Part shown: positions 1 through 64,000 of the stretch, in pieces
Layout: each line of letters starts with the position of its first letter
How positions within the stretch are numbered: position 1 is the first letter of the stretch
DNA from: an uncultured archaeon
GTDB lineage: Archaea; Thermoplasmatota; Poseidoniia; MGIII; CAYLMJ01
Direction: 5' to 3'
Assembly (NCBI GenBank): GCA_964384995.1
Contig: CAYLMJ010000001.1
Location: 100,408 to 164,407, forward strand
DNA: 64,000 nucleotides
Notes under the pieces: model-generated
Databases searched by the model: none
What the model saw: only the letters and a program-made list of their open reading frames with translations
What the model was told of the DNA's origin: nothing
Program-made: the position numbers and the translations under genes

Positions 1-1675
1 TGGGGGGGTTGTTCTGGACCTCGATGGGATCCACGCTGTCCAGCCATTCGCTGACCCCGCCTGCCGTGTCGGTGAGGCGTACCCGGAACTCGTAGTCGCC
101 CATGGTGGCGCTGATGGGGGGATCGAAATCGACCTGCCAGTGGCCACCGGAGTAGCTGGGGGTGCCCAGGTAGAGGTCCTGGTAGCGATCGAACAGGTGG
201 ACCCGCTTGTTGACGTTGCCATCCACCACGATGGCGCCCTGGTCGGCGACGGCCGTGCAGTAGATGGTGGCGCCGCTGTCGTAGCTGAACAGGGGTGTGG
301 AGGAGGCCCGGCTGAAGAGATAGAGCGAATAGTCCTCGGAACCGGCCGAGATGTAGTGGCCGTCGCTGGAGATGCGAACCCCGCGCACCGTCCCGCCGGT
401 GCTGCGGCTCCACTGGGGAGTGGCGCTGTCCCGCTTGTAGAAGTAGACGCTGTTGTCGCTGGAGCCCGCGGCAAGGTACCAGCCGTCGGCCGAGATGGAG
501 ACCGAGGTGACGTCGCCGCCGGTGGTGTCGGACCACTGGGGAGTGGCGCTGTTCTTGTTGAAGAGGTAGACGGCGTCGTCGTTGGAACCGGCCACGATGT
601 AGGTGCCGGTGCCGGAGATGGCCACTGAATTGATGTCCTCGCCGGTGGCCGATTGCCACTCCTTTGAACCTGAGGAGGTCTCTAAAAGATAGACCTCGTT
701 GTCGGTGGAACCGCCCACGACGTACTCGCCGTCGGCGGAGATGGCCACGGTCATCACGGGACCTCCGGTGGAGAAATCCCACTCGGGGGTCGAGGAACTG
801 CGGTCGAAGAGGTAGATCTTCCCATCCATGCTGCCCGCGGCCAGATACTCGCCCCGGGCCGAGAGGGCCAGGGCCCGAACATCACCGCCGGTGGTGTAGT
901 TCCACAGGGGGGTGGAGGAGCCCTGTTCAAAGAAGTAGACCTTGCCACCCTTCTCGCCCGCGGCCAGGAACTGACCATCCCGGGAGATGGCCACGCTGTA
1001 GATGAAATCGTCGGTGTCGAACTCCCAGAACGGGGAGTTGCTGTCACGATGGTAGAGGCTGACCTTATCATCGATGGCGCCCACGACGATGTAATTCCCG
1101 TTGGCCGACATGTCCATGGAGAATACCGCCCCATCCATGGCCTCGGTCCAGGTGGGCGACTGGGTGTTGGGGGGCAGGTAGGCGAACTGGGGTGTCAGGT
1201 CGTCCTCGTCATCCTGAAGATCACTGCCATCGGCGGTGATGGTCACTGTACCACCCCGGTAGACCTCGGTGGCACCGGGATCCAGACTGTCAACATCGGG
1301 CACGTCGTTGGCCTGGATGGTGAGGCTGGTGGTGTCAGGATCGCTCCACTGGCCCTGATCGTCCATGACCTCCAACGAGATGGTGTGGCTGTCCACGGTC
1401 AATCCCGTGAAATCGAAGGAGGCCCTGCCCGAGAGCAGGCCGTCCACATCGGAGGTCCAGCGGTAGGCCTCGATGGTGCCGTCATCATCACCATGGCCGG
1501 AGAAGGAAACGGTCTCGGTCTCGTAGGCCGGATCGGGGGTTATATCGTCGATGGTGGCCGTGGGAGGGTCATCGGCCGCGGTGGCCAGGCTGAGTATCAG
1601 GAGCAGGCTCAGGCACGTCAGTGCCGCCCCCACGACGACCCGCAGGCCGTTCAGGGGGTTCAACGAATTGTCCAT
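1..1675 (-). CDS. Secreted WD40/PQQ-like beta-propeller protein with N-terminal PKD-like domain (partial, runs off the left edge)
   Basis: Translated by hand (absent from the ORF track). ATG at 1675 gives MDNSLNPLNGLRVVVGAALTCLSLLLILSLATAADDPPTATIDDITPDPAYETETVSFSGHGDDDGTIEAYRWTSD (signal peptide, then PKD-like). About 6 repeats of the type V.S(V/L)AIS.DG.YL.AGS.D..VYLF....S.TP.W follow. The frame is open to the window edge and starts 4 nt after the stop of the upstream gene. Confidence 0.85.
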   Translation of the reverse strand, partial: MDNSLNPLNGLRVVVGAALTCLSLLLILSLATAADDPPTATIDDITPDPAYETETVSFSGHGDDDGTIEAYRWTSDVDGLLSGRASFDFTGLTVDSHTISLEVMDDQGQWSDPDTTSLTIQANDVPDVDSLDPGATEVYRGGTVTITADGSDLQDDEDDLTPQFAYLPPNTQSPTWTEAMDGAVFSMDMSANGNYIVVGAIDDKVSLYHRDSNSPFWEFDTDDFIYSVAISRDGQFLAAGEKGGKVYFFEQGSSTPLWNYTTGGDVRALALSARGEYLAAGSMDGKIYLFDRSSSTPEWDFSTGGPVMTVAISADGEYVVGGSTDNEVYLLETSSGSKEWQSATGEDINSVAISGTGTYIVAGSNDDAVYLFNKNSATPQWSDTTGGDVTSVSISADGWYLAAGSSDNSVYFYKRDSATPQWSRSTGGTVRGVRISSDGHYISAGSEDYSLYLFSRASSTPLFSYDSGATIYCTAVADQGAIVVDGNVNKRVHLFDRYQDLYLGTPSYSGGHWQVDFDPPISATMGDYEFRVRLTDTAGGVSEWLDSVDPIEVQNNPP

Positions 1676-1678
1676 TGG

Positions 1679-4600
1679 TCAAGACTCCAACTTGAGTTTG
1701 GTGGAACATGAGGGGCAGGAGATGAGCAGGGGCCGTTCGGCCGAGGTCACCTTGAGCTTGGTCTGGCAGGCGGGACAGGGGAGGGTCACCGGAGCCGGCA
1801 GCTGTTCTGGGGGCCCATCGGTCCCTCCCGGGTCGGGCGGGCCTTCAGGCGCCCCACCATCGGGCGGGGGCGCGCCGGGAGCCGCCGGGGATGAGGGTGA
1901 TGAGGGAGCGGCGGGATCGGGTTTCGAGCCAGGGGTCGATGGGAGCGCGCCGGGGCTGGCTCCGCCAGCATCGGCTCCGGCCGTGGGAGCGGTCTTGCGC
2001 ATGAAGAGGAAGCCGCCGACGCCCATGCCGGCGATGAGGGCCACCAGAACGCCGTAGAACCAGACCGGGATGCCGCTGTCATCATCGTTGAGCTCCACAT
2101 TGCCATGGATCTGCACCCCGGTGTACGTGCGGTCGTTGTTGGGATTGGCATACTGGCTCTCGGGGGGCTGGATCTCCTCCAGCCGGACCTCGAAGTTGTA
2201 TACGCCGTCGAAGTTCCGGGGCACGTCCCATTCCAGGTCCATCCGAGAGGTGTCCTGGGCGTTGACCTGGAAGTCGTAGGTCATGGTGGGGATGCTCCCG
2301 GGCAGGGTGTTCACCAGATAGACGTACAGCTCGACGACCCCCTGGGCGGCGGAACCGCCGCCATTGTAGATGGTCACCTCGATGGTGGTGGTCTTGCCCC
2401 CCTCCAGCTCATCTTCCACCTCCAGGTCGTCGATCTCCAGGTCTGGGGGCGGGTCCACCCTCAGGTCCTTGCTCTGCTCGGTGTACTCCAGGGTGTTGGG
2501 ATCCCACTTGTCCTTGAACTCGATGGACACCGGCTTGATCAGGTAAATGCGGGCGTCCACGATGTAATCCCCCTCCAGCTCGTTGGAGAAAATGGAGCTG
2601 ACGGGATCGAACGACACCTCCCCGGTGAGGGTCAGGGTGTCGCCCTCCTGGGTGAAGGAGCGGCCGGAAGCGCTGATGGGGGTGGCCTTCAGGGGCGAGT
2701 CACTGCGGGAGACGATGAGCTGGGTGGAGGCGGTGACCTGGATGTCACCCCGGTACTCCCAGGTCATGGTGAAGGTGGCCTCTGTGCCCTCGGACACCAC
2801 CGAGGGGTCCCAGGAGAGGTTGGTGCAGATGAAGAAGGGCAGTTTGCGCACATCGACGTCGATGGTGCTCTCCTCGGTCTGCTTGATGTCGGTCTCCTTG
2901 GCCACGAGGGTCAGCTGGTCGACCTGGGTCACGTTCCAGGTGAAGATGTGCTCGTTCTCGTCCTCCAGCTCCACCGGCAGGATGTACTCTCCCACCAGCT
3001 CGCCGCTCTTGGACCTCTCGTAAAGCCTCAGACGCACCTCGGCATCCCGATCGCCGCTGTTGGAAATGGCCACCCTGATGTCGGCGGTGTCACCCTCGAG
3101 AGCCTCCTCGGTGACCTCGAAGATGGAGATGGCGATATTGGGACTGGTGGGGGTGATGGTGATGTCGGTGTTGACCTTGAAATCGCTGGCCTGGGGGTCC
3201 AGGTCGGGTGGATCTGAACTGGATATCTGGGCGTAGACGTTGTACTCGCCGTCGGGGATGTCGTTCCACTTCACCGAATGGGTGGAGGCCTCCGAATCCA
3301 CCGGCAGGTCCTCGATGAACAGGTCGGCGATGGTGTTGGTGAGGTTGGCGTCCTGGGGCTTGCCCTTCTCGGCGGCCCAGAACTTGATGGACAGGTCCGT
3401 GGCGCCGGTACCGGTGTTGGCCACGTCCACCAGCACATCGATGTCGTGACCCTCGAGGGGTTGACCGGTGGTGCGCAGGTTGGTCAGCTTCAGGTCGGCC
3501 ACGGCGGTGTCCAGGAAGAGTGAGTGGAAGCGCACCGCGCCTTGCGAGCTGCCCCAGACGGCAATGGGGGCCACGGCGATATCCTCCTCGGTGTTGTTCA
3601 CCAGGTAGTTCAGCGTCTTCTTGATGTGGGTGTTGGTGATGAGCAGGGAGACATCGTAGGTGATGGACATCTCGTTGAGCAGGATGCGGCCCTCGCTGGA
3701 GGAGGTGGCCTCGATGGTCAGCTCCACCATCTCGATGCCCCACTTGTCGGGCTGTCTCACATTGCCTCCGCCCAGGGCGTCGTTGAGGGCCTTCTTTAAG
3801 GACTTGGTGGAATAGCCGTCCTGGGCCGACCAGGTCTTGGGGGAGTTGGTGCGGTTCATCTCGCCGGTGAGGCTCCACTCGTAGGTGCCGTCGCCGCCGA
3901 TATCGATGGCCGGGTCGTGGGGATAGGAGGTGGCCTTGGTCATGCGGGTCCAGATCTGCTGGTGGTTCGATTTGGAATCCCGATCGGACCAGGTCATCAT
4001 GGCGTTGCCATTGGCGGTCATCCCCGAGTACATGCTGTAGGCGTTGGTGTTGTCCTTGTTGTCGGAAAGCAACTGACCGTGCTCCCAGTTCAGACCGTAA
4101 TCGGGGGAGAAGGCCATGAAGACATCGTACTGGGGCTGGGGATCGCCGGTGTACCTGAACAGGTAGGTGACGTAGAGCAGGCCATCGTCGCTGATCAGGG
4201 AAGGATAATAGACATAGTAGTAGTAGTCCCCTGAGACATCCATCTCCTGGGAGAGCTTGATGGGGTCATCCCAGGTCTCTCCAAGGTCGCCCGAGCGCAT
4301 GAAGACCACGTCGTTGGAGGTGTCACTGCTGTCCTCCAGACCCACCCACACCACGTAGATATCGGAGCCATCCACGGTGAACTGGGGATAGGTCACCGTT
4401 TCTTCGGTTGGCATCTGCTCGCGCTCAGAGAAGCTGTGGCCCCCATCGGTGGAGACGATGTAATTGGCCCTGGAGGAGTAGACCCAGCCGACCACGATGT
4501 TCTGACCCGACACCGATGTGGAGATGTAGGAGGCCGAGGTTTCGGCGTCGGCTTCGCTCCTCAAGGGTTCGGGATCGGTCCAGGAGGCCCCCTGATCGGT

Positions 4601-6841
4601 GGAACGCATAAGGTAGACCTGGTACTCCAGGGACCTGGATTTGTAGAAGAAGAAATAGAGCTCGTCATCCTCAAAGACCAGGTTGGGGTACTGGAGGGCC
4701 GAATCGTTGGCGTAGATCATCTCGGCGTCGTTCCAGCTCGCACCCTTGTCGTCCGATGTGCGAAGCCAGTACTGGTAGCGGTCATCCTGGGTGTAGTTGT
4801 AGTTGTTGTATTCGTGCCAGAGGGCATAGACATTGCCGCTGTCATCGGTCACGATGGAGGGCATGTAGGTGTAGGTGTAGTAGTTGTAGGCGTGACCCAC
4901 CCGCTGGGTCAGGACCATGTGATCGGTCCAGGTCTCACCCTCATCGGTGGACCGGGCGAAGAACCAATCGCCGTTGGTGCGGGTGCTCAGGTAGTTGCCG
5001 TTGCCGGTGAGATCGCCGCCGTCCCAGTAGACCAGGTAGAAGGTGCCGTCGTCGGCCAGGTAGACCCGAGGAGTGTAGGAATCGCCCTCGAAGAACCCGT
5101 CGGAGGCCACCAGGGTGTTGTTCCAGCTGGCACCCTCGTTCAGACTCTCCCGGACCCAGATATCGGGATCGGGGCCGATGCGCTCGCTGACACCGGGCAA
5201 TCGCACATCGTAGTCGTCGGTCCAGGTGACCAGCAGATCTCCCGAAGAGGGTGATATATCCAGTCTGACCCTTTCCCGGCCGGTGGAATAGGTATCCTCA
5301 TGGATCCGCTCGGCATCGCCAAAGGTGTTGCCGGTGTTGTCCGAGATCCTCAGCCACACATCGTCCTCCTGCCTGCTGCTCCGGTCCTGGGAGGACCAGG
5401 CCACGTAGACAAAGCTGCCATAGGCGGCGATATCGGGATAGGTGGGATAGTACTCCTCGTTGGTATCGGAGAGGGTCTGCTCGGCCTGCCAGTTGGAGCC
5501 GCCATTGGTGGAGCGGCGGTACTGGATGGTGTAGTTGAAGTCGACATTGTCGTACTCGTACCAGGTCACGAAGACGTTGCTGCCGCTGGAGGCCGCCACC
5601 TTGGGCTGATAGGCCGCGAAGGCCGAGGTGGATATGACCCGGGTGTTGGACCAGCTGTTGCCTCCGTTGGAGCTGGAACGCAGGACCACGTCGTAATCGA
5701 TGGTGTTGTCGTTGTCGAAGTTGCCGTTGTCGTACCAGGCCACGAAGATGGTGGAACCCCCCAGCGATATGTCGGGATACTGGGAGTACTGGTAGTCATC
5801 GGGGTCGGCCTTGTCGGTGGGCGATATCATGTGGATGTTGCCCCAGTTCTCGCCCCAGTCCTGGGAGGCCCGGAAGAAGATATCGTAGTTGTAATCGCCG
5901 CTGTTGTTCCAGTAGGAGTGCCACGAGGCGTAGACATTGGTGCCGCTGGCCTCGAGGGTGGGATAGTAGGGGGTGTTGGCGTAGTCGTACTCGCCGGCGA
6001 TGTTCTTGTGCTCGCTCCAGGTATCCCCGTTATCCAAGGAGCGGGTGAAGTCGATGGTGTAGTACCAGCTGCCATTGTAGTAATGACGGTCCTTCCAGGC
6101 CACGTAGACGTTGTCACCGGAAACGGCTATCGCGGGGGGATAGTTGTTGCTCATGTTTGACATGGAGATGATATCGGTCCCGCGCCATTTGGAACCGTCC
6201 CAGCGATTGTAGAATATCTGGTACAGGTTGGAGCCGGTGCGGAAGAGGTCGCCGTTGTCGGTCCAGACCACGTGGATGTTGCCGCTGGCGTCCTTGGCGG
6301 TCTGGGAGTAGCGGGAGTAGGAGCCCTGATTGGTGCTCACAGAGGCGGTGACCCCGTCCTCCAGGTCATCGGTCCCAGCGGGGCGGCCCGAGATGTCCAC
6401 TGTGGCGTCGGTGATGGTGGCGCCCTTGGGGATGAGCAGGGTGGTGGAATCGGGATCGCCGCTGTCGTCGCCGAAGGCGAAGCTGTGGGTGGTGCGGCTG
6501 GAAGCGAAGCGGGTCTGCTCGCCGAAGGCTCCGTAGCCGTTGCCCTCGTAGGCCCAGTCGATCTTATCGTTGTTGCGCACATCGATCCAGACCTTGTCCG
6601 AGTACTCCCCGTCGTCGTCCTCAGGCGAGACCAGGAAGGAGACGTCCAGGACCTCGTCGGCCGGGAAATCGATGCTGGCGTTGTAATCGACATGGTAGGG
6701 AGGCAGGCCCACGGTCACCGAGCTAACCGGCGATTCATCGAAAGTGAACTTGGTGGTGGGGGTATCGGCCCGGGCCGCAAGGCTCACGGGCAACAGGAAG
6801 CAGATAGCCAGCACAAGGGCTACGATCTTTGCCGAACGCAC
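1679..6841 (-). CDS. Giant surface protein: 12 Asp-box/BNR repeats (probably two beta-propellers), CARDB/Ig-like domains, C-terminal TM anchor, Pro-rich linker, terminal Zn ribbon
   Basis: ORF 1679..6886. The likely start is GTG at 6841, because GGTGA lies at 6847-6851 and a TATA box sits directly against the 6886 ATG. Asp-boxes: SLDNGDTW, SQDWGENW, SSNGGNSW, STNGGSNW, SDNTGNTF, SLNEGASW, STDEGETW, SDDKGASW, STDQGASW, STDGGHSF, SGDLGETW, SPDYGLNW. CARDB-like PDLEIDDLEV...VTIYNGG; TM WFYGVLVALIAGMGVGGFLFMRK; tail CPACQ..CPSCS. Confidence 0.88.
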   Translation of the reverse strand: MRSAKIVALVLAICFLLPVSLAARADTPTTKFTFDESPVSSVTVGLPPYHVDYNASIDFPADEVLDVSFLVSPEDDDGEYSDKVWIDVRNNDKIDWAYEGNGYGAFGEQTRFASSRTTHSFAFGDDSGDPDSTTLLIPKGATITDATVDISGRPAGTDDLEDGVTASVSTNQGSYSRYSQTAKDASGNIHVVWTDNGDLFRTGSNLYQIFYNRWDGSKWRGTDIISMSNMSNNYPPAIAVSGDNVYVAWKDRHYYNGSWYYTIDFTRSLDNGDTWSEHKNIAGEYDYANTPYYPTLEASGTNVYASWHSYWNNSGDYNYDIFFRASQDWGENWGNIHMISPTDKADPDDYQYSQYPDISLGGSTIFVAWYDNGNFDNDNTIDYDVVLRSSSNGGNSWSNTRVISTSAFAAYQPKVAASSGSNVFVTWYEYDNVDFNYTIQYRRSTNGGSNWQAEQTLSDTNEEYYPTYPDIAAYGSFVYVAWSSQDRSSRQEDDVWLRISDNTGNTFGDAERIHEDTYSTGRERVRLDISPSSGDLLVTWTDDYDVRLPGVSERIGPDPDIWVRESLNEGASWNNTLVASDGFFEGDSYTPRVYLADDGTFYLVYWDGGDLTGNGNYLSTRTNGDWFFARSTDEGETWTDHMVLTQRVGHAYNYYTYTYMPSIVTDDSGNVYALWHEYNNYNYTQDDRYQYWLRTSDDKGASWNDAEMIYANDSALQYPNLVFEDDELYFFFYKSRSLEYQVYLMRSTDQGASWTDPEPLRSEADAETSASYISTSVSGQNIVVGWVYSSRANYIVSTDGGHSFSEREQMPTEETVTYPQFTVDGSDIYVVWVGLEDSSDTSNDVVFMRSGDLGETWDDPIKLSQEMDVSGDYYYYVYYPSLISDDGLLYVTYLFRYTGDPQPQYDVFMAFSPDYGLNWEHGQLLSDNKDNTNAYSMYSGMTANGNAMMTWSDRDSKSNHQQIWTRMTKATSYPHDPAIDIGGDGTYEWSLTGEMNRTNSPKTWSAQDGYSTKSLKKALNDALGGGNVRQPDKWGIEMVELTIEATSSSEGRILLNEMSITYDVSLLITNTHIKKTLNYLVNNTEEDIAVAPIAVWGSSQGAVRFHSLFLDTAVADLKLTNLRTTGQPLEGHDIDVLVDVANTGTGATDLSIKFWAAEKGKPQDANLTNTIADLFIEDLPVDSEASTHSVKWNDIPDGEYNVYAQISSSDPPDLDPQASDFKVNTDITITPTSPNIAISIFEVTEEALEGDTADIRVAISNSGDRDAEVRLRLYERSKSGELVGEYILPVELEDENEHIFTWNVTQVDQLTLVAKETDIKQTEESTIDVDVRKLPFFICTNLSWDPSVVSEGTEATFTMTWEYRGDIQVTASTQLIVSRSDSPLKATPISASGRSFTQEGDTLTLTGEVSFDPVSSIFSNELEGDYIVDARIYLIKPVSIEFKDKWDPNTLEYTEQSKDLRVDPPPDLEIDDLEVEDELEGGKTTTIEVTIYNGGGSAAQGVVELYVYLVNTLPGSIPTMTYDFQVNAQDTSRMDLEWDVPRNFDGVYNFEVRLEEIQPPESQYANPNNDRTYTGVQIHGNVELNDDDSGIPVWFYGVLVALIAGMGVGGFLFMRKTAPTAGADAGGASPGALPSTPGSKPDPAAPSSPSSPAAPGAPPPDGGAPEGPPDPGGTDGPPEQLPAPVTLPCPACQTKLKVTSAERPLLISCPSCSTKLKLES

Positions 6842-6886
6842 AGATATCACCGACTGTAAATCGTCACCTTTGCTATCCGGCGACAT

Positions 6887-6894
6887 TATATAAA
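6887..6894 (-). promoter_or_regulatory. Archaeal TATA box (TTTATATA) for the Asp-box surface protein operon
   Basis: Minus-strand TTTATATA about 45 nt upstream of GTG 6841, an AT-rich island in GC-rich DNA. Confidence 0.7.
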
Positions 6895-6901
6895 TTTACC
6901 T

Positions 6902-6920
6902 TGGTACCTGTAAGGTACCA
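6902..6920. promoter_or_regulatory. Perfect inverted repeat TGGTACCT-GTA-AGGTACCA, candidate operator
   Basis: 8-bp arms with a 3-nt spacer, immediately upstream of the TATA/BRE region, between divergent genes. Confidence 0.5.
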
Positions 6921-7056
6921 GTTCCGCTTATATCCTTATCCTTAATCTTGTCAACGGGTCGGGTTATCATACCAAAATCGAGGGCCTTCATGTCGATATA
7001 GCGGCCGGCCAATGGGTTTCAGCCATATAGCAACCTTCAGGAGGGAGCGGACCCGC

Positions 7057-7064
7057 TTTTATAT
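7057..7064 (+). promoter_or_regulatory. TATA box (TTTTATAT) for the COG4860 regulator operon
   Basis: Ends about 30 nt before ATG 7095, consistent with a near-leaderless archaeal transcript. Confidence 0.6.
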
Positions 7065-7094
7065 CCCTTGACGCCTATTACCCCCACGACCCCA

Positions 7095-7592
7095 ATGAAC
7101 CGCGTCAAGATCATTTCTGATGCAGCCGACCTGGTATCCCTGTTGCGGGCCGTGGACTCCCCGGCCAAACGGGAGGTCTTCACGGCCTTTCTGAAGGATT
7201 GGATAACCCGCAGTGAGATCCAGGAGCGATTCGGTGACGATGGCATCGCCGCCATCAATCTGTTCGAGAAGCTCAAGTTCGTCGAGACCAAGTGGGAACC
7301 CACCGGGGTGAAGGTCGAGAAGGCCTATCGCTCCTACTACCAATCCTTTCATCTCAACACCACCATCAGCTTCGCCGAGGCCCAGGAACTGCTGTGGGTG
7401 GCCATCATGCCCCCCGCCGAATACGACCCCATCGAGGAGAAGCTCCTGGAGCTCGTTGGCGACAAGGGCTGTTTCTCGGGTGATGTGGCCAAGAACATGG
7501 AGGTCTCATCGCTGACCCTGAAGGGTCTGGTGAAACGCTCGGCCAAGATGGAATTCAAGGGCCACAACATCGTACCCACCAACTTCAACTGA
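7095..7592 (+). CDS. Archaeal ArsR-like DNA-binding protein (COG4860 type)
   Basis: MNRVKIISDAADLVSLLRAVDSPAKREVF...LFEKLKFVETKW...EKAYRSYYQSFHLN...LKGLVKRS resembles the euryarchaeal COG4860 family. Start moved from 7068 to the ATG at 7095. Confidence 0.75.
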   Translation: MNRVKIISDAADLVSLLRAVDSPAKREVFTAFLKDWITRSEIQERFGDDGIAAINLFEKLKFVETKWEPTGVKVEKAYRSYYQSFHLNTTISFAEAQELLWVAIMPPAEYDPIEEKLLELVGDKGCFSGDVAKNMEVSSLTLKGLVKRSAKMEFKGHNIVPTNFN

Positions 7593-7594
7593 CC

Positions 7595-8221
7595 ATGTCC
7601 GTCCTACCAGATATCGACCGCAGCCTCCCCGACCAGCAGGACGAGGGTCCCACCAAGGTCACCGGCACGCCGGTATCGGCCGATGACCCCGGTCCCGATG
7701 AGGGCGCCAAGGCCTCCCAGCCCAGCGAACCCCCCAGGGTGAGGACCCGCATCACGAGCCCGGCATCCCGCCCGCCCGCACCCAGGGCCGGCGCCGACAG
7801 CCCCTCCCAGGCCGATGACGAGGAGCTGGTCCCATCGTCCTCCTCGCGCAAGGCTCCCTTCTTCTCCGAGCTCCACCCCGAGCATCTGGCGCCCCTGGCC
7901 GGACTGTTCATGGTGGCCTTCTTCTTCTTCATCTCACTTTTCGTGTGGTCCGAGACCGACGACCGCAACGCCCTGCTGAGCTACATCGTGCTGGGCTCAC
8001 TCCTGGGGGCCGGGGCCGCGTGGTTCTGGCTCAAGGCCGACCGCCTGGACCGGGTGCAGGCCAATTTCCTGGCGGCCATCCTGGGAGGCATGAGCCTGGT
8101 GGTGCTCTACCTGGGAGCCAACGAGTTCGGCGGTGATGTCTGGAGGGTCCTGGTGGCGGTGGTCCTGGCCACCCTGGCGACCGTCTGCTTCCTGCTGGCC
8201 GGTGTGGTAAAGAGACTTTAG
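7595..8221 (+). CDS. Hypothetical membrane protein (disordered Pro/Ser/Asp N-terminus, 4 TM helices)
   Basis: Typical codon usage, 2 nt after the upstream stop, four hydrophobic segments in the C-terminal half. Confidence 0.8.
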   Translation: MSVLPDIDRSLPDQQDEGPTKVTGTPVSADDPGPDEGAKASQPSEPPRVRTRITSPASRPPAPRAGADSPSQADDEELVPSSSSRKAPFFSELHPEHLAPLAGLFMVAFFFFISLFVWSETDDRNALLSYIVLGSLLGAGAAWFWLKADRLDRVQANFLAAILGGMSLVVLYLGANEFGGDVWRVLVAVVLATLATVCFLLAGVVKRL

Positions 8222-8243
8222 GGAGTAGCCCCTACGGTCGGCC

Positions 8244-11200
8244 ATGCTCCGGCGCAGAACCCACATCCTGGCAGCCTGCCTGACGATAATTGCCTTCCTT
8301 GCGGGAGGGCTGTTGCTGGCCGGCGACCACGGGGCCCAGGCCTACACCCCGACCTCCAATCCCTACGACATCGCCCCTCCGGCACCGGGCAACGCGCCAC
8401 CCCAGGGCGCCACCACCGACCCCGACCCGGCACCGCCACCAGGTGGACCACCATGGTACGGCGAGGTCCACATCCTGGTCCTGCTGATCCAGTTCCCGGA
8501 CTATCCGGCCAGCTCCAGCCATGATGTGGAGTACTTCGAGGACCTGCTCTTCGGCCACCGGGACGGCTCCATGTGGGACTTCTTCGACGAGAACTCCTAC
8601 GGCCAGTTCTCCATCAACGGCACCGTGGTACCGGTGTGGCTCAACGCCACCCACAACATGAGCTACTATGGCAGCCATGAGTTCTCAAACTCCGAGGCCC
8701 AGGGCAACGCCCAGACCCTGGTACGCGAGGCGGTCCAGCTGGCAGACGAGTATGTCGATTTCGGACCCTTCGATGAGGATGGCGACGGCTACGTGGACCA
8801 CCTGGCCATGGTCCATTCGGGACCCTGCGACGAGTCAAATGGCAATGGTGGTCCCAACGGGGAGCGAGGTCCCGATGGTGATCCAGCCATCTGGTCCCAT
8901 CGCTGGGGCATCACCGCCGAGCAGGTGGACGGGGTCAACGTCACAGGCTACTTCATGCAGGGCGAGGGCACCCCCATGGGGGTCTTCGCCCACGAGTACG
9001 GCCACAACCTGGGCCTGCCTGATCTCTACGACACCGATTACAGCTCCTCGGGCATCGGCAAGTGGGGCATCATGAGCGGGGGCAGCTGGAACAACGGCGG
9101 CCGCACCCCGGCCCAGTTCTGCGCCTGGTCCAAGATAGCCATGGGCTGGCTGGAGCCCACCATCCCCAGCGGCACCACGGCCAATCTCACCGTCCCCAGG
9201 ATCGAGGACCACGATGTGGCCTTCAAACTGCCCATCGGCGGTCGCGACTCACCCGAGTACTTCCTCTTCGAGAACCGCCAGAAGGTGCTCTACGACACCT
9301 ACCTGCCCAGCCACGGCCTGCTCATCTGGCACATCGACGAGGAGGCCTCCCAGCCCAACGACTCCCACCGGCTGGTGGACCTGGAGGAGTTCGACAACAA
9401 CGACAATCCCAACCAGGGCACCGAGCCCTGGGCCAACTCCTCTGCTGGATTCCACGACGATTCGGCTCCCAATGCCCACGCCTACTCGGGCGACCCCACC
9501 GGTTTTTCCATCTTCGCCATCTCCAACTCCAGCGACAACATGACCGTGAGGGTGACCCTGCCCCGCAACGTGGCGGTGGTGGGGGTGGGACCGGCCCTGG
9601 CCGAGCTCAACCAGGCCCTGGACCTGACCCTGGCGGTGCAGAACCGGGGCTTCATCAACGAGACCGACATCACGGCCCATCTGCGGGTCCTGGACGATGG
9701 CGGGACCGAGGTCTTCAACAGATCAACCCGGATAGACCTGCTGGAGATAGGAGAGTCCACGACCCTGACCTGGGAGTGGACGCCCGCGACCCGCAGGACC
9801 TACACCCTGGAGGGGTGGATCGACTGGAACGACAGCCTGCCCGGAGATGATCAGCGCAGTGGCGAGCTGGACGTGACCACCATCTTCATGGCCGAGGATT
9901 TCGAGGGCTCCACCGACGATTGGACTACAAGTAACGACGGCAGCGCGGGCATGCTCTGGCACCTGACCGACCGCCACAGCATCAGTGGTGAGCAGAGCTA
10001 CTGGCAGGGCCGGGAATCCCATGGCTCCTACCTGGACAACATGGACCAGTCCCTGATCACCCCCGAACTAAACCTCAGCGGTCTCAAGTGGGTCACCCTG
10101 ACCTTCCAGCATCGCTACCACATCGAGCTGAACTACGATGGCGGGGTGGTCGACATCTCCACCGACAACGGCTCGACCTGGAGCCGGCTGACCCCCGAGG
10201 AGGGCTACGACGCCGGCATCGCAGCCCTGGGCTGGCAGGCGGCCTACACCGGAGGCTCCGAGGGCTGGCGGCTGGCCAACTTCAATCTCACGGACCATGT
10301 CAACGAGACCATCCATCTGCGCTTCCGCTTCGCCTCCGATGCCGGGGTGGTGGACGAGGGCTGGTTCATCGATGACGTGATACTGCACGGCACCTACGAG
10401 CGGGAGGTGGACCTGGCGTTGTCGGTGGAGGATTTGAGCCCCCTGCCCGGCGCCACAGAGACCTTCGAGGTCCTGGTCACCAACAGCGGAGGCGAGGCAG
10501 CTCAGTTCGACCTGGCCTCCCAGGTGCCTGCCGGCTGGAGCCTGACCGACCTGACTGCCAGCGTGGAGCTGGAGCCCTCTGAGACCCGGGTACTGGAGGT
10601 GAACCTGACCCTGCCCTCCCAGGTGGAGGCCGGTTCGTACTTGGTCAATGTCACGGCCACCCATCACGAGGATGCAAATGTCTCGGCCCTGGTGAGCCTG
10701 CCGGTGGAGGTCCAGGAGGTGACGGGACTGCAGATGCTGCCCGACCCGGTGACGGACCACGATGAGCCCGGGGCGCTCCTGAGCTTTGTCCTCGACCTTT
10801 CCAACCACGGCAACGTCCATGAGACCGTGAGCCTCTCGCTGGAGGGGCTGACCGGCTGGGTGGAGAACACCACCGTGGAGCTTGCCCCCTACGCCTCCAT
10901 CGACAACGTGACTGTGTGGGTCCGGATACCGGCCTACGCCAACGCCTCCCAGGAGTTTGCCGGTTACGTGGAGGGAGTGGGCACCCACACCTCGGCCCGG
11001 GCCAACCTGACCCTGACGGCCGACCAGGTGTACGGCATCGAGATAGCCGCCGAAACGGACTCCCTGACTGTCCTGCCCGCCGATAACCTGACCCTGGACC
11101 TGAAGCTGACCAACACCGGCAACGGCCCTGCCTGGTGCAATGCCACGCTGACCCTGCCCGATGGATGGTGGACCCCCCAGTTGAACTTCAGCGCCTGGCT

Positions 11201-13916
11201 GGCCCGGGACGAGAACGCCTCGTGGCGAGTGAACCTGACCCCGGACTGGGAGCTGGTGGACACCGTCGAGGTGCTGAGGATTGACGCGGAATCGGGTTCG
11301 GCCACCGACCTGTGGGAGCGGAACCTGACCTACGATCAGCTCTTCGACCTGATGGTGGATGACCTGGCCGAGGGGGTGATGCTGAGGCCCGATGAGAACC
11401 GGACCTTCTCCATCAATCTGACCAACAACGGCAACGGACCCGAGGAGGTGGAGCTCCAGGCCTGGCTCACCAACGGCGATGACTGGAGCCTGGGATGGAT
11501 GCCCGGGGGAGGGACCTCCATGGCCTTCTCCATGGCCTCGGAGGAGACAAGGCAGATAGACGGCTGGTACCGCCCGCCGGCCGATGCCTTGGGCGGTCAT
11601 GTGGCCACCCTGTGGATAGTGGTCGATTCCAGCGACAACGCCACCCAGGGACGCAACGGCCAGCTGGAGGTGGAGAAGCTCTACGGTTTCACCGTGACGG
11701 GCAACCGGAGCTCCATCGAGACCGGCCAGGACGACAACGAGACCTGGGGCCTGGAGGTGGCCAACCTGGGCAACGTGCCCCTGGAGGTGAACCTCACCCT
11801 GGATGGTGCCGAGAGCTGGCATCACGGCTGGATCGACGACCCCCGCCTGGAGCTGGAGGTGAACGGCCGAGAGAACGTGAGCGTCTGGGTCACCGGCAAC
11901 CGGTCGGTGCTGAAGGACACCCTTGGCGAGCTGAGGGCCATCGCCACCGCCGGCGAGCTGGAGGAGAACGAAACTGTGGAACTGGTGATGGGCGCCTATC
12001 ACGGAGACAAGCTCTTTCCAATATTACATCCGCCTCAAGATGCGGTTCCCGAAATGGGGGCACAGTACAATTACACCCTGTTGAACCAGGCGAATTACCA
12101 ACGTTCCTTCAATGTGACCCCCCAACCGGATGCAAACTGGACCCTTGAGTTGATAGATGCCCAGATCCTGACCCTTGAAGCTTGGACCCAAACAACGTTC
12201 GCGATCAGGTTCACACCCAAGGCTGAAGCCTATCTGATGCCAAACGCCACGGTTGACCATTCAATTCTGTTGAACGAGATTGGACATGAACCTCACTTTA
12301 TGCTCAAGCACGAGGTCACAGTGGGCACCTACCACGGCCTGGAACTGCAGGGGCCCAGTGAGACTGTGGACCTGGTGCCGGAGAGGGGCAATGTCATCGA
12401 GCTCAACGTGACCAACCTGGGCAACGAGCCGGCCCTGCTCAACCAGACCCTGTCGGAACTGCCGGCCGGCTGGCAGGCCCAGTCGATGGACCTGGAGGTG
12501 AATGAGACGCTGGGACCGGGGGTCCAGCGGACCTTCAGCCTGGAGGTCACCCCCGACACTGCCGCCCTGGCCGGTGCCACCGCTGACCTGAACCTGACCC
12601 TTCTTGACAACTGGACCGCCGACAACCTGACCCTGAATTTCCGGGTGGCGCCCAGCTACGGTCTGGCCGTGGAGGAGAGCGAACCCGGCATCGAGGTGGC
12701 CAACGGCCAGCGCAAGAGCCTGGAGTTCATCATCCACAACACCGGCAACCTGGAACAGGCGGTGGACCTGACCCTGATACCCCTCCAAGGCTTCCACTGG
12801 CTCAAGGGGCTCCACGATGTGGAGGCCACGGTGCCCGCCTTCGGCCAGACCGCGGTGGAGGCGTGGGTCGAGGGGCCCGACGAGGCCCTGGGCGACGAGT
12901 GGTTCAAGGGCCGGCTCCAGGTCTCCAGCCAGGATGACGGTCTGCCCTCGGAGCTGAAGGCCTACCGGGACTTCATCGTGGAGGTGGCCGACAGGCCCAG
13001 CGTGGCGGGCCAGCTGAGGTTCGACAACTTCAAGGCCGGGAGGCTGAGCGAGGCCTACCTGGAGCTCACCAACGACGGAAACGTACCCCTCTACCTGAAC
13101 ATCAGCGTGACCCAGACCAGCTGGGGCGAGAACCTGACCCACGTCTACGTCCACTACCTGGACCCCGGCGACGAGAAGAACATCACCTTGCGCCTGGAGC
13201 CGCCGGAGAGCTATGCCGGCAACGCCAGCATCCTGGTGACCCTGGAGAGCCCGGCCTTCGCCAAGGACCAGACCGTGTCGGGCATGGTGAACGTCCAGGC
13301 GGCGCCCGAGGATGACGAAGCCTTCCCCTGGGTCAGGCTCCTGCTGGGGCTCATCCTGCTGGTGGTCATCGTGGCCCTGGCTCTGCCCCTGGTGCCCTGG
13401 CGGCGCAGAGAGTCGGATGATGATGACCTGGACCCCGGCGGACCGAGGGTCGATGGCGCGGGCCAGTTTGCCGGTGGTGCGGCCGGAGCCCGCCACCGCG
13501 GCAAGCCGAACCTGGTGGACCACGCGGCCTTTGCCCGTCCCAGATCAAAGGTCCCTCCATCTGATGGTGAGACCGGCCCGACCCCGCCCGATGATGCCAC
13601 CGACACCGATGAAGGTGATGACACTGGAGATGGTGGCGACGAGGCCGGAGGTGTTGGCGGATCTGGAGAAGTTGATGAAGCCTCCGACGGCTCACCATCC
13701 TCCGATGCCCCTTCAGCCCCAGAGCCCCCTGCCGAGGGGGAGGTCAAGACGGTGGCGCCCGAACTGCTGGAGCCACCCAAACCGGCGGTGCGCCTGGGTC
13801 GGACCACGTGTCCCAACTGCGAAAAGCCCATCCTCATCAACGACGAAGTGGCCGAGCTGGGCAAGGCCAGCTGTTTCTGGTGCAACACCAAGGTCTCGCT
13901 GAAAGCCAAGGAGTAG
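8244..13916 (+). CDS. M6 family (immune inhibitor A-like) metalloprotease with CARDB, MAM-like and multiple NEW3/Ig-like domains, TM anchor, acidic tail and Zn ribbon
   Basis: Signal peptide; ILVLLIQFPD; DGDGYVDHLAMVHSG; zinc motif HEYGHNLGLPDLYD; Met-turn WGIMSGGSW; EYFLFENRQ; HGLLIWHIDE; TM WVRLLLGLILLVVIVALALPLVPWRRR; C-terminal CPNC..CFWC. Confidence 0.92.
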   Translation: MLRRRTHILAACLTIIAFLAGGLLLAGDHGAQAYTPTSNPYDIAPPAPGNAPPQGATTDPDPAPPPGGPPWYGEVHILVLLIQFPDYPASSSHDVEYFEDLLFGHRDGSMWDFFDENSYGQFSINGTVVPVWLNATHNMSYYGSHEFSNSEAQGNAQTLVREAVQLADEYVDFGPFDEDGDGYVDHLAMVHSGPCDESNGNGGPNGERGPDGDPAIWSHRWGITAEQVDGVNVTGYFMQGEGTPMGVFAHEYGHNLGLPDLYDTDYSSSGIGKWGIMSGGSWNNGGRTPAQFCAWSKIAMGWLEPTIPSGTTANLTVPRIEDHDVAFKLPIGGRDSPEYFLFENRQKVLYDTYLPSHGLLIWHIDEEASQPNDSHRLVDLEEFDNNDNPNQGTEPWANSSAGFHDDSAPNAHAYSGDPTGFSIFAISNSSDNMTVRVTLPRNVAVVGVGPALAELNQALDLTLAVQNRGFINETDITAHLRVLDDGGTEVFNRSTRIDLLEIGESTTLTWEWTPATRRTYTLEGWIDWNDSLPGDDQRSGELDVTTIFMAEDFEGSTDDWTTSNDGSAGMLWHLTDRHSISGEQSYWQGRESHGSYLDNMDQSLITPELNLSGLKWVTLTFQHRYHIELNYDGGVVDISTDNGSTWSRLTPEEGYDAGIAALGWQAAYTGGSEGWRLANFNLTDHVNETIHLRFRFASDAGVVDEGWFIDDVILHGTYEREVDLALSVEDLSPLPGATETFEVLVTNSGGEAAQFDLASQVPAGWSLTDLTASVELEPSETRVLEVNLTLPSQVEAGSYLVNVTATHHEDANVSALVSLPVEVQEVTGLQMLPDPVTDHDEPGALLSFVLDLSNHGNVHETVSLSLEGLTGWVENTTVELAPYASIDNVTVWVRIPAYANASQEFAGYVEGVGTHTSARANLTLTADQVYGIEIAAETDSLTVLPADNLTLDLKLTNTGNGPAWCNATLTLPDGWWTPQLNFSAWLARDENASWRVNLTPDWELVDTVEVLRIDAESGSATDLWERNLTYDQLFDLMVDDLAEGVMLRPDENRTFSINLTNNGNGPEEVELQAWLTNGDDWSLGWMPGGGTSMAFSMASEETRQIDGWYRPPADALGGHVATLWIVVDSSDNATQGRNGQLEVEKLYGFTVTGNRSSIETGQDDNETWGLEVANLGNVPLEVNLTLDGAESWHHGWIDDPRLELEVNGRENVSVWVTGNRSVLKDTLGELRAIATAGELEENETVELVMGAYHGDKLFPILHPPQDAVPEMGAQYNYTLLNQANYQRSFNVTPQPDANWTLELIDAQILTLEAWTQTTFAIRFTPKAEAYLMPNATVDHSILLNEIGHEPHFMLKHEVTVGTYHGLELQGPSETVDLVPERGNVIELNVTNLGNEPALLNQTLSELPAGWQAQSMDLEVNETLGPGVQRTFSLEVTPDTAALAGATADLNLTLLDNWTADNLTLNFRVAPSYGLAVEESEPGIEVANGQRKSLEFIIHNTGNLEQAVDLTLIPLQGFHWLKGLHDVEATVPAFGQTAVEAWVEGPDEALGDEWFKGRLQVSSQDDGLPSELKAYRDFIVEVADRPSVAGQLRFDNFKAGRLSEAYLELTNDGNVPLYLNISVTQTSWGENLTHVYVHYLDPGDEKNITLRLEPPESYAGNASILVTLESPAFAKDQTVSGMVNVQAAPEDDEAFPWVRLLLGLILLVVIVALALPLVPWRRRESDDDDLDPGGPRVDGAGQFAGGAAGARHRGKPNLVDHAAFARPRSKVPPSDGETGPTPPDDATDTDEGDDTGDGGDEAGGVGGSGEVDEASDGSPSSDAPSAPEPPAEGEVKTVAPELLEPPKPAVRLGRTTCPNCEKPILINDEVAELGKASCFWCNTKVSLKAKE

Positions 13917-13997
13917 GCAACAAGCAGTGGGCAACAGGCAATAGGCAATCGGTAGTGGGCAATAGGCGGCAGCCAACAGGCAATGGGCAACAGGGCC
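13914..13997 (+). repeat. Degenerate 7-bp tandem repeat, 12 units, consensus (T/C)(A/G)GGCAA
   Basis: taggcaa caagcag tgggcaa caggcaa taggcaa tcggtag tgggcaa taggcgg cagccaa caggcaa tgggcaa cagggcc, beginning at the protease stop codon. Confidence 0.85.
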
Positions 13998-14297
13998 TGG
14001 ATCCTGAGCAGGCAAAGGGGTGGGCGCCCGGTCAATGGACTTACGGTTACGGGGTGGTAGTGAGACAAAGGGGTGTATGCCAGAGGTTGACTTTCTTTCC
14101 GAGCGCCACGGAACTGGTAGCGACGGTAAGGGTATAAGCTGTCTGGTTCCAGGTTTTGACACGGTAGATAAAGGTTGATGGTCCGCGGCCATTGATGGCG
14201 GGCCTCGGGGTAATGACGGAGGAGGCGATGGTAATGGGGGGTCGACCACCACACGTAAAAAGGGGTAGCCTTGCTGGCCTGGCCAACCCCTTGCGCA

Positions 14298-15206
14298 ATG
14301 GATGATGGTATCGCGCTCCCGGTCGCCAGAACCCGGGGGGGCGAAACGACAGGCAAGCTTTACATACCATCAATCACACGCAAACCCATCTTCCCCGAAA
14401 CGGTAACGCCAGCAACGATCTTCCCGGAGTGTCCGACCATCAAAGAGGAAACCTACAACCGGCTCATCCGCCACCTGCAGAACTTCAGGTCCTACTCGGT
14501 CTACGAGGGCGTGGAGGAGACCGCCGACGAGTTCCACCTGCCCTTCGACACGGTGCGGGCCATCCGCTCCCAGTTCCTGCAACGCAAGGTCATCCGCCAC
14601 TACTACGTAGTGAAGGCCAGGACCGATCGGCTGGTGGCCCAATGGAAGCGGGGCTCGACCCTGGACCAGCTGGCCCGGCGCCAGGACTTCCCCCCGGTGC
14701 TGCTGGCCACCTTCGTACTGCCCAAGCTGGGCTACACCAAGCGGCAGATAAAGGCGGCCATCGCCAACCCCCAGAAGGCCAACACTGCGCGGCTCAAGCG
14801 GGAGCTGAAGGAGGCGGTGAAGGAGGACGACCTCTACTCGCCCTCGGGTCATGAGAAGCAGGCGGCTGAAGGCAACCGGCGAGAGGACCTGCTGGCGGTG
14901 TGGCTGGACGGTCTGGACCTGGAGTACTTCACCGAGGAGGAGCTGAGAGAGGGCACCGTTGAGGGCAAGACCCCCGATTTTCTTCTGCCCAAGCCCCTTT
15001 ACTTCCAGGGAGAGAAATACAACTGGGTGGAATCCAAAGCCTCGTTCGGAGACAAGCCCATCCACCGCAAGATAGTCTCGGGCCAGGTGGGACCCTACGT
15101 GGAATACTACGGCCCCGGATTGCTGGTCTACTGGTACGGCTACCTGGACAACCTTGCCTGCCCCGGCTTCGACATCGTGGACCGACAGCAGTTGGGCCTG
15201 GCCTAG
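14298..15206 (+). CDS. CDIN1/C15orf41-like PD-(D/E)XK nuclease (TPD-motif family)
   Basis: GKTPDFLLPKPL...NWVESKASFGD...QVGPYVEYYGPGLLVYWYGY, with a helical N-terminal part (LARRQDFPPVLLA). The start is uncertain: ATG 14298 is used, but the conserved region begins near 14440. Confidence 0.8.
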   Translation: MDDGIALPVARTRGGETTGKLYIPSITRKPIFPETVTPATIFPECPTIKEETYNRLIRHLQNFRSYSVYEGVEETADEFHLPFDTVRAIRSQFLQRKVIRHYYVVKARTDRLVAQWKRGSTLDQLARRQDFPPVLLATFVLPKLGYTKRQIKAAIANPQKANTARLKRELKEAVKEDDLYSPSGHEKQAAEGNRREDLLAVWLDGLDLEYFTEEELREGTVEGKTPDFLLPKPLYFQGEKYNWVESKASFGDKPIHRKIVSGQVGPYVEYYGPGLLVYWYGYLDNLACPGFDIVDRQQLGLA

Positions 15207-15506
15207 ATCCGGGCCTCGGCCTCGCCTACCATTCCCTTCGTTGAGCCCAAGCCATCGGCATTGCCCCCGCCGCCTGAAGGCCCAGATATGCCTGGCCCGC
15301 CAAAGGGACGTGCCTCCCTTCCCTTCGCTAAGCCGATGAAAATTACGGTCCAGCAGAAGGGAGTGGGGACTCCGTACCACAAAAAGCAGTGGTTCCTGAT
15401 GAGGGGGAAAGGACTACTGGACCATCAATGTGATTGCGATTGCAATACTAATTCTTTTCGGTGGTTGGGAGCCAACCGGTTCGAACCGATTTTCCACTCG
15501 GCCTCT

Positions 15507-16874
15507 TCAGCCGCCCCAGGTGGGCAGGTAGCCCTCGTTCTCCAGAAGGAGCACCGGGATGAAGCTCAGGTACATGGCGATGAGGATGGCGGCCTCCTTG
15601 CGGTCCACGTCCCAGTGGTGGCGGAGCATGAGCAGTGAGACCACCAAGGTGGCCAGCAGGTAGATGATGGAGACGCCCAGGGTCCCCTCCACCGCCGTCT
15701 CCACCGGGCCCCACAGCTGGAGCACCATCAGGGGCAGGCCGATGGCGATGCAGATGTCGAAGGTGTTGGAGCCGATGGCGTTGGACACCGCCAGGCCTCC
15801 CAGGCCCTTGCGCGCCGCCTGCACTGAGGTGAACAGGTCGGGGATGGAGGTGCCGATGGCTATTATCAGAAGGGCGAAGACGCTCTCGCTCCAGCCCAGC
15901 TCGCCGGTTATCACCAGGGCCGACCAGACGATGTACGAGGCCAGCACCATTATCCCCACCACTCCGCCCACCACGTAGACCAGGGTGTGCTCCAGTGACA
16001 GCCCGCCGCTGGCTTTGGCCTCTATGGCCGCGTCCCTGATATCCTCGGGTCCCAACTGCTCGCAACCGGTGGAGGAGGAAGAAGAGGTGGAGGAGGAAGA
16101 GGAAGAAGAGGAGGTGGAAGAAACGGGTGGGTCCTCGTCGGTGCTTTGCGGACCCGAGGCTTCGTCCACCTTCGTGGCCTGGGCATCCCTTCCTGCGGAG
16201 GCTTCCACGCCCTTGGAGGCTTCCTTGGCTCTGGAGGCGGGCTCGGGCTCTCCCTGGGCATCGTCCTTCACCTCATCCTCCAGACAGTCCTCCATCCCCT
16301 CCTCCATCCGGTGGGCGTCGCGGTAGAGGTAGTAGACGTAGAACATGTAGAAGCCCACCAGTATGAAGGGCTCCCACCACTGGATGACGAAGCCATCGTC
16401 CACCACGATGAATAGCAGGAGGACCACCGAGACCAGGTAGAAGAGCCCGTCGCGGTAGACCACCGACCGGGTGATGCGGCAGCGCCTGATCCAGGCCGAG
16501 GCCCCGATGATGACGCACAGGTTGAAGATGGCCGAGCCCACGATGGTGCCGATGCCGATCTCGGTGTTGCCTGCCGCCACGGCGTTCACATGGGTGGCCA
16601 GCTCGGGCATGGAGGAGCCGATGGCCGCCACCGAGGCTCCCACCACCGTCTGGGGTATGCGGAACCTGGAGGAGAAGGAGTCGAGCCCGTCCACGAAGTG
16701 GTCCGAGACCCGCTCGGTCAGGATGAACGCCGCCACTATCACCGCCAGGGCGCTGGGCACCAGCAACACGCTTGGCAGCAGGCCCAGGTACTCCAGGGCT
16801 ATCACTGGCAGGGGCAGGGTCATCAGGAGGGGCAGCCGATAAGCTGTTGGCGGTACCATCTGGGAGGTCACCAT
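15507..16874 (-). CDS. Ca2+/cation antiporter (CaCA superfamily), NCKX-like, with long acidic/Ser-rich central loop
   Basis: Alpha-1 repeat IGSSMPELATH...GIGTIVGSAIFN; alpha-2 repeat IGTSIPDLFTSVQAARKGLGGLAVSNAIGSNTFDI. The track start (17048) is a hydrophilic extension; the real start is probably ATG 16874 or 16859. Confidence 0.9.
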   Translation of the reverse strand: MVTSQMVPPTAYRLPLLMTLPLPVIALEYLGLLPSVLLVPSALAVIVAAFILTERVSDHFVDGLDSFSSRFRIPQTVVGASVAAIGSSMPELATHVNAVAAGNTEIGIGTIVGSAIFNLCVIIGASAWIRRCRITRSVVYRDGLFYLVSVVLLLFIVVDDGFVIQWWEPFILVGFYMFYVYYLYRDAHRMEEGMEDCLEDEVKDDAQGEPEPASRAKEASKGVEASAGRDAQATKVDEASGPQSTDEDPPVSSTSSSSSSSSTSSSSSTGCEQLGPEDIRDAAIEAKASGGLSLEHTLVYVVGGVVGIMVLASYIVWSALVITGELGWSESVFALLIIAIGTSIPDLFTSVQAARKGLGGLAVSNAIGSNTFDICIAIGLPLMVLQLWGPVETAVEGTLGVSIIYLLATLVVSLLMLRHHWDVDRKEAAILIAMYLSFIPVLLLENEGYLPTWGG

Positions 16875-17086
16875 CGACCGGACCTTACTGTCCGCAAGTT
16901 CGACCTGACCCAGACCCGGTTGCCTAAAAAGAAATCGGTGGCCCACCCGGTGCCAGTCCAGCACTCGGCCCATGCCCGTCCAGTGCCCGACCATAGCCTG
17001 GCCATAGCCCCGCCAGCGCCTGTTATCCCTCCTGCGAGGCGGCCGCAAAACCCTATTTAACCCCAGGGCTTCGGGTGATGTATCCC

Positions 17087-17341
17087 ATGGTCCAAGACGA
17101 AGAGAACACCGCCACCCTGGTCTCCCCAGCTGATTTGGCCAGCCTGGCCCGGGACGAGAAGCGCCAACCCGATGTCTACCTGGGCTACCTGCTGGGCTGG
17201 CTGGTCCTCATCGGTCTCATCGTCCTGGTCATCTTTCCCATGCTGGAGACCACCATCGGGATCCTGCTCATCGCCATCCTGCTGGCCGCCTACGTGGGCA
17301 TGAAGTACTACTTTGGCAAGCAATCCATCTTCACCTCCTGA
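17087..17341 (+). CDS. Small hypothetical membrane protein (2 TM)
   Basis: GGTGA then ATG at 17087; TATA-like TATTTAA near 17054; two hydrophobic helices. Confidence 0.7.
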   Translation: MVQDEENTATLVSPADLASLARDEKRQPDVYLGYLLGWLVLIGLIVLVIFPMLETTIGILLIAILLAAYVGMKYYFGKQSIFTS

Positions 17342-17533
17342 AGCGGCAGACCCTAAGGCGCCCCGGCTCGTGGTGACAGGTTTCTACATCTGGCATAGTC
17401 CTTACTGTAAGGATTGAAGACCCGCCGATGTGGGCCAATGGATTGATTTCCGCTCTTTTGGCCAATGATTCCCCATAAATGGGATATATAACTTAAAAGC
17501 AAGCGGGGAGTTGGGGGGCCAGCGGGTGATATC

Positions 17534-20500
17534 ATGGCCAAACGCAGTCTTGCGCTATTCGTTCTATTCCTATTTCTCGTCACCGCCATCCTGGCGCCTC
17601 TCAATCTGATGCCCACAAGCCAGGCGGCCATCGATGGCGTCCAGCCTCCAGCCGACGGGGACTGGCTCATCGATGAGGACACCAATGTCACCGGAGAGAC
17701 CATCATCCTCAACGGCAATCTGACGGTCTACAACAACTCCAAACTGGACCTGACCGACACCACCATCAAGATGAACTGCTCCTTTGCCGGAGAGTTCGAG
17801 ATAACCGTCACCGACGGAGCCAGCCTGGTGGCCGAGAACACCACCTTCACCCGCAATGGCGACCATGACTACGGCTTCCTCTTCAACAGCGGCACCTCGG
17901 GCAGCCTGGAGGGCTCCATCGTGGAGTACGCCAACGGCACCGGCGGGGACGGCCTGACCCTCAACAGCCTCGACATCACCATCAACGATACCGTGTTCCG
18001 CGAGAGCGAGTACGGTCTGATAGCCCTTGACGAAGCCGCAATCACCAACAGCACCTTCTACAACAACACCGTGGGCCTCCTGCTGGTGGAGAGCTTCGCC
18101 GCCAACGACGTGGCCGCCGACAACACATTCGTGTGGAACACCCACAACAACAGCGCCGCCAACGTGCGTTTCATGGCCGACACCACCATCCTGGTTGAGA
18201 ACCAGTACGGCGACCCGCTGGAGGAGGCCACGGTCTATCTCAACGACACCTTCGACAACAACCGGGTGGAGAACGTCACCGACGCCAACGGCGAGTACCC
18301 GGCGGGCTGGCTGGTGGCCTGGGAGGTCCTGCCCGATGACTCCAACGTCAGCTACGAGCCCTTCGACCTGACGGCCCACAAGCTGGACCGGAGCAACCTC
18401 ACCCAGGTCTATCCCTCCGAGAGCAGTGTCCTGCTGGTGGAACTGCCCCTGAGGCCCGATCTGGTGGTGGATGAGGACGGCATCATGTGGGGCCCCTATT
18501 CCAACATCCCCAGCGTGCCGGCGGGCCGCTACAACGAGACCGAATGGTACTGGACCATCCAGGACAGCTCCGAGGACCCGCCCGACAACTGGACCCAGCT
18601 GGGTTTCAACGATTCGGCCTGGGAGCTCGCTCCGGGCCCGTTCGGGGACCAGAACCTGGGCAGTGTCAACTACAACACCCACTGGACCGAGGACAACATC
18701 GCCTACTTCAGGCACTACTTCACCCTGCCCGACAACATCATCATCTTTGGCGGCACCCTGTCATCCTCCTCCAACAACTACGGCTCCTACTACGTCAACG
18801 GCGATGAGATCTTCTCCGACTGGAGGCAGGGGGGAGGCCACGGCGCCGAATACTGGAACGACCAGGACACGGTGCGCCCAGCCCAGCTAAATGCCGGGCA
18901 GACAAACATCATGACCGCCCTGGTGGAGGAGACCGGGAACACCCAGTGGTTCGACGCCCAGCTGGATGTGTCGTACATGATGCCCGGCCGCAGTTCACTG
19001 GTGGTGGACCATCCGGTCGCCTTCCTGGTGCCGGTGGAGAACCTGGGGGTGGAGACCGCCTCCGGGGCCGACGTGAAGCTGTACAACGGCTCGAACCTCA
19101 TCGACACTCAGACCGTGGACCTGCAGGCCGGCGAGAGGAAGGAGCTCTTCTTCGAGTGGGATCCCACCGAGAGCGGCAACCAGACCCTGCGCATCGAGGT
19201 GGACGAGGGGAACACCATCGAGGAGGAGAACGAGACCAACAACAATGTCACGCTGGAGGTCTTTGTGGGCAACTACGGGGTGAATCTGACCCTCGATGGG
19301 AACCGCACCGCCACGCCCTTCAACGAATCGGTGACCTTCAACATGACCGTCGAGAACATCGGTGACATCGATGACAACGCCACCCTTTCGGTCCAGGACC
19401 TGCCCAACGGATGGTTCGCCCAGGCCGAGCCCAGCCTGCTCCCCCTGGGACCCGGTGACAGCCTCGATTCGACGCTGACCGTCCTGCCCGAGAGGGGCGC
19501 GGACGTGGGCAACTACTCCTTCCATGTGGTGGCCACCTCCCAGCACGAGATGGGCTCCTCCACCAGGCTCGAACCGGTGGTGTTCTCGGGCAGGGACAAC
19601 GGGACCGAATACCGGTACAAGAAGTACGACGACGACGATGATGTTCCAGGCAGCTGGTATCAGCCAGGATTCAACGACACCAACTGGAGTACCGGTGACG
19701 GGCCCTTTGGCAACCAGCAGAATGCCGGTGTTGATTACGGAACATACTGGCAGTCCACCAATGCCAGCGGGAACGATGGAGACAACGATTACATCGCCAC
19801 CCGCCACTATTTCGACTACAAGCCCAACGACGCCGTGATCGGGGCCTACTTCAACATCGCCTACGACAATTACTTCGCGGTCTATCTCAACGGGGATGAG
19901 GTCAGGGACTGCCTCAGCTACAGCGGCTACTGCTACGAATCGGACGTCGAGTACTGGAACCGGCAGATCGACGTGGACGAGGACCTGCTGTTGGAGGGCC
20001 GGAACGTGCTGGCCGTCATGGGCCGTGACAGCCTGTGGCAGGGCGGCAACGGCAACCAGTGGCTGGACATGGAACTGGTGGTGGAGATCAAGGTCATCCT
20101 GGGAAGCGGCCGGGAGGTCACCATCGAGGTCGAGCCGACCCACGATTTCGACCTTCAGGGTTACAGCGCGGAGCGGAACCACGCCACCAACACCTCCAAC
20201 ATCTATCCCATCCGGCTGACCAACTACGGCCATTTCAACGAGACCCTCCAGGCCGAGCTCACCGTCCTCGATTCCACCGGGGACTGGACCGCCGACCTGG
20301 TCAACTCCAGCCTCAACGTGACCGCCGGGGCCACCGACCAGTTCGGCATCGATGTCTTCGGCGAGCCCACCCTGGAGACCACCGACTACCTGAACCTCTC
20401 GGTGGACCTGTGGATGGAGGGCCTGCCGTGGATCAACTACACCTACTATCTCAACCTCACCGCCGAACCTCCCTTCCACCAATTCAGCCTGGACGAGTAC

Positions 20501-23014
20501 TACGGCGACGAGGAACAGCTCAACGGCACCACGATCACCTACTACATCGACATCAACAACGAAGGCAACGTGCTGGACACCTTCGTCCCCACCCTCAACA
20601 TCACCGGCATCAGCGGCACCTGGGACGTATCGTTCACCACCACCAGCCTGGGCATCCACGCCTACTCCGAGGCCCAACTGGGCGTCATCGTGGAGACCGA
20701 CGAGGACCTGCGCTTCTGGGACTACCTCAACCTCACGGTGAACCTCACCATCGTGGAGGCTCCCGAGCTGTACCAGGTCTTCACCCTGAACCTCACCCCC
20801 ATCTTCAACGACAACGACCCGCCCGACACCAACGTGGTGGAGATGGAGCGCTGGGCCAGGGAGTCCACCATCACCGTCGAGTGGGAGGTCACCCGCGACC
20901 GCGACGACACCGCTTACTTCTACATCTACTACAAGACCATGGACCCCAACGGCACCATCTCGGACTACCAGCTCTGGGACACCTACCCGGCCAACGTCAC
21001 CTCCGACACCTTCGACGTTCAACACGGCTGGGTCTACTACTTCTACAGCCTGGGCCAGGACGGCTCCAACAACCTGGAACTGGACCGCGGCACCTACGAT
21101 GCCTACGTCATCGTCGACCTCGAGCCGCCCACCTCGGGCTTCTGGCTCACCGAGCTGGGAGAGGGCGTGGCCAAGGGCATCACCAACGCCACCGAGCTGG
21201 GACTCAACTGGGAACCGATCAACGCCACCGAGGCCAATCCCGATTACGACTTCACCATCCAGGTCCGCAATCGCACCCTGGCCGGGACCTTCGGACCCTG
21301 GGTCACCATCGATGAGCTGGACAACGTGAGCATCCAGCAGGGTGAGTACAACCCCCTGGACGGACGTATCTACCAGTTCCGCTCCATCGCCACCGATGAA
21401 GCGGGATGGGTCGAGGACAAGATCAACTGGGACGTGCAGGTCACCATCGACGCCTCGCCTCCCCGCTCGGGACTCGAGCTGCCGCCCGCCATCACCAAGA
21501 CCGAATCCCACATCCTGAACCTGGTCTACGAGGACAAGGACGATGTGGAGCGTCTGCAGGTCCATTACGCCCACTTCCCCGATGGCGAACCACCCATCGA
21601 GTATACCTGGCTCAACGGTGGCTCGTTCCAGGGGGCCAACGTGCCCGACGAGCTCACCTTCAGTCAGCTGAAGGACGGCCAGCGCTACATCTACCGGCTC
21701 ATGACCACCGATGACAACGACAACCAGGAGGTGCGAGAGGGGGTCGTGGAGCACTACACCGGCAACGGCAGTCACGGCCAGTCCATCAAGCTGGCCAAGC
21801 TCCCCGTGCCCGCCCCCACCGTGCCCTACAGCCGGGTGACCGTTGTGGTGGAGGGGGTGCAGGAGACGACCCTGCTGGAGTACTTCGAATGGGACGATAT
21901 CCCGGCCTACAAGAACACCGCCTTTCATCTTGATTACGATACCGGGACCATCCACTTTGGCGACGCCTCCACCGGCTACGTGCCCTTCGACGGCGCGAGA
22001 CTGCGCATCACCTACGACGCCTACGATGCCTGGACCGTGGTGGATACCAGCGCCCCCAACGCCCCCAGCGTCATCCACCGCTTCGCCTTCGATGGCGAGG
22101 CCGGCACCGCCACCCTGAGCTGGCATCCCTCCAGCAGTGACGATGTGGTGGCCTACCGCCTGGAGATGGCCACCGACATCTCCGGTCCCTGGACCGAGGT
22201 GGACACCATCCCCGCACCCGCCGAGAACCGTGACATCAACGACATCGTCGTCGAGGGGCTCTCGGCCGATACAAAGTACCACTTCCATGTCATCGCCATC
22301 GACCGCGCCGACTGGGAATCGACCCCCAACAACCCCATCACCGTCAACGAGAAGCCGGTGACCAGCGACGGCGACGATGACGATGGCGGCACGGGCTCGG
22401 GGGCCCTGCTGATCCTCCTGCTGGTCCTGCTGGCCTTTGCCGGAGGCATGGCCTTCATCCTCAACAAGCGCAAGGAGGCCATCACCGCCCCGGTGGTGGA
22501 AGGACTGCCAGCGGCACCGGCCGGTGAGCTGGTTGCGGTGACCGGGGAGACTGCGGATATCACCCAGGCCACCGGCGTTGTGGTGGCCGCCGATGACGAA
22601 CCGAACTTCGAGGCCATCGAGGGTTCCGATGGAGAGTTCTCCTGCATGGCCTGTGGGAACATCTTCAAACCCGAGCCGGATGACGGGGCCATCACGTGCA
22701 CCGCCTGCGGGCAGACCGAGGAGGCCCCGGCGGCACCAGCCGAACCGGTGACCGAGGACCCGGGGAAACCTGAGGCCGGGGGCGATGAGGGGCCCAAGGA
22801 AGCCGAAGGGCCGGCGGTGACCGAAACGGAAGAGGTGAAGGCCGAACCCGTCGTGGAATCCGTGAAAGCCGAGGAAACCGCGGGGGAGGCGAAGGTGGAG
22901 GCTGAAGAACCAGCGGCGCCGGCGGAACCCGCCGAGCCTGCGGAGGAGGCCCCAACGGCCCAGCAAGAGGAAGCAGAGGCAACCCCGGCAGGCGATGAGG
23001 ATACCACGAACTGA
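17534..23014 (+). CDS. Giant surface glycoprotein paralog 1: beta-helix, two galactose-binding-like cassettes, CARDB, NEW3/Ig repeats, baseplate-like insert, FN3, TM, Zn ribbon, acidic tail
   Basis: GGTGA-N4-ATG; signal peptide MAKRSLALFVLFLFLVTAILAPL; CARDB end EVDEGNTIEEENETNN; cassette motifs W....FNDSAW....GPFG and YFRHYF; FN3 APNAPS...TATLSW...VVAYRL...YHFHVIAID; TM; CMAC..CTAC. Confidence 0.88.
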   Translation: MAKRSLALFVLFLFLVTAILAPLNLMPTSQAAIDGVQPPADGDWLIDEDTNVTGETIILNGNLTVYNNSKLDLTDTTIKMNCSFAGEFEITVTDGASLVAENTTFTRNGDHDYGFLFNSGTSGSLEGSIVEYANGTGGDGLTLNSLDITINDTVFRESEYGLIALDEAAITNSTFYNNTVGLLLVESFAANDVAADNTFVWNTHNNSAANVRFMADTTILVENQYGDPLEEATVYLNDTFDNNRVENVTDANGEYPAGWLVAWEVLPDDSNVSYEPFDLTAHKLDRSNLTQVYPSESSVLLVELPLRPDLVVDEDGIMWGPYSNIPSVPAGRYNETEWYWTIQDSSEDPPDNWTQLGFNDSAWELAPGPFGDQNLGSVNYNTHWTEDNIAYFRHYFTLPDNIIIFGGTLSSSSNNYGSYYVNGDEIFSDWRQGGGHGAEYWNDQDTVRPAQLNAGQTNIMTALVEETGNTQWFDAQLDVSYMMPGRSSLVVDHPVAFLVPVENLGVETASGADVKLYNGSNLIDTQTVDLQAGERKELFFEWDPTESGNQTLRIEVDEGNTIEEENETNNNVTLEVFVGNYGVNLTLDGNRTATPFNESVTFNMTVENIGDIDDNATLSVQDLPNGWFAQAEPSLLPLGPGDSLDSTLTVLPERGADVGNYSFHVVATSQHEMGSSTRLEPVVFSGRDNGTEYRYKKYDDDDDVPGSWYQPGFNDTNWSTGDGPFGNQQNAGVDYGTYWQSTNASGNDGDNDYIATRHYFDYKPNDAVIGAYFNIAYDNYFAVYLNGDEVRDCLSYSGYCYESDVEYWNRQIDVDEDLLLEGRNVLAVMGRDSLWQGGNGNQWLDMELVVEIKVILGSGREVTIEVEPTHDFDLQGYSAERNHATNTSNIYPIRLTNYGHFNETLQAELTVLDSTGDWTADLVNSSLNVTAGATDQFGIDVFGEPTLETTDYLNLSVDLWMEGLPWINYTYYLNLTAEPPFHQFSLDEYYGDEEQLNGTTITYYIDINNEGNVLDTFVPTLNITGISGTWDVSFTTTSLGIHAYSEAQLGVIVETDEDLRFWDYLNLTVNLTIVEAPELYQVFTLNLTPIFNDNDPPDTNVVEMERWARESTITVEWEVTRDRDDTAYFYIYYKTMDPNGTISDYQLWDTYPANVTSDTFDVQHGWVYYFYSLGQDGSNNLELDRGTYDAYVIVDLEPPTSGFWLTELGEGVAKGITNATELGLNWEPINATEANPDYDFTIQVRNRTLAGTFGPWVTIDELDNVSIQQGEYNPLDGRIYQFRSIATDEAGWVEDKINWDVQVTIDASPPRSGLELPPAITKTESHILNLVYEDKDDVERLQVHYAHFPDGEPPIEYTWLNGGSFQGANVPDELTFSQLKDGQRYIYRLMTTDDNDNQEVREGVVEHYTGNGSHGQSIKLAKLPVPAPTVPYSRVTVVVEGVQETTLLEYFEWDDIPAYKNTAFHLDYDTGTIHFGDASTGYVPFDGARLRITYDAYDAWTVVDTSAPNAPSVIHRFAFDGEAGTATLSWHPSSSDDVVAYRLEMATDISGPWTEVDTIPAPAENRDINDIVVEGLSADTKYHFHVIAIDRADWESTPNNPITVNEKPVTSDGDDDDGGTGSGALLILLLVLLAFAGGMAFILNKRKEAITAPVVEGLPAAPAGELVAVTGETADITQATGVVVAADDEPNFEAIEGSDGEFSCMACGNIFKPEPDDGAITCTACGQTEEAPAAPAEPVTEDPGKPEAGGDEGPKEAEGPAVTETEEVKAEPVVESVKAEETAGEAKVEAEEPAAPAEPAEPAEEAPTAQQEEAEATPAGDEDTTN

Positions 23015-23067
23015 AAGACCGTTGGATAAGGATTAATCCCATCCGCCCTTCCCGCCGCTCTCGTCAA

Positions 23068-23075
23068 TTATATAT
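23068..23075 (+). promoter_or_regulatory. TATA box of paralog 2 (TTATATAT), flanked by TCAAT/ATTGA inverted arms
   Basis: TCAAT-TATATAT-ATTGA at 23064-23080. Paralogs 1 and 3 have their own TATA-like tracts at about 17484-17498 and 28488-28495. Confidence 0.6.
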
Positions 23076-23110
23076 ATTGAATTGGGTTGCCAACCTTGCG
23101 GGTGAATATC

Positions 23111-26100
23111 TTGGCCAAACGCAGTCTTGCGCTTCTCGTTCTATTTATCTTTCTCGTCACCGCCATCGTGGTGCCCCTGAACTGGCTGCCCAACTCCCAG
23201 GCGGCCATTGTCGGGGTCCAGCCTCCGGCCGATGGGGACTGGGTGATCGATGAGAATACCACGGTGACCGATGAGACCGTAGTGCTCAATGGAAATCTCG
23301 TGGTCACCAACAGCTCGAAACTGAGCCTGGTAGATTCCACCATCAAGCTCAACTGCACTGCCGATGGCGATTACGGCATAATGGTCGGCGATGGAAGCAG
23401 CCTGGAGGCCAGCAATACCATCTTTACCCGCAATGGCGACCATGCCTACACCTTTTACCTCGCCGAGGGCTCGACCGGCATCCTGGAAGGCTCCACGGTG
23501 GAGTACGCCGCAGGCAGTGGCGATGACGGCCCGTTGATGTACACCTCCGATCTGGTCATCAACAACACCGTGTTCCGAGAGAGCGAGTACGGGCTGGCCA
23601 TCACCGGAAGCGCGACCATCACCAACAGCACCTTCTACAACAACACCTTGGGCCTGCTGTTCTACGGCGGGGTAGCCGCCAACGACGTGGTGGCCGACAA
23701 CCTCTTCGAGAAGGACGGCTTCAACAACAGCGCCGCCAAGGTGCGCTACGCGGTCACCCCCACCATCACGGTGGTGGACCACAACGAGGCCCCGGTGGAG
23801 GATGCCACGGTCTACCTCAACGACACCTTCGCCACCAACGTGGTGGACGATGTCACCGATGGCGATGGCAAGTCCTATCCCGACATACTGGTGACGGCCT
23901 GGGAGATCCAGAACGACGACACCAACGTCAGCTACGAGCCCTACGACCTGACGGCCCTGAAGCTGGGCAAGGAGAACACCACCCAGGTCAACCCCTCCCA
24001 GGGCAGTGACCTGGATGTCGAACTGCCCCTGAGGGCCGACCTGACGGTGGACGGGGCCGAGCTGATGTGGGGTCCCGGAGGTTCTATCCCCCTGGTGCCC
24101 GCAGGACGTGACAACGACACGCTGTTCACCTACAACCTTTACTTCAACACCGATGACATTCCCGATGGCTGGTACGAGACCGACTACAATGACAGCGATT
24201 GGCTCACAGGTGCCGCACCCTTTGGAGATCGCCAGACCCAAGGGGTCGATGAGAACACTGACTGGGACGAGAACTCAGAGAGCTGGCTGCCCACCCGCCA
24301 TTGGTTCTACCTCCCGGACGACATCACAATCGACGATATTGTACTGAACATCGCCTTCAACAACTACGCATTACCCTACATCAACGGTCATCTCATCTTT
24401 GATGAGAGGGGAGGAGACCAACATGGTGCTCAATACTGGAACAACGACGGCATGGCCACCCTCAACAATGACTGGTTGAACTTCGGCGGCTACAACCTGC
24501 TGGCCGTGAGAGGCCATGACGGAGGTGGAGGCGGTTACAACAGCCAGTGGCTGGACATGGAACTGATGGCCAACTACGTGGACGTGGGCCGCCTGGGCCT
24601 GGTGGTGGACCAAGAGGTCATCGTGGTCTTCCCGGTGGAGAACCAGGGAGTGGCGGAAGCCCAGGGCGCGGCGGTGGAGCTCTACAACGGCTCGACCCTC
24701 ATCGGCTCGACCTCCTTCGATATCGCGGCAGGAGGCACCCGGGATGTGAGCTTCGAGTGGACCCCCGACACCAGGGGCTACGAGAACCTGACGGTGAAGC
24801 TGGACCCGGACGACTCCATCGAGGAGGAGCTGGAGGACAACAACGAGGCCCTCGTGGAGGTCTTCGTGGGCGACTTCGGGGTCAACATCACCACGGATTC
24901 CAACACCTCGGCCAAACGCTTCAACGAAACGGTCTACTTCGATCTCAACCTCACCAACGTAGGTGACATCGATGACAACATCACCCTGATGGTCAATGGT
25001 CTGCCCCGTGACTGGGAGGTCATCCTGACCCCCGAACTGGCACCCCTGGGACCCGGCAACAGCACCATCGTGAACCTGACCATCCATCCCGAGGTCGGTG
25101 CCGACACCGGTTTCTATGACTTCTCGGTGGTGGCCACCTCCAAGTACGGCGGCACCCAGAGCTTCGGCGTCGTTCCCTCGGGCCTTGACAACGAGACCCA
25201 GTGGAAATGGCTCGAGGACCTGGCGGAGGAGGACGATATCCCCGAGAACTGGACCAAGTTCGATTTCGACGATTCAAGCTGGGATTGGGATCCGGCACCC
25301 TTTGGCGATAGTGACCTGGGTGGCGGCAGGGACCGCAACACCGAGTGGTCCGGGAACGAGGAGCACGCTCTCTTCAGGCATTACTTCACCATCCCAAGCG
25401 TGGACGGGGTCATTCAAGGGGCCACCATGGGTTTCTCATCCAACAACTACGGCTCCTATTACCTGAACGAGGAGCTGCTCTTTTCCGATTGGAACGATGG
25501 GCAAGGCCACGGGGCCGAGTACTGGAACGAGGAGGATGCGGTGGATCTCTCCCTCCTGCGCATGGATGAGGTCAATCTGGTGGCCTGCCTGGTGGAGGAA
25601 AGGACCAACACCCAGTGGTTCGATGCCGCCCTCTATCTCGATGTCCTGCTGGGTTCCGTCCAGCCCGCCTCGGTGGAGATCGAACCCACCCATTTCTTCG
25701 ACCTGAACCAGTACGCCGCCGCCCGCAACCACCCCACCAACACCACCCAGTACTACCCCATCCGCATGACCAACTTCGGCCATTTCGAGGATGTCATCCA
25801 GGCCGAGCTCACCATCCTCGATTCCACCGGCGATTGGACCGCCCAGCTGGTCAACACCAGCCGCACCATGGCCGCCGGGGCCGCCGACCAGTTCGACATC
25901 GAGGTCTTCGGCGAGCCCACGCTGGAGAGCACCGACTACATGAACCTCTCGGTGGACCTGTGGATGGAGGACCTGCCGTGGATCAAGTACACCTACCACC
26001 TCAACCTCACCGCCGAGCCTCCCTTCCACGAGTTCGATCTGGACGCCTACTACGCCGACGAGATGCAGCTCAACGGCACCACGATCACCTACTACATCGA

Positions 26101-28387
26101 CATCAACAACCTGGGCAACGTCCAGGACACCTTCGTTCCCACCCTCAACATCACCGGCATCAGCGGCATCTGGGACGTTTCGTTCAGCAGCGCCAACCTC
26201 TCCATCCACGCCTACAGCGAGGCGCAACTGGGCATCATCGTGGAGTCCGACGAGGACCTGCGCTTCTGGGATTACCTCAATCTCACGGTGAACCTCACCA
26301 TCGTGCGCGCCCCCGAGCTTTACCACATCTTCACATTGAACATCACCCCCTACTTCAACGACAACGACCCGCCCGACACCAACGTGGTGGAGCTGGAGCG
26401 CTGGGCCAGGGAGTCCAACATCACCATCGAGTGGGAGGTCACCCGCGATCGCGACGACACCGCCTACTTCTACGTCTACTACAGGACCATGGACCCCGAC
26501 GGGGCCACTTCCGATTACGAGCTGTGGGACATCTACCCGGCCAATGTCTCCTCCGACACCTTCGAGGTGGAGCATGGCTGGGTCTACTACTTCTACAGCC
26601 TGGGCCAGGACGGCTCAAACAACCTGGAGCTGGACCGCGGAACCTACGACACCTACGTCATCGTCGACCTCGAGCCGCCCACCTCGGGCTTCTGGCTCAC
26701 CGAGCTGGGAGAGGGCGTGGCCAAGGGCATCTCCAACAGCACCGAGCTGGGACTCAACTGGGAGCCGGTCAACGCCACCGAGGACAATCCCGACTACGAC
26801 TATACCATCCAGGTCCGCAATCGCACCTTGGCCGGGGCCTTCGGACCCTGGGCCACCATCGAGGGTCTCAACAACGTGAGCATCCAGCAGGGCGAGTACA
26901 ACCCCCTGGACGGACGCATCTACCAGTTCCGCTCCATCGCCACCGACGAGGCGGGATGGGTCGAGGACAAGATCCACTGGGACGTGCAGGTCACCATCGA
27001 CGCCTCACCACCCCGTTCGGGACTCGAGAGGCCGCCCGCCATCACCAAGACCGACACCCACACCCTGGACCTGGTCTACGACGACAAGGACGATGTGGAG
27101 CGTCTGCAGGTCCATTTCGCCCAGTTCCCCGACGGCGAGCCGCCCATCGAGTACACCTGGCTCAATGGCGGCTCCTTCCAGGGCGCCAACGTGCCCGACG
27201 AACTGACCTTCAGCCAGCTCAAGGACGGCCAGCGCTACATCTACCGGCTCATGGCCACCGATGACAATCACAACCAGGAGGTGCGGGAGGGCATCGTGGA
27301 ATACTACACCGGCAACGGCAGTCACGGCCAATCCCTTAAGCTCGCCAAGCTCCCCGTGCCCGCCCCCACCGTGCCCTACAGCCGGGTGACCGTGGTGGTC
27401 GAGGGAGTGGAGGATACCACTCTCCTGGAGTACTTCCAGTGGGACGACATCCCGGCCTACAAGAACACCGCCTTCCATCTCGATTACGACACCGGGACCA
27501 TCAACTTCGGCGACGCCTCCACCGGCTACGTGCCCTTCGATGGCGCGAAACTGCGTATCACCTACGACGCCTACGACGCCTGGACCGTGGTGGACACCAG
27601 CGCCCCCAACGCCCCCAGCGCCATCCACCGCTTCGCCTTCGATGGCGAGGCAGGCACAGCCACCCTCAGCTGGCACCCCTCCAGCAGTGACGACGTGGTG
27701 GCCTACCGCCTGGAGATGGCAACCGATATATCCGGTCCCTGGACCGAGGTGGAGACCATACCCGCCCCCGCCGAGAACCGTGACATCAACGACATCGTGG
27801 TCGATGGACTCTCGGCCGATACCAAGTACCACTTCCATGTCATCGCCATCGACCGCGCCGACTGGGAGTCGGGACCCAACAACCCCATCACCGTCAACGA
27901 GAAGCCCGTCACCAGCAACGGCGACGATGACGATGGCGGTTCGGGCTCGGGGGTCCTGCTCATGCTCCTGCTGGTGGTCCTGGCCTTCGCCGGAGCCATG
28001 GCCTTCATCCTCAACAAACGGCGGACCGACATGCTGGAATCCGACGTGGAAGGTACCCCGGTCGCCGCAACCGGCCAGCTGGTCCCGGTGACCGGCGAGG
28101 TGGCTGCCGGAGCGGGGCTGGCGGTGGTGGAGGAGGAGACCGGTTTCGAGGAGGTCCCCGACTCGGAGGGCGAGTTCGCCTGTCTGGCCTGTGGGATGTT
28201 CTTCAGACCCGATGATGCGGGACCCACCCTGACCTGTCCGGCCTGCGCCCAGGTCGAGGACCGCCCCGGGAACGAGGAAGTTTCGGTGGCGGATGAAGGT
28301 TCCAAGGCCGAGGTCGCCGACCCGGCGGATGAACCCGTCGAGGTCGCAGCGGATGAGGCCGAGACTGAAGAGGATCCAGCCCAGTAA
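23111..28387 (+). CDS. Giant surface glycoprotein paralog 2 (same architecture)
   Basis: GGTGA (23101-23105) then TTG at 23111 gives (M)AKRSLALLVLF, matching the N-terminus of paralog 1. Colinear with paralog 1 at a fixed 5550-nt offset over about 2.2 kb. Tail CLAC..CPAC. Confidence 0.88.
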   Translation: MAKRSLALLVLFIFLVTAIVVPLNWLPNSQAAIVGVQPPADGDWVIDENTTVTDETVVLNGNLVVTNSSKLSLVDSTIKLNCTADGDYGIMVGDGSSLEASNTIFTRNGDHAYTFYLAEGSTGILEGSTVEYAAGSGDDGPLMYTSDLVINNTVFRESEYGLAITGSATITNSTFYNNTLGLLFYGGVAANDVVADNLFEKDGFNNSAAKVRYAVTPTITVVDHNEAPVEDATVYLNDTFATNVVDDVTDGDGKSYPDILVTAWEIQNDDTNVSYEPYDLTALKLGKENTTQVNPSQGSDLDVELPLRADLTVDGAELMWGPGGSIPLVPAGRDNDTLFTYNLYFNTDDIPDGWYETDYNDSDWLTGAAPFGDRQTQGVDENTDWDENSESWLPTRHWFYLPDDITIDDIVLNIAFNNYALPYINGHLIFDERGGDQHGAQYWNNDGMATLNNDWLNFGGYNLLAVRGHDGGGGGYNSQWLDMELMANYVDVGRLGLVVDQEVIVVFPVENQGVAEAQGAAVELYNGSTLIGSTSFDIAAGGTRDVSFEWTPDTRGYENLTVKLDPDDSIEEELEDNNEALVEVFVGDFGVNITTDSNTSAKRFNETVYFDLNLTNVGDIDDNITLMVNGLPRDWEVILTPELAPLGPGNSTIVNLTIHPEVGADTGFYDFSVVATSKYGGTQSFGVVPSGLDNETQWKWLEDLAEEDDIPENWTKFDFDDSSWDWDPAPFGDSDLGGGRDRNTEWSGNEEHALFRHYFTIPSVDGVIQGATMGFSSNNYGSYYLNEELLFSDWNDGQGHGAEYWNEEDAVDLSLLRMDEVNLVACLVEERTNTQWFDAALYLDVLLGSVQPASVEIEPTHFFDLNQYAAARNHPTNTTQYYPIRMTNFGHFEDVIQAELTILDSTGDWTAQLVNTSRTMAAGAADQFDIEVFGEPTLESTDYMNLSVDLWMEDLPWIKYTYHLNLTAEPPFHEFDLDAYYADEMQLNGTTITYYIDINNLGNVQDTFVPTLNITGISGIWDVSFSSANLSIHAYSEAQLGIIVESDEDLRFWDYLNLTVNLTIVRAPELYHIFTLNITPYFNDNDPPDTNVVELERWARESNITIEWEVTRDRDDTAYFYVYYRTMDPDGATSDYELWDIYPANVSSDTFEVEHGWVYYFYSLGQDGSNNLELDRGTYDTYVIVDLEPPTSGFWLTELGEGVAKGISNSTELGLNWEPVNATEDNPDYDYTIQVRNRTLAGAFGPWATIEGLNNVSIQQGEYNPLDGRIYQFRSIATDEAGWVEDKIHWDVQVTIDASPPRSGLERPPAITKTDTHTLDLVYDDKDDVERLQVHFAQFPDGEPPIEYTWLNGGSFQGANVPDELTFSQLKDGQRYIYRLMATDDNHNQEVREGIVEYYTGNGSHGQSLKLAKLPVPAPTVPYSRVTVVVEGVEDTTLLEYFQWDDIPAYKNTAFHLDYDTGTINFGDASTGYVPFDGAKLRITYDAYDAWTVVDTSAPNAPSAIHRFAFDGEAGTATLSWHPSSSDDVVAYRLEMATDISGPWTEVETIPAPAENRDINDIVVDGLSADTKYHFHVIAIDRADWESGPNNPITVNEKPVTSNGDDDDGGSGSGVLLMLLLVVLAFAGAMAFILNKRRTDMLESDVEGTPVAATGQLVPVTGEVAAGAGLAVVEEETGFEEVPDSEGEFACLACGMFFRPDDAGPTLTCPACAQVEDRPGNEEVSVADEGSKAEVADPADEPVEVAADEAETEEDPAQ

Positions 28388-28529
28388 TACCCAGCTAGCT
28401 CCTTGAACCTGAAGATATCCTAGAATTACCAGGGACCTTGGGAGGTAAGGATATTATTCGGGCCCTGCCGAGGGCCTGGATGATGCCTATTTATACTATG
28501 TTCGGGTTGAATTGGCCTCGGGTGATAAC

Positions 28530-31500
28530 GTGGCCAGTCGCAGATATGCCATTTCCTTCAGCTTGCTCCTTCTGCTCTCTTCGCTGTTGCTTCCAGGCCC
28601 GTGGAACTCGCCTGCCCATGGCTCGATGACCGGGGATGAACCCCCGACCGACGGCGATTGGGTGGTGGAGCACAATTCAACGGTTCGCGACGAGAGCATT
28701 ACCCTCAACGGCAATCTGACGGTGACCAACAGCTCGGTCCTGGACCTGGCCAACGTGATCCTGCGCCTGAACTGCACCCTCCCGGACGAGTTCTCCATCA
28801 ACGTGGAGGCCGGTTCTAGCCTGATCGCCGACAACACCACCTTCACCCGCGGCGGCCAGCACAACTACAGCTTCACCTTCGCCGGCGGCTCGGCTGGGGC
28901 CCTCAACGACACGCTCATCGAGTATGCCGGGGCCTCGAGCAGGATGGGGCTGACGCTCCAGAGCGAAGCGGTGAGCCTGACCAACTCCACCATCCGCGAG
29001 AGCTACAACGGAGTGGTGGTGCAGAGCCCGGCCCGGATCGCCAGCAACACCATATACAACACCTCGGTGGGTCTGGCCCTGGCCAACAGCGACGCTGGCA
29101 ACGACGTGGAGGCCGACAACACCTTCGAGCATGAGGACCACGGCAACACCATCGCCAACATCCGGTCCTACCGGCCGGTCACCGTGGTCATCCAGGACCA
29201 GGACGGCCAGGGCCTCGAGGCGGCCCGGGTCTACCTCAACGACACCCTGGGCGGCAACTGGGTCGACTCCCTCACTCCGGCCGACGGCCGGATCGGACCC
29301 ATCTCCCAGGTCGTCTGGGAGGTCACCCCCGGCGGGGTCAACCAGAGCCTGGAGCCCTTCGACCTGATCGCCACCAAGCACGGGCGCAGCAACTCCACCC
29401 GGGTCACACCCTCCAACACCACGACCCTGACCCTGGAGCTCAAACTCCTGCCCGACCTGGCGGTGGAGGACTCCCAGATATTGTGGGGAGCCACGCCAGT
29501 TTCCTTGACAGTGGTGCCCTCGGGCCGGGACAACGACACCCAGTTCAAGTACCGGATCATGGATGACCCGTCCCAGTTTCCCTCGGGCTGGTACGAGCCC
29601 GGCTTCAACGATTCGGCCTGGAACGTCAGCGCCGCTCCGTTCGGTGACAAGGACCAGGCCGGGACCGATCTCAACACCATCTGGGATTCCGAGGGCGAGG
29701 ACCCCTACACCAAGGACCATCTCCTGCTCCGTCACCGGTTCACCCTGCCCGAGGGTGCCAGGGTCCTGGACTCGGCCCTCAACGTGGCCTTCAACAATTA
29801 CTGCACCCCCTACCTGAACGGGAACAAGATCTACGACGAAAGGGGCTCCAACACCCACAGCGCCTCCTACTGGAACGGGGACGGGGACGCCGATGTGGAC
29901 CCTGACCACTTCACGGCCGGAGAGAACGTCATGGCCATCTACGGCCGGGACTACGTGTACCAGAGCCATGGCCAGAACAGCCAGTGGCTGGACTTCCAGC
30001 TCACCGCCGAGTACTACATCCCCGGTCGCGGAGACCTGGTGGTGGACTACTCCACCCTCATCGTGACCACCGTGGAGAACCGGGGGGTCGCGGCCGCCCA
30101 GGGCGTCCAGGTCAACCTCTACAACGACTCGACCCTGATGGAGACCAAGACCGTGGACCTGGGCGTCGGCGAGCAGAAGAACGTCTTCTTCGACTGGACC
30201 CCGGGTCACAATGGCACCCAGGTCCTGACCGTGGAGGTGGACGAGAGCCAGGCCATCGAGGAGGAGAACGAGACCAACAACAATGCCTCGGCGGAGGTCT
30301 TCGTGGGCGGCTACGGCATCAACCTGACCACCGATGACAACCACACCGCCATCACCTACAACCTCTCCCACCAGTTCAACCTCACCGCCTTCAACTACGG
30401 CGACATCAACGACAACGTCACCCTGGCCCTGACCCCGATGAACGACGTTACCGGATGGCAGACCCATCTATCACCCCAGCTCCTGGAGATGGAGCCTCAG
30501 GAGAGGTTGAACACCTCCCTGTCCATCCAACCTGTACGCGGGGCGCCGGTGGGCAATTACTCTTTCATCATCGCGGCCAACTCCCAGTTCCAATCCACAG
30601 GTTACACCACCCTGGTCCCCTCCCATTCCGATTGGCGCTGGCTTGACACCGACAACCCTCCCGCAGGCTGGGAGGAATCAGATTACAACGATTCGGGATG
30701 GAGCGAGGCTCCCGCCCCCTTTGGTGCGGGTTCGAACTTCGAGGACGAGGCCACTGAATGGGGCGGCAACGGATGGAGTTCCGATGACGAGGCGGTCTTC
30801 AGGCTCAGGTTCGATCTGACCAGGCCCATCAAGGAAGCCGTGCTCAAGCTGGCTGTGGCCGACGGGGCCCGGGCCTATCTCAACGGGGTGCAGGTTGTGG
30901 ATGACCTACAGGGCGACAATAACGATGGTTCCAGAGGGGCATCCCACTGGGACTACATCACCGGTGAGAAGCCCTCGGGCCTGGCGGCGTTGGATCTCGG
31001 CCTCCTGAACATTGGTGAGAACGTGCTGGCCATCCGCGTCTTCGATACCGGCCGGGCCAACTTCTTCGACGCCGAGTTCGATGTGGCCTATCATAGCGAG
31101 AACACCCAGGAGCTGGTGGTGGAGATCCTGCCCACCCACGACTTCGATCTGGGCAGTTACACCGATGAGTTCGAGCATCCCACCAACACGACCCAGGTCT
31201 ACACCATCAATCTTCACAACTACGGTCACTTCAACGAGACCATCGAGGCCCAACTGCAGGTCAACGACCAGCAGGGCGACTGGACCCACAACCTCTCGGC
31301 CGACAACCTTACCCTGGAGCCCGGCACCGGCGGCAGTCTCACCCTGGAGGTCTTCGCCAACGAGAGCCTCACCCTGGAGGACTATCTTGATCTCACCTTC
31401 ACCTTCCAATCACAGGAGGCTCCCTGGGTCAACCACACCTACGATCTCTTCCTGTGGGCCGACCCGCCCCATTACGAGTTCGAGCTGACCGACCCATCCG

Positions 31501-34364
31501 GTGATGAGGAGCACACGGGAGGCTCCACGGTGTACTACCCCATCGAGGTCACCAACAGCGGCAACCTCAACACCACCCTCAAGGCCACCTACCAGGTCCT
31601 GGACCAAAGCGGCAACTGGACCGTCGGGCTGGCACCCGCCCAGCTCACGCTTCAGGAGGACGAGGTCGGCCAGTTCGACCTGGAGGTCACCGGGGCCAGG
31701 GACCTGCGCGACTGGGACCATCTCAACGTCTCGGTGACAGTCTACCTTGACGACCACTTCGAGCTCAACGAGACCTACCTGCTCAACCTCACGGCGGTGG
31801 AGGCCGACCGGGGGTACTCACTGCACAGCGATTTCGAGAACCACAGCCAGCTGAACAACACCGTGGAGGTCTACTCCCTGACGGTGACCAACCTGGGGAG
31901 TCTCGATGAGATCGTCCTGGCCAACGTGACCATCCTCGAGCAGAGGGGGAACTGGTCCGTCAGACTGCTGGACGACAGCGTGGACCTGGCGGAGGGTGGC
32001 ACGGCGGATGTGGAGATCGAGGTGACGGCGGCTCCCGAACTGCGTTTCTGGGATTACCTGAACCTGTCGGTGGAGGTCACCCTGGAGCAGGGGGCCTGGC
32101 TTCGGGACAGCTACGTGCTGAACGTGACGCCCATCTTCGACGACCATTACCCGCCCGAGACCCGCCTTGTGCCCATGGGCTCCTGGGTGAGGGAATCCAA
32201 CGTGACCCTGGAGTGGGAGGTCATCAAGGATGAGTTCGACACCTTCTACTTCCAGATCCATTACCAGACCGAGGATCCCGGAGGCAACACCTCCGAGTGG
32301 GGTCTGTGGCAGACCTTCAACTACACCACCACCTCGGCCACCTTCCCGGTCCAGGACGGCTGGAGCTACTACATCTACAGCCTGGGCCAGGACGCCCAGG
32401 GCAACCTGGAGCTGGACAAGAAACCCCTCTGGGACAACCATTTCACGGTGGACCTGGAACCCCCCCAGACCCGCCTGTGGCTGACGGATCCGGAACTGGC
32501 AGTGAACAAGGGAACGGTGACCCAGACCGAGCTGGGCCTGGAATGGGCCCCGGTGAACCACTCCAGCCATGCCGATACCGACTACACCTACACCATCGAG
32601 GTCCGCAACCGCTCGGCGGACGGGGCCTTCGGGCCCTGGCAGCCGATGGTGGGTCTTGCGGACACAAAGGTCCAGAACGGCGATCTGGAGGCCCTGGACG
32701 GTCACACCTACCAGTTCCGCTCCATCGCCACCGACCCGGCCGGATGGGTGGAGAACAAGAGCGGCTGGGACCTCCAGGTGGCCATCGACCAAACACCGCC
32801 GGTGACCGGCATCCTGCCCCTGCCCGCCATCCGGGCCGAGACCGAGGTCACCCTCCTGCTGGAATACGAGAACAAGACCGATGTGGCCGAGCTCGAGGTC
32901 CAGTACACCAACTTCCCGGAGGACACACCTCCCAACGAGTATGTCTGGCTCAAGGGGGGCACCTTCCAGCCGGGCCTTCAGGGCCTGCCCGACGACCTGC
33001 AGTTCACCAAGCTGAGCGACGGACAGCGCTACCTCTTCCGCCTCATCGGGACCGACGCCATGGGGAACGTCGAGCCCAGGGACGGGGTCGTGGAGTACTA
33101 CGTGGGCAACCAGACCCCCGGTCAGACCCATCAACTGGGGAAACTGCCCCTGCCATCCCCTTCGACCCCCTACAGCAAGATCAAGGTGGAGGTGGACCCC
33201 GATGGTGATGGCGATTTCGAGGACACCCTGGTGGAGTCCCTTGACAGCGAGATACCCACCAACTCCCCCAACACCTTCCATCTGGACTACACCACCGGCG
33301 TGATCCACTTCGGCCATGGCACCGCCGGCTTCGTGCCCGCCAATGGCACCCAGATCAGGATCACCTACGACGCCTACGACACCGGCACCCTCATCGATTC
33401 CGTGGCTCCCAACGCCCCCGGCGTGTTCGTCAGGTCCGAGTTCAACGAGACCGACGGATCGGCCGAGCTCATCTGGAGGATATCCTCCAGTCCCGACGTG
33501 GTGGCCTACCGCGTCGAATGGACCACCGACCTGAACGGGAACTGGACCGCGGGCCCGGTCGTGGCGGCGGTCTACAAATCGGAGGTGGTCGGCGCAACCC
33601 TGCGGGGCCTGCCCACCGACAAGACCCTCTACGTGCGGGTGGTTTCCGTGGACCGGGCGGGGCTGGAATCGCCGGCCAACGCCTTCGCCACGGTGAACGA
33701 GCAGGCCGTGGAAGGCGAGGATGACGATGACGAAGGCTTCGACCCGACGGTCATGTACGCGCTCTTCCTGCTCAGCCTGGTGGCCTTCACCGTGATCGGC
33801 TACATGCTAATGAGAAGGAAGGACGAGCCGGCCTCGCCCCCGGGATTGGAGCCTCCCCCGCCGGCGGGTGTCTCGGTCATCCCAGCCCAGGAGGCCCGGG
33901 TGGTGGCGGCCCTGGAGGCCCACACCGTATACAAGCGGCCCCAGGGAAACCCCGATGAGCTGAACTGTCCCGATTGCGGATATTACTACACCCCGACGGG
34001 GGAGGACGAGGACCCCGCCTGCCCGGCCTGCGGCTTCCAGGATTCGAAGGTGGATGCGGAGGAGAAAGGGCAGGACGATGGACCGACCGGGGACCTGGAT
34101 GAAGATAAAGAGTCTGAGAAAGAACCAGGCACCGAGCCGGAGAAAGGGACGGAGCAGGACAAGGAAGATGAGGAAGTGCCGGGAACGGACTCGGATGATG
34201 AGAAACGCGGTGAGACCGAAGACCTGGAAGGTTCGGATGATGCCTCCTCCGAGGAACCCGTCCCCGCCGATAGTGATGAGGGAGCCACGCCTCCTGCCGA
34301 AGATGCAGAGAGCAAGGCAGATAGTGAGGATGTTGAGGCACCCGACAAGGATACCGAACAGTAG
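28530..34364 (+). CDS. Giant surface glycoprotein paralog 3 (more divergent, one extra Ig/NEW3-like module)
   Basis: GGTGA-TAAC-GTG at 28530; same domain order; TM VMYALFLLSLVAFTVIGYMLMRRK; CPDC..CPAC; long D/E-rich tail. Confidence 0.88.
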   Translation: MASRRYAISFSLLLLLSSLLLPGPWNSPAHGSMTGDEPPTDGDWVVEHNSTVRDESITLNGNLTVTNSSVLDLANVILRLNCTLPDEFSINVEAGSSLIADNTTFTRGGQHNYSFTFAGGSAGALNDTLIEYAGASSRMGLTLQSEAVSLTNSTIRESYNGVVVQSPARIASNTIYNTSVGLALANSDAGNDVEADNTFEHEDHGNTIANIRSYRPVTVVIQDQDGQGLEAARVYLNDTLGGNWVDSLTPADGRIGPISQVVWEVTPGGVNQSLEPFDLIATKHGRSNSTRVTPSNTTTLTLELKLLPDLAVEDSQILWGATPVSLTVVPSGRDNDTQFKYRIMDDPSQFPSGWYEPGFNDSAWNVSAAPFGDKDQAGTDLNTIWDSEGEDPYTKDHLLLRHRFTLPEGARVLDSALNVAFNNYCTPYLNGNKIYDERGSNTHSASYWNGDGDADVDPDHFTAGENVMAIYGRDYVYQSHGQNSQWLDFQLTAEYYIPGRGDLVVDYSTLIVTTVENRGVAAAQGVQVNLYNDSTLMETKTVDLGVGEQKNVFFDWTPGHNGTQVLTVEVDESQAIEEENETNNNASAEVFVGGYGINLTTDDNHTAITYNLSHQFNLTAFNYGDINDNVTLALTPMNDVTGWQTHLSPQLLEMEPQERLNTSLSIQPVRGAPVGNYSFIIAANSQFQSTGYTTLVPSHSDWRWLDTDNPPAGWEESDYNDSGWSEAPAPFGAGSNFEDEATEWGGNGWSSDDEAVFRLRFDLTRPIKEAVLKLAVADGARAYLNGVQVVDDLQGDNNDGSRGASHWDYITGEKPSGLAALDLGLLNIGENVLAIRVFDTGRANFFDAEFDVAYHSENTQELVVEILPTHDFDLGSYTDEFEHPTNTTQVYTINLHNYGHFNETIEAQLQVNDQQGDWTHNLSADNLTLEPGTGGSLTLEVFANESLTLEDYLDLTFTFQSQEAPWVNHTYDLFLWADPPHYEFELTDPSGDEEHTGGSTVYYPIEVTNSGNLNTTLKATYQVLDQSGNWTVGLAPAQLTLQEDEVGQFDLEVTGARDLRDWDHLNVSVTVYLDDHFELNETYLLNLTAVEADRGYSLHSDFENHSQLNNTVEVYSLTVTNLGSLDEIVLANVTILEQRGNWSVRLLDDSVDLAEGGTADVEIEVTAAPELRFWDYLNLSVEVTLEQGAWLRDSYVLNVTPIFDDHYPPETRLVPMGSWVRESNVTLEWEVIKDEFDTFYFQIHYQTEDPGGNTSEWGLWQTFNYTTTSATFPVQDGWSYYIYSLGQDAQGNLELDKKPLWDNHFTVDLEPPQTRLWLTDPELAVNKGTVTQTELGLEWAPVNHSSHADTDYTYTIEVRNRSADGAFGPWQPMVGLADTKVQNGDLEALDGHTYQFRSIATDPAGWVENKSGWDLQVAIDQTPPVTGILPLPAIRAETEVTLLLEYENKTDVAELEVQYTNFPEDTPPNEYVWLKGGTFQPGLQGLPDDLQFTKLSDGQRYLFRLIGTDAMGNVEPRDGVVEYYVGNQTPGQTHQLGKLPLPSPSTPYSKIKVEVDPDGDGDFEDTLVESLDSEIPTNSPNTFHLDYTTGVIHFGHGTAGFVPANGTQIRITYDAYDTGTLIDSVAPNAPGVFVRSEFNETDGSAELIWRISSSPDVVAYRVEWTTDLNGNWTAGPVVAAVYKSEVVGATLRGLPTDKTLYVRVVSVDRAGLESPANAFATVNEQAVEGEDDDDEGFDPTVMYALFLLSLVAFTVIGYMLMRRKDEPASPPGLEPPPPAGVSVIPAQEARVVAALEAHTVYKRPQGNPDELNCPDCGYYYTPTGEDEDPACPACGFQDSKVDAEEKGQDDGPTGDLDEDKESEKEPGTEPEKGTEQDKEDEEVPGTDSDDEKRGETEDLEGSDDASSEEPVPADSDEGATPPAEDAESKADSEDVEAPDKDTEQ

Positions 34365-34517
34365 CATCCACGGCCCGCCTCCGCCATTTCCGCCTCCGCC
34401 ACTTCCATCTCCTTTTGTCCCACGGTCCCAGCCAGCCGGGACCATGGCACCCGGCCGCCCACCCCACCCAAGGCCTTTTAGCAACCTCTTTCTTGGCAGA
34501 CCCCCGGGGTCGATATC

Positions 34518-37500
34518 ATGCGACGCGCTCTGAACCTGTTCCTCTGGGCCCTGCTGTTGCTCACCGTCGGTTGGATGCTCACAGCCCAACCTGGCCAGGC
34601 CATCTCGCTGGCCACCGAGGACATCCTCATCGATACTCCCAGCCTGAACGAGACCTCGCCCCATCTGGACGGCGAATGGCTGGTCTGGCAGGATGACAAC
34701 GGCACCGGCTTCGACAGTGCCAACCAGTTCCGCCTCTGGGCCAGGGACCAGGGGGCACGGGCCGCCGGCGACAGGCTGCTGGTCGACAACACCACCACCT
34801 ACAGCCCGGTCTACCTGGAGGACCCCTGGGTGGTCTGGGAATCCAAGAACCCCACCGGCGGTGACGTCCTTTACGCCCACAACCTGGACGACAACACCAC
34901 CACGACCCCCCTGTGGCCCTACGAGCCCACCAAGTACCATCTCTCGGGAACCTTCCTCTACTACTCGGTCTACAACGGCCAGACCATGAACACCACCTTC
35001 TGGGAGCATAACCTGGCCACCGGCTCGGAGAAGGAGCTCCACACCGAGGCCGGTTCCATCTACAGCTGGGACGTGGACCGCCCCAACCTGATCTTCGCCA
35101 ACAGCACCGACCCCAACGAGACCCTGTGGCATATCACCCTGGGCAGTCGGGCGACGCCCTCCGAGCTCAAGGTGGCCGACATGTTCTCCAGCCTCATCAT
35201 CGTGGGGGACTGGATCGCCTGGACCAACGACACCTCGGTCTTCCTGATGAGCCTGGACGGGGCGCTGTTCTACGAGCTCGAGACCTACATGGGCTACGTC
35301 AACGACACCTACGAGTATCCCTACGATCTCCACCTGGACGGCGACTGGCTGGTGTGGACCGTTTTCAGCTCTCCCGATGGTGACAACCATTACGCCTACG
35401 GCTATGCCCACCATATCCCCACCGAGACGACCATTCCCATCGTGTCCAAGTCCCGGAGTGAAACCGGCCAGACCGGCCTGACGGTGGACCAGGACCGCTT
35501 CGTCTGGCAGGACAGCCGCGGCGCCACCCACGACCTCTGGTGGCGGGAGGTGGCCAATCAGCCGCCCACGGCCATCATCGACTCCATCTCCCCGAACCCC
35601 GCCGAGCAGGGTACCACGGTCTTCTTCTACGGCAACGGCGACGATGCCGACGGGACCATCGCGGCCTACGAGTGGACCTCCAATCTTGTGGGCGGGACCC
35701 TGTCCACGGCCCAGAGCTTCAGCTCCTCCTCCCTGCCGCTGGGAACCCACTCCATCTCCCTGAGGGTCCAGGACAACGAGGGGGAGTGGTCCGAGGCGGT
35801 CACCGAGACCCTGTCCATCACCGCCGCAACCTCCAACGAGGCTCCCACGGCCTACATCAGTTCCATCTCGCCCAATCCGGCCAAGCCGGGACAGATGGTG
35901 AACTTCATCGGCGGTGGCAACGACCCCGACGGCTCCATCGTCTTCTACAGCTGGTGGTCGAGCCGGGATGGCGAGATATCCTTCGAGGCCGAGTTCAGCA
36001 CCGATTCGCTGAGCGAGGGCACCCATTACATCAGTTTTACCGTGGCCGACGATGACAATGCCTACTCCGATGCCGTTGACGCCACCCTGGTTGTGGGCAA
36101 CGCCACGGGCCCGGTGAAGCACATCGACTTCTCCCACCCCGAGGAGGACGGCGAGAAGGTGGAGGGGGACACCCCGGTGTACGTCTACCTGACCATGGAG
36201 GGGGAAGAGAAGCTCTACTACTCCCATCCCCACCGCATCCGACTCCTGCTGGAATCCCCGGCCCTGGACACCAAGACCCTCTTCGACACGGCCAAGAACG
36301 GCTCGGACGAGATCCACGGCGAGAGTATCTTTGCCGTCAACATCTCGGCCATGGACCTGGAGATGCTGAAAAGCTACCTGAAGGACTACGGCTCGGCCTC
36401 CTACTTCTTCCCTCTGGAGGGGACCCTCTTCACCGATGAGCTGCCCAACGGCAGGTACACCCTGCGGACCGAGATACTTGACAGCGAGGGCGAGGTCATC
36501 ATGTCGGCCGAGCGGACCATCGTGGTGGAGAACCCCCGCATCGAGCCGGCACCCGCGGTGGCCGGCGCCGCCGTGGGCGTGGTGGCCGGAGGGGCCGCCG
36601 GAGCGGCCCTGGGAGGCGCCGGGGCGGCCGCCGGAGGCGCGGCCGGAGGAGCCGGCGGTGGAGGGGTCCAGGCCGATGGCGTGGGCTCCAAACTGCGCCG
36701 CAAGAAGAAGCTCACAGGAGGCCTCTTCGGCGAGGGCTTCGCCATCCTCCTGGCCCTCATCGGCATGGTGCTGGCCTACGCCTACGCCAGCCTGGCCCAG
36801 CCCACCCTGGACCCTCTCTCCAACCTCGGCCAGTTCAACACGGTCCTGCTCTCGGACATCGGCGGCTTCCTGGCCGACCTGGGCCACATGGTCCTCTTCC
36901 TGGGCATGGTCATGGCCATCGTCATCATCTTCAGGGCCGGCGTGGACCACCTGGCGGCCCAGGCCCAGGGGGTCAAGTCGGTCTTCAAGCTCCAGGCCCC
37001 GGGAACGGCGGCGCTGGGACTGTCGACAGCCCTGTTCGGCATGCCCTTTGGCTATCCCGCCCAGTCGGTCCACGAGAAGAAGGCGGGCAACGAGCTGAGG
37101 GAGGCCCGCATCGCCATGTCCCAGATAATGGGCACCCTGGTCCTGGTGCTGCCCTTCTGGATCATCTGGCAGTTCGTGGAGGTGGCCCGGTTCATGGCCG
37201 AGATAGGCTTAACAGTGGTGCTGATGACCGCATTCTCCATCGCCATCCCCCTGAAGCACAGCGAGGGCCGCTCCATCTACCGGTGGAGCCGGGAGCTTTC
37301 GCTGGTCATGATGGTCATCCTGGTCTTCTTCTTCTACGGCTGGCAGCTGGACTTCCTGCCCACGGCCCTGCTGCCCCTGCTGGGCCTGGCCGGCATCGCC
37401 GCCATGCCCAACCTGCTCAAACCGGCGCCCAGGGGACCCTCACCCTACGACGACCTGGAGGACGAGGGACCCGGCGACCTGCCCGAGGCGCCAAGGGGCT

Positions 37501-37937
37501 GGGAGAAGGAGCCCGAGGGCGACGAGGCCTTCCGGCCCCCGGACAAGCCGAGGACCGGCTGGGGCGACACCGAGCCCGGAGCGCCAGGCGAGGCGCCGCC
37601 GGGAGATGGCTGGGGCGAGCCCCCCTCACCTGACACCGCCGATGTCGACGGGCCGCCCTCCGAGCCGTTGCCCGAGGCGCCGCCACTGCCCGACGAGCCC
37701 CTGCCAGCCCCCGCCCCCGTCGAGCCGCCCCTGGGCCCACCCGAGGTCGAGCCCGAGGTGAAACCGGATGTGGAGCGGCCGCCCGAGGCCGAACCGGAGA
37801 TAGAGCCCGAGGTCGAGCCCGAGCCGGACGAGGAACCGGAAGAGCCCAGAGAAAGAGAGGCCGCCGCCTGCATCAGCTGTGGGAAGGCCATCGACACCAA
37901 CTGGAAGATCTGCCCCTACTGCTCGACCAAGCAGTGA
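34518..37937 (+). CDS. Surface/membrane protein: beta-propeller repeats, two PKD-like domains, Ala/Gly-rich segment, degenerate M50(S2P)-like multi-TM domain, Pro/Glu linker, double Zn ribbon
   Basis: Signal peptide; repeats such as PHLDGEWLVWQD and LTVDQDRFVWQDSRG; PKD-like NQPPTAIIDSISPNPA and NEAPTAYISSISPNPA; about 7 TM helices; C-terminal CISCG..WKICPYC. Confidence 0.82.
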   Translation: MRRALNLFLWALLLLTVGWMLTAQPGQAISLATEDILIDTPSLNETSPHLDGEWLVWQDDNGTGFDSANQFRLWARDQGARAAGDRLLVDNTTTYSPVYLEDPWVVWESKNPTGGDVLYAHNLDDNTTTTPLWPYEPTKYHLSGTFLYYSVYNGQTMNTTFWEHNLATGSEKELHTEAGSIYSWDVDRPNLIFANSTDPNETLWHITLGSRATPSELKVADMFSSLIIVGDWIAWTNDTSVFLMSLDGALFYELETYMGYVNDTYEYPYDLHLDGDWLVWTVFSSPDGDNHYAYGYAHHIPTETTIPIVSKSRSETGQTGLTVDQDRFVWQDSRGATHDLWWREVANQPPTAIIDSISPNPAEQGTTVFFYGNGDDADGTIAAYEWTSNLVGGTLSTAQSFSSSSLPLGTHSISLRVQDNEGEWSEAVTETLSITAATSNEAPTAYISSISPNPAKPGQMVNFIGGGNDPDGSIVFYSWWSSRDGEISFEAEFSTDSLSEGTHYISFTVADDDNAYSDAVDATLVVGNATGPVKHIDFSHPEEDGEKVEGDTPVYVYLTMEGEEKLYYSHPHRIRLLLESPALDTKTLFDTAKNGSDEIHGESIFAVNISAMDLEMLKSYLKDYGSASYFFPLEGTLFTDELPNGRYTLRTEILDSEGEVIMSAERTIVVENPRIEPAPAVAGAAVGVVAGGAAGAALGGAGAAAGGAAGGAGGGGVQADGVGSKLRRKKKLTGGLFGEGFAILLALIGMVLAYAYASLAQPTLDPLSNLGQFNTVLLSDIGGFLADLGHMVLFLGMVMAIVIIFRAGVDHLAAQAQGVKSVFKLQAPGTAALGLSTALFGMPFGYPAQSVHEKKAGNELREARIAMSQIMGTLVLVLPFWIIWQFVEVARFMAEIGLTVVLMTAFSIAIPLKHSEGRSIYRWSRELSLVMMVILVFFFYGWQLDFLPTALLPLLGLAGIAAMPNLLKPAPRGPSPYDDLEDEGPGDLPEAPRGWEKEPEGDEAFRPPDKPRTGWGDTEPGAPGEAPPGDGWGEPPSPDTADVDGPPSEPLPEAPPLPDEPLPAPAPVEPPLGPPEVEPEVKPDVERPPEAEPEIEPEVEPEPDEEPEEPREREAAACISCGKAIDTNWKICPYCSTKQ

Positions 37938-37955
37938 CCGTTCAGCAACACCCCG

Positions 37956-38043
37956 CTTCGGTGGTCCTTCGGTTGTTCTTCGATGGTTGTTCGGTTATCC
38001 TTCGGTACTAATTCGGTACTCTCTCGGTACTACTTCGTTGAAA
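37956..38043 (+). repeat. Degenerate 11-bp tandem repeat, 8 units, core CTTCGGT
   Basis: cttcggtggtc cttcggttgtt cttcgatggtt gttcggttatc cttcggtacta attcggtactc tctcggtacta cttcgttgaaa, between convergent genes. Confidence 0.85.
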
Positions 38044-38059
38044 CGCCTCTTCATCCAGT

Positions 38060-39028
38060 TCACTCGGTCGGGTCGTGGTCCTCCACCGGCAGGCCCACCT
38101 CGCCCTTCAGCTGGCAGTGCTTGCACATGGGTGAGGCCGCCGACATGGGCTCGCCACAGTGGGGGCAGGGGTGGACCGTGCCCCTGGGCGTCACCTCCCT
38201 CAGCAGGGGTCTCAGCTGGTCCAGGGAGCGCAGGATGGAGTGGCGGGTGCCGGGGGTGTCGGCCTCCAGCTTGAAGAGCACCTCCCGGTAGAGGTTGCGC
38301 TGGGCGCCGTGGTAGTAGGGGCACACCGCGTCGTGGTAGGGCAGCTGCTCCAGCATGGCGTAGAGGTAGACCTCCTTCTCCGGTATCGTGCGCAGGGGCA
38401 GGAGGCGGGGTATGAGACCGGGCTGGGGGGAGGCGTGGGGAGCCAGCCGGCCCAGCTTGGACACGTTGCCCCGGCAGATGTTCATCAGGATGACCTGGGC
38501 GATGTCGTCCAGGTTGTGGCCCATCACCACCCAGGTTGCCCCCAGCTCCTTGGCCGCCAGGTTCAGGGTCCGGCGGCGAAAGACCCCGCAGTAGGAGCAG
38601 GGCTGTCTCGGGCGCTTGCGACCCTCGGGCGGATCGACCACGTGGTCCAGGGGCTCGCCGACCAGGTCCTCGAACGAGTAGACCACATGCTCGACGTCCA
38701 GGTCCTTGCAGAGCTGGGCCGCGGTGTCGATGGAGGGGGGCCGGTACCCGGCGATGCCCTCGTCCACCGTGATGGCCACCAGCTCCAGGCCGATGCGCTG
38801 GGCCAGGGGGGCCGTCACCGACAGGGCCACCGAGGAGTCCTTGCCCCCCGAGGTCGCCACCGCCAGCCGGTCGCCCCGCTGGAAGCGGGCCTGCTTGCGC
38901 CATTGCCGCTGTACCCGCACGTTGACGAAATTGACGAAATGGTGACGGCAGAGATGGTCCCCGGAGTAGCGCAGGTAGGTGACCGGGGGGTTGGAACAGC
39001 GGGAGCATTGGGTGGCCGGTTTGACCAT
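38060..39028 (-). CDS. ttuA: tRNA 2-thiolation protein, TtuA/NcsA/Ctu1 (TIGR00269-like) family
   Basis: N-terminal CSRC..LCRHHF; PP-loop SGGKDS; PCSYCGVFRR; GHNLDD; CPY; C-terminal CPHC..CKHC. Confidence 0.88.
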   Translation of the reverse strand: MVKPATQCSRCSNPPVTYLRYSGDHLCRHHFVNFVNVRVQRQWRKQARFQRGDRLAVATSGGKDSSVALSVTAPLAQRIGLELVAITVDEGIAGYRPPSIDTAAQLCKDLDVEHVVYSFEDLVGEPLDHVVDPPEGRKRPRQPCSYCGVFRRRTLNLAAKELGATWVVMGHNLDDIAQVILMNICRGNVSKLGRLAPHASPQPGLIPRLLPLRTIPEKEVYLYAMLEQLPYHDAVCPYYHGAQRNLYREVLFKLEADTPGTRHSILRSLDQLRPLLREVTPRGTVHPCPHCGEPMSAASPMCKHCQLKGEVGLPVEDHDPTE

Positions 39029-39049
39029 CGAGGCTCACTGGCGGGAGGC

Positions 39050-39382
39050 CTACTTGTGGTTTTGGGGTTCGGGTTCGAGTTCGGGTTCGGGGTCATCCTC
39101 CTCGGAGGGGCCATCGGCAGAGGGAGGAGGCACCCATGGTTCACCGGAGGCGGGCCGCTCGGCCAGACCCAGGGCCAGGAAGATGAGGGCCAGGGCCAGG
39201 AAGAAGAGACTGCACGGGGTGTCGATGTCCTGGGGGATGCGGGCGCCCGAGAGCTTGTCCCCGATTACCTCCAGGTAGAGCAGGGCGGAGATTACCAGAG
39301 ATACCAGGGCCAGGGCGTACGACAGGGTCCGGCTCATCAGGCCAGCCAGGCCGGGGCCGGTACCAAGACCGGGTGCGGTCAT
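39050..39382 (-). CDS. Small hypothetical membrane protein (2 TM, acidic Pro/Glu tail)
   Basis: Two hydrophobic helices; sits inside a co-oriented operon. Start ATG 39382 or 39337 (track start 39475 overlaps the upstream gene). Confidence 0.65.
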   Translation of the reverse strand: MTAPGLGTGPGLAGLMSRTLSYALALVSLVISALLYLEVIGDKLSGARIPQDIDTPCSLFFLALALIFLALGLAERPASGEPWVPPPSADGPSEEDDPEPELEPEPQNHK

Positions 39383-39453
39383 GGCGGGGTCCCCCCATCC
39401 GCCCCCATCAGCATCGGCTCCTTCGCATGCTCCATCATGTGCTCCATCATATC

Positions 39454-40533
39454 CTACCAGTACCCCTTGACCCACTTCCTCATAAGCTCCAACCGGTAGA
39501 AGAAGGACAGCATCAGCTCGCCCCGGAGGCCTTTGAGGTTCACATCCTGGAAGTTCACCGGATCGCCATCCTCGTACCTCTTGAAGGCGTACTCGAAGGC
39601 CTTGTTGCCAAAGACCCAGAAGATGCCCCGGCGGGCGATGTCCAGCCGCTTGAACTTGCGGAACTGGGCCTTCCAGAGCCTGTCATAATCGCTCCCATCG
39701 GTCAAGGCCTGGGCCGCCAGGTAGCCGCTCTCGATGGCGTAGTTCATGCCAAAGCCCCGCCAGGGGTCCTGGAAGCCCGCCGCCTCGCCGGTGTGATAGG
39801 CCCCATCGATGACCGCCGAGCGGGGGAAATGGGCTCCTCCCACGCCGCCGAAGGTCTCCAGGGGCTTGGCACCGTCCACGATGTCGGCCAGGGCCTGGCG
39901 CTCCTCGATGGCCCTGTAGAAGAGGGGCTTGACCAGCTTGAGATGAGGCCTGCTGGCGCAGTTGACTATCTTCACCCGGTCCTTGCCGATGGGCACCAGG
40001 TAGAGGTACCAGCCCCGGGGAGAGTAGCGGTCGTCGTGCATGTAGACGAACCGGTCGCGGGGAAAGTCCGAGTTCTCGAAGTAGGCCCCGAAGGCGGCCA
40101 TGTCCGCCCGGTGATGGCCGGTGGCCACGATGTCGCCGGCCTGGGGCTTGATCCGTGAGTTGAACTCGAACCGGACACCGTCGGCCTCGGCCTGCTGGTA
40201 GAGCCCGTTCTCCAGGGCCCCGGGGTCGTCGCCACGCAGGACGAAGGGCAGGGGCTCGGTGAAGCTCAACTGCACGTCCCGGGTGTTGGTCAGGCAGAGA
40301 AAGTCGGTGAAGTTCCTGAGGGTGTAATCGGGATGGAGGTTCCAGCGGGCCAGGTAGTCGGCTGCATCGCCTCCGGTGCGCAGGAGCACCTGGTACTGGG
40401 CGTGCATGTGCTTGCCCGGAGCGGCCCGGGACTCGTGGACCGTGACCGATTCGCCCTTCAACGTGAGATTGATGGCCGCCGTCAATCCGGAGAGTCCGGC
40501 TCCCAGAACCCTGCGTCCGGTCATTGTCGCCAC
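39454..40533 (-). CDS. FAD-dependent oxidoreductase, geranylgeranyl-reductase-like
   Basis: Rossmann VLGAGLSGLTAA; GWYLYLVP; GEAAGFQDPWRGFGMNYAIESGYLAA. Confidence 0.85.
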   Translation of the reverse strand: MATMTGRRVLGAGLSGLTAAINLTLKGESVTVHESRAAPGKHMHAQYQVLLRTGGDAADYLARWNLHPDYTLRNFTDFLCLTNTRDVQLSFTEPLPFVLRGDDPGALENGLYQQAEADGVRFEFNSRIKPQAGDIVATGHHRADMAAFGAYFENSDFPRDRFVYMHDDRYSPRGWYLYLVPIGKDRVKIVNCASRPHLKLVKPLFYRAIEERQALADIVDGAKPLETFGGVGGAHFPRSAVIDGAYHTGEAAGFQDPWRGFGMNYAIESGYLAAQALTDGSDYDRLWKAQFRKFKRLDIARRGIFWVFGNKAFEYAFKRYEDGDPVNFQDVNLKGLRGELMLSFFYRLELMRKWVKGYW

Positions 40534-40542
40534 ACCGCCAGC

Positions 40543-41739
40543 CTACAGGAACTCGGCCAGCTCCTCCATGAACTCGGGGTGCTTGCGCTCCACCGCCTTG
40601 AGCACCTCCAGGACCGTCAGCTCCTCCAGTTGCTCGTCCTTGATGGATTCCACCAGCATGTCCAGCATCTCGTCGGACATGGCGGTCATCTTCTCCTTGG
40701 CGATGTAGTTGCGCAGGAACATGTCCTCGAACTGGTCCAGCCTGACCTGATCGTAGCGTTGCAGGAAATCAGCTGAACAGTCCCCTGCCGACAGGGCCTC
40801 GGCGGCCGTCTCGGCGGCCATCTTGCCGGTGACACAGGCCGGGGCCAGACCTCCGCCGTTCATGGGGTCGATAATGCGGGCCGAATCGCCCACCAGCATC
40901 AGGCCGTCGGTGACGGTCCGATCAAGGGGGGCGTTCACCGAGACACCGCCGGCGACTATCTGGACCACCTTGCCCTGAGCGTATTCAGGTCGAGACTTGA
41001 TGAAGCGGTCGAGGAAGGCCCTGACCTCGCCACCTCCCTGCCGCTTCAGGTTGGCCAGGGAGACCCCCAGACCCACGTTGGCCTCCCGGGGTCCCTTGGG
41101 GAAGGCCCAGAGGTAGCCGCCGGGAGCCATCGAACCGGCCGAGAAGGTGTTGTACTCGGGGTCGCATTCTATGCCCACCATGCGGTACTGGAGGCAGGAG
41201 GTGATGTCGCTGGGCTTGAGGGTGGTGTCGATGCCGGCCCAGCGGCCCACCTGGGACTCGAAACCGTCGGCTCCTATGGTGATGGGAGCCCGCACCTTGA
41301 TCACCTCGCCCAGGTGCTTGAGCACCACGCCCTGGACCACCCCCTCCTCGAGGATGAGACCGAGGGCCGTGGTCTTGACCCTCAGATCGGCCCCGGCCTC
41401 CACCGCCTGGCGGGCCAGGGACTTGTCGAAGAGGTCGCGCTCGATGTTGTAGCCGGTCTTGGAGCCGGCCATCTTCTCGTTGATGTACATCTCGTGACCG
41501 CAGGGGGAGATGAGCCGGGCGCCCTTGATCCTGGCGGCGATCCACTCGGGATCGGGGTCGATGCCGATGGTGCGCAGAAAGGATTTGGGCATGCCCTCGC
41601 CGCAGCGCACAGGGGTTCCGATCTCCTGGCGCTTCTCCACCACCAGGGTCGCCAGGCCCCTCTCGGCGGCGATCCGGGCGGCGGTGGTGCCGGCGGGTCC
41701 CCCACCCACCACGACCACATCGTAATTCAGGGTGGTCAT
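40543..41739 (-). CDS. Digeranylgeranylglycerophospholipid reductase (geranylgeranyl reductase family)
   Basis: YDVVVVGGGPAG; EKRQEIGTPVRCGEG; YLWAFPKG (YxWxFP); GDSARIIDPMNGGG; adjacent ferredoxin. Confidence 0.92.
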   Translation of the reverse strand: MTTLNYDVVVVGGGPAGTTAARIAAERGLATLVVEKRQEIGTPVRCGEGMPKSFLRTIGIDPDPEWIAARIKGARLISPCGHEMYINEKMAGSKTGYNIERDLFDKSLARQAVEAGADLRVKTTALGLILEEGVVQGVVLKHLGEVIKVRAPITIGADGFESQVGRWAGIDTTLKPSDITSCLQYRMVGIECDPEYNTFSAGSMAPGGYLWAFPKGPREANVGLGVSLANLKRQGGGEVRAFLDRFIKSRPEYAQGKVVQIVAGGVSVNAPLDRTVTDGLMLVGDSARIIDPMNGGGLAPACVTGKMAAETAAEALSAGDCSADFLQRYDQVRLDQFEDMFLRNYIAKEKMTAMSDEMLDMLVESIKDEQLEELTVLEVLKAVERKHPEFMEELAEFL

Positions 41740-41824
41740 GGGAGACCCCCTGTCCGGTGACATCTGGTCCGGAGTTGCCGCTCAGTTATCGTTCTCGCCT
41801 CGGCGTCCGTCGCCTCGCCCCCCG

Positions 41825-41995
41825 TCAAGTGTACCGCAAGGCCCCCACCGGGCAGACCCGGGTGCACAGCTTGCAGTCGGTGCAGGTCTCGTCGATCTGG
41901 ATCTCGACCTCGCGCAGAAGCATGCAGTTGACAGGGCAGGTGCCCACACAGGCTCCACAGAACATGCAGGTATCCCGGTCTACGTTGGGAGGCAT
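41825..41995 (-). CDS. 2x[4Fe-4S] ferredoxin (56 aa; missing from the ORF track)
   Basis: Hand translation: MPPNVDRDTCMFCGACVGTCPVNCMLLREVEIQIDETCTDCKLCTRVCPVGALRYT*, with two CxxCxxCxxxCP motifs. Confidence 0.93.
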   Translation of the reverse strand: MPPNVDRDTCMFCGACVGTCPVNCMLLREVEIQIDETCTDCKLCTRVCPVGALRYT

Positions 41996-42168
41996 AACAG
42001 CTCACTGGGGCCTTGTCAGCCAAGATTCGCTATTAAGATTTTCTACACAACCCGGGCGAACCGCCATCCTTATTTACCAGCAGTTCCAAGCAATTTGCTA
42101 TAGCTCGGCTTGCCCGAGGTGTGATCATGGTAGCTTCGATGGGTTCGGACGGACCCTTCGGTGACCCT

Positions 42169-45100
42169 GTGCCAAAGAGACTGGCAGGTTTCTCAGGCTC
42201 TGGGTCCCGGATGGCGTTAGCGCTGGCAATTTTGATGATCGCGGGGGGACTGGCCCCCCTGGCATCGGCCTGGCACCACGGTGGGTCGCCTCCCACCGAG
42301 TTCTGGTACCACGGCCGGGTCCTCGACGACGATACCGGAGGCGGACTGGCCAATGCCACCCTGACCCTCAGGGATCCCTGGGACCAGGTGCAGGCCACCT
42401 ACACCAGCGGCCCCGGAGGGAACTTCGGCGGCCTGCTGCCCATGGGCGATTACAGGGTCCGCATCGAGGTCCAGGGCTACTACGGTCTGGACAGCTGGAT
42501 GGGTGAATGGTGGTCCGACCAGCGCCACGAGGAGTACCGGCTCTTTCCCCTGCCCGCTCCCAACGCCACCCTCTCGGGCCACATCAACGATACCTCCGGC
42601 CTGCCCCTGGCCGGGGTCGAGGTGGTCCTGAACCAGAACAACCTCTGGCACCACCATGGCCAGCTCTACCACTCCCGGGTGGTGACCAACGCCACCGGCA
42701 ACTACAGCTTCTCCATGGCCGCCGGTGACTACAACCTGGAGGTGAGGCTCGCCGACCACTTCCACGAGGGCTGGGGTTTCACCGCCTTCAACGGCTCGGC
42801 CTACCACCAGAACTTCTCCCTGCAGAGCTACACCGAGACGGCCCAGGTCAAGGGATATCTGCGAGAGCCCGACAGCAGTCCGGCGCTCCCGGCCCAGATC
42901 GAGCTGCACCGGGAATGGGGCTATCACAACCAGAGCCATTCGGATTCGACAGGATACTACCAGATGATGGTGGCCCCTGGCAACTACACCGGCTACAACA
43001 CGTGGGGCGAGGGCTACCAGTGGCAGGACAACTGGTCCCTATCGCTCAATCTGACCGCAGGCTCCACCACCTGGCTCAACGTCACCCTCCAGCTGGCTCC
43101 CGACGAGATATTCGTGTCCGGGACGGTGTACGACGAGTTCAAGCAACCGGTGCCCAACGCCATCGTCAAGGTGGTCAAGCGTCAGACCTTCAATGGCCCC
43201 TCGCCCGGCCAGTACGTCAAGATGACGGCGGTGCACAACACCACCACCAGCCTCACCAACGGCAACTTCCTCTTGCACACCTACCGCTGGGGCGACCAGC
43301 ATCTGGAGGTCACGGCCCCGGGCTACTATTCCACCCAGGAGTGGTGGTACGACAGCGCCCGCAACAACTCCCTGCTGGAGCTCTTCATCGGACCGGCACC
43401 CAACGCTACCATCTCGGGCCGGGTGACCTATCCCAACGGCACCGGGGCGGCCAACCACTTCGTGGAATTTCAACAGATCCACGATGGGGGCGATCCCGAC
43501 TGGGTCTGGCTCAACAACGCCACCCACACCAACGCCACCGGCCACTACACCATGGACTACTGGGCCCTCCGCACCGAGGTCTGGGTCCACGACAACGAGA
43601 GCCATCGCTTCGGCCGGTACGAGTACTACCAGCATCCCCACACCTTCCCCACCGGCAGTTCCACCTACGACATCACTCTGGCCCACTCCAGCGAGAACAA
43701 CATCGTCAGGGGCTGGGTCAACCGCTCCAACGGCATGGGCCTGGCCAACATCTCGGTCTATGGCTCCAACTGGTGGGGCTTCGAGGAGACCACCACCAAC
43801 GCCACCGGCTACTACGAGCTGAACATGGTGTCCAGCCGGGAGAACTGGCTGGACGTCTGGTACCGCCCCCGCCCCTGGGAATACCCCAAGCTGGAGGAGG
43901 GCTACAACCAGTTCTACTTCGCCGATGGCGGTGAGACCATCGATTTCAACATCACCCTACTGCGACGCTCCGACGCGGTGGAGGACGCCACGGTCCACGG
44001 CCAGGTGCTGGCCCATCCCGGAGGCACGCCCCTGGGCAACGCCCAGGTCAGGGTCAACTCCCTCAACGAGGAGCATCGCTGGTGGTCCAACTGGACCCAT
44101 GCCAACGCCACGGGCCACTACCAGATGGACCTGCCCGGCGGCGAGTTCGAGATCTGGGCCGACAGCCCCGGCTACATGCCCAACCGGACCCGCTCCTACG
44201 TGGAATCGGGCTCCACGACCAGCGAGGACCTGACCCTGTCGCCCTACCCGCCCCTGGATGCCACCCTCAAGGGTTACGTCAAGGACGCGGTGGGCGACCC
44301 ACTGAAAGGCCTGCTCTTCTGGGGCCTGATGATGGACAAACGGCTGACCCATATGCGGGACCACGGCGGCTCCCTGGCGCCGATGTTCGACAACTTCGAG
44401 AACTACGCCTTCGAGTCGACCTTCTCCTCCAACGCCACCGGCTACTACGAGCTGGCGGTGCCGGCGGGACGCATCTACACCGGGGTCTTCGACCTGTCGG
44501 GAACGGCCGAGGGCTCCCAGACCAACTTCGTGGACATCACCGCCGGCGGGGTCATGTGGCTCAACTACACCCTGGCCAACTACACCGCCCCCTCCTACAC
44601 CATCTCCGGCCAGGTCCTGGACGAGTGGGGCGACCCCCTGGACTGGGACACCGAGGTGCTCCTGCTCAAACGGGGCGACTTCAGGGGCGACACAGGTCTT
44701 CACCTGGGCCACAACGGGACCTTCTCGTTCCCGGTCACTCCCGGCGAGTACGTGCTCCTGGTGGACCGCTTCGACCGGAACTGTCTCATTGAGAATGTCA
44801 CGATAACTACAAGTAACTACTACACCACATTCACCCTATACTACCCCAACACCACCCTGCTGGATCGGGGTGTGGACTTCCCGGACAGCGATGACTGGGA
44901 CAACGGGACCCTGTACGTCAACGTGACCACCTACGAGGACGTCATGCTGGCGCGGTTCATGGTGGACTACTACCTGGGCGACAGCGACGGGACCATCGAC
45001 CTCACCGAAGCCCTCCAGGTCCAGGACGACCTCTTCTGGGACCTCTACGGCTCCCAGCCCAGCCTGCTCCCTGGCGGCACCTCCCATAACGCCTTCAACC

Positions 45101-46383
45101 TGGATGGACGCCACTACCGTGTGGACACCGCCAGTTTCAGCCTGGCCCTGTCGGGAGGCCTGGGTCCGGTGGACTCCACCGACCCGCTGGTGGTTGCCGG
45201 GAGCCAGGACATCACATCCACGGCGCCGGTGCCAGTCAACGACCCCCATCGCTTCCGCATCTACGCCACCTACGACGAGAAGATCCTGGAGCAATCCTAC
45301 TGGGTGAGCGCGCCCAAGGGCTGGAAGTACCTGGGCGACAACGACCCGGATAACATCGCGGTATCGGGGACAGACCCGGTGCGGGTGGACCCCAAGGGCG
45401 ACCCAAAGCCCTGGGACGATATCTTCGAGGTCCTGGTGGACCTGGAGTTCGAGACCGACCTGCCCCGGCTGATGGTCGAGTGGGCGCCCATGTTCCCGGA
45501 CAACACCACCAACCTCTCGTTCAACGTGACCGCCCTGGGACTGCCGATGCAGGGAGCTCAGCTGACTGTCACTGGTTTCGCCAACGCCACGGTGATGGCC
45601 AGCCAGCTGTCCAACGCAACGGGTTCCGTGCTCACCGGCCCGATGCCGCCGGGTGACTACTGGGTGGAGGTGACCAAGGCCGATCACATCGCCGCCAAGG
45701 AGCTGTTGATGGTCCTGGAAAAGGGAGCCCAGCTGCCCCTGAACATCAGCTACCTGCCCCAGTTGCCCGACGATCGGACCGAGGTGACCATCACCCTGAG
45801 GAACGTGACCTCCCACGCCGTGGTGACGGGAGCCAAGGTGGAGGTGGTGCGCATCGTCGACTACGCCTCGATGTGGAACGGCACCACCGACGGCTTCGGA
45901 CAGGTCGCCGCGACCCTGCCGGCGGGAGAGTACCTCATCAACGCCACGGCTCTCGGCTACTCCAACACCTCCCGGGTCCTGCAGGTCCTGGAAGCCTTGA
46001 AGCGGTTGAACATCACCATCGACCCCCTCTACCCCACCATCGGCATGGGCATCAGTGTCCTGGTGGTGGATGACCTGGGCGCCCTGGTGGCCAACGCCAC
46101 GCTGATCATCACCCGGGTCAACAACGACTACGAGGTCTGGAATGGCACCACCGACGCCAACGGCACGGCCTTCCTGCCGGGGAGCCTGGGCCTGGAGGGT
46201 CAGTATCGCCTCACCGCCGAGTATCCGGGCTACGAGAACGACACCTACATGCTGACCATCCATCCCCACGACGAGCACAACCCCGAGCGGGAGGGTGACT
46301 CCTTCCTGCCGGGCCTGGGAGGCCTGATGGCCGCGCTGGCCATGATTGGGGTGGCCACGGTGATGGGCAGACGGAGACGGTAG
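42169..46383 (+). CDS. Surface glycoprotein with about 10 carboxypeptidase-regulatory-like (prealbumin-fold) repeats and PGF-CTERM-like C-terminus
   Basis: Repeats of the form G.V.D..G.PL.GA.V....TNATG.Y....L..G.Y.L.V.A.GY; C-terminus FLPGLGGLMAALAMIGVATVMGRRRR. Likely start GTG 42169 after GGTGA (track start 42121). Confidence 0.85.
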   Translation: MPKRLAGFSGSGSRMALALAILMIAGGLAPLASAWHHGGSPPTEFWYHGRVLDDDTGGGLANATLTLRDPWDQVQATYTSGPGGNFGGLLPMGDYRVRIEVQGYYGLDSWMGEWWSDQRHEEYRLFPLPAPNATLSGHINDTSGLPLAGVEVVLNQNNLWHHHGQLYHSRVVTNATGNYSFSMAAGDYNLEVRLADHFHEGWGFTAFNGSAYHQNFSLQSYTETAQVKGYLREPDSSPALPAQIELHREWGYHNQSHSDSTGYYQMMVAPGNYTGYNTWGEGYQWQDNWSLSLNLTAGSTTWLNVTLQLAPDEIFVSGTVYDEFKQPVPNAIVKVVKRQTFNGPSPGQYVKMTAVHNTTTSLTNGNFLLHTYRWGDQHLEVTAPGYYSTQEWWYDSARNNSLLELFIGPAPNATISGRVTYPNGTGAANHFVEFQQIHDGGDPDWVWLNNATHTNATGHYTMDYWALRTEVWVHDNESHRFGRYEYYQHPHTFPTGSSTYDITLAHSSENNIVRGWVNRSNGMGLANISVYGSNWWGFEETTTNATGYYELNMVSSRENWLDVWYRPRPWEYPKLEEGYNQFYFADGGETIDFNITLLRRSDAVEDATVHGQVLAHPGGTPLGNAQVRVNSLNEEHRWWSNWTHANATGHYQMDLPGGEFEIWADSPGYMPNRTRSYVESGSTTSEDLTLSPYPPLDATLKGYVKDAVGDPLKGLLFWGLMMDKRLTHMRDHGGSLAPMFDNFENYAFESTFSSNATGYYELAVPAGRIYTGVFDLSGTAEGSQTNFVDITAGGVMWLNYTLANYTAPSYTISGQVLDEWGDPLDWDTEVLLLKRGDFRGDTGLHLGHNGTFSFPVTPGEYVLLVDRFDRNCLIENVTITTSNYYTTFTLYYPNTTLLDRGVDFPDSDDWDNGTLYVNVTTYEDVMLARFMVDYYLGDSDGTIDLTEALQVQDDLFWDLYGSQPSLLPGGTSHNAFNLDGRHYRVDTASFSLALSGGLGPVDSTDPLVVAGSQDITSTAPVPVNDPHRFRIYATYDEKILEQSYWVSAPKGWKYLGDNDPDNIAVSGTDPVRVDPKGDPKPWDDIFEVLVDLEFETDLPRLMVEWAPMFPDNTTNLSFNVTALGLPMQGAQLTVTGFANATVMASQLSNATGSVLTGPMPPGDYWVEVTKADHIAAKELLMVLEKGAQLPLNISYLPQLPDDRTEVTITLRNVTSHAVVTGAKVEVVRIVDYASMWNGTTDGFGQVAATLPAGEYLINATALGYSNTSRVLQVLEALKRLNITIDPLYPTIGMGISVLVVDDLGALVANATLIITRVNNDYEVWNGTTDANGTAFLPGSLGLEGQYRLTAEYPGYENDTYMLTIHPHDEHNPEREGDSFLPGLGGLMAALAMIGVATVMGRRRR

Positions 46384-46522
46384 AGCTCGAGTCGTCGGTC
46401 AAGGAACAGAGGCTCCCGAGGGGCGATCCCCCGGGCAAAGGCCAGACCCGGTCCGCATCAGGCCCGCATCGGGTCCACACCAGCCAAATCATTAAGGTCC
46501 AAAACCCCATGTCCGCCCGCTC

Positions 46523-47767
46523 ATGGCTTTCCAACCGACCTTCAACCTTTGCCTGCTCCTGCTATTTGGCGGCGTGGTGGCCCTGGTGGCCCTCTGCACC
46601 GTCAGCTTCACCCCCGACCTGCAGCAGCAGACCTTCAGTCCCGGCGAGTGCGAGGGCTGTCACAACAGCTTCGTGCCCCTGGAGATGGAGGTGGAAGTGG
46701 AGCGGGTCAACGAGGACTGGCCGGCCTACACAGTCGCGGTGGAGGTGCGCAACCCCGACGAGCACGATGTTAGAGACCTCAGCCTCACCCTGCTAAATGA
46801 CATCGGCAAGAATGGGACGGGGCAGACCGACCTGAACGGCATCGTCCCGGTGCTGGGGACCGAGACCGAGACCGTCGAGGTGGAGACCGATGTGATCAGG
46901 CTGGACATCTGGCTCGACGGGGATGATGGCTCGACCGGGACCAACGACCTCGATATGGAGGTCACCGGCCCATCGGGTGGCTACTGGAGCTCTGCCGGCG
47001 CGGGACCGGACGAGGAGGTCCACATCCAGGCCGATGCCCTGGCGGAGGAGGGGCCCGGCACCTACACCATCGATATCGCCTGGTTCAGCGGCGACGGTCC
47101 GATACAGTACGATCTTCTGGTGGAATGGGAGTATGGCCAGGCGCCCCTTGAGAGGCAGGGGCGGAACCTCCATGAGGGACGCTCGCAGACCTTCAACTGG
47201 TACCTCAACATGACCCCCGAGCAGGTGGACAACCTCTCGTTCGAGGCCAACCTGGTGGCCCAGTACGACCACGATGACACCGGTCCTGACGAGCAGGCGT
47301 ACACCCTCCGGTACCGGGAGGGCACCCTTGTGACCCATGAACCCAGGGACTTTGGCAGGCTGGGACTGGGTCAGGCGCTGGGCATCACCATGCTGGTCCT
47401 GGTGGTTGTGAGCACGATCAGTGGGTTCTACGCCGCCTCACGCCTGCCGGTACCCGAATGGTTTGCAAATGCTCCCAGGAAACGGCGTTATCGAGGTCAC
47501 ACCATCGCCAGCCTGCTCCTGCCATTGCTGGCCCTGCCCCATGCCCTGGCATTGCAACTGGGCATCTACTCGGGCACTCCCAAGGGACTGCTCAGCGGCC
47601 TGCTCACAATGGTGGTCCTTGTCGTCCTATCGGTCATCACCCTGGACATGAAGCGGCTCTCCCGGCGCTGGGGCTTTGAGCAGTGGCAATGGGTCCACCG
47701 GGGCCTCATCGTGGTCTTCCTGCTCCTGCTGGCCAACCACATCCTGAAGATAGCCACCCATCTGTGA
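46523..47767 (+). CDS. Putative CxxCH (heme c) + PPC-like domain + ferric-reductase/cytochrome b-like TM domain fusion
   Basis: Signal/TM, then CEGCH at aa 43-47; PPC-like DLDMEVTGPSG..SSAGAGPDEEVHI...GTYTIDI; four C-terminal TMs with two H-x13-H pairs (GHTIASLLLPLLALPH, VHRGLIVVFLLLLANH). Confidence 0.7.
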   Translation: MAFQPTFNLCLLLLFGGVVALVALCTVSFTPDLQQQTFSPGECEGCHNSFVPLEMEVEVERVNEDWPAYTVAVEVRNPDEHDVRDLSLTLLNDIGKNGTGQTDLNGIVPVLGTETETVEVETDVIRLDIWLDGDDGSTGTNDLDMEVTGPSGGYWSSAGAGPDEEVHIQADALAEEGPGTYTIDIAWFSGDGPIQYDLLVEWEYGQAPLERQGRNLHEGRSQTFNWYLNMTPEQVDNLSFEANLVAQYDHDDTGPDEQAYTLRYREGTLVTHEPRDFGRLGLGQALGITMLVLVVVSTISGFYAASRLPVPEWFANAPRKRRYRGHTIASLLLPLLALPHALALQLGIYSGTPKGLLSGLLTMVVLVVLSVITLDMKRLSRRWGFEQWQWVHRGLIVVFLLLLANHILKIATHL

Positions 47768-47837
47768 GCCGCCGGGGTGGGACCTGCCGGTCAGCATCAA
47801 CGTATGGAAGGGGCAACCTTTCAGGCAAAGGCGCAGT

Positions 47838-48038
47838 TCAATCCTTCTTGCCCTTCTTGCCGTTCCCGTTCTGCATGCCCAGGGCCTTGATCAGGAACTC
47901 CTGCTCCCGGGTGCGGTGATAGCAGGTCTGGCAGTAGAAGACTTCCTCATTATTGCGGTCCTTAACCAGGTTCTTGGGGGTACCGCAGGAAACGCAAGTG
48001 TGCTGGACCAGCGTAGGCTCGGGTGTCGGTTCTGACAT
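47838..48038 (-). CDS. Small standalone Zn-finger protein
   Basis: MSEPTPEPTLVQHTCVSCG...FYCQTCYHR...; SD-like GAGGGAG upstream; basic C-terminus. Confidence 0.65.
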   Translation of the reverse strand: MSEPTPEPTLVQHTCVSCGTPKNLVKDRNNEEVFYCQTCYHRTREQEFLIKALGMQNGNGKKGKKD

Positions 48039-48182
48039 GGAAGCTCCCTCGATCGGAGGCAAAAGGCCCCCGAATCGATTAAAGGCTGTGGTGAGTTAGG
48101 TATTTACCAGTATTTACGTTCTACTGATGGTTCTTGGATATGGATGATGAACGCTGAACAAGGAGTGCAGAGGGACCCGAAC

Positions 48183-49139
48183 CTACAGGATGTCCCTGGG
48201 GTCCATCCGAATGGTGATGGTCCCCCTAACCACCTGTCCAAGATGCTCCTCCACCCGCACTCCCAGATCGTGGGCCTCCTTGATGGTGAGAGCGGGATCG
48301 ACACCGATGTGGAGGGTGACGGCCCGGGAGCTCCCGTAGTCGTGGACCCAGATGCGGTGGGGGGCATGGACTCCCTCGATCTCCAGGGCCGCTTTCACGA
48401 TCCTCGCCTCCAGCTCACTGGAGGGCTCCCGTCCCATCAGCATCCTGGCCGCCTCCGAGCCGATATCGAAACCCGAGTATATCACGAAGATCCCGACTGC
48501 CAGGGCCATCAGATCGTCGGAGACCTCGAGACCGGCCCAGACCCCGACCAGGCCCAGGGCAACGCCCAGGGAGGTGATGGCATCCAGACGATGGTGGAGA
48601 GCGTCGGCCTGGATCAGGCGTGAGTCCTCATCCCTCCCCAGCTTGAAGATGTACTGGGCCATGGCCTCCTTGAAGGCCGCGGTGATAAGCACCAGGACCA
48701 GGATACCGGGACCCACCTGGACATCACGCGTGGTGCCTTCCCACAGGCTGGAAAGGGCGGTGCGTCCCACCTCGAAGCCTATGACTATCAGGAAGACGGC
48801 CAGCACCAGGGTGCCGATGTACTCGGCCCGGCCATGACCAAAGGGGTGGTGATCGTCCGGGGCCTTGGCCGCGGCCCAGAGACCCAGGAGGACCAGCAAG
48901 GTGGTGAAACTGTCGGAGAGTGAGTGGAAGCCGTCGGCCACAACCGAGAGGGAGTTGATATGCCAACCCAGGCCCAGTTTAACGATGAAGAGGATGCCGT
49001 TGCCGGCCAGTCCGATAACCACCGCCTGGCGGGCACTGGGCGAGAGACGGGAGAGCAGACCCCTCAGGGAGGGGCGTGAAGTGCTGGACCTCGCGACCGA
49101 GGTATCATCCTGTTCGATCTGGTCTCCCGGGGGTACCAT
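48183..49139 (-). CDS. Cation diffusion facilitator (FieF/YiiP-like) transporter
   Basis: ADGFHSLSD; PDDHHPFGHGRAEY; ADALHHRLD; C-terminal dimerisation domain LHIGVD...EAHDL...IRMDP. Confidence 0.92.
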   Translation of the reverse strand: MVPPGDQIEQDDTSVARSSTSRPSLRGLLSRLSPSARQAVVIGLAGNGILFIVKLGLGWHINSLSVVADGFHSLSDSFTTLLVLLGLWAAAKAPDDHHPFGHGRAEYIGTLVLAVFLIVIGFEVGRTALSSLWEGTTRDVQVGPGILVLVLITAAFKEAMAQYIFKLGRDEDSRLIQADALHHRLDAITSLGVALGLVGVWAGLEVSDDLMALAVGIFVIYSGFDIGSEAARMLMGREPSSELEARIVKAALEIEGVHAPHRIWVHDYGSSRAVTLHIGVDPALTIKEAHDLGVRVEEHLGQVVRGTITIRMDPRDIL

Positions 49140-49269
49140 CGTCCAGACATTTCACATTCGGCTTAAGGGGTTTTGGATGTTGGATGGAACCAATTTGACC
49201 CGATCTCGGGTGAACGAACCCGATCAGGAGGTATCTTTCCGCCGGGGACCGACCGATGAGGCAGTGCTC

Positions 49270-49554
49270 CTAGTTCATGGGCCGAAGGTAGCTGATGGTG
49301 CAGGTACCGTCATCATCGCATGAGAGCTGGATGGGCCGCTGGGAGAGATTGGCGATGGTATGCTCGGTCTCCATGGGGATGGTTATCCTCGATCCGGTAT
49401 CCTCGATGATCTTGGGTAGGGGTCGGGAATCCACTCTCAGACCGATGCGCCCCTCCACCAGGTTGAGGACGTAGTTGAAGGGGTGTTGATGGTTCCAGCA
49501 CTCGCCGGGAAGCAGACGGACCTGGGGGCCGTAACCTACGAGTATCTCAGACAT
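49270..49554 (-). CDS. Small cupin-like protein
   Basis: LLPGECWNHQHPF..VLNLVEG.....GSRITIPMETEHTIAN fits the two cupin motifs; TATA-like tract near 49575-49590. Confidence 0.55.
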   Translation of the reverse strand: MSEILVGYGPQVRLLPGECWNHQHPFNYVLNLVEGRIGLRVDSRPLPKIIEDTGSRITIPMETEHTIANLSQRPIQLSCDDDGTCTISYLRPMN

Positions 49555-49840
49555 GCAGGCTAATCTCGTCCTTGATAATATTTAAAATCTTTAACCCCCG
49601 GCCGGGAACCGGCGGGCCCTTGCTCTTGCATGGGGAGGCCAGTGTGACCATGGGAAGCGATGGCTCTGGGAAGGCCAATGAAAGGAACTGGGGCCATGGC
49701 CGGGCAAGACATGGCAAGGCAAATGGAGGCTGGCGAGCGAACACCCATCGTTCCGTTCCGGTCGTTTCGATTCGTCTCCACATCCTTTATTATCCCGGCC
49801 GGGTCATTGTCACCCACGAGGAGCCAAAGGCAGGTATCCC

Positions 49841-50683
49841 ATGGAGATCATCAGAGCCGACGAAGTGACCAAGATCTACGACACCGGCGAGGTCCGGGTG
49901 GAGGCCCTGCGAGGCCTGTCGCTGTCCATTCGCAAGGGCGAGATGGTGGCGGTCATGGGCCCCTCGGGCTGTGGCAAGACCACCCTGCTCAACTGCCTTT
50001 CGGGCATCGACGATGTCACCTCGGGCACCGTGACCATCGAGGGCACCCGCCTGGAGGCCATGGACGATCGGGCCCGCACCCTCTACCGGGCCCAGCGCAT
50101 GGGCTTCGTCTTCCAGCTCTACAACCTCCTGCCGGTCCTGTCGGCGGTGGAGAACGTGGAGCTGCCCCTGCTCCTGGGCGGCATGGCCCCCTCCGAGGCC
50201 CGGGCCCAGGCCACCGACATGCTGGAGATGGTGGGTCTGGCCGGCTGGGAGGCCCACAAGCCGGCCCAGCTCTCGGGGGGTCAGCGCCAGCGGGTGACCA
50301 TCGCCAGGGCCCTGGTGAACAACCCCGCCATCGTCTGGGCCGACGAGCCCACCGGCGACCTGGACTCCAAGATGGCCCAGGAGGTCATGGACATCATGTG
50401 CCAGCTAAACCGGGAAAAGGGACAGACCTTCGTGGTGGTGACCCACGCCCGGAGCGTGGCCGCCAGGGCCCACCGGACCCTGCTCATGGCCGACGGCCGG
50501 GTGGTGGACGAGGTCATCAACGAGGGCGGATGCCAGGAGGAGGCCAACGCGATCGGGGCCGTCCAAGATAATGAGGATCCAGCAGATATTGCAGATACAG
50601 CAGAGGCCGACAAGGAAGCAGGGGCAGGCGGTGAAGGGCGACGGGAGCCTGGAACTGCCCCGGGTGAGGCAGAGGAGGTCTGA
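49841..50683 (+). CDS. ABC transporter ATP-binding protein (LolD/MacB/SalX type)
   Basis: Walker A GPSGCGKT; Q-loop GFVFQ; signature LSGGQRQR; DEPTGDLD; H-loop VVVTH; acidic C-terminal extension. Confidence 0.95.
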
Positions 50684-50686
50684 CCC

Positions 50687-53600
50687 GTGGTGAGCCCGGT
50701 GACCCTGCTGCTCCTGGTCACGTTCGTGACCGCCGGAGCCGTGGGTCTCCAGGCTCTGAGACAGCCCCGCCTCTTCTCCATGGCCTGGCGCAACATCCTG
50801 CGCCGCAAGTCCAACGCGGCTCTGGTGGTGGGCGGCCTGCTCATCGGCACGGCCATCATCTCGGGTTCCCTGGTGATGGGCGACACCCTGGAGAACATCT
50901 TCGTCTCCGAGGTCTACTGGTTCACCGGGGAGAACGACCTGCTGGTCTACGGTTTCGACCCGACCGGCGGTTTCAAGACCTTCAACGAGACCTACTTCGA
51001 TGAGCTGGCGGCCAACGGTTCGATCCAGGACCTGCGGCGAACAGGTGACATAGACGGCCTGGCCCCCATCCTGCTGAAGGAAGGGGCCATCATCCTGCTC
51101 AATGGGACCGATGAGTGGACCCAGGGCGAACCCCGCATCAATGTCATCGGCATCGACCCGGCGGCCGAGCAGACCTTCGGCGACCGGCCCCTGGCCAACA
51201 TCGATCACGGTTCCGGCGAGGGTGTGGCCCTGAACTTCATGCTGGCCGACGAGCTGGGAGCCGCAGTGGGTGACCGGCTGCTGCTCTTCCCCGGCCGGGA
51301 GGACCTGCCCGCCGATCTCAACATCTCAGTGGAGGTGACCCGGGTCTACCCCGAGGAGCACGGCGACGCCGACCTGCTGGGGGGCATGAACTGCTTCATG
51401 GAGCTGACCGCGGCCCAGGAGCTCTACAACCTCACCGGCCGCATCAACGGCATCCGCATCTCCACCGAGGGCGGCATCCGCAACGAGGCCAGGGGCACCG
51501 GGACGGTCCATCGAGCGGTCAACGACACCCTCAACGATCTGGTGACCCTGGATGACCTGGGTCTCTCCCTGGCCATGGACGACCTGACCCTGCTGATCAC
51601 CGAGACCCTGCTGGGCGAGGACTTCCTTCAGCGGCTGGAGGAGCGGGAGGAGGTGACCAGTGTCCTGCCCCTGCTGACGGTGCCGGTGGCCATAGGCGAT
51701 GACCAAGGCAATGGCAGTGATGATGGGAATGGAAGCACCAACGGCAGTTCCCATGGCTCGGGCCAGGCCCTGCCCCTGATGCTCCTGGGCGCCGACCTGG
51801 AGGAGGTCCTCCAACCCGGCATCCTGTACACCTCCAGTGAACTGGCGGTCCATTACAACCTCTCCAACGCTACCAATCTCACCAGCCTCCTCACCGGGTC
51901 CAACTTCTCCCTCACCGTGGAGACCCTAAACCTGACCGAGCTGGGACTGGCCCTGCCTCCTGACGCGGGTCTCATCGGTGTGGTCCAGGGCGATACGGCC
52001 CGCTCCGTGCTCTTTGGCCAGACCGATTTCGTGGCCTACAATGGCGTGCTCCTGACCGCCGCCCCCGGCGCCAACGGCTCCGCCATCCTGGCCCAGGAGA
52101 TAACCCTGGCCGAGATGGGTCTGGAGACCCACCGGTTCAAGGAGGAGTTCCTGGAGATAGCGGAGAACGCCGCCGAGATGATAACCCAGATCTTCCTGGT
52201 GCTGGGCCTCTTCTCCATCGCCGCCGGCATCATGCTCATCATCAACATCTTCGTGATGCTGGCCTCGGAGCGCAGGGGCGAGATGGGCATCTCCCGGGCC
52301 CTGGGCATGCAGCGGACCCATCTGCTCCAGATCTTCCTCTTCGAGGGCACCATCTACGCCGTCCTGGCGGCGGGCGCGGGAACCCTGATGGGCATCGGCG
52401 TGGGCTTCGTCATCATCCAGGCCTTCAGCTACATCTTCGCCGAGGGACAGCCCATCGGCGAGCTCTTCACCTACACCGGGCAGAGCCTGACCCTGGCCTT
52501 TGCCGCCGGGATGCTGGTGACCACCCTGACGGTGTTGGTGGCCTCATGGAAGGTCTCCAAGCTCAACATCGTCACCGCCATCCGCAACATCCCCGAGGGG
52601 CTCAAGGCCACCACCAACCTCCAGCGCCTCGGCGGTGTGGGCCTGGCGGTGGGGGTCCTGTTCACCCTGGTTGGCTTCAGCACCACCAACTACACCCTCA
52701 TCATCATGGGCCCCTGCCTGGCCGCCCTGGGAGCCATCCCCCTGGCCATCAGATGGAGCAGGTCCGCGGACCAGGCCATGTTCGTCGGCGGTCTCGTCAC
52801 CGCCCTCTGGGCCCTGGACCCCCTGCGGCTGGCCATGGATGACGACAACTTCGTGCGCTTCTTCTCCGACGGCATGCTGCTGGTGACCGGGGGACTGCTG
52901 ATGCTGCTCTCCCAGACCCATCGCATCCTGAGGTTCCTGGACTGGCTCACCGCCCGCTCCAAGTACACGGCCCTGTTCAAGACCGGCCTGGCCTATCCCC
53001 TGCACAACCGCTTTCGCACGGGCATGACCCTGGCCATGTTCGCCCTGATCATCTTCACCGTCACCACCATCTCCCTGTGGCAGTCCATCTTCGCCTCCTC
53101 CAACAGCGAGTTCATGGAACGTGAATCCGGGGGCTACCAGATAATTGCCTTCCTCAATCCCGACGTGGAGGTGGACCTGGAGGCCGAGCTGGCCGCCACC
53201 GAGAACGAACGGCTGAAAGGCCTGGCTCCTCTTGACGAGGGGGGTGCGGTGGGCCTGCTCAGGGTCCACATGGCCAACATCGAGCTGCACCAGGGGGCCA
53301 ATCAGCGGGTCTCCAACCTCTACGGCGTGGACGGTGAATGGCTAACCCATTCGGAGTACACCTTCGCCATAGACCACGATACCGAGGAGGAGGTCTACGC
53401 CAGGGGCTTTTCCTACTTGGACCGGGAGGGGGTGGAGCACACCATCGAGGAGCCCGGCGATGTCTGGAACGCTATGGCCCGCAACGACACCCTCTTCGTG
53501 GGCGATGGATCCTTCCTCTGGGTCCAGGGGGAGGAGGAGGCCGGTCCGCCCCAGGCGACCGAGATCGAGGTGGGTGACGAGGTGCAGGTGGAGGTGGGCG

Positions 53601-54250
53601 GCCTGGCCCGCAACGGCACCCTCATCGGCATCCTCCAGCAGGAGTGGTTCCTTCACGGTCTTTTCGTCAACGCCACCTTCGCCGCCCAGTTCGGCGCCGA
53701 CTCCCCCGAGGTCTACCTCTTCCGCCTGCAGGACCCCAGCCTGGACAACAGCGTGAGACTGGCCGAGGCCCTGGAGGAGGAGTACATCCTCTACGGCACC
53801 GACACGATGGTCATCGAGGAGGAGATCAACGAGGGCCTCAAGCAGTTCCAGCAGATAATGAACCTGGTGCAAGGCTTCCTGGGCCTTGGGCTCATCGTGG
53901 GCATCGCCGGCCTGGGCATCATCGCGGTGCGGGCGGTCCACGAGCGCTTCCACGAGATCGGGGTCATGCGGGCCATCGGCTACACCCGGGAGTCGGTCAT
54001 GGGCACCTTCGTGGTGGAGGTGAGCTTTGTGGCCCTGCTGGGCATCCTCCTGGGGGTGGTGCTGGGTCTGCTCTCAATGTACAACGTCTTCCTCTCCATC
54101 CCCGACGAGGAGGGCTTCAAGTTCGTTGTGGACTGGCTCAAGCTCACCATCATCATGTCCATCGCCTACATCGCATCACTCCTGGCGGCTATCGGCCCCT
54201 CGCGAGCGGCGGCCCGGGTGGCCCCGGCCGAGGCCCTGCGGTACGAATGA
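50687..54250 (+). CDS. ABC transporter permease with two FtsX-like domains (type VII/MacB-LolE family)
   Basis: SERRGEMGISRALG and HERFHEIGVMRAIG motifs; two large extracellular domains; C-terminal PSRAAARVAPAEALRYE. Confidence 0.92.
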   Translation: MVSPVTLLLLVTFVTAGAVGLQALRQPRLFSMAWRNILRRKSNAALVVGGLLIGTAIISGSLVMGDTLENIFVSEVYWFTGENDLLVYGFDPTGGFKTFNETYFDELAANGSIQDLRRTGDIDGLAPILLKEGAIILLNGTDEWTQGEPRINVIGIDPAAEQTFGDRPLANIDHGSGEGVALNFMLADELGAAVGDRLLLFPGREDLPADLNISVEVTRVYPEEHGDADLLGGMNCFMELTAAQELYNLTGRINGIRISTEGGIRNEARGTGTVHRAVNDTLNDLVTLDDLGLSLAMDDLTLLITETLLGEDFLQRLEEREEVTSVLPLLTVPVAIGDDQGNGSDDGNGSTNGSSHGSGQALPLMLLGADLEEVLQPGILYTSSELAVHYNLSNATNLTSLLTGSNFSLTVETLNLTELGLALPPDAGLIGVVQGDTARSVLFGQTDFVAYNGVLLTAAPGANGSAILAQEITLAEMGLETHRFKEEFLEIAENAAEMITQIFLVLGLFSIAAGIMLIINIFVMLASERRGEMGISRALGMQRTHLLQIFLFEGTIYAVLAAGAGTLMGIGVGFVIIQAFSYIFAEGQPIGELFTYTGQSLTLAFAAGMLVTTLTVLVASWKVSKLNIVTAIRNIPEGLKATTNLQRLGGVGLAVGVLFTLVGFSTTNYTLIIMGPCLAALGAIPLAIRWSRSADQAMFVGGLVTALWALDPLRLAMDDDNFVRFFSDGMLLVTGGLLMLLSQTHRILRFLDWLTARSKYTALFKTGLAYPLHNRFRTGMTLAMFALIIFTVTTISLWQSIFASSNSEFMERESGGYQIIAFLNPDVEVDLEAELAATENERLKGLAPLDEGGAVGLLRVHMANIELHQGANQRVSNLYGVDGEWLTHSEYTFAIDHDTEEEVYARGFSYLDREGVEHTIEEPGDVWNAMARNDTLFVGDGSFLWVQGEEEAGPPQATEIEVGDEVQVEVGGLARNGTLIGILQQEWFLHGLFVNATFAAQFGADSPEVYLFRLQDPSLDNSVRLAEALEEEYILYGTDTMVIEEEINEGLKQFQQIMNLVQGFLGLGLIVGIAGLGIIAVRAVHERFHEIGVMRAIGYTRESVMGTFVVEVSFVALLGILLGVVLGLLSMYNVFLSIPDEEGFKFVVDWLKLTIIMSIAYIASLLAAIGPSRAAARVAPAEALRYE

Positions 54251-54375
54251 GGGTGAAGCTTGGACAAGGTCCAACGGTGCAGGAGTGATCTTTTAGGGTG
54301 ATATGGGAGCCTGGATCGGGCCTTCTGTCACCCCCAATATTTATCACCTGACCATTTACCCCCCCCGGTGCCCTA

Positions 54376-56715
54376 ATGAGTGCGCGGCCGCCACCACCGA
54401 CCCTGACACAGCTTGAGCCATTTTTTCCCCACTGGGAAAAGACCAAGGATCTCATTGACCAGTGCATCGACATCATGCTCAACCAGAGCGAGTCAGGGCA
54501 CCCTGGCGGCTCCCGCTCCAAGGTCCACGGCGCCATCGTCACCCTGCTCTCGGGGATCATGCGGTGGGACATCCGCGATCCAGGGAAACCCTTCGCCGAC
54601 CGCTTCCTGCTGGCCGCTGGCCACACCTGCCCCATGATCTACGGGGCCCTGGCGGTGTTCAACGAGGCCCTGCGCATCAAGCATCAACAGACCGGCGATG
54701 AGCGATACGTGGTGCCCAAGGCCGAGGAGCGCCAGCTGACCTGGGAGGACCTGCTGACCCTGCGTCACATCGGCGGCCTGTCGGGCCACGCCGAGATGAG
54801 CGGCAAGACCCTGCTGTTCAAGTTCAACACCGGACCCTCGGGTCATGGCTTCGCCTCGGCGGTGGGTCAGGCCCTGGCCCTGAAGATGGCGGGTCTGGAC
54901 GAGGTGCGGGTCTTTGGCATCGAGGGCGAGGGCGGTCTCACGGCCGGGGCGGTCCACGAGGCCAAGAACACGGCCTGGGGCCTGGGCCTGGACAACCTGC
55001 TCTTCTACATCGACTGGAACGACTTCGGCATCGACGACCGGGCCTACTCCGAGGTGGTCAGCGGCGAGCCCCGGGACTGGTTCGACCCCTACGGTTGGTA
55101 CACCTCGGGCACCATGGAGGGCTCCAACTGGCAATCGGTCACCCGCAGCTACCTCAACCTCTTCGCCCCCGACGCGCCCAGCGCCCCCAAGGTCTTCTGG
55201 TCCCGCAACCGCAAGGGGCGGGGCTACCACATCTTCGACCAGAAGTCCCACGGCGCGCCCCACAAGCACAACTCCGAGAACTTCTGGAAGGGGCGCAAGG
55301 ACTTCGAGGACACCTACGGGGTCGAGTTCGAGGACCATGGGGCCCCGGCGGCCTCCACCTACGAGGGCCAGCTGGCCCAGACCGAATCCTACCTGCGCAC
55401 CGTCATGGAGGTCCTGGCCGAGGACCAGGAGCTGGTGGACTACCTGGCCGACACCCTGGTGGCCCTGGGCGACGCGGTGCCCAACCAGATCGAAAGCTTC
55501 AGGCTGAGCGAGGGCAACCCCCTGGACGACCCAGCCATCACCGATTATGCCAACTATCCGGCCGACCTCTTCATGCCGGTGGGCTACCGGGCTCCCAACC
55601 GGGCGGGCCTGGCCCGCTGGGGGGCGTGGGTCAACAGCTACTGCGCCAACAAGTACGACCGGCCCCTCTTCATCGCCGCCGCCGCCGATGTGGCTGATTC
55701 CACCAACATCTCCGGTTTCGCCAAGGGCTTCGGCGATTTTGACGGCTGGGACTGGTACCACCGGGACTCCAATCCCACCGGCTGTCTGCTGCCCCAGCCC
55801 ATCACCGAGTTCGCCAACGCCAGCCTCATGGCCGGCCTGGCCTGCGTCAACATGTCGCCCAGCCCCGAGGAGAGTTTCCTGGGCTACCTGGGGGCCTGTT
55901 CCACCTACAGCTCCTTCTCCTATCTCAAGTACGGACCCCTGCGCCTGCTCTCCCAGATCGCCCAGGATTCCGAGCTCAAGCTGGGCCGGGTGCTGTGGAT
56001 CGCCAGCCACTCGGGTCCCGAGACCGCCGAGGACGGCCGGACCCACTTTGGAATCTTCGCCCCGGGGGTCACCTCCCTCTTCCCCAGGGGCCACATCATC
56101 AACCTCCATCCCTGGGAGCACAACGAGGTGCCGGTGGTGCTGGCCGCGGCCCTGGCCACCGAGGTCCCCCTCATCGCCATCCACCTGTCGCGACCCCCGT
56201 TCGAGATACCCGATCGCGAGGGCCTGGGCATGGACCCCCACTGGGAAGCGGCCAAGGGCGCCTACCTCATCCGGGATTTCGATCCCAAGCGACCCCGGGA
56301 GGGGACGGTCATCATCCGGGGCGCCAGCTCCACCAACAATCTGGTGTCGCTCCTGCCCCGCCTTGAGAAGGAGGGGCCCAACCTGAAGATCGTGTCGGCC
56401 ATCTCCTTCGAGCTCTTCCAGCTCCAGACCCCGGAGTATCGCCAGCGGGTCCTCTCGGACTCAGACCTGGCCGACTCCATGGTGATCACCAGCGGCTCCC
56501 TGGACAACATGGCCAACTGGATCGGGCACCCCCTGGTGCGCCAGTACTCCCTGAGCTCCGACTGGGACGACGGCTGGCGGAGCGGCGGCAAGGGCGACGA
56601 GATGGTGGCCGAGGCCCGCCTGGACCCCGATTCCATCTGGGAGGGCATCACCCGCTTTGCGGCGGAGAGGAAGGAGCGCATGGCCCGGCTCAGGGCCGCG
56701 GTACAAGAGGAATGA
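54376..56715 (+). CDS. tkt: Single-chain transketolase-family enzyme
   Basis: SGHPGGS; GHTCP; LSGHAE; GPSGHG; TPP-binding GEGG...WND; C-half ITEF, HSGPETAEDGRTH, IHLSRP. Confidence 0.85.
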   Translation: MSARPPPPTLTQLEPFFPHWEKTKDLIDQCIDIMLNQSESGHPGGSRSKVHGAIVTLLSGIMRWDIRDPGKPFADRFLLAAGHTCPMIYGALAVFNEALRIKHQQTGDERYVVPKAEERQLTWEDLLTLRHIGGLSGHAEMSGKTLLFKFNTGPSGHGFASAVGQALALKMAGLDEVRVFGIEGEGGLTAGAVHEAKNTAWGLGLDNLLFYIDWNDFGIDDRAYSEVVSGEPRDWFDPYGWYTSGTMEGSNWQSVTRSYLNLFAPDAPSAPKVFWSRNRKGRGYHIFDQKSHGAPHKHNSENFWKGRKDFEDTYGVEFEDHGAPAASTYEGQLAQTESYLRTVMEVLAEDQELVDYLADTLVALGDAVPNQIESFRLSEGNPLDDPAITDYANYPADLFMPVGYRAPNRAGLARWGAWVNSYCANKYDRPLFIAAAADVADSTNISGFAKGFGDFDGWDWYHRDSNPTGCLLPQPITEFANASLMAGLACVNMSPSPEESFLGYLGACSTYSSFSYLKYGPLRLLSQIAQDSELKLGRVLWIASHSGPETAEDGRTHFGIFAPGVTSLFPRGHIINLHPWEHNEVPVVLAAALATEVPLIAIHLSRPPFEIPDREGLGMDPHWEAAKGAYLIRDFDPKRPREGTVIIRGASSTNNLVSLLPRLEKEGPNLKIVSAISFELFQLQTPEYRQRVLSDSDLADSMVITSGSLDNMANWIGHPLVRQYSLSSDWDDGWRSGGKGDEMVAEARLDPDSIWEGITRFAAERKERMARLRAAVQEE

Positions 56716-57920
56716 ACATGGTACATCAACTTGCCAAGCGCATGGAGAAAGCGGACACCATCTCGGCCTTCACGGTTTCGGCCGAGGCCCGGGCCTTCGC
56801 GGCCCAGGGACGCAAGGTCTACCCCTTTCATGTGGGAGACCTGAACCTGCCCACGCCTTCCACGATCACCCAGGCCACCATCAAGGCCATGGTGGAGGAG
56901 CGCCGCACCGGCTACTGCCCCTCGGCGGGCATCCCCGAGCTGCGCACCGCCATTGCCGAGGACGTCAGCGCCTCCCACCATGTGGAGTATGCCATGGAGA
57001 ACGTGGTGGTGCAGACCGGGGGCAAACCGGTCATCGGTAAGTTCCTGATCACCCTGATGAACCCCGGCGACGGGGTCATCTACCCCGACCCGGGCTACCC
57101 CCTCTACATGTCCCTGGCCGAGTTCTACGGCGGGGTCACCTATCCCTACGGTTACATCGACACCCCCGAGGGTCTGATGATGGACTTTGAGGCCATCGAG
57201 GCGGCCTTCGCCAAGGGAGCCAAGATATTCGTCTACAACAACTACCACAACCCCACCAGCGCCGCCTCGCCCCCCGAGGAGATGGAGCGGCTGGCCGACC
57301 TGGTGCGGGAGCACGACGCCTGGGTGCTGGCTGATGAGGCCTACTTCGACATGCGCTACGAGGGCGAGGGACGCTCCATCGTGGAGCTGGAGGGCATGGC
57401 CGAGCGGACGGTCATCCTCTACACCTTCTCCAAGAAATACGCCATGACCGGCTGGCGGCTGGGGGCGGCCATCGGTCCCAAGGAGGTCTGCGCCGGCATC
57501 GCCAAGATGAACGTCAACGACGAGTCGTGCACCAACCACTTTGTCCAGTGGGGGGCCATCGCCGGCCTTCAGGGACCCCAGGATGAGGTGTGGGGCCTGC
57601 TCACGACCCTGCGGGAGCGCCGTGACGCCGCCGTGGCCCAGCTGAAGGGCATCGACGGCCTGAACATGCACATCCCCTCCTCGACCTTCTACCTCTGGCC
57701 TGATGTGTCGGGTCTGATGGAGCGCAAGGGCTACGATGACGTGGAGGCCTTCCGAAAGGGTGTCATGGAGGCTACCGGGGTCTCGTTCTGCTCCCGGGTC
57801 CAGTTCGGCCGCATCCAGCCCGGCGAGACCGGCCACTACATCAGGCTGGCCTACTCGGGCATCGACGTCCCGGCCATCAAGGAGGGCCTGGGCCTCTTTG
57901 CGGAATGGGCGGCGGAGTAG
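56712..57920 (+). CDS. PLP-dependent aminotransferase class I/II (aspartate aminotransferase-like)
   Basis: PDPGYP; NNYHNPT; ADEAY; TFSKKYAMTGWRLG. ATGA overlap with the transketolase stop. Confidence 0.93.
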   Translation: MNMVHQLAKRMEKADTISAFTVSAEARAFAAQGRKVYPFHVGDLNLPTPSTITQATIKAMVEERRTGYCPSAGIPELRTAIAEDVSASHHVEYAMENVVVQTGGKPVIGKFLITLMNPGDGVIYPDPGYPLYMSLAEFYGGVTYPYGYIDTPEGLMMDFEAIEAAFAKGAKIFVYNNYHNPTSAASPPEEMERLADLVREHDAWVLADEAYFDMRYEGEGRSIVELEGMAERTVILYTFSKKYAMTGWRLGAAIGPKEVCAGIAKMNVNDESCTNHFVQWGAIAGLQGPQDEVWGLLTTLRERRDAAVAQLKGIDGLNMHIPSSTFYLWPDVSGLMERKGYDDVEAFRKGVMEATGVSFCSRVQFGRIQPGETGHYIRLAYSGIDVPAIKEGLGLFAEWAAE

Positions 57921-57940
57921 TCGATTAACCGGGGACCGTT

Positions 57941-58327
57941 TCAAGCCCTTTCGATCAATTCGAGCCAGATGCCATTGGGGTCCAGCAGGAAGGCCAGCTT
58001 GCTGTCCGAACCAGGGAGACTGTAGGGTTCCTTGGCCACCTTCACACCGGCCTTGCGGGCCTCCTCCACCAGGGCCGCCACATCCTCCACATGGAAGGCC
58101 AGATGGTCCAGCTCGTCCCCCTCGGCCCAGTCATCATCGGCCTTGTCCCACCAGTGGGTAAGCTCCAGCAGGGTGCCGGTGGTCGGGCATTTCAGGAAGG
58201 CTATCTCGGCCCGGTTGGAGGGTATCTCGTGGCGGCGGTCCAGCTCCAGACCGAGCCACCTCTGGTAGAAGGCCAGCGAGGTCTCCATGTCCTTCACGGT
58301 GATGGAGGTGTGGGCGAACGAGGGCAT
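57941..58327 (-). CDS. VOC family protein (glyoxalase I / lactoylglutathione lyase-like)
   Basis: HTSITV; LELTH; HLAFHVED; FLLDPNGIWLELIE. Confidence 0.9.
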   Translation of the reverse strand: MPSFAHTSITVKDMETSLAFYQRWLGLELDRRHEIPSNRAEIAFLKCPTTGTLLELTHWWDKADDDWAEGDELDHLAFHVEDVAALVEEARKAGVKVAKEPYSLPGSDSKLAFLLDPNGIWLELIERA

Positions 58328-58473
58328 GGGAGGGGTAGGGACAAGGAGGCTAAAAAGCTGGGCTTTGGCAAGGCAGGCAGGATCTGTCTTGATTGTGACA
58401 TTTCAGCTCCAATCTCGTCTTTTGTCGACGATGAGCACTACTATTAACTACATCTCTAAGAGGCTTGCAAGAC

Positions 58474-60123
58474 CTATTTCTTGCCCTTCTTCGTCTCGGC
58501 CGCAACATCGGCCACCGCCGCGTCTATGGCCGACCCCGACTGGTCTTTCGGTTCAGCCTGGTCAACCTTGTCAGCCTTGGTGGGGGAGGCGTCTGCTTCG
58601 GTCTTGGGCTCCGGTTCAGTGGCAATGGCCGAGGCGGCTTCCGAGAAGCCGGTGATGGCACCCCGGGCCACGGCACCCAGCATGTCCATCACACCGATGG
58701 GTTTGGACTCTTCCGGGGCCGGAGCCTCCGTTGGGAGCGTTTCCGGCGGGGAGGATGGAGGAGGGGTTGACGAGGGGGATGGTGACGGGGGTGAGGGAGC
58801 CGAGGCCGGTGATGAGGTGGCCGGCCTGCTTTCCGAGGATGGGGTGGTCTCCGATCTGGTTGGGGCCACGATGTCCACGCCATCGAAATCGGCCTTGGAA
58901 CCTGGAGAGGGGGTGAACGAGAGACCGCTGGAGGACTGAGGTGGAGAGGTGGTGGCGGGACGAGGGGTCGATGGCCGGGAGGGGGCTGGAGGCGGCGCGG
59001 TCCCGGACCTGGGCACAAGGCCTTCCACAGTTCTGGCCCTCTGGGCCTTGAGTCGTTGGAGCTCTTGCAGAGGTGACAGACGGGGGGCATCCCTGAGCGA
59101 GGGTGTGGGTTCGGATGGTGGCGGAGAGGGAGGGGCCTGAGGCATTGTCGGGCCGGGCATCGACGGAGGCTGACCACCCGGCGGCGGACCGGCGAAGGGG
59201 TAGGCGCTTTGAGTGATGGGAACTCCGGGCTGGGGCATCGGTTGAGGAGCAGTCGTCTCAGGCATCCGGGATGAGCGGGTTCGGGCATCCTTGGCCTCAT
59301 CCGGGGTGCGTCTCGACCTACGGCTGGCTCCCCGGGGTTTGAAGAGGGGGCGGCGCCTGGAGCCCTTGGAAGCGGCCCTCCCTTGACCGCCGGGAACGGC
59401 TCCGGACTGAGAGGGTTCGGGTTGCGGCCGGGGCCACGAAGGCTGGGGACCGGTCCAGACCCTGGCTGTCGGTATCGAGGGTTCGCTGGGAATCTGGACC
59501 CATCGCTCCTTGCTCGCAGGAGCTGGAGGGGGAGCTTCCGTTGTTTCGGGGCCAGGTTCCGCGGGTGGGGAGGAGGGTGTTGAAGGTCGCTCACTCCCGG
59601 GCTGGACCGCCGATGTTGGCAGGGGTGCCTGAGCCCCGGGAGCCGCTCCGCCCCCCCACTCGACTATCTCGCCGTGACGCCGGCGCAGTTCACCCAGACC
59701 CTCAAGGTCCAGGCCATCATCCGTGGCCCTGTACCTCCTGCGACCCCTGCTCGCCCTCGGGGCAGGCCGGCCATAGAGGGTCCTGGCACCCCACCAGAAG
59801 AGGAGCACCTGCAGAGCCGCCAGGAGAGCCAACAGACCCTTCTCCAGGGTTTGCAGTCTGATACCGGCCGCGGCCAGGAAGTCCAGACCCACGATCACGG
59901 TCCCCACCAGGACCAACGCCCAGAGCGTCCCGGCCACCAGACCGTAGAAGGTGGACCAGCTCTCGGGCAGCTTTCGGGCACCCTCGTGACCACCCAGGAA
60001 GGGGGCCACCACGAGGATGACCACGAAGCCCGCTATGGGGATGGGGATCAGGATCAAGCTCACCACGATGACTATGTAGCCTCTCAGGAGAGCCTTGGCA
60101 AAGTCGGTGGTGGTGACGGCCAT
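58474..60123 (-). CDS. Membrane-anchored protein: N-terminal 4-TM domain plus roughly 400-aa Pro/Ser/Ala-rich disordered region
   Basis: ATG 60123 with a TTTAAA box about 26-30 nt upstream; hydrophobic N-terminus; low-complexity remainder; only long ORF spanning the locus. Confidence 0.7.
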   Translation of the reverse strand: MAVTTTDFAKALLRGYIVIVVSLILIPIPIAGFVVILVVAPFLGGHEGARKLPESWSTFYGLVAGTLWALVLVGTVIVGLDFLAAAGIRLQTLEKGLLALLAALQVLLFWWGARTLYGRPAPRASRGRRRYRATDDGLDLEGLGELRRRHGEIVEWGGGAAPGAQAPLPTSAVQPGSERPSTPSSPPAEPGPETTEAPPPAPASKERWVQIPSEPSIPTARVWTGPQPSWPRPQPEPSQSGAVPGGQGRAASKGSRRRPLFKPRGASRRSRRTPDEAKDARTRSSRMPETTAPQPMPQPGVPITQSAYPFAGPPPGGQPPSMPGPTMPQAPPSPPPSEPTPSLRDAPRLSPLQELQRLKAQRARTVEGLVPRSGTAPPPAPSRPSTPRPATTSPPQSSSGLSFTPSPGSKADFDGVDIVAPTRSETTPSSESRPATSSPASAPSPPSPSPSSTPPPSSPPETLPTEAPAPEESKPIGVMDMLGAVARGAITGFSEAASAIATEPEPKTEADASPTKADKVDQAEPKDQSGSAIDAAVADVAAETKKGKK

Positions 60124-60378
60124 TGGATAGGGTAAACGGGTGCCAGGGTTTAAAGCCTGCCCGCTGGCGGGGGTGGTTGCGCCCATTGGGAAGGGGTTGG
60201 GACCGGTTCACCATTGATGTTCTTTGACGATAGCTAGGGGGCACAACTTATCAAGGGCCGAGAGCTATTGGGTCATGAACATGACCGACCTACGATCCTT
60301 CGTCCTCGAACCGAGCCCACAGGCCATACCAGGCTCATTCAGAGGGAGCCTCCAACCATCGGCAAAGGGAGGCCTCCA

Positions 60379-61941
60379 ATGAGCCCCACCGCGAGAGCGA
60401 GAGCCATGGACCGGGCCGAGGTGGAACGCCTGCTGGACAGCATTCCCCTGCCGGGTCTCATCACCGGCGAGCTGAGCCGCATCATCCGGGCCAACGAGGC
60501 ACTGGTGAACCTGCTGGGCTTTCCCGAGGGCGAGCTGACCCAGTACACCCTGCTCGACCTGGTCGACAACACCCAGCTCATGGACGCGGCCAAGCTCTTC
60601 ACCCTGCTGGAATCGGAGGCCCGGGTGGACCGGGAGCTATCCCTGAGGCGCAACCGGGGCGACCCCATGGACCTGCGCTGGATCGGCATCGTGCTGGGCG
60701 ACCTTCAGCTCCACCTCTTCGACACCAACGAGGCCGGCATCGAACTGCCCGTCACGGCTCCGGTGAGGGACCTGCAGGCCGAATCGGAACTGGCCCGCAC
60801 CAATCGCATGCTCAAGGATGACCTGAAGCGCCTGCGTGAGAAGGACCATTTCAACACCCACATCCAGGAATCACTGCGGGCGCTGTTGATGGTCCTGGAC
60901 CAGAACAACCGCATCATCACCCTGAACACAGCCGCCGAGCACATCCTGGGGGTGAACCTGAACGAGGTGGGCGGCACAGACTTCTTCCAGCTGGACCTGC
61001 CGGTGCAGTTCGACGGCCTGTCCGATGGTCTGCGACGGGTGCGGGAGACCCGGGAGACCATGTACGTCGAAGGGCTGGAGTACCTCAACGGCGAGGGACA
61101 GCTGGGCTACCTGGCCCTGACCTACGTGCCCCTGGAGGATGACTACGAGAAGGTGACGGGGATCATCGCCCTGGGCGAGGACATCACCCAGCGCATCCGG
61201 CTGGAGGAGCAGCTGGAGGCCAAGGCCGCCGAACTGGCCCACTCCAACAAGGAGCTGGAGAGCTTCACCTACGTCGTATCCCACGACCTGAAGGAACCCC
61301 TGCGCTCCATCTCGGCCTTCTCCACCTTCCTGCTGGAGGATTACAAGGAGCGGCTGGACGAACAGGGGGTCGAGTACCTGGCCATCCTGGTGCGTTCGGC
61401 CGAAAGGATGCGCCAGCTCATCGAGGACCTGCTGGAGCTCTCGCGGATCGGCAGGGTCAGGGAGAAGGCCACCTGGGTGGACCTCAACACCCTGTTGCCC
61501 GAGGTGGTGGAGGACCTCTCCACGGCCATCGAGGAGCGCAAGGTCCAGCTGCGCATCGAACCCGAGCTGCCCCTGGTGTACGGAGAGAAGGTGCGGGTCC
61601 GCCAGCTCTTCGCCAACCTGGTCTCCAATGCCATCAAGTTCAACACCAGTCCCCATCCCGAGGTGGAGGTGGGCTTCAGGCCCGGGACCCGTACCAACAC
61701 CCTGTATGTCAGGGACAACGGCCCGGGCATCGATCCCCGCTACCACGAGAAGATATTCCAGATCTTCCAGCGCCTGGGCCTGCGTGACGAGGTGGAGGGC
61801 ACCGGGGCCGGTCTGACCATCTGCCGCAAGATAGTGGAGGACCTGGGAGGCCAGCTGTGGGTCGAGTCCGAAGAAGGACAGGGGGCCAACTTCCTCTTCA
61901 CCATGCCCCGTGGTGGGTCGCCGGAGGAGGTGGAAGAATGA
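60379..61941 (+). CDS. PAS-domain sensor histidine kinase (Cph1-like kinase core)
   Basis: Two PAS-like regions; H-box SHDLKEPLRSI; N-box NLVSNAIKF; G1 DNGPGI; F-box FQIFQRL; G2 GTGAGL. Start ATG 60379 after GGAGG. Confidence 0.92.
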   Translation: MSPTARARAMDRAEVERLLDSIPLPGLITGELSRIIRANEALVNLLGFPEGELTQYTLLDLVDNTQLMDAAKLFTLLESEARVDRELSLRRNRGDPMDLRWIGIVLGDLQLHLFDTNEAGIELPVTAPVRDLQAESELARTNRMLKDDLKRLREKDHFNTHIQESLRALLMVLDQNNRIITLNTAAEHILGVNLNEVGGTDFFQLDLPVQFDGLSDGLRRVRETRETMYVEGLEYLNGEGQLGYLALTYVPLEDDYEKVTGIIALGEDITQRIRLEEQLEAKAAELAHSNKELESFTYVVSHDLKEPLRSISAFSTFLLEDYKERLDEQGVEYLAILVRSAERMRQLIEDLLELSRIGRVREKATWVDLNTLLPEVVEDLSTAIEERKVQLRIEPELPLVYGEKVRVRQLFANLVSNAIKFNTSPHPEVEVGFRPGTRTNTLYVRDNGPGIDPRYHEKIFQIFQRLGLRDEVEGTGAGLTICRKIVEDLGGQLWVESEEGQGANFLFTMPRGGSPEEVEE

Positions 61942-62408
61942 GCGAGCTGGGCACCCGGCGCTCCATCAGGATCCTGCTGGTTGAGGACAACCCCGACGAC
62001 GTTGCCATCACCCGACGGGCCCTGTCCAAGGGAGCCCTGGACGACAAGCTCATCGTGGCCCGGGATGGTCAGGAGGCCCTGGACATGCTTCATCGGCGAG
62101 GCGACTATGCCGGACCCTCGGCGGTACCTTTCCCCGACCTGATCCTGCTGGACCTGAACCTGCCCCGAGTGGATGGCCGGGAGGTGCTCAAGGAGGTCAA
62201 GGCCGACATGACCCTCAAACGGATACCCATCATCGTGCTCACAACCTCCCAGAGCGATGAGGACATCGTGAACACTTATGGCCTGGGGGTCAATACCTAC
62301 ATTCGCAAGCCGGTGAACTTCGACCGGTTCCAAGAGGTGGTCCGAACGTTGCACAACTACTGGGTTTCCGTGGCTTCCCTGCCCTCGCGGATGGAGGTGG
62401 ACCGATGA
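61938..62408 (+). CDS. Stand-alone response regulator receiver (Rcp1-like)
   Basis: ILLVEDNPDD; PDLILLDLNLPRVDGREVL; IPIIVLTTS; YIRKPVNF. ATGA overlap with the kinase stop. Confidence 0.93.
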   Translation: MSELGTRRSIRILLVEDNPDDVAITRRALSKGALDDKLIVARDGQEALDMLHRRGDYAGPSAVPFPDLILLDLNLPRVDGREVLKEVKADMTLKRIPIIVLTTSQSDEDIVNTYGLGVNTYIRKPVNFDRFQEVVRTLHNYWVSVASLPSRMEVDR

Positions 62409-64000
62409 CCCGGGTCCTGCTGGTGGAGGACAGCCCCACGGACACGATGATCATCAAGCGCCTGCTGGATCGCGATGACCACACCTTCGAACTGGAGACC
62501 GCGGCCACCGGCGCCGAGGCCGACCGGCTCCTGGCCAGCGGCTCGTTCGACTGTCTGGTCCTGGACCACATGCTCCCCGATACCAACTCCCTGGAGTACC
62601 TGCGCCATATCAGGGAGGGTTTCGGCGAACTGCCGGTGGTGATCATCACCGGCCAGAAACACGACTGGATCCGCCACAGCTCCCTGGAACTGGGTGCCAG
62701 CCATTTCCTGAGCAAGGATGAGGTCCTGAAAGGGGCCCTGCCCGGAGCGATCCTGTCGGCCACAGAATCCAGCCGCCAATCCCCGCAAGAGGGTGAGGAT
62801 GAGGAAACCGCTGAGGACGAAGCCAGCGGACGCCCCTCTCCCGAGGCACTCTACCGGACCCTGCTGGACACCATGCGCGGGGGGGTCCTGACCCTGGACG
62901 GCCGGGGCAACATCACATTCTCCAATCCCCAGGCCGGCGAGCTGATGGGGAAACCGGCCGCCCATCTGCTGGGCCGCTCCCTGGACACCTTCATCTCCGC
63001 CGAGGAGGGGACCCTCCATCGCGAACACCAGCAGGAGGTGAACGCGGGAGCCATCTGCACCTACGAGCTGATGGTCCAGCCGGCGGGGCGGAAGCCGATA
63101 CCGGTGCACGTCTCCCACGCGCCCCTGCGGGACCAGGAGGGCACCATCACCGGCTCCATCCTGGTACTGTCCAACATCAGCGACCTGCGGGCCGCCCAGG
63201 TTGAACTGACGCAATCCCAGGCCCGCTACCGCACCCTCATCGAGATCGCCCCCGAGGCCATAGTTCATTTCGACCTGGCGGGGACCATCCAGTACCACAA
63301 CGACCAGCTGTGCCGCCTGACCGGCTACACCGCCCTGGAACTGGAGGGCATCAAGGTGGATCATATCCTGCTGACGGACGACAAGATCGACCTGGAGGGC
63401 CTCTATCGCCAGGCGGTGGAGGATGAACAATTCGCGCGGACCTTCCAGGCTCGGATCCTGACCCGGACCGGCCATGTGCGCCATGTCGAGGTCTCCACCG
63501 CGGCCGTGGAGGAGAGCGGCTCGATGCGGGGCATCATCGCCTACGTGCGGGACGACACCCTGCGGTTCGCCGCCGAGCGGCAGATAAGGCAGGCCAAGGC
63601 CACCGCCGAGTTCGCCTCGGACCTGCTCTCCCACGATATCAACAATCTCAACCAGGGCACCAAGGGCTACCTGGAGCTCCTGCTGGAGCAGACAAGGGTG
63701 GATGATACCGCCAACCGGCTGACCAACCAGGCCCTGGAGCAGGTGGAATCCTCCTCCCGTTTGATCCACGAGGTCCGACATCTGCTGGACATCCGGGGTC
63801 AGACCCCCGCCCTGGAACCGGTGGACCAGGTGACCACCATCCAGCGTGTCTTGGAGCAGGTGCGGGCCCGGTATCCCAAACGGGAGCTCTCCATCGAGGT
63901 CGAGACCCCCGAGGAGGCCCATGCCCTGGCCACCGGCCTGCTGGGGGACCTCTACTTGAACCTGCTGGACAACGGGGTCAAGTACAATCCCAACCCCGAA
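62405..64000 (+). CDS. Hybrid receiver-PAS-PAS histidine kinase (partial, runs off the right edge)
   Basis: Hand translation: MTRVLLVEDSPTD...CLVLDHMLPD...PVVIITG...FLSK (receiver); two PAS domains; H-box SHDINNLNQ; N-box NLLDNGVKYN at the window end. Confidence 0.9.
   Translation, partial: MTRVLLVEDSPTDTMIIKRLLDRDDHTFELETAATGAEADRLLASGSFDCLVLDHMLPDTNSLEYLRHIREGFGELPVVIITGQKHDWIRHSSLELGASHFLSKDEVLKGALPGAILSATESSRQSPQEGEDEETAEDEASGRPSPEALYRTLLDTMRGGVLTLDGRGNITFSNPQAGELMGKPAAHLLGRSLDTFISAEEGTLHREHQQEVNAGAICTYELMVQPAGRKPIPVHVSHAPLRDQEGTITGSILVLSNISDLRAAQVELTQSQARYRTLIEIAPEAIVHFDLAGTIQYHNDQLCRLTGYTALELEGIKVDHILLTDDKIDLEGLYRQAVEDEQFARTFQARILTRTGHVRHVEVSTAAVEESGSMRGIIAYVRDDTLRFAAERQIRQAKATAEFASDLLSHDINNLNQGTKGYLELLLEQTRVDDTANRLTNQALEQVESSSRLIHEVRHLLDIRGQTPALEPVDQVTTIQRVLEQVRARYPKRELSIEVETPEEAHALATGLLGDLYLNLLDNGVKYNPNPE

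What the first reader, a model, noticed from the sequence alone, without database searches (positions are those of the whole stretch)
1679..37937. Shared TM anchor + disordered linker + cytoplasmic Zn-ribbon tail on six surface proteins of four unrelated architectures
Seen: after the membrane segment(s) and a Pro/Gly/acidic linker, six proteins carry a CxxC-x(10-17)-CxxC knuckle: CPAC/CPSC (1679-1790), CPNC/CFWC (13808-13916), CMAC/CTAC (22643-22711), CLAC/CPAC (28181-28249), CPDC/CPAC (33966-34034) and CISC/CPYC (37869-37937). Their ectodomains are unrelated (BNR propeller, M6 protease, adhesin paralogs, PKD/propeller). A stand-alone CxxC..CxxC mini-protein is also present (47838-48038). Knowledge: C-terminal zinc ribbons are common annotations in Thermoplasmatota, but I know of no assigned role. 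Inference: a common cytoplasmic tag for localisation, sorting, turnover or outside-in signalling, an alternative to archaeosortase anchoring.
Basis: partly seen in the sequence, partly recalled or inferred. Interest (0 to 1): 0.72.

Follow-up and report, generated by a model that had tools for sequence, protein, structure and literature searches.

The report
Cytoplasmic zinc-ribbon tails on archaeal surface proteins
Six (with a neighbour, seven) giant surface proteins of an uncultured marine Thermoplasmatota archaeon each end in a membrane anchor, a floppy linker and a small zinc-binding knob inside the cell; the knobs are conserved but of several unrelated kinds, one of which is a widespread, portable C-terminal module that probably docks these proteins to something in the cytoplasm.

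Summary
All six ORFs have an N-terminal signal-like segment, a C-terminal TM (F: about 7 TMs), a 53-150 aa Pro/Gly/Ala/acidic linker and a CxxC-x10-17-CxxC motif that holds 4 of only 4-8 cysteines (0/20,000 shuffles). The flanking charges put the tails in the cytoplasm. Orthologues keep the ribbon while the linker drifts. A seventh such protein starts at window 1675 and runs off the edge.

The "one shared tag" reading holds only in part. There are at least four ribbon types: A (basic, x16), B (private to this lineage), C/D/E (acidic, not terminal) and F (DZR-like). Only A and the off-window neighbour belong to one family. I call it the "RP ribbon": [IV]xCPxCx5[VI]x4RPx4CPxC. It passes NCBIfam's MJ0042-type zinc-finger cutoff and models as a LysW/ZitP-like ribbon.

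This family has 429 clusters. It sits almost always at the extreme C-terminus, in 1-7 tandem copies after the last TM, on many different ectodomains. It is almost confined to Thermoplasmatota. It also ends DnaK, coiled-coil proteins and small soluble proteins.

Best reading: a leash-mounted cytoplasmic docking knob, analogous to ZitP-PopZ, GltJ-MglB and haloarchaeal CdpC-FtsZ1. The partner is unknown. This is a new variant of a known kind.

The parts
1..1675 (-). N-terminal 558 codons of a 2372-aa beta-propeller surface protein that runs off the window. Outside the window it has a TM (aa 2114-2132), a ~210-aa linker and a terminal CPSC-x16-CSGC ribbon.
   Evidence: L214 15212-22330. Its ribbon scores 39.4 bits with the RP-ribbon HMM.
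1679..6886 (-). Protein A, 1735 aa: signal-like N-terminus, BNR_2 propeller, CARDB, TM, linker, RP-type ribbon.
2003..2059 (-). A: C-terminal TM (aa 1610-1628), followed by MRK.
1778..2002 (-). A: 75-aa P/A/G-rich linker.
   Evidence: It diverges among orthologues.
1706..1777 (-). A: RP-type (MJ0042-type) zinc ribbon CPACQTKLKVTSAERPLLISCPSC, 8 aa from the C-terminus.
   Evidence: TIGR02098 21.4 bits against a cutoff of 20.9. RP HMM 63 bits. AF2 gives four strands in two hairpins, pLDDT 78.5. About 75% identical in an orthologue that is only 35% identical overall.
8244..13916 (+). Protein B, 1890 aa: M6 metalloprotease/MAM/CARDB ectodomain, TM (13338-13394), 138-aa G/P/D linker, ribbon.
13809..13883 (+). 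B: ribbon CPNC-x17-CFWC, a lineage-private type.
   Evidence: 70-75% identical in orthologues P0001 and P0002, against 34% for the linker. Zero pattern matches in GTDB genomes.
17534..23014 (+). Protein C, 1826 aa: CARDB/fn3 adhesin-like (the Beta_helix hit is on paralogue D); TM 22406-22462; ribbon 22643-22708; then a 101-aa acidic tail.
23087..28387 (+). Protein D, paralogue of C: TM 27953-28009; ribbon 28181-28246; 46-aa acidic tail.
28512..34364 (+). Protein E, paralogue of C and D: TM 33750-33806; ribbon 33966-34031; 110-aa acidic tail.
   Evidence: The orthologue in L014 keeps the C4.
34518..37937 (+). Protein F, 1139 aa: signal, PKD domains, ~7-TM block (36558-37415), 150-aa P/E linker (37416-37868), terminal ribbon CISC-x10-CPYC (37869-37922).
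   Evidence: The orthologue in L014 ends CVKCNKGIDVDWKICPYCSTKQ.
42121..46383 (+). Protein G, 1420 aa (comparison only): CarboxypepD_reg repeats, 1 Cys, ends in a motif-TM-RRRR sorting-signal-like C-terminus with no ribbon.
   Evidence: TIGR04126 PGF_CTERM is not matched.
47838..48062 (-). Stand-alone 74-aa (or 66-aa) CVSC-x17-CQTC protein. No link to the tails was found.
   Evidence: RP HMM 3 bits.
38060..39028 (-). TtuA-like tRNA thiolation enzyme: the only soluble enzyme in the window with a C4 finger, which is intrinsic to its family. Used as a control.
   Evidence: (TtuA_LIM_N, ATP_bind_3).

Best explanation
Each tail is a small Zn(Cys)4 beta-ribbon held in the cytoplasm on a long disordered leash behind the membrane anchor of a large envelope protein. 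It most likely works as a docking knob. It would bind a cytoplasmic partner, such as a scaffold, cytoskeletal polymer or regulator. That would fix where the surface protein sits, cluster it, or couple it to internal machinery.

The six tails are not one tag. They are several ribbon types recruited in parallel, presumably with different partners.

A's ribbon, and that of its off-window neighbour, belongs to a large Thermoplasmatota family of basic "RP ribbons". These behave as a portable C-terminal address module. They occur in 1-7 tandem copies on many ectodomains, and also on DnaK and coiled-coil proteins.

Shown: the anatomy, conservation, family membership, distribution and modelled fold.
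Inferred: cytoplasmic topology (charge rule), zinc binding, and protein docking (by analogy).
For: Topology:
- K/R cluster after the last TM and an acidic stretch before it.
- Across 90 RP-ribbon proteins, 2.44 K+R after the TM against 0.78 before; 71 proteins show more after, 5 show more before.
- A self-consistent 7-TM model for F, with its positive loops inside.

Selection on the ribbon:
- B: ribbon 0.70-0.75 identity against linker 0.34.
- F: ribbon 0.70 against linker 0.52.
- A's ribbon is nearly unchanged in an orthologue of 35% overall identity.
- The C4 is kept in all C-family homologues.

Family and spread:
- RP-ribbon HMM: 429 clusters at E<=1e-3.
- Of the best 150, 90 have all ribbons after the last TM and only 2 before the first. 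The spacer is x16 in 263 of 353 ribbons. The last ribbon ends a median 7 aa from the C-terminus.
- Host ectodomains include BNR, S8 subtilase, PKD/NosD and Ig-like domains.
- NCBIfam MJ0042_CXXC is passed: A 21.4, P0138 50.9, P0142 33.6, against a cutoff of 20.9.
- AF2 ribbon model. Best PDB matches are LysW (TM 0.68-0.77) and the ZitP zinc finger 2nb9 (TM 0.61).
- A DNA pattern scan of GTDB genomes returned 120 loci: 64 explicitly Thermoplasmatota, Poseidoniales, MGII or MGIII, 38 labelled only as archaeal, and 17 bacterial, which look like chance matches or small soluble proteins.
- The same ribbon ends DnaK and coiled-coil proteins.

Precedents for a membrane-tethered zinc ribbon that binds a cytoplasmic protein:
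- ZitP-PopZ (PMC5182065).
- GltJ ZnR-linker, binding MglB (PMC11135422).
[quoted passage not shown] Remote multi-ribbon relatives are reported in all Thermoplasmatota classes (bioRxiv 10.64898/2026.07.16.738847).
Against: - No partner was identified. No conserved neighbour points to one: neighbourhoods of the commonest RP host show only synteny, with a DtxR-like repressor and DUF7121 coiled-coil genes.
- RP ribbons are strongly basic (mean +4; 128 of 218 are >= +4). That equally suits binding to anionic lipid or nucleic acid.
- C/D/E ribbons are acidic and embedded in acidic tails, so they cannot work the same way.
- No Pfam DUF7093 (CdpC) hit appeared among the listed matches.
- Zinc binding and topology are predictions. 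No dedicated TM or signal-peptide predictor was available.
Confidence: 0.45

Rival explanations
1. The basic RP-type ribbons bind the inner face of the membrane (anionic archaeal lipids). They would act as auxiliary interfacial anchors for tails and as membrane-targeting tags for soluble proteins such as DnaK and coiled-coil proteins.
For: Mean net charge is +4, and linkers are often K-rich (P0138). This would explain the same tag on both TM and soluble proteins. Tandem copies would give avidity.
Against: 23 of 218 RP ribbons are neutral or acidic. The ribbons of B and C/D/E carry 0 to -7. A TM-anchored protein does not need membrane targeting. The closest characterised relatives bind proteins.
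Confidence: 0.18
2. The basic ribbons bind nucleic acid. They would tether the nucleoid or RNA to the envelope, or mark SMC-like coiled-coil proteins.
For: The ribbon is basic. Many zinc ribbons bind DNA or RNA, and the ZitP fold resembles Cren7 (PMC5182065). One coiled-coil host shows weak similarity to SMC-related proteins.
Against: There is no obvious logic for proteases, sialidase-like proteins or DnaK to bind nucleic acid. The ribbons of C/D/E are acidic. The characterised MJ0042-type fingers bind proteins.
Confidence: 0.08
3. The ribbon has no ligand. It is a compact folded cap that stabilises a long disordered tail against proteolysis, fixes C-in topology, or resists extraction of the single TM anchor.
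For: It sits at the extreme C-terminus in A, B, F and most RP proteins. Any fast-folding zinc knuckle would serve, which would explain why several unrelated ribbon types occur.
Against: Surface residues beyond the Cys are strongly conserved, for example the RP loop and TKLKL in A down to 35% overall identity. Tandem arrays of up to 7 ribbons would be superfluous. In C/D/E the ribbon is internal, with 46-110 disordered residues after it, so it cannot be a cap.
Confidence: 0.15
4. The Cys4 site is a redox or metal sensor. It would release zinc on oxidation, as in zinc-containing anti-sigma factors, and so signal across or at the membrane.
For: Cys4 zinc sites can act as redox switches (general knowledge). 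The tails belong to receptor-like architectures, for example F with a 7-TM block.
Against: There is no associated output domain or sigma-like partner. No evidence here bears on it.
Confidence: 0.05

Closest known systems
MJ0042-type zinc finger domain (NCBIfam TIGR02098; Pfam Zn_ribbon_4 and Zn_ribbon_5), as in Caulobacter ZitP and Myxococcus GltJ/AgmX
   Same: A C4 beta-ribbon of about 35-40 aa on the cytoplasmic side of a TM protein, joined by a flexible linker. A-type ribbons pass the TIGR02098 cutoff. The model superposes on the ZitP finger 2nb9. ZitP and GltJ ribbons are protein-docking modules (PMC5182065, PMC11135422).
   Different: Here the ribbon is C-terminal, behind a type-I anchor, not N-terminal before a TM. 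The spacer is x16 with an invariant RP loop. There are 1-7 tandem copies. The hosts are archaeal. No DUF3426 or GYF domain is present. PopZ, MglB and AglZ are bacterial partners.
Haloferax volcanii CdpC (HVO_0399, DUF7093), the membrane anchor of FtsZ1
   Same: [quoted passage not shown] The authors report remote multi-ribbon relatives in all Thermoplasmatota classes (bioRxiv 10.64898/2026.07.16.738847).
   Different: CdpC attaches through an amphipathic helix and C3H ribbon, not a TM. It has no ectodomain. No DUF7093 hit appeared among the listed Pfam matches of the tails. FtsZ binding by the ribbons here is untested.
LysW/ArgW amino-group carrier protein (globular zinc-ribbon domain)
   Same: The best structural match (TM 0.68-0.77, rmsd 1.0-1.5 A). 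The same CxxC-x16-CxxC spacing is visible in the alignment. Pfam Zn_ribbon_LysW is passed by some RP ribbons (P0138 39.0, P0142 33.4 and P0179 31.8 bits against a cutoff of 27).
   Different: LysW is a free acidic protein with a C-terminal EDWGE acceptor tail, used in lysine and arginine biosynthesis. RP ribbons are basic, tethered, and lack that tail. TIGR01206 lysW scores 24.3 against a cutoff of 53.2.
Generic DZR / Zn_Ribbon_1 (zinc_ribbon_2) domains next to TM segments
   Same: F's CISCG-x8-ICPYC end is of this kind (DZR 25.0 bits, Zn_Ribbon_1 22.6 bits). Such ribbons flank TMs in many Thermoplasmata membrane proteins and in a Thermoplasmatales M6 protease, P0046.
   Different: F's scores lie just below the Pfam cutoffs. 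No function is assigned to these domains in any case.
PGF-CTERM/archaeosortase-type C-terminal sorting signals
   Same: An alternative C-terminal end on homologous ectodomains (M6 homologues P0010-P0019). It is also found on other proteins of the same island: G, and the 787-aa propeller protein in L214.
   Different: Those ends are a short motif, a TM and a basic stub, presumably cleaved. The tails here are long, carry a folded domain, and show no cleavage motif. G's end does not match TIGR04126.

Membership tests
MJ0042-type zinc finger (TIGR02098 / PF13717, PF13719) | HMM score at or above the curated cutoff | tested here: met
   NCBIfam TIGR02098, cutoff 20.9: A tail 21.4 (marginal), P0138 50.9, P0142 33.6, P0179 25.4. 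Pfam Zn_ribbon_5 for the A tail is 28.8 against 29.3, just below. B, C, E and F do not hit TIGR02098.
MJ0042-type zinc finger (TIGR02098 / PF13717, PF13719) | Two CxxC knuckles forming a two-hairpin zinc ribbon | tested here: met
   AF2 model of A's ribbon: strands 5-8, 15-18, 25-28 and 35-38 with the knuckles between them, pLDDT 78.5. It matches the ZitP finger 2nb9 at TM 0.61. Zinc itself was not modelled.
MJ0042-type zinc finger (TIGR02098 / PF13717, PF13719) | Usual position at the N-terminus of the protein (family description, recalled from memory) | tested here: not met
   In 90 of 150 representatives all ribbons follow the last TM. In 2 of 150 they precede the first TM. The median distance to the C-terminus is 7 aa.
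ZitP | N-terminal ZnR, a TM and a periplasmic DUF3426 domain; PopZ as partner | tested here: not met
   Pfam scans of A-F show no DUF3426. The orientation is reversed. PopZ presence was not tested; it is alphaproteobacterial.
GltJ-type ZnR-linker-GYF switch | A ZnR adjacent to a GYF domain through a flexible linker | tested here: not met
   No GYF domain was reported in the Pfam scans of A-F or of 19 RP-ribbon hosts.
CdpC (DUF7093) | Sequence membership in DUF7093 | tested here: not met
   DUF7093 is absent from the listed Pfam hits of the tails (best 25 at E<=10) and of multi-ribbon proteins at E<=1e-3. Profile-profile comparison with CdpC itself was not possible because I had no sequence.
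CdpC (DUF7093) | Membrane attachment, long disordered linker, C-terminal C4 ribbon | tested here: met
   The layout is present in A, B and F, and in 90 RP-ribbon proteins. The attachment is a TM, not an amphipathic helix.
CdpC (DUF7093) | The C-terminal ribbon binds FtsZ1 | not testable with these tools
   Needs binding assays or complex prediction.
LysW | TIGR01206 equivalog score; acidic C-terminal acceptor tail | tested here: not met
   P0138 scores 24.3 against a cutoff of 53.2. The tails end ...KLKLES or ...LKK, not EDWGE. Only the fold and spacing agree.
DZR / Zn_Ribbon_1 (for F) | Pfam gathering score | tested here: inconclusive
   DZR 25.0 against 27.3. Zn_Ribbon_1 22.6 against 25. Zn_ribbon_3 22.2 against 27.
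PGF-CTERM (for G, the comparison protein) | TIGR04126 match | tested here: not met
   No TIGR04126 hit for G's last 45 aa at E<=1. A PGF-bearing M6 homologue scores only 10.6 against 24.5.

The most novel reading that the evidence does not exclude
The RP ribbon is a Thermoplasmatota-wide C-terminal address tag. It would plug envelope proteins (proteases, glycosidase-like propellers, adhesins), coiled-coil proteins and the DnaK chaperone into one cytoplasmic hub. That hub could be an FtsZ/CetZ-type polymer, as CdpC's ribbon binds FtsZ1, or a PopZ-like matrix. Tandem copies would give multivalent, focal-adhesion-like coupling of the cell surface to an internal skeleton in the most abundant planktonic archaea.
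Probability: 0.2. Interest if true: 0.85.

Novelty: new variant of a known kind. Interest (0 to 1): 0.6.

Why it matters
Poseidoniia (Marine Group II and III) are among the most abundant archaea in the surface ocean. None is cultured, and nothing is known of how their envelope is organised.

Many of their large secreted-and-anchored enzymes and adhesins carry a conserved cytoplasmic zinc-ribbon module. The same module sits on DnaK and on coiled-coil proteins. This gives a concrete, testable handle on surface-to-cytoplasm coupling in these cells.

It also extends the few characterised cases of membrane-tethered zinc ribbons used as docking or localisation signals (ZitP, GltJ, CdpC) to a new orientation, a new phylum and a multivalent form.

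In practice, the RP-ribbon motif is a simple marker for type-I envelope proteins in Thermoplasmatota metagenomes.

Tried and rejected
- The search for related loci with F in GTDB genomes returned only PKD-domain matches in bacteria. The orthologue was reached instead through the neighbouring TtuA gene.
I replaced it with a degenerate DNA pattern.
- A B-type ribbon pattern found nothing in GTDB genomes, so B's ribbon is lineage-private.
- Cluster look-up gave almost no names: one "Candidatus Poseidoniia archaeon".
- Literature searches for zinc ribbons on Poseidoniales/MGII or archaeal surface proteins found nothing specific. One search turned up CdpC.
- The idea that all six ribbons are homologous was rejected.
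- The idea that G carries a bona fide PGF-CTERM was not confirmed.
- A blastp cluster that looked like 12 DnaK-ribbon fusions was joined through the ribbons alone. Only L134, L159, L167, L204 and probably L170 are DnaK.
- Neighbourhood clustering around RP hosts gave synteny but no convincing partner.
- The stand-alone mini-protein shows no relation to the tails.
- The weak DnaJ_C hit of the Cys-less replacement module (19.4 bits against a cutoff of 26.6) is treated only as a hint.


Full report
WHAT IS THERE

The window is a 63% GC contig of an uncultured marine archaeon. Identical genes occur on 36-161 kb contigs of several marine metagenomes. The closest species-level genome (GTDB contig CAYSUX01, labelled "uncultured archaeon") shares 88% identity in the TtuA-like enzyme. 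All other Thermoplasmata share 53% or less. Homologues of the surface proteins are named Candidatus Poseidoniia, Thermoplasmata or Thermoplasmatota.

Six ORFs of 1139-1950 aa (A-F) have these features:
- an N-terminal hydrophobic signal-like segment;
- a large ectodomain;
- one strong C-terminal TM (F: a block of about seven TMs);
- a linker of 53-150 aa rich in P, G, A, D and E;

The ectodomains are unrelated. A has a BNR_2 propeller plus CARDB. B has Peptidase_M6, MAM and CARDB. C, D and E are beta-helix/CARDB/fn3 paralogues. F has PKD domains.

Each protein has only 4-8 cysteines, four of them in the motif. Random placement of the cysteines never reproduced the motif in 20,000 trials per protein.

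Looking 10 kb beyond the window start shows that the minus-strand ORF occupying window 1-1675 is the start of a seventh such protein. It has 2372 aa: a beta-propeller, a TM, a 210-aa linker and a terminal CPSC-x16-CSGC.

Two other large surface proteins of the island end instead in a short motif-TM-RRRR stub without cysteines. These are G at 42121-46383 and a 787-aa propeller/PKD protein outside the window. So seven of nine giant envelope proteins in about 75 kb carry the tail.

Among the window's roughly 20 soluble proteins, only the TtuA-like enzyme has C4 fingers, and those are intrinsic to its family. The other C4 carriers are a ferredoxin (Fe-S) and a 74-aa stand-alone protein.

TOPOLOGY

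In A-E the 15 residues before the anchor hold 0-1 K/R and 4-8 D/E, often a DDDD run. The 15 after it hold 2-3 K/R (MRK, WRRR, NKRK, NKRR, MRRK).

For F, a seven-TM model places all three K/R-rich loops, and the tail, on the same side.

By the positive-inside rule the tails are cytoplasmic. A reduced Cys4 site fits that compartment. This is inference, since no dedicated predictor was available.

CONSERVATION

- B against its 70%-identical orthologues: ectodomain 0.73, TM 0.85, linker 0.34, ribbon 0.70-0.75.
- F against the CAYSUX orthologue: ectodomain 0.55, TM block 0.76, linker 0.52, ribbon 0.70. It ends ...DWKICPYCSTKQ in both.
- A's ribbon (CPACQTKLKVTSAERPLLISCPSCSTKLKLES) is almost unchanged in homologues of 81%, 72% and even 35% overall identity. 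Homologues of 25% identity carry two tandem copies.
- In the C/D/E family the four Cys, and a few flanking residues (E-F-x-C-x-x-C-G..F.P...C-P-A-C), are kept in all close homologues.

So the ribbons are under selection and the linkers are not.

ONE TAG OR SEVERAL?

The ribbons differ in spacer (16, 17, 14, 14, 14, 10) and in net charge (A +3, B 0, C -5, D -4, E -7, F +2). They also differ in position: terminal in A, B and F, but followed by 46-110 acidic residues in C-E.

An HMM built from 218 A-type ribbons scores A at 63 bits and the off-window neighbour at 39 bits. It scores B at 17 bits and C-F at 10-15 bits. The unrelated TtuA finger scores 13 bits.

F resembles the common DZR/Zn_Ribbon_1 type, just under the Pfam cutoffs. 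B's type occurs only in its own orthologues, and its DNA pattern has no match in 185,579 species genomes. AF2 models support small two-hairpin knuckle folds for A (pLDDT 78.5) and for C/D/E (pLDDT 73.6).

The shared feature is therefore an architecture, reached with at least four ribbon types. It is not one homologous tag.

THE A-TYPE "RP RIBBON" IS A LARGE, PORTABLE MODULE

A 40-column profile of A-type ribbons found 429 clusters (50% identity representatives) at E<=1e-3, and 59 at E<=1e-10.

In the best 150:
- 90 have every ribbon after the last TM, 58 of them with an N-terminal hydrophobic segment as well;
- 55 have no TM (many are short);
- only 2 have ribbons before the first TM;
- there are 1-7 ribbons per protein, most often 2-3;
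- the Cys spacer is x16 in 263 of 353 ribbons;
- the last ribbon ends a median 7 residues from the C-terminus;
- K+R is 2.44 after the TM against 0.78 before it (71 proteins against 5).

The consensus is [IV]xCPxCxxx[LIF]x[VI]xxxxRP[LIV]x[IV]xCPxCxxxxx[LI]. The ribbons are basic, with a mean net charge of +4.

Host ectodomains are diverse: BNR, S8 subtilase with CARDB and PKD, NosD/beta-helix with PKD, and FixG_C/NPCBM Ig-like domains.

By NCBIfam's curated cutoff these are MJ0042-type zinc fingers: A 21.4, P0138 50.9, P0142 33.6 and P0179 25.4, against 20.9. Pfam splits them among Zn_ribbon_4/5, Zn_ribbon_LysW, DZR and several DUFs.

The AF2 model matches LysW best (TM 0.68-0.77) and next the ZitP zinc finger (2nb9, TM 0.61). 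The Foldseek E-values are not significant at this length.

The breakdown is:
- 64 are explicitly Thermoplasmatota, Thermoplasmata, Poseidoniales, MGII or MGIII;
- 38 are labelled only Methanobacteriota, Euryarchaeota or uncultured archaeon;
- 1 is labelled Halobacteriales;
- 17 are bacterial.

In the archaeal loci 82 of 104 host ORFs have the ribbons after the last TM. The bacterial matches are mostly out of any ORF, or in small soluble proteins. Several genomes have multiple hosts. The closest relative of the window has a 787-aa protein with three ribbons (L168) and a 266-aa one (L147).

THE SAME RIBBON ON SOLUBLE PROTEINS

The RP ribbon also ends several soluble proteins:
- DnaK: L134 is a complete 727-aa DnaK (928 bits to the DnaK equivalog) with two ribbons. 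Partial DnaKs occur in L159, L167 (with DnaJ next door), L204 and probably L170.
- Long coiled-coil proteins: L121, and the L151/L200 family. In L151 this gene lies directly after a TM-ribbon protein.
- A 122-130 aa soluble family.

So the module is a general C-terminal tag on the cytoplasmic side. It is not a mark of surface proteins as such.

ANCHOR SWAPPING

Among 120 M6-protease homologues of B, only the two close orthologues and one Thermoplasmatales protein have a TM-plus-ribbon tail. That protein, P0046, has an F-type CIKCG..CPYC end.

Other archaeal homologues have a plain TM, a PGF-like motif-TM-basic end, or a TM with a short tail ending ..WE. Bacterial homologues have T9SS or dockerin-like ends.

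In the A family, homologues of 26-28% identity replace the ribbon with a Cys-less module, LTVTVPAGAQPGQQIQI...IPAGLQPGSKFQVKV, at the same place. It gives only a weak DnaJ_C hit. One remote homologue has a RING-like tail.

The end of the tail is thus a swappable cassette.

MECHANISM

The characterised membrane-tethered ribbons of this kind are protein-docking devices:
- The ZitP ribbon is sufficient for PopZ-dependent polar localisation (PMC5182065).
- The GltJ ribbon binds its own linker and then MglB (PMC11135422).
[quoted passage not shown] Its ribbon binds FtsZ1 with KD ~1e-7 M. The authors report remote multi-ribbon relatives in all Thermoplasmatota classes (bioRxiv 10.64898/2026.07.16.738847).

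By analogy I favour a cytoplasmic docking knob on a leash (confidence 0.45). This rests on the conservation of non-Cys surface residues, the tandem multivalency, and the reuse of the ribbon on DnaK and coiled-coil proteins.

The strong positive charge of RP ribbons keeps lipid binding (0.18) and nucleic-acid binding (0.08) open. A ligand-free cap or stabiliser (0.15) fits the variety of ribbon types. It does not fit the conserved surfaces, the tandem arrays, or the internal position in C-E.

The acidic C/D/E ribbons must work differently from A's.

No partner was found. Neighbourhoods of the commonest RP host (45 ORFs in 44 Poseidoniales loci) show conserved DtxR-like and DUF7121 coiled-coil genes, but this may be plain synteny.

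VERDICT

They are not a single tag, and the function is untested.
- The domain class is known (MJ0042-type, DZR-type ribbons; membrane-tethered ZnR docking modules).
- What I did not find described is the C-terminal, post-TM, often tandem arrangement on type-I envelope proteins of Thermoplasmatota, and its sharing with DnaK and coiled-coil proteins. I rate it a new variant of a known kind.

Noticed in passing
L134 3380-5560 (+); also L159, L167, L204, probably L170: DnaK (Hsp70) of several Thermoplasmatota MAGs carries 2-3 RP-type zinc ribbons at its C-terminus, the same module as on the surface-protein tails. In L167 a DnaJ gene lies next door.
   Followed up: partly
L121 5293-6918 (-); L151 1143-2174 (+); L200 1649-2641 (+); L129/L142/L153/L172 small ORFs: Long coiled-coil proteins and a 122-130 aa soluble family (FPDFxYRFFP...GPVYRPSG...) also end in one RP ribbon. 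In L151 the coiled-coil gene directly follows a TM-ribbon surface protein.
   Followed up: partly
Proteins P0023-P0031, P0051, P0063, P0076 (homologues of window 8244-13916): Many Thermoplasmata M6 proteases with a TM and a short cytoplasmic tail end in ..[VN][KN]WE or ..EWGE. This is a conserved C-terminal motif reminiscent of the LysW EDWGE acceptor end. Its meaning is unknown.
   Followed up: no
Proteins P0125-P0127 (homologues of window 1679-6886): Distant A-family members have no cysteines. They replace the ribbon with a duplicated [VI]PAGxQPGxxhQ[IV] module at the same C-terminal position. It gives a weak sub-threshold DnaJ_C similarity (E 1e-3, 19.4 bits).
   Followed up: partly
Protein P0137 (remote homologue of A): The cytoplasmic tail after the TM carries a RING-like C4HC3-type finger (zf-RING_2 E 2e-4, Prok-RING_1 E 1.6e-3) instead of a ribbon.
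   Followed up: no
window 42121-46383 (+) and L214 22531-24894 (-): Two large surface proteins of the same island end in a short PG-containing motif, a TM and RRRR (LPGLGGLMAALAMIGVATVMGRRRR; PAPGAPLVMVGLMALALFLRRRRD). This looks like a sorting signal, but TIGR04126 PGF_CTERM does not match it. It may be a lineage-specific archaeosortase-type signal.
   Followed up: partly
window 46523-47767 (+): A 414-aa membrane protein with an N-terminal CEGCH (haem c-like) motif, an acidic extracytoplasmic domain and a C-terminal cytochrome b561/ferric-reductase-like TM domain (sub-threshold Pfam hits).
   Followed up: no
L094-L213 (for example L164 3803-5437, L132 2345-3343, L137 595-1452, L198 727-1383): The commonest RP-ribbon host in Poseidoniales (about 520-630 aa, two ribbons, 44 loci) sits in a conserved neighbourhood. 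The neighbours are a DtxR-like iron-dependent repressor, a 522-aa membrane protein and two or three paralogous coiled-coil proteins (DUF7121).
   Followed up: partly
window 7068-8221 (+), 14271-15206 (+): Between the surface-protein genes lie an ArsR-family (PF09824) regulator, a 208-aa membrane protein with a disordered N-terminus, and a TPD-domain protein. The same order is kept in all public contigs that carry the island.
   Followed up: no
L016-L072 (loci around TtuA in Methanomassiliicoccales and other Thermoplasmata): Small membrane proteins with an N-terminal CPNCG-x10-FCxxC ribbon before 2-3 TMs lie in tandem just upstream of TtuA in many genomes. Another family has a C-terminal CEVCG..CKNC ribbon after 3-4 TMs just downstream.
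   Followed up: no

Follow-up and report, generated by a model that had tools for sequence, protein, structure and literature searches.

A Baseplate-J/gp6-type beta module in the extracellular stalk of three tandem archaeal surface paralogs

The window, which is the whole stretch of 64,000 nucleotides analysed, derives from an uncultured archaeon and contains three tandem paralogous genes, P1, P2 and P3, that form consecutive ORFs on the + strand and encode proteins of 1,766-1,950 aa. These ORFs and the features of their C-terminal regions are the following.

17534..23014, + strand: P1, surface paralog 1, ORF of 1826 aa
21449..21754, + strand: P1 FN3-like beta-sandwich directly upstream of the module (approximate borders, AF2 model)
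21755..22048, + strand: module in P1, residues 1408-1505, a Baseplate-J/gp6-type six-strand beta module
22091..22345, + strand: P1 fn3 domain directly downstream of the module (Pfam, residues 1520-1604)
22403..22462, + strand: P1 transmembrane helix, followed by NKRK (from the sequence)
22643..22711, + strand: P1 cytoplasmic CxxC...CxxC zinc ribbon (from the sequence)
23087..28387, + strand: P2, surface paralog 2, ORF of 1766 aa from the TTG at 23087 (public gene call: start 23102, 1761 aa)
27305..27598, + strand: module in P2, residues 1407-1504, ~93% identical to the P1 copy
27953-28012, + strand: P2 transmembrane helix, equivalent of the P1 helix
28181-28249, + strand: P2 zinc ribbon, equivalent of the P1 ribbon
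28512..34364, + strand: P3, surface paralog 3, ORF of 1950 aa from the TTG at 28512 (public gene call: start 28626, 1912 aa)
33099..33401, + strand: module in P3, residues 1530-1630, ~50% identical to the P1 copy, with a DPDGDGDFED insertion
33750-33812, + strand: P3 transmembrane helix, equivalent of the P1 helix
33966-34034, + strand: P3 zinc ribbon, equivalent of the P1 ribbon

P1-P3 are acidic proteins rich in N-glycosylation sequons; each begins with a signal peptide and is anchored in the membrane by its C-terminal part. In P1 the signal peptide is followed by a beta-helix-like head, CARDB and NPCBM_assoc domains, an FN3-like array, the baseplate-type module and an FN3 domain; after this last FN3 come the transmembrane helix, a Zn-ribbon and an acidic tail, and the NKRK stretch behind the helix would place this C-terminal tail in the cytoplasm. 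The N-terminal heads of the three proteins are variable (beta-helix, CARDB and lectin-like parts), and the C-terminal cassette, consisting of the FN3-like array, the ~98-aa module, FN3, an acidic linker, the TM helix and the cytoplasmic Zn ribbon, is conserved. P1 and P2 are 84-94% identical in the stalk and 28-63% in the heads, all four zinc-ribbon cysteines are invariant across seven family members, and in all full-length relatives the distance from the module to the C-terminus is similar while the heads differ. A first scan of genome contigs with P1 as query gave no match; the relatives obtained in a second scan were exclusively MAGs, named as uncultured archaeon, Thermoplasmata or 'Methanobacteriota'. 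Giant archaeal adhesin-like proteins resemble P1-P3 in overall architecture (beta-helix, CARDB, NPCBM_assoc, FN3, C-terminal TM) and in their neighbourhood, with other giant secreted proteins nearby, but the P1-P3 subfamily differs from them by its conserved cassette of FN3-like domain, J-type module, FN3, TM and Zn ribbon.

The sequence-only reading had drawn attention to a baseplate-wedge-like segment occurring once in each paralog. Translation of 21761-22015, 27311-27565 and 33105-33368 (+ strand) gave exactly the peptides that it quoted, and a six-frame profile scan of the window detected exactly three copies. According to the profile and model borders the full module is slightly longer than the span noted at first. 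P1-P3 share the collinear motif G.(S/P).Q..L...P ... V.V ... (W/L).E ... (F/Y)..D...G.I.FG.G..G..P..G..I.I.Y, and in 39 aligned copies of the module the F, G, G and P of the FGxG..G..P stretch are invariant or nearly so. The AF2 model of the module (pLDDT 91.3) contains six beta strands, which recur in a model based on an archaeal-only alignment; the module is thus a six-strand domain able to fold by itself. Both the motif and the six-strand fold, by which alignment A2 defines this unnamed, J/gp6-associated family, are present in P1-P3. In the window proteins the first loop of the module carries a glycosylation sequon.

The module had been described as an insertion in an Ig-like domain. This is not borne out, and we reject it. 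In the AF2 model of P1 the module is a discrete six-strand domain flanked by two FN3-like domains, and the model (pTM 0.82) suggests that the FN3-module-FN3 arrangement is fixed. The Pfam fn3 match covers residues 1520-1604, which lie downstream of the P1 module and not in the module itself. Moreover, Ig and Fab structures gave only low scores against the module in a Foldseek search of the PDB (TMq <=0.42, prob <=0.3), so that it does not fold as an ordinary part of an Ig or FN3 domain.

Profile comparisons show that the module is related to baseplate proteins. It aligns with positions 341/357-444 of the 659 positions of NCBIfam model TIGR02243, and all three paralogs match (E-values of 2.8e-4 for the isolated P1 module, and 5.5e-4, 5.5e-3 and 7.7e-3), as do four of six diverged family members. 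The scores of the window proteins, 14.8-19.6 bits, lie below the curated cut-off of 155.8, and hence P1-P3 are not members of TIGR02243 as whole proteins; what they contain is its internal beta module (model positions ~341-444). In the reverse direction, a profile built from six archaeal copies only was searched against 1.84e9 representative proteins. About 20 of its 38 significant matches belong to the P1-P3 subfamily, four matches were set aside as spurious repeat or low-complexity proteins (P0013, P0035, P0025 and P0033), and the profile also retrieved the Baseplate_J proteins P0020 (E=2.7e-16), P0023 (8.5e-13), P0029 (1.5e-8), P0032 (2.8e-6) and P0036 (9.5e-6; all whole-library E-values). 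After profile iteration the alignment of the module with the baseplate proteins is full-length and collinear. A mixed profile matches residues 302-395 of Cis11 of Streptomyces coelicolor (9gtp, E=3e-10) and residues 166-240 of phage P1 BplA (9ay5, E=6.5e-5).

Structure comparisons are in agreement with the profile results. The sole real Foldseek match in the PDB is 9gtp (prob 1.0, TMq 0.65, 22% identity), and of the 20 best matches in BFVD 12 are named baseplate J, gp6-like, baseplate assembly or wedge proteins, the myovirus baseplate J/wedge proteins giving TMq values of 0.6-0.71. One may ask whether the segment belongs to an ordinary Ig or FN3 domain and resembles the baseplate motif only by chance or composition. 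Pfam and PHROGs give no match to the isolated segment, a word-index search with the isolated 125 aa as query retrieved no homologs, and the archaeal-only profile retrieves only noise from the PDB sequences (ABC ATPases, and a Gp10 at E=0.28). Against this stand the significant profile matches in both directions, the collinearity of the alignment across the whole module, and the baseplate J-type proteins that head the structural matches in two libraries (PDB and BFVD), with Ig structures at TM 0.42 or less. We therefore reject a chance motif as highly improbable. The homology to the TIGR02243 / Baseplate-J / gp6-type wedge domain proposed in the sequence-only reading thus stands, with matches to TIGR02243, Baseplate_J and 9GTP: the module is homologous, in sequence and in fold, to an accessory domain of wedge proteins.

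The remainder of a wedge protein is missing from P1-P3. No Pfam Baseplate_J core (PF04865) was detected in them at E<=0.1, and a search of 300-aa pieces at E<=10 gave none either. In the true members P0020, P0023, P0029, P0032, P0036 and P0041 the PF04865 match begins directly behind the module, near profile position 75, the core coming after a Y.xGGG..GN(V/L) stretch; in P1-P3 the module is followed by TYDAYDAWTVVDTSAP and then by the FN3 domain. The N-terminal core-bundle / trifurcation region, marked in TIGR02243-type matches by ...W.D.N.SDPG(I/V)T.(I/L)(E/D)LFAW..., is also absent: P1-P3 have a signal peptide and then the beta-helix instead, and position 341 is as far upstream as their TIGR02243 alignment reaches. 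Cis11 of the S. coelicolor CIS (PDB 9GTP; TIGR02243 / Baseplate_J family) illustrates the difference. Like the window proteins it contains the module as a ~90-aa unit (residues 302-395) with a shared, collinear motif, G.PGQ..L...PV ... W..V ... H..(V/L)D..TGEI.FG ... G..PP.G..I...Y, but unlike them it has a core-bundle region at the N-terminus and a Baseplate_J core at the C-terminus. It resides in the cytoplasm and is part of a wedge with Cis12 (PMC12237407), whereas P1-P3 have only the module, in an extracellular FN3 stalk. The module is also detectable in phage P1 BplA (PDB 9AY5, residues 166-240) and structurally present in myovirus J/wedge proteins such as J9PV89 of Bacillus phage BCD7; phage J proteins align with P0032 over its last module copy and the J core. 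T4 gp6 gives a weak, non-significant collinear match (residues 195-275, 3.8 bits). P2 gpJ and Mu gp47 gave no match to the module, which is therefore not universal in the family. The papers on 9GTP (PMC12237407) and phage P1 (10.1101/2025.07.21.665459) do not specifically describe it.

Two wedges are informative as to whether the module might be a lateral self-association element, by which the paralogs would di- or oligomerise into a membrane-proximal array, reusing a wedge contact surface. Both the CIS-Sc and the phage P1 wedge hold two copies of the module-bearing protein (PMC12237407; 10.1101/2025.07.21.665459), and in phage P1 the two BplA molecules of a wedge reportedly have a contact at Arg189, which falls within the module span of 166-240 (preprint 10.1101/2025.07.21.665459). 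Since this residue lies inside the module region, the module can be a protein-protein interface. The module also lies where P1 and P2 are most strongly conserved. In T4 gp6, however, the dimer contacts that form the ring are located in the C-terminal part, and this part is missing from the window proteins. In addition, the arrays of three to five copies and the insertion in glycosidases of monomeric type, both described below, are more in keeping with a generic module than with a device dedicated to oligomerisation. Self-association is therefore an unlikely, though not a far-fetched, role.

The distribution of the module shows that it is an accessory, mobile unit and not the wedge core. In wedge proteins it occurs in one to five tandem copies just upstream of the Baseplate_J core, with five in P0020 and P0023 and three in P0031 and P0037; P0020 is encoded in a canonical eCIS cluster (gp19 / CIS_tube / VgrG-like / PAAR / gp25 / Tail_P2_I). 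Such multi-copy eCIS Baseplate_J variants, as well as the domain IV insertion of AlgoCIS Alg11, indicate that accessory domains, differing in content, are tolerated upstream of the J core. These are, however, additions to real wedge proteins, whereas the window module lies wholly outside a baseplate context. The module is also present in a gpI-like Tail_P2_I protein (P0039), in GH51-like arabinofuranosidases (P0030 of Paenibacillus radicis, and P0043), in a PKD protein (P0040) and in small ORFs, one of which has a non-phage neighbourhood. Its presence in enzymes and PKD proteins means that the module alone does not imply an association with baseplates.

The arabinofuranosidases raise a further possibility, that the module is a small domain binding ligands, for instance glycans, and common to baseplates (for peripheral target recognition), glycosidases and archaeal adhesin-like proteins. 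In the CIS-Sc baseplate Cis11 occupies a peripheral position exposed at the surface (PMC12237407), and in AlgoCIS Alg11 a domain described as two carbohydrate-binding modules projects from domain III (PMC8894135). However, neither Pfam nor Foldseek gave a match to a CBM or lectin family, the (nearly) invariant F, G, G and P columns of the 39 copies include no obvious ligand-binding residues, and in the window proteins the module is adjacent to the membrane, remote from the distal head at which ligands would be encountered. We consider ligand binding rather improbable.

The module might also be a docking site or a decoy for a CIS or a tailed archaeal virus, acting through homotypic pairing with the copy of the module on a baseplate or through mimicry; P1-P3 would then serve a phage-tail-like machine in an uncultured archaeon, as its envelope partners or as defences. 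Cis11-type wedge proteins indeed carry the same module, a contact of Cis11 with the membrane protein CisA is predicted in Streptomyces (PMC12237407), and the strongly acidic P0036, a Baseplate_J protein with the module, may come from an archaeon. Yet the predicted contact uses the cytosolic part of CisA (PMC12237407), whereas the window module is extracellular and carries a glycosylation sequon, and the occurrence in enzymes and PKD proteins also argues against such a role. Furthermore, in agreement with the sequence-only reading, which had seen no other tail genes, a Pfam scan of the 64-kb window, covering its 38 largest ORFs, detected no tail or CIS genes (gp25, gpI/gp7-like, spike, tube, sheath), and the genes called in the related loci L011 and L012 include none. 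We regard docking or decoy functions as very unlikely. The earlier proposal of an oligomerising or decoy module, or of a link to a contractile system encoded elsewhere, found no support: P1-P3 have the accessory module without J core or core-bundle, and this module varies in copy number and occurs in non-baseplate proteins (GH51-like, PKD, small ORFs).

Together these results favour, with a probability of roughly 0.6, the view that the module is a mobile block captured into an extracellular stalk, where it has a spacer or contact role and no baseplate or contractile link. It would have come from a virus or CIS gene, probably by domain shuffling, a direction of transfer judged by relative abundance only. 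Situated one FN3 domain from the membrane, it would most likely serve the stalk as a rigid spacer or as an element for protein contacts, and the sequon in its first loop may have been gained later, as an adaptation to the cell surface. The module does not make P1-P3 baseplate components, and nothing ties them to a contractile machine. Besides scaffolding, the high conservation of the stalk could stem from recent gene conversion or from a specific role in binding. In short, outside P1-P3 the module is found mainly in baseplate proteins of phages and injection systems, and in P1-P3 it looks like a shuffled stalk block; it does not reveal a new system.

The analysis defines a small domain family for which the Pfam-A copy searched has no model. 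Until now this domain was visible only inside gp6/J-type baseplate proteins, and it has been solved as part of Cis11 and phage P1 BplA; new here is that it is a mobile module found also in archaeal surface proteins, bacterial GH51-like glycosidases, a PKD protein and small ORFs. For annotation this means that a partial TIGR02243 match identifies neither a baseplate gene nor a CIS. Ig-like, FN3 and other small beta domains are common to structural proteins of tailed phages and to cellular surface and carbohydrate-active proteins. The module, which likewise occurs on virus or CIS particles, surface proteins and glycosidases but differs from the Ig and FN3 domains in fold, is a further example of domain exchange between such particles and cell envelopes. 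Finally, a word-index search with the mixed profile yielded 11 small proteins, of which at least one, P0051, looks like a piece of a disrupted J gene within a tail cluster.

Three consecutive plus-strand ORFs encode the giant paralogs P1, P2 and P3, and the peptides on which the sequence-only reading was based are exact translations of 21761-22015, 27311-27565 and 33105-33368. When all six frames of the window were scanned with the module profile, exactly three copies were detected, one in each paralog.

17534-23014, +, P1 ORF, 1826 aa
22643-22711, +, P1 cytoplasmic zinc ribbon (CxxC...CxxC)
23087-28387, +, P2 ORF, 1766 aa
28181-28249, +, P2 cytoplasmic zinc ribbon (CxxC...CxxC)
28512-34364, +, P3 ORF, 1950 aa
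33966-34034, +, P3 cytoplasmic zinc ribbon (CxxC...CxxC)

Public gene calls are identical for P1 and place the starts of P2 and P3 slightly downstream. The G+C content of the window is ~63%, and long ORFs antisense to P1-P3, such as the minus-strand ORF 18995-22966, are most plausibly artefacts of this composition. Each paralog begins with a hydrophobic, signal-peptide-like stretch. Pfam matches were obtained for CARDB (P1, P2 and P3), NPCBM_assoc (P1), Beta_helix (P2) and, immediately upstream of the C-terminal hydrophobic helix, fn3 (P1 and P2; below threshold in P3); NCBIfam 'choice-of-anchor T' matches were weak. The TM helix is followed by basic residues, the zinc ribbon, whose four Cys are invariant across seven family members, and an acidic tail. 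The proteins are acidic (D+E 17% versus K+R ~4.5%) and contain 40-56 N-x-S/T sequons each. The module is extracellular and close to the membrane.

The proposed homology of the module to baseplate wedge-type proteins was borne out by forward and reverse profile searches, alignment and solved structures, all of which agree. In the forward direction, the NCBIfam model TIGR02243 ('putative baseplate assembly protein') matched the module with its positions 341/357-444 of 659, at E-values of 2.8e-4 for the isolated module, 5.5e-4 for a P1 piece, 5.5e-3 for P2 and 7.7e-3 for P3; it also matched four of six diverged family members. TIGR02243 has been treated as equivalent to gpJ of phage P2 and to Pfam PF04865, and the T6SS protein TssF has been reported to be similar to this family and T4 gp6 (PMC4604203). 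For the reverse search, profile A1, built from six archaeal copies only, was run with full HMMER against 1.84e9 representative proteins. Just 38 matches were obtained at E<=1e-3, about half of them belonging to the archaeal surface family and 11 being baseplate-type proteins. Most of these 11 share the N-terminus '...W.D.N.SDPG(I/V)T.(I/L)(E/D)LFAW...', and the Baseplate_J core was present in all six that were tested with Pfam. Upon local iteration the match became full-length and collinear in both groups. The mixed archaeal and baseplate profile A2 matched Streptomyces coelicolor Cis11 (9gtp, residues 302-395, E=3e-10) and BplA of bacteriophage P1 (9ay5, residues 166-240, E=6.5e-5), which are the gp6/J-type wedge proteins of their machines (PMC12237407; 10.1101/2025.07.21.665459).

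The AlphaFold2 model of the P1 module based on alignment A2 (pLDDT 91.3) contains six beta strands. The same strands recur in a model of the FN3-like domain, module and FN3 (pLDDT 91.0, pTM 0.82) based on archaeal family members only, which indicates that the fold does not depend on the presence of baseplate sequences in the alignment. In this model the module stands as a separate domain flanked on both sides by FN3-like sandwiches; its earlier description as an insertion in an Ig-like domain is wrong. When the module model was compared with the PDB using Foldseek, the sole meaningful match was 9gtp (probability 1.00, TMq 0.65, 22% identity); no Ig, Fab or other beta protein exceeded a TMq of 0.42. 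In BFVD, myovirus proteins named as baseplate J, gp6-like, baseplate assembly or wedge made up 12 of the 20 best matches (TMq up to 0.71, probability 1.00), among them one of Bacillus phage BCD7 and a gp6-like protein of Vibrio phage Kuja. Together, the profile and structural matches and the low similarity to Ig domains show that the segment is neither unrelated to baseplate proteins nor an ordinary Ig/FN3 part.

In baseplate proteins the module is an accessory, modular domain, present in one to five tandem copies: five in the retrieved proteins P0020 and P0023, three in P0031 and P0037, and two in P0029, P0032, P0036 and P0041. The Pfam Baseplate_J match starts at about profile position 75, directly behind the last copy. 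P0020 (L013 10001-13096; copies at residues 318-777) is encoded in a canonical eCIS cluster with, in order, gp19-type tube, CIS_tube/LysM, Phage_base_V, PAAR, gp25, P0020 and Tail_P2_I genes. At this locus a 1134-aa protein without Pfam match is encoded between gp25 and the J-like gene. The last module copy plus J core of P0032 can be aligned with J proteins of Streptomyces, Bacillus, Maribacter and Leptospira phages, and P0039, a Tail_P2_I (gpI/gp7-like) protein, contains two copies. The minimal proteins gpJ of phage P2 and gp47 of Mu gave no module match, and residues 195-275 of T4 gp6 aligned collinearly but weakly and non-significantly. In AlgoCIS Alg11, the accessory domain IV is large, protrudes from domain III and has been described as a pair of carbohydrate-binding modules (PMC8894135).

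The module is not confined to baseplates. A1 retrieved a protein combining it with PKD (P0040) and two GH51-like alpha-L-arabinofuranosidases in which it separates catalytic-domain segments, lying between the ASD1_dom and Alpha-L-AF_C matches. A2 found ORFs of ~100-130 aa that are mostly module.

P0030, Paenibacillus radicis WP_258214246.1: GH51-like, two module copies, residues 253-335 and 851-934
P0043: GH51-like, module at residues 558-648
L015 8001-8372: small module ORF

The small proteins P0052, P0055, P0056 and P0057 (104-132 aa) share the C-terminal extension 'ALW(V/I).IRNR(T/P)K.IS'. The P0056 neighbourhood is non-phage, with ethanolamine-utilisation and 2-oxoacid dehydrogenase genes and no tail genes.

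P1-P3 and baseplate proteins have only the module in common. The paralogs score 15-20 bits against the TIGR02243 cut-off of 155.8, have no PF04865 core according to Pfam, and lack the N-terminal core-bundle region. Downstream of the module they continue with 'TYDAYDAWTVVDTSAP' and FN3, whereas J proteins enter the J core through 'Y.xGGG..GNV'. The first loop also differs: baseplate copies have G-(L/S)-P-G-Q where archaeal copies have an N-glycosylation-type sequon, G-N-x-(S/T) (GNGS, GNQT, GNNS or GNAT; 21761-21772 in P1, with equivalents in P2 and P3), which would fit adaptation to a glycosylated extracellular setting. P1-P3 show a known domain that has no name in a setting new for it, a finding of moderate interest, chiefly for annotation and domain evolution.

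In every full-length relative (1194-1950 aa) the module lies at a similar distance from the C-terminus, and the N-terminal heads differ. Between P1 and P2, identity is 28-63% in the heads, 84-94% in the stalk (residues ~1050-1640, including the module) and 41% in the cytoplasmic tail. This mosaic suggests either that variable heads sit on a conserved stalk or that the 3' halves have recently undergone gene conversion. The most likely role of the module is that of a rigid spacer or a contact element in a conserved stalk cassette. Less probably, it could mediate lateral self-association, for which there is some precedent in the BplA Arg189 contact reported within the module span (10.1101/2025.07.21.665459), or it could bind a ligand or glycan.

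The genes around P1-P3 are archaeal housekeeping genes (geranylgeranyl reductase-like, archaeal-type ArsR, TPD, TtuA-like, Na/Ca exchanger and an ABC/FtsX pair) and genes for four other giant secreted proteins, from which the module is absent according to the six-frame scan.

1679-6886, -, BNR/sialidase-like protein with CARDB, 1735 aa
8244-13916, +, M6 InhA-like peptidase with MAM, NPCBM_assoc and CARDB, 1890 aa
34518-37937, +, PKD protein with multi-TM C-terminal part
42121-46383, +, protein with six CarboxypepD_reg repeats, 1420 aa

The PKD protein also ends in a zinc ribbon (37860-37934; weak DZR and Zn_Ribbon matches). In agreement with the earlier note that the window has no other tail genes, Pfam scans of 38 ORFs detected no gene for a sheath, tube, gp25, J, gpI, spike or PAAR protein. 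A docking site or decoy for a contractile system is the least likely role, and the functional proposals of the sequence-only reading, oligomerisation or decoy and docking, gained no support.

Relatives of P1-P3 are rare. Close ones occur in the uncultured-archaeon MAG CAYSUX01, and weaker ones, in the FN3 region, in Thermoplasmata and 'Methanobacteriota' MAGs. CAYSUX01 has at least two tandem module-bearing paralogs (L001 9968-15211 and 15351-21251) and a third on another contig (L002), which indicates that the tandem multi-paralog arrangement is conserved. The module was probably acquired from a wedge gene of a virus or CIS through domain shuffling; this direction is favored because the module belongs to the core TIGR02243 model and the archaeal surface family is rare.

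The heads of P1-P3 hold a ~150-aa domain twice, in P1 at residues ~330-480 and ~690-850 (~18520-18975 and ~19600-20085), with equivalents in P2 and P3. It has the motif 'GFNDS.W...P.PFGD......T.W........RHYF.LP...........NNYG.YY.NG.....D......H..EYWN' and ends in 'QWFDA.L'. The repeat gave no Pfam match and, judged by eye, appears to resemble a lectin or jelly-roll sugar-binding domain.

Follow-up and report, generated by a model that had tools for sequence, protein, structure and literature searches.

A membrane domain best explained as an inactive descendant of site-2 proteases in an archaeal cell-surface protein

What kind of membrane domain sits beneath the large ectodomain encoded at this locus, and what might it do there? 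The question is raised by an open reading frame in the window, that is, the whole 64-kb stretch of DNA analysed, whose product is best explained as a type-I-like archaeal cell-surface protein. Along its 1139 aa, a signal peptide is followed by the ectodomain, a Gly/Ala-rich hydrophobic segment (TM0), a six-helix membrane domain, an acidic, proline-rich linker and a zinc ribbon (Table 1). The same gene, again of 1139 aa, was also called on 10 public marine metagenome contigs, and the gene was not found in any of the RNA runs searched. A sequence-only reading of the DNA had assigned positions 36740-37420 to a catalytically dead membrane domain of the M50, or site-2 protease (S2P), type. This interval corresponds to aa 742-968, almost exactly the membrane domain as delimited by hydropathy (aa 735-968), and the peptides quoted in support lie in frame in the ORF at 34518..37937 (+), within aa 803-925.

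Table 1. Parts of the gene and of the predicted protein, in window coordinates.
Feature	Position	Strand	Basis
Whole gene, 1139 aa	34518..37937	+	ORF list
Signal peptide-like N-terminus (MRRALNLFLWALLLLTVGWMLTAQPGQA)	34518..34601	+	Hydropathy, sequence
Putative 7-bladed beta-propeller, aa 40-345	34635..35552	+	Inferred from W-rich motifs, weak TIGR04275 match, relatives' propellers
Two PKD domains, aa 347-428 and 440-530	35556..36107	+	Pfam PF00801, E 9e-16, two stretches
Extracellular region, possibly Ig-like, aa 531-675	36108..36542	+	Weak E-set/DUF4165 hints
TM0, Gly/Ala-rich hydrophobic segment (EPAPAVAGAAVGVVAGGAAGAALGGAGAAAGG...)	36543..36674	+	Hydropathy 1.83
Basic cytoplasmic juxtamembrane linker (DGVGSKLRRKKKLTG)	36675..36719	+	Sequence, positive-inside rule
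Pseudo-M50 six-helix membrane domain, aa 735-968	36720..37421	+	hhalign, AlphaFold, Foldseek
RAGVD at the HExxH position	36933..36947	+	Alignments; hhalign against E. coli RseP
Strand-helix-strand (VKSVFKLQAPG...PFGYPAQSVH) after the pseudo-HExxH helix	36972..37073	+	DSSP strands, column conservation
MSQIMG at the AGPxxN position	37116..37133	+	Alignment with P0053, P0099, P0120-P0122
IAIPLKHSEG at the NxxPxxxLDG position	37239..37268	+	Alignments
Cytoplasmic Pro/Glu-rich low-complexity linker, aa 969-1112	37422..37853	+	Sequence
C-terminal zinc ribbon CISCGKAIDTNWKICPYC, aa 1118-1135, then stop codon	37854..37937	+	Sub-threshold Pfam matches, conserved Cys

The 12 N-glycosylation sequons of the protein all fall within aa 25-675, with none downstream, and together with the K/R counts of the loops and the hydropathy profile they suggest a topology for the whole chain. 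The ectodomain would lie outside, TM0 would run from outside to inside, the six M50 helices would come next, their former active site turned to the cytoplasm as it is in S2Ps, and the Pro/Glu-rich tail and zinc ribbon would be cytoplasmic. In the ectodomain, a propeller is suggested by five W-rich motifs found by pattern scan (GEWLVW, DPWVVW, RPNLIF, GDWIAW and GDWLVW) and two weaker ones read by eye (GTFLYY and DRFVWQ), spaced about 45 aa apart. The same region matches TIGR04275 weakly (E 0.087) and corresponds in position to PQQ/BamB-type propellers in the relatives P0006 and P0008; a PDB sequence search with it returned no match. On the cytoplasmic side, the juxtamembrane linker keeps the pattern GV[KR]SxT..K+K in the alignment of the close clade, and the zinc ribbon (CxxC...CxxC) gives sub-threshold Pfam matches to DZR, Zn_Ribbon_1 and Zn_ribbon_3.

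First, we show that the membrane domain is related to M50 proteases, a relationship that routine annotation misses. Pfam and NCBIfam scans of the whole protein and of the isolated domain gave no M50 match. An exhaustive phmmer search with the single domain against 1.84 billion protein representatives yielded 114 matches, and among these the Pfam-positive M50 protein P0053 was reached from the single sequence at E 5.2e-6. P0053 and P0099, two of the 114, keep HExxH and LDG intact and score above the gathering score of PF02163. We then compared profiles. Profile A1, built from 37 relatives without HExxH, aligned in hhalign with the HExxH-bearing intermediates at a probability of 99.8% (E 8.3e-29) and with canonical small archaeal M50s, which themselves pass the PF02163 threshold, at 98.7% (E 2.5e-16), the latter over 179 columns with the motifs in register. 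M50 profiles also match E. coli RseP, and the family profile set against the single RseP sequence gave a short, weak alignment (P 0.03) that places RAGVD onto H22-E-F-G-H26.

Several other searches returned little. The Pfam M50 model matched 0 of the 37 HExxH-less members when these were scanned one by one, even at E 10, and a word-indexed homolog search found nothing with the domain and only 5 proteins with the family profile; an exhaustive HMMER search was needed because word indexing is ineffective for such a hydrophobic family. Sequence searches of the PDB recovered no S2P, the single domain giving only compositional matches to ABC-transporter helices and the profile nothing. The domain of P0053 gave collinear but weak matches to RseP in the PDB, and its matches to antibody heavy chains were discarded as spurious, since FRVWGTGTIITLLSAG resembles the J-region sequence WGQGTLVTVSS.

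Structure prediction points in the same direction. AlphaFold models of the domain reached pLDDT 92.9 and, for the core alone, 92.0, and in both of them DSSP assigns strands at aa 820-824 and 847-851. The predicted fold contains the S2P core, comprising a bundle of helices and, following the first motif, a membrane-reentrant beta-hairpin. In Foldseek, the core model matched SpoIVFB (probability 1.00, TM 0.55), SpoIVFB E44Q (0.99, TM 0.56) and the Methanocaldococcus jannaschii S2P 3B4R (0.93, TM 0.47), the only three matches with a probability above 0.2, and the next match had a probability of 0.08 and TM 0.20; the E-values of the three S2P matches were only 0.05-0.12. The full 243-residue model had matched nothing at E <= 0.001, with SpoIVFB at rank 2 (probability 0.47), and it was modelling the core alone that gave the S2P matches. 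The M50/S2P-like character claimed for the domain is borne out by the hhalign E-values of 2.5e-16 and 8.3e-29 together with these matches, and at the level of sequence profile and predicted fold aa 735-968 is confirmed as a true M50/S2P homolog.

Second, the catalytic motifs have been replaced. In the register of both the HExxH-bearing relatives and the canonical archaeal M50s, HExxH reads R806-A807-G808-V809-D810, which turns the first His into Arg, the catalytic Glu into Ala and the second His into Asp. AGPxxN reads M867-S-Q-I-M-G, where the intermediates and canonical M50s (P0053, P0099, P0120-P0122) keep AGP or SGP, and NxxPxxxLDG reads I908-A-I-P911-L-K-H-S-E916-G917, with Pro911 and Gly917 kept, the Asn lost and the Asp changed to Glu. 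All three replacements had been read correctly from the DNA alone. The loss is common to 111 of the 114 cluster representatives: H806 is present in 7/108, E807 in 26/108, H810 in 3/108 and D916 in 9/113, and only 2/114 have all four catalytic residues together. P0119 suggests that such loss has happened more than once. On this basis we infer that the domain no longer cleaves anything, the sequence predicting no activity, and we regard a diverged, catalytically inactive descendant of small archaeal M50/site-2 proteases as the best explanation of the pseudo-M50 domain.

Could the site instead have been remodelled, so that the domain is still a hydrolase or a metal-binding enzyme? Candidate residues would be Asp810, Glu916 and His852 in the close clade (with His914 in the query/ortholog pair) and Glu807, Glu810 and Glu916 in other subclades. 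Carboxylates do occupy two former ligand positions in many members (D/E810 in 77/108, E or D916 in 42/113), Glu stands at the catalytic position 807 in 26/108, and the close clade conserves QS[VLI]H[ED], with a His852-Glu/Asp853 pair after the hairpin. However, the family has no invariant polar residue, and the near-invariant positions are Pro and Gly (P911 113/113, G829 108/109, G917 109/113). Position 916 is most often Pro (46/113, against Glu in 33/113 and Asp in 9/113), the query has Ala for the catalytic Glu and has lost AGPxxN and the Asn of NxxP, and the Arg at the first ligand position of the close clade is incompatible with a cation there. We therefore consider a remodelled enzyme highly unlikely. 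In the close clade, Arg806, Asp810 and Glu916 stand at the three zinc-ligand positions, where a network of salt bridges among them probably takes the place of the metal.

Third, the domain that lost these motifs is the most constrained part of the protein. A single-domain search of GTDB genomes found one ortholog (L004), 74% identical to the query, in which the domain is 77% identical without gaps and the propeller and PKD regions are 51-54% identical. It retains RxxxD and PLKHSEG, lacks the catalytic residues as the query does, and conserves all four zinc-ribbon cysteines (4/4); its Pro/Glu-rich linker is 53% identical, with indels. Between the pair, dN is 0.16 in the domain and 0.39 in the ectodomain, and dN/dS is 0.30 and 0.49, respectively. 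Consistent loss in ortholog and relatives, combined with purifying selection on the dead domain, marks it as a predicted pseudoprotease. The sequence-only reading was to be given up if no M50 match emerged or if the loss were peculiar to this copy; neither is the case, because an M50 match was found and the zinc ligands are missing from the ortholog and from 111/114 representatives. It is vanishingly improbable that the domain resembles M50s by chance, or that an active protease is decaying in this single allele. The blindness of Pfam and NCBIfam to the domain would suit such an account, but chance is ruled out by the profile-profile E-values of 2.5e-16 and 8.3e-29 and by top structural matches that are all S2Ps, and a lone allele by the shared loss and by a domain dN that is the lowest in the protein.

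Conservation within the domain is unevenly distributed. The strand-helix-strand element holds the densest cluster of strongly conserved family positions, including F823, R/K824, W826, G829, P843, F844, G845, P847 and G848, and it corresponds to the membrane-reentrant beta-hairpin in S2Ps, which binds substrate by beta-augmentation (PMC11486902). Together with the P-x-x-P-L-x-G-x-x-[VI]-W-x-W-N-K loop, this cytoplasm-facing hairpin is more strongly conserved than the lipid-facing helices. With moderate confidence, and guided by this pattern of conservation, we propose that the inactive M50 descendant acts as a non-proteolytic polytopic anchor and peptide-binding scaffold that has kept the S2P docking hairpin. 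The retained platform would consist of the hairpin and its neighbouring helices and could accommodate either a peptide in extended form or a helix of small residues. Candidate ligands are TM0 or the juxtamembrane linker of the same chain, bound in cis, and a stretch of some partner membrane protein. The scaffold would in this way connect the ectodomain with adaptors in the cytoplasm, in this protein the zinc ribbon. The architecture by itself, an ectodomain, a polytopic domain and a cytoplasmic zinc ribbon, is compatible with a single-chain transmembrane receptor.

The wider family shows how such a module is used. It comprises at least 114 clusters at 50% identity, is apparently archaeal, has no Pfam or NCBIfam model, and its HExxH-less members were all named 'hypothetical protein' in the source names seen; it is an unannotated family that uses an inactive S2P scaffold as the membrane module of surface proteins. 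The module is found under PQQ and Kelch propellers, NosD beta-helices, PKD/CARDB domains and an S-layer-like domain. Most of 77 members scanned have a small-residue-rich segment upstream of it, with a median G+A+S+T content of 62%, whereas TM2 of these proteins has 33%. A zinc ribbon ends only 7 of the 114 representatives, mostly close relatives and including P0002-P0004 and P0010, and its absence from the other 107 led us to reject it as a defining part of the family. The architecture originally proposed for the query accordingly holds for the ectodomain, the two PKD domains (Pfam), the pseudo-M50 domain and the zinc ribbon, with the propeller putative, and fails where it would make the ribbon a family trait.

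These observations also bear on a simpler account, in which the module is purely a structural anchor without partner binding or signalling. Six helices and TM0 would form a self-contained, closed bundle in which TM0 fills the cleft once used for substrate, and whose only task is to hold large glycosylated ectodomains in the membrane. Ectodomains are interchangeable, the small residues of TM0 suit tight helix packing, and the module is usually the end of the protein: in 77/114 representatives it is followed by fewer than 40 residues, and a zinc ribbon occurs in only 7. The strongest conservation, however, lies in the cytoplasm-facing hairpin and loop and not in the lipid-facing helices, and the giant surface proteins encoded next to the query, at window 1679-34364, have one ordinary TM helix, so that anchoring alone does not need such a module. 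We consider a pure anchor unlikely.

The sequence-only reading had further suggested that the domain may regulate an active S2P. As the dedicated partner or regulator of an active S2P encoded separately, it would act as iRhoms do for rhomboid-linked pathways, and with the docking elements that it retains it could compete for substrates; the precedent is one of analogy with the pseudoproteases iRhom (PMC3149277) and EGY3 (PMC10978774). This suggestion found no support at the locus: a motif scan of the 64-kb window detected no ORF with HExxH/LDG elsewhere, and an M50-profile search of all six frames gave no further match there. Profile scans of the P0010 and P0053 loci matched only the query genes, no neighbour carrying the domain, and no active M50 was listed among the genes called next to P0010 or beside the query gene in the P0053 loci. 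Moreover, the ever-changing ectodomain fusions suggest a generic membrane module and not a specific regulator. We judge this role very unlikely.

A bolder version of the scaffold proposal is that, in Archaea, the S2P scaffold was turned into a general docking module for surface proteins, largely or entirely by Thermoplasmatota-like and other uncultured lineages. The dead cleft, in which an arginine and carboxylates would stand in for zinc, would permanently clamp a small-residue TM segment or juxtamembrane peptide, supplied either by TM0 of the same chain or by the tail of one of the giant surface proteins encoded nearby. Very large glycosylated ectodomains would thereby be linked to cytoplasmic zinc-ribbon or HEAT-repeat adaptors in a device for transmembrane signalling or assembly. 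We offer this as a speculation that is distinctly unlikely to hold in full; if true, prokaryotes would here have their first S2P pseudoprotease system, with catalysis having been lost repeatedly and independently.

Rhomboid intramembrane pseudoproteases, namely iRhoms and Derlins, are well known. For site-2 proteases, our literature search found plant EGY3 as the sole example. The family described here adds a sizeable unannotated group in which an S2P scaffold without catalysis is strongly conserved under interchangeable surface domains, and it closes a gap in the annotation of many large proteins of archaea. Its members are natural variants of an S2P that keep only the substrate platform, and together with the rare intact relatives of the same architecture they may help to separate docking from catalysis. 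They also offer a way into the question of how giant surface proteins are mounted by marine archaea that are wall-less or bear an S-layer.

Finally, the domain can be set against systems already characterized. Small archaeal M50s (PF02163; P0121, P0120; M. jannaschii S2P, 3B4R) share with it the six-helix core, the order and spacing of the motifs, the A-x-R-x-x-G-x-x-x-E-F-R-[IL] stretch after the first motif, the hairpin and the P-x-x-x-L-x-G-x-x-[IV]-[FW]-x-[WF]-N-K loop, as well as, by prediction, a topology with the active-site face in the cytoplasm. Unlike them, the query has HExxH, AGPxxN and the Asn and Asp of NxxPxxxLDG replaced, a helix inserted between the two hairpin strands, and a large secreted ectodomain and the extra TM0 ahead of the domain, and it is missed by the Pfam model. 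P0053 and P0099, from another archaeal lineage, have the architecture of the query (signal peptide, ectodomain, upstream helix, M50-type domain) with a NosD beta-helix as ectodomain. In contrast to the query they are probably active proteases, since HExxH, AGP and LDG are intact in them and both score above the Pfam cut-off.

Among solved structures, Bacillus subtilis SpoIVFB (PDB 8VJL, 8VJM) matches the core model best and is 13% identical in the structural alignment. Its membrane-reentrant sheet near the first motif is a substrate-docking element (PMC11486902), and a helix occupying an S2P cleft has a precedent in BofA bound in SpoIVFB (PMC9042235). Unlike the query, SpoIVFB is active as a zinc protease, carries a CBS domain on the cytoplasmic side and lacks an ectodomain. 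Arabidopsis EGY3, a chloroplast S2P pseudoprotease with a non-proteolytic stabilising role (PMC10978774), resembles the query as an S2P homolog without HExxH that stabilises a partner; it differs in being eukaryotic and plastid-located, in having no large ectodomain and in its independent loss of catalysis. With iRhoms and Derlins, whose fold and catalytic chemistry are unrelated to those of the query, only the concept is shared, namely an intramembrane protease scaffold kept for client binding after catalysis was lost (PMC3149277).

The membrane domain lies within a single long ORF in the ORF list (34518..37937, + strand, 1139 aa), and the identical gene is also predicted on ten public contigs from marine metagenomes, the longest of about 170 kb. 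A sequence-only reading had described here a catalytically dead M50-like (site-2 protease, S2P) domain joined to a sensor-like ectodomain and a zinc-ribbon tail; the peptides it quoted are in frame (aa 803-925), and its interval, 36740-37420, corresponds to aa 742-968 and coincides with six hydrophobic helices. Because all 12 N-glycosylation sequons fall within aa 25-675 and Lys and Arg are concentrated in alternate loops, we infer from the sequence that the ectodomain is outside and the tail with its zinc ribbon inside.

Features of the window protein (aa) and of neighbouring genes (window nucleotides)
Feature	Position	Strand	Basis or remark
Signal peptide	aa 1-28	+	hydropathy, sequence
Propeller-like series of seven W-rich repeats, spaced by about 45 aa	aa 40-345	+	pattern scan (five) and visual reading (two); weak TIGR04275 match
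Two PKD domains	aa 347-428 and 440-530	+	Pfam E 9e-16
Additional extracellular stretch	aa 531-675	+	
TM0, Gly/Ala-rich hydrophobic segment	aa 676-719	+	hydropathy
Basic cluster KLRRKKK	within aa 720-734	+	sequence
Six-helix membrane domain (pseudo-M50)	aa 735-968	+	hydropathy
Pro/Glu-rich linker	aa 969-1112	+	sequence
CxxC...CxxC zinc ribbon	aa 1118-1135	+	sub-threshold Pfam matches
Giant-protein ORF	1679..6886	-	
Giant-protein ORF	8244..13916	+	
Giant-protein ORF	17534..23014	+	
Giant-protein ORF	23087..28387	+	
Giant-protein ORF	28512..34364	+	
FtsX/MacB-type permease, unusually long (1187 aa)	50687-54250	+	MacB periplasmic core domain, about ten hydrophobic segments

Pfam and NCBIfam scans gave no match to the pseudo-M50 domain, and PDB sequence searches with the domain or the family profile returned compositional matches only. 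A word-indexed protein search with the domain (window 36675-37472) found no relatives and also missed the window's own protein, which is present in the collection; such negatives are untrustworthy for membrane domains. An exhaustive phmmer search against 1.84 billion cluster representatives (E 0.001 or below) yielded 114 proteins, nearly all of them large and matched at or close to their C-terminal end. Three of these relatives (P0053, P0097 and P0099) carry HExxH exactly at R806-A-G-V-D810 of the window protein in the domain alignment; P0053 and P0099 additionally keep AGP/SGP and LDG and pass the curated Pfam Peptidase_M50 threshold (33.7 and 31.5 bits; cutoff 27.2), and P0053 aligns collinearly, if weakly, with RseP structures over all three motifs. 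We compared a profile of 37 family members, all without HExxH (A1), with one of four HExxH or HExxI intermediates (A2) and one of four small archaeal 'Zn-dependent proteases' from the homolog search, three of which pass the Pfam M50 threshold (A3). Over 179 columns in each case, hhalign matched A1 to A2 (probability 99.8%, E 8.3e-29) and to A3 (98.7%, E 2.5e-16), the latter placing FRAGVDHLAAQAQGVKSVFKLQ on THEFAHKAVAQKNGLWAEFRLT and AFSIAIPLKHSEGRSIYRWSR on AAFNLIPFGILDGYKIFSFNK. As a control, A2 and A3 also matched E. coli RseP; against the single RseP sequence, A1 aligned the pseudo-HExxH helix alone, on H22-E-F-G-H26. Separately, phmmer with the P0053 hairpin sequence FRVWGTGTIITLLSAG (aa 440-455) spuriously picks up the J regions of antibody heavy chains (WGQGTLVTVSS), at E-values as low as 0.002, which can mislead automated annotation of this family.

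An AlphaFold2 model of aa 734-976 built with A1 reached pLDDT 92.9 and pTM 0.88. Its Foldseek search against the PDB was not significant, with SpoIVFB at the top of the list in both probability (0.47) and TM-score (0.36). A core model (aa 778-948, pLDDT 92.0) matched SpoIVFB (8VJL; E 0.05, probability 1.00, TM-score 0.55), M. jannaschii S2P (3B4R; E 0.09, 0.93, 0.47) and SpoIVFB E44Q (8VJM; E 0.12, 0.99, 0.56), the fourth match having a probability of only 0.08 and TM 0.20. Although the E-values are modest, the ranking obtained with the predicted structure is specific, and together with the profile evidence this makes the assignment of the M50 fold secure. In both models the pseudo-HExxH helix is followed immediately by a strand-helix-strand element (strands aa 820-824 and 847-851), in the same place as the membrane-reentrant beta-hairpin of S2Ps.

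The catalytic motifs are not retained in this fold. In the window protein the HExxH residues are replaced by Arg806, Ala807 (for the catalytic Glu) and Asp810, AGPxxN reads MSQIMG, and in NxxPxxxLDG the Asn is lost and Asp has become Glu916. Among the representatives, His806 occurs in 7/108, Glu807 in 26/108 and His810 in 3/108, while position 916 is Asp in 9/113, with Pro (46) and Glu (33) more frequent; only two of the 114 combine all four catalytic residues. The near-invariant positions are structural (P911, 113/113; G829, 108/109; G917, 109/113; F880). A remodelled active site, for which D810, H852 and E916, or E807, E810 and E916 in other subclades, would be candidates, is not backed by any invariant polar residue, and we consider it very improbable. 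The single GTDB ortholog found, from an uncultured-archaeon MAG, keeps RxxxD and PLKHSEG and is 77% identical in the domain without gaps, against 51-54% in the propeller and PKD regions, 63% in the Ig-like stretch and 53% in the linker; dN is 0.16 in the domain versus 0.39 in the ectodomain. The loss is thus common to ortholog and family in a constrained domain. With a match to the M50 fold in hand and this copy not being a lone degenerate allele, neither of the two outcomes that would have spoken against the sequence-only reading was observed. Chance resemblance or decay is refuted by the profile and fold matches, the shared loss and the low dN. The domain is M50-derived, evolves under purifying selection and lacks the canonical zinc ligands and catalytic Glu; that it is an inactive M50 homolog is, in our judgement, very likely. 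Since P0119 has IPKVIQ for HExxH and MEG for LDG despite 44% identity to the intact P0053 (its TGP motif is kept), the data suggest that members of the family lost catalysis independently on more than one occasion.

Across the family, domain scans find different ectodomains on one membrane module: PQQ/BamB-type propellers (P0006 and P0008, from the clade closest to the window protein), a Kelch propeller (P0013), NosD beta-helices (P0011, P0017, P0020, P0050, P0053, P0099), PKD, CARDB and Big_7 (P0014, P0090) and an S-layer-like domain (P0097). Most members terminate right behind the domain; a downstream zinc ribbon is present in only 7/114, chiefly closer relatives of the window protein, and two of these also have HEAT repeats. 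In P0003 and P0004 (closest clade, 40-42% identical in the domain) the cytoplasmic tail consists of HEAT repeats and then a zinc ribbon, and judging from such architectures the tail seems to serve protein interactions and to differ among relatives. P0120, a canonical small archaeal M50, has an AN1 zinc finger N-terminal to its intact domain; here too, a cytoplasmic zinc finger is joined to an M50-type protease. Upstream of the domain, most of the 77 scannable members carry a Gly/Ala/Ser/Thr-rich hydrophobic segment (median small-residue fraction 62%, compared with 33% in their TM2). In the stretch that leads from TM0 to the first M50 helix, the more distant P0009-P0012, P0097 and P0118 have a cytoplasmic G-E-[ED]-x-L-x-x-[RK]-T motif; the window protein's clade instead carries G-V-[KR]-S-x-T and then a run of Lys/Arg. 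Readable gene contexts are archaeal (Orc1/Cdc6, TFIIB, TFIIS and archaeosortase genes; geranylgeranyl reductase and TtuA in the window), and one member is annotated Candidatus Thermoplasmatota.

The gene lies beside an island of five giant secreted proteins (1735-1950 aa; window 1679-34364), each with a signal peptide, a huge ectodomain (BNR/sialidase-like and CARDB; M6 InhA-like peptidase; beta-helix/CARDB/fn3), one ordinary TM helix and a cytoplasmic CxxC...CxxC zinc ribbon, and most with an acidic or proline-rich tail; it is striking that all large surface proteins of this island carry a zinc ribbon. The adjacent paralogs 17534-23014 and 23087-28387 (also 28512-34364) are nearly identical over C-terminal parts of the ectodomain (YDAWTVVDTSAPNAPS...AYRLEMATDISGPWTEV...), an indication that they were duplicated in tandem recently.

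What the domain does is approached through its conservation. The densest strongly conserved cluster is the hairpin region (F823, R/K824, W826, G829, P843-F-G-x-P-G848), followed by the cytoplasmic loop P911-x-x-P-L-x-G917-x-x-[VI]-[WFY]-x-W-[NS]-K. A purely structural anchor is plausible, if unlikely, and would leave unexplained both this conservation peak on cytoplasm-facing elements and the single ordinary helix that serves the neighbouring giant proteins. Regulation of a separate active S2P, which the sequence-only reading had offered as one possibility, finds no support; a motif scan and M50-profile search detected no active M50 anywhere in the 64-kb window, and we rate it as improbable. 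We tentatively propose instead that the domain serves as a polytopic anchor without proteolytic activity, retaining a docking platform. It would bind an extended peptide or small-residue helix, either in cis (TM0 or the basic linker of the protein itself) or in trans (a partner), and so couple the ectodomain to adaptors in the cytoplasm. The three ligand positions are occupied in the close clade by Arg806, Asp810 and Glu916, which probably make up a charge network that replaces zinc. Taken as one statement, an inactive M50 homolog acting by docking is a reading we lean towards.

S2P substrates are captured by strand addition to the membrane-reentrant sheet adjoining the zinc site (PMC11486902), and in SpoIVFB the cleft can be filled by a transmembrane segment of its inhibitor BofA (PMC9042235). 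The only S2P pseudoprotease that our literature searches turned up is the plant protein EGY3, which works by stabilising other proteins (PMC10978774). Pfam and NCBIfam hold no model for the present family, and every source name encountered for its HExxH-less members was 'hypothetical protein'. Not a categorically new system, the family is a prokaryotic S2P pseudoprotease module with an architecture of its own.
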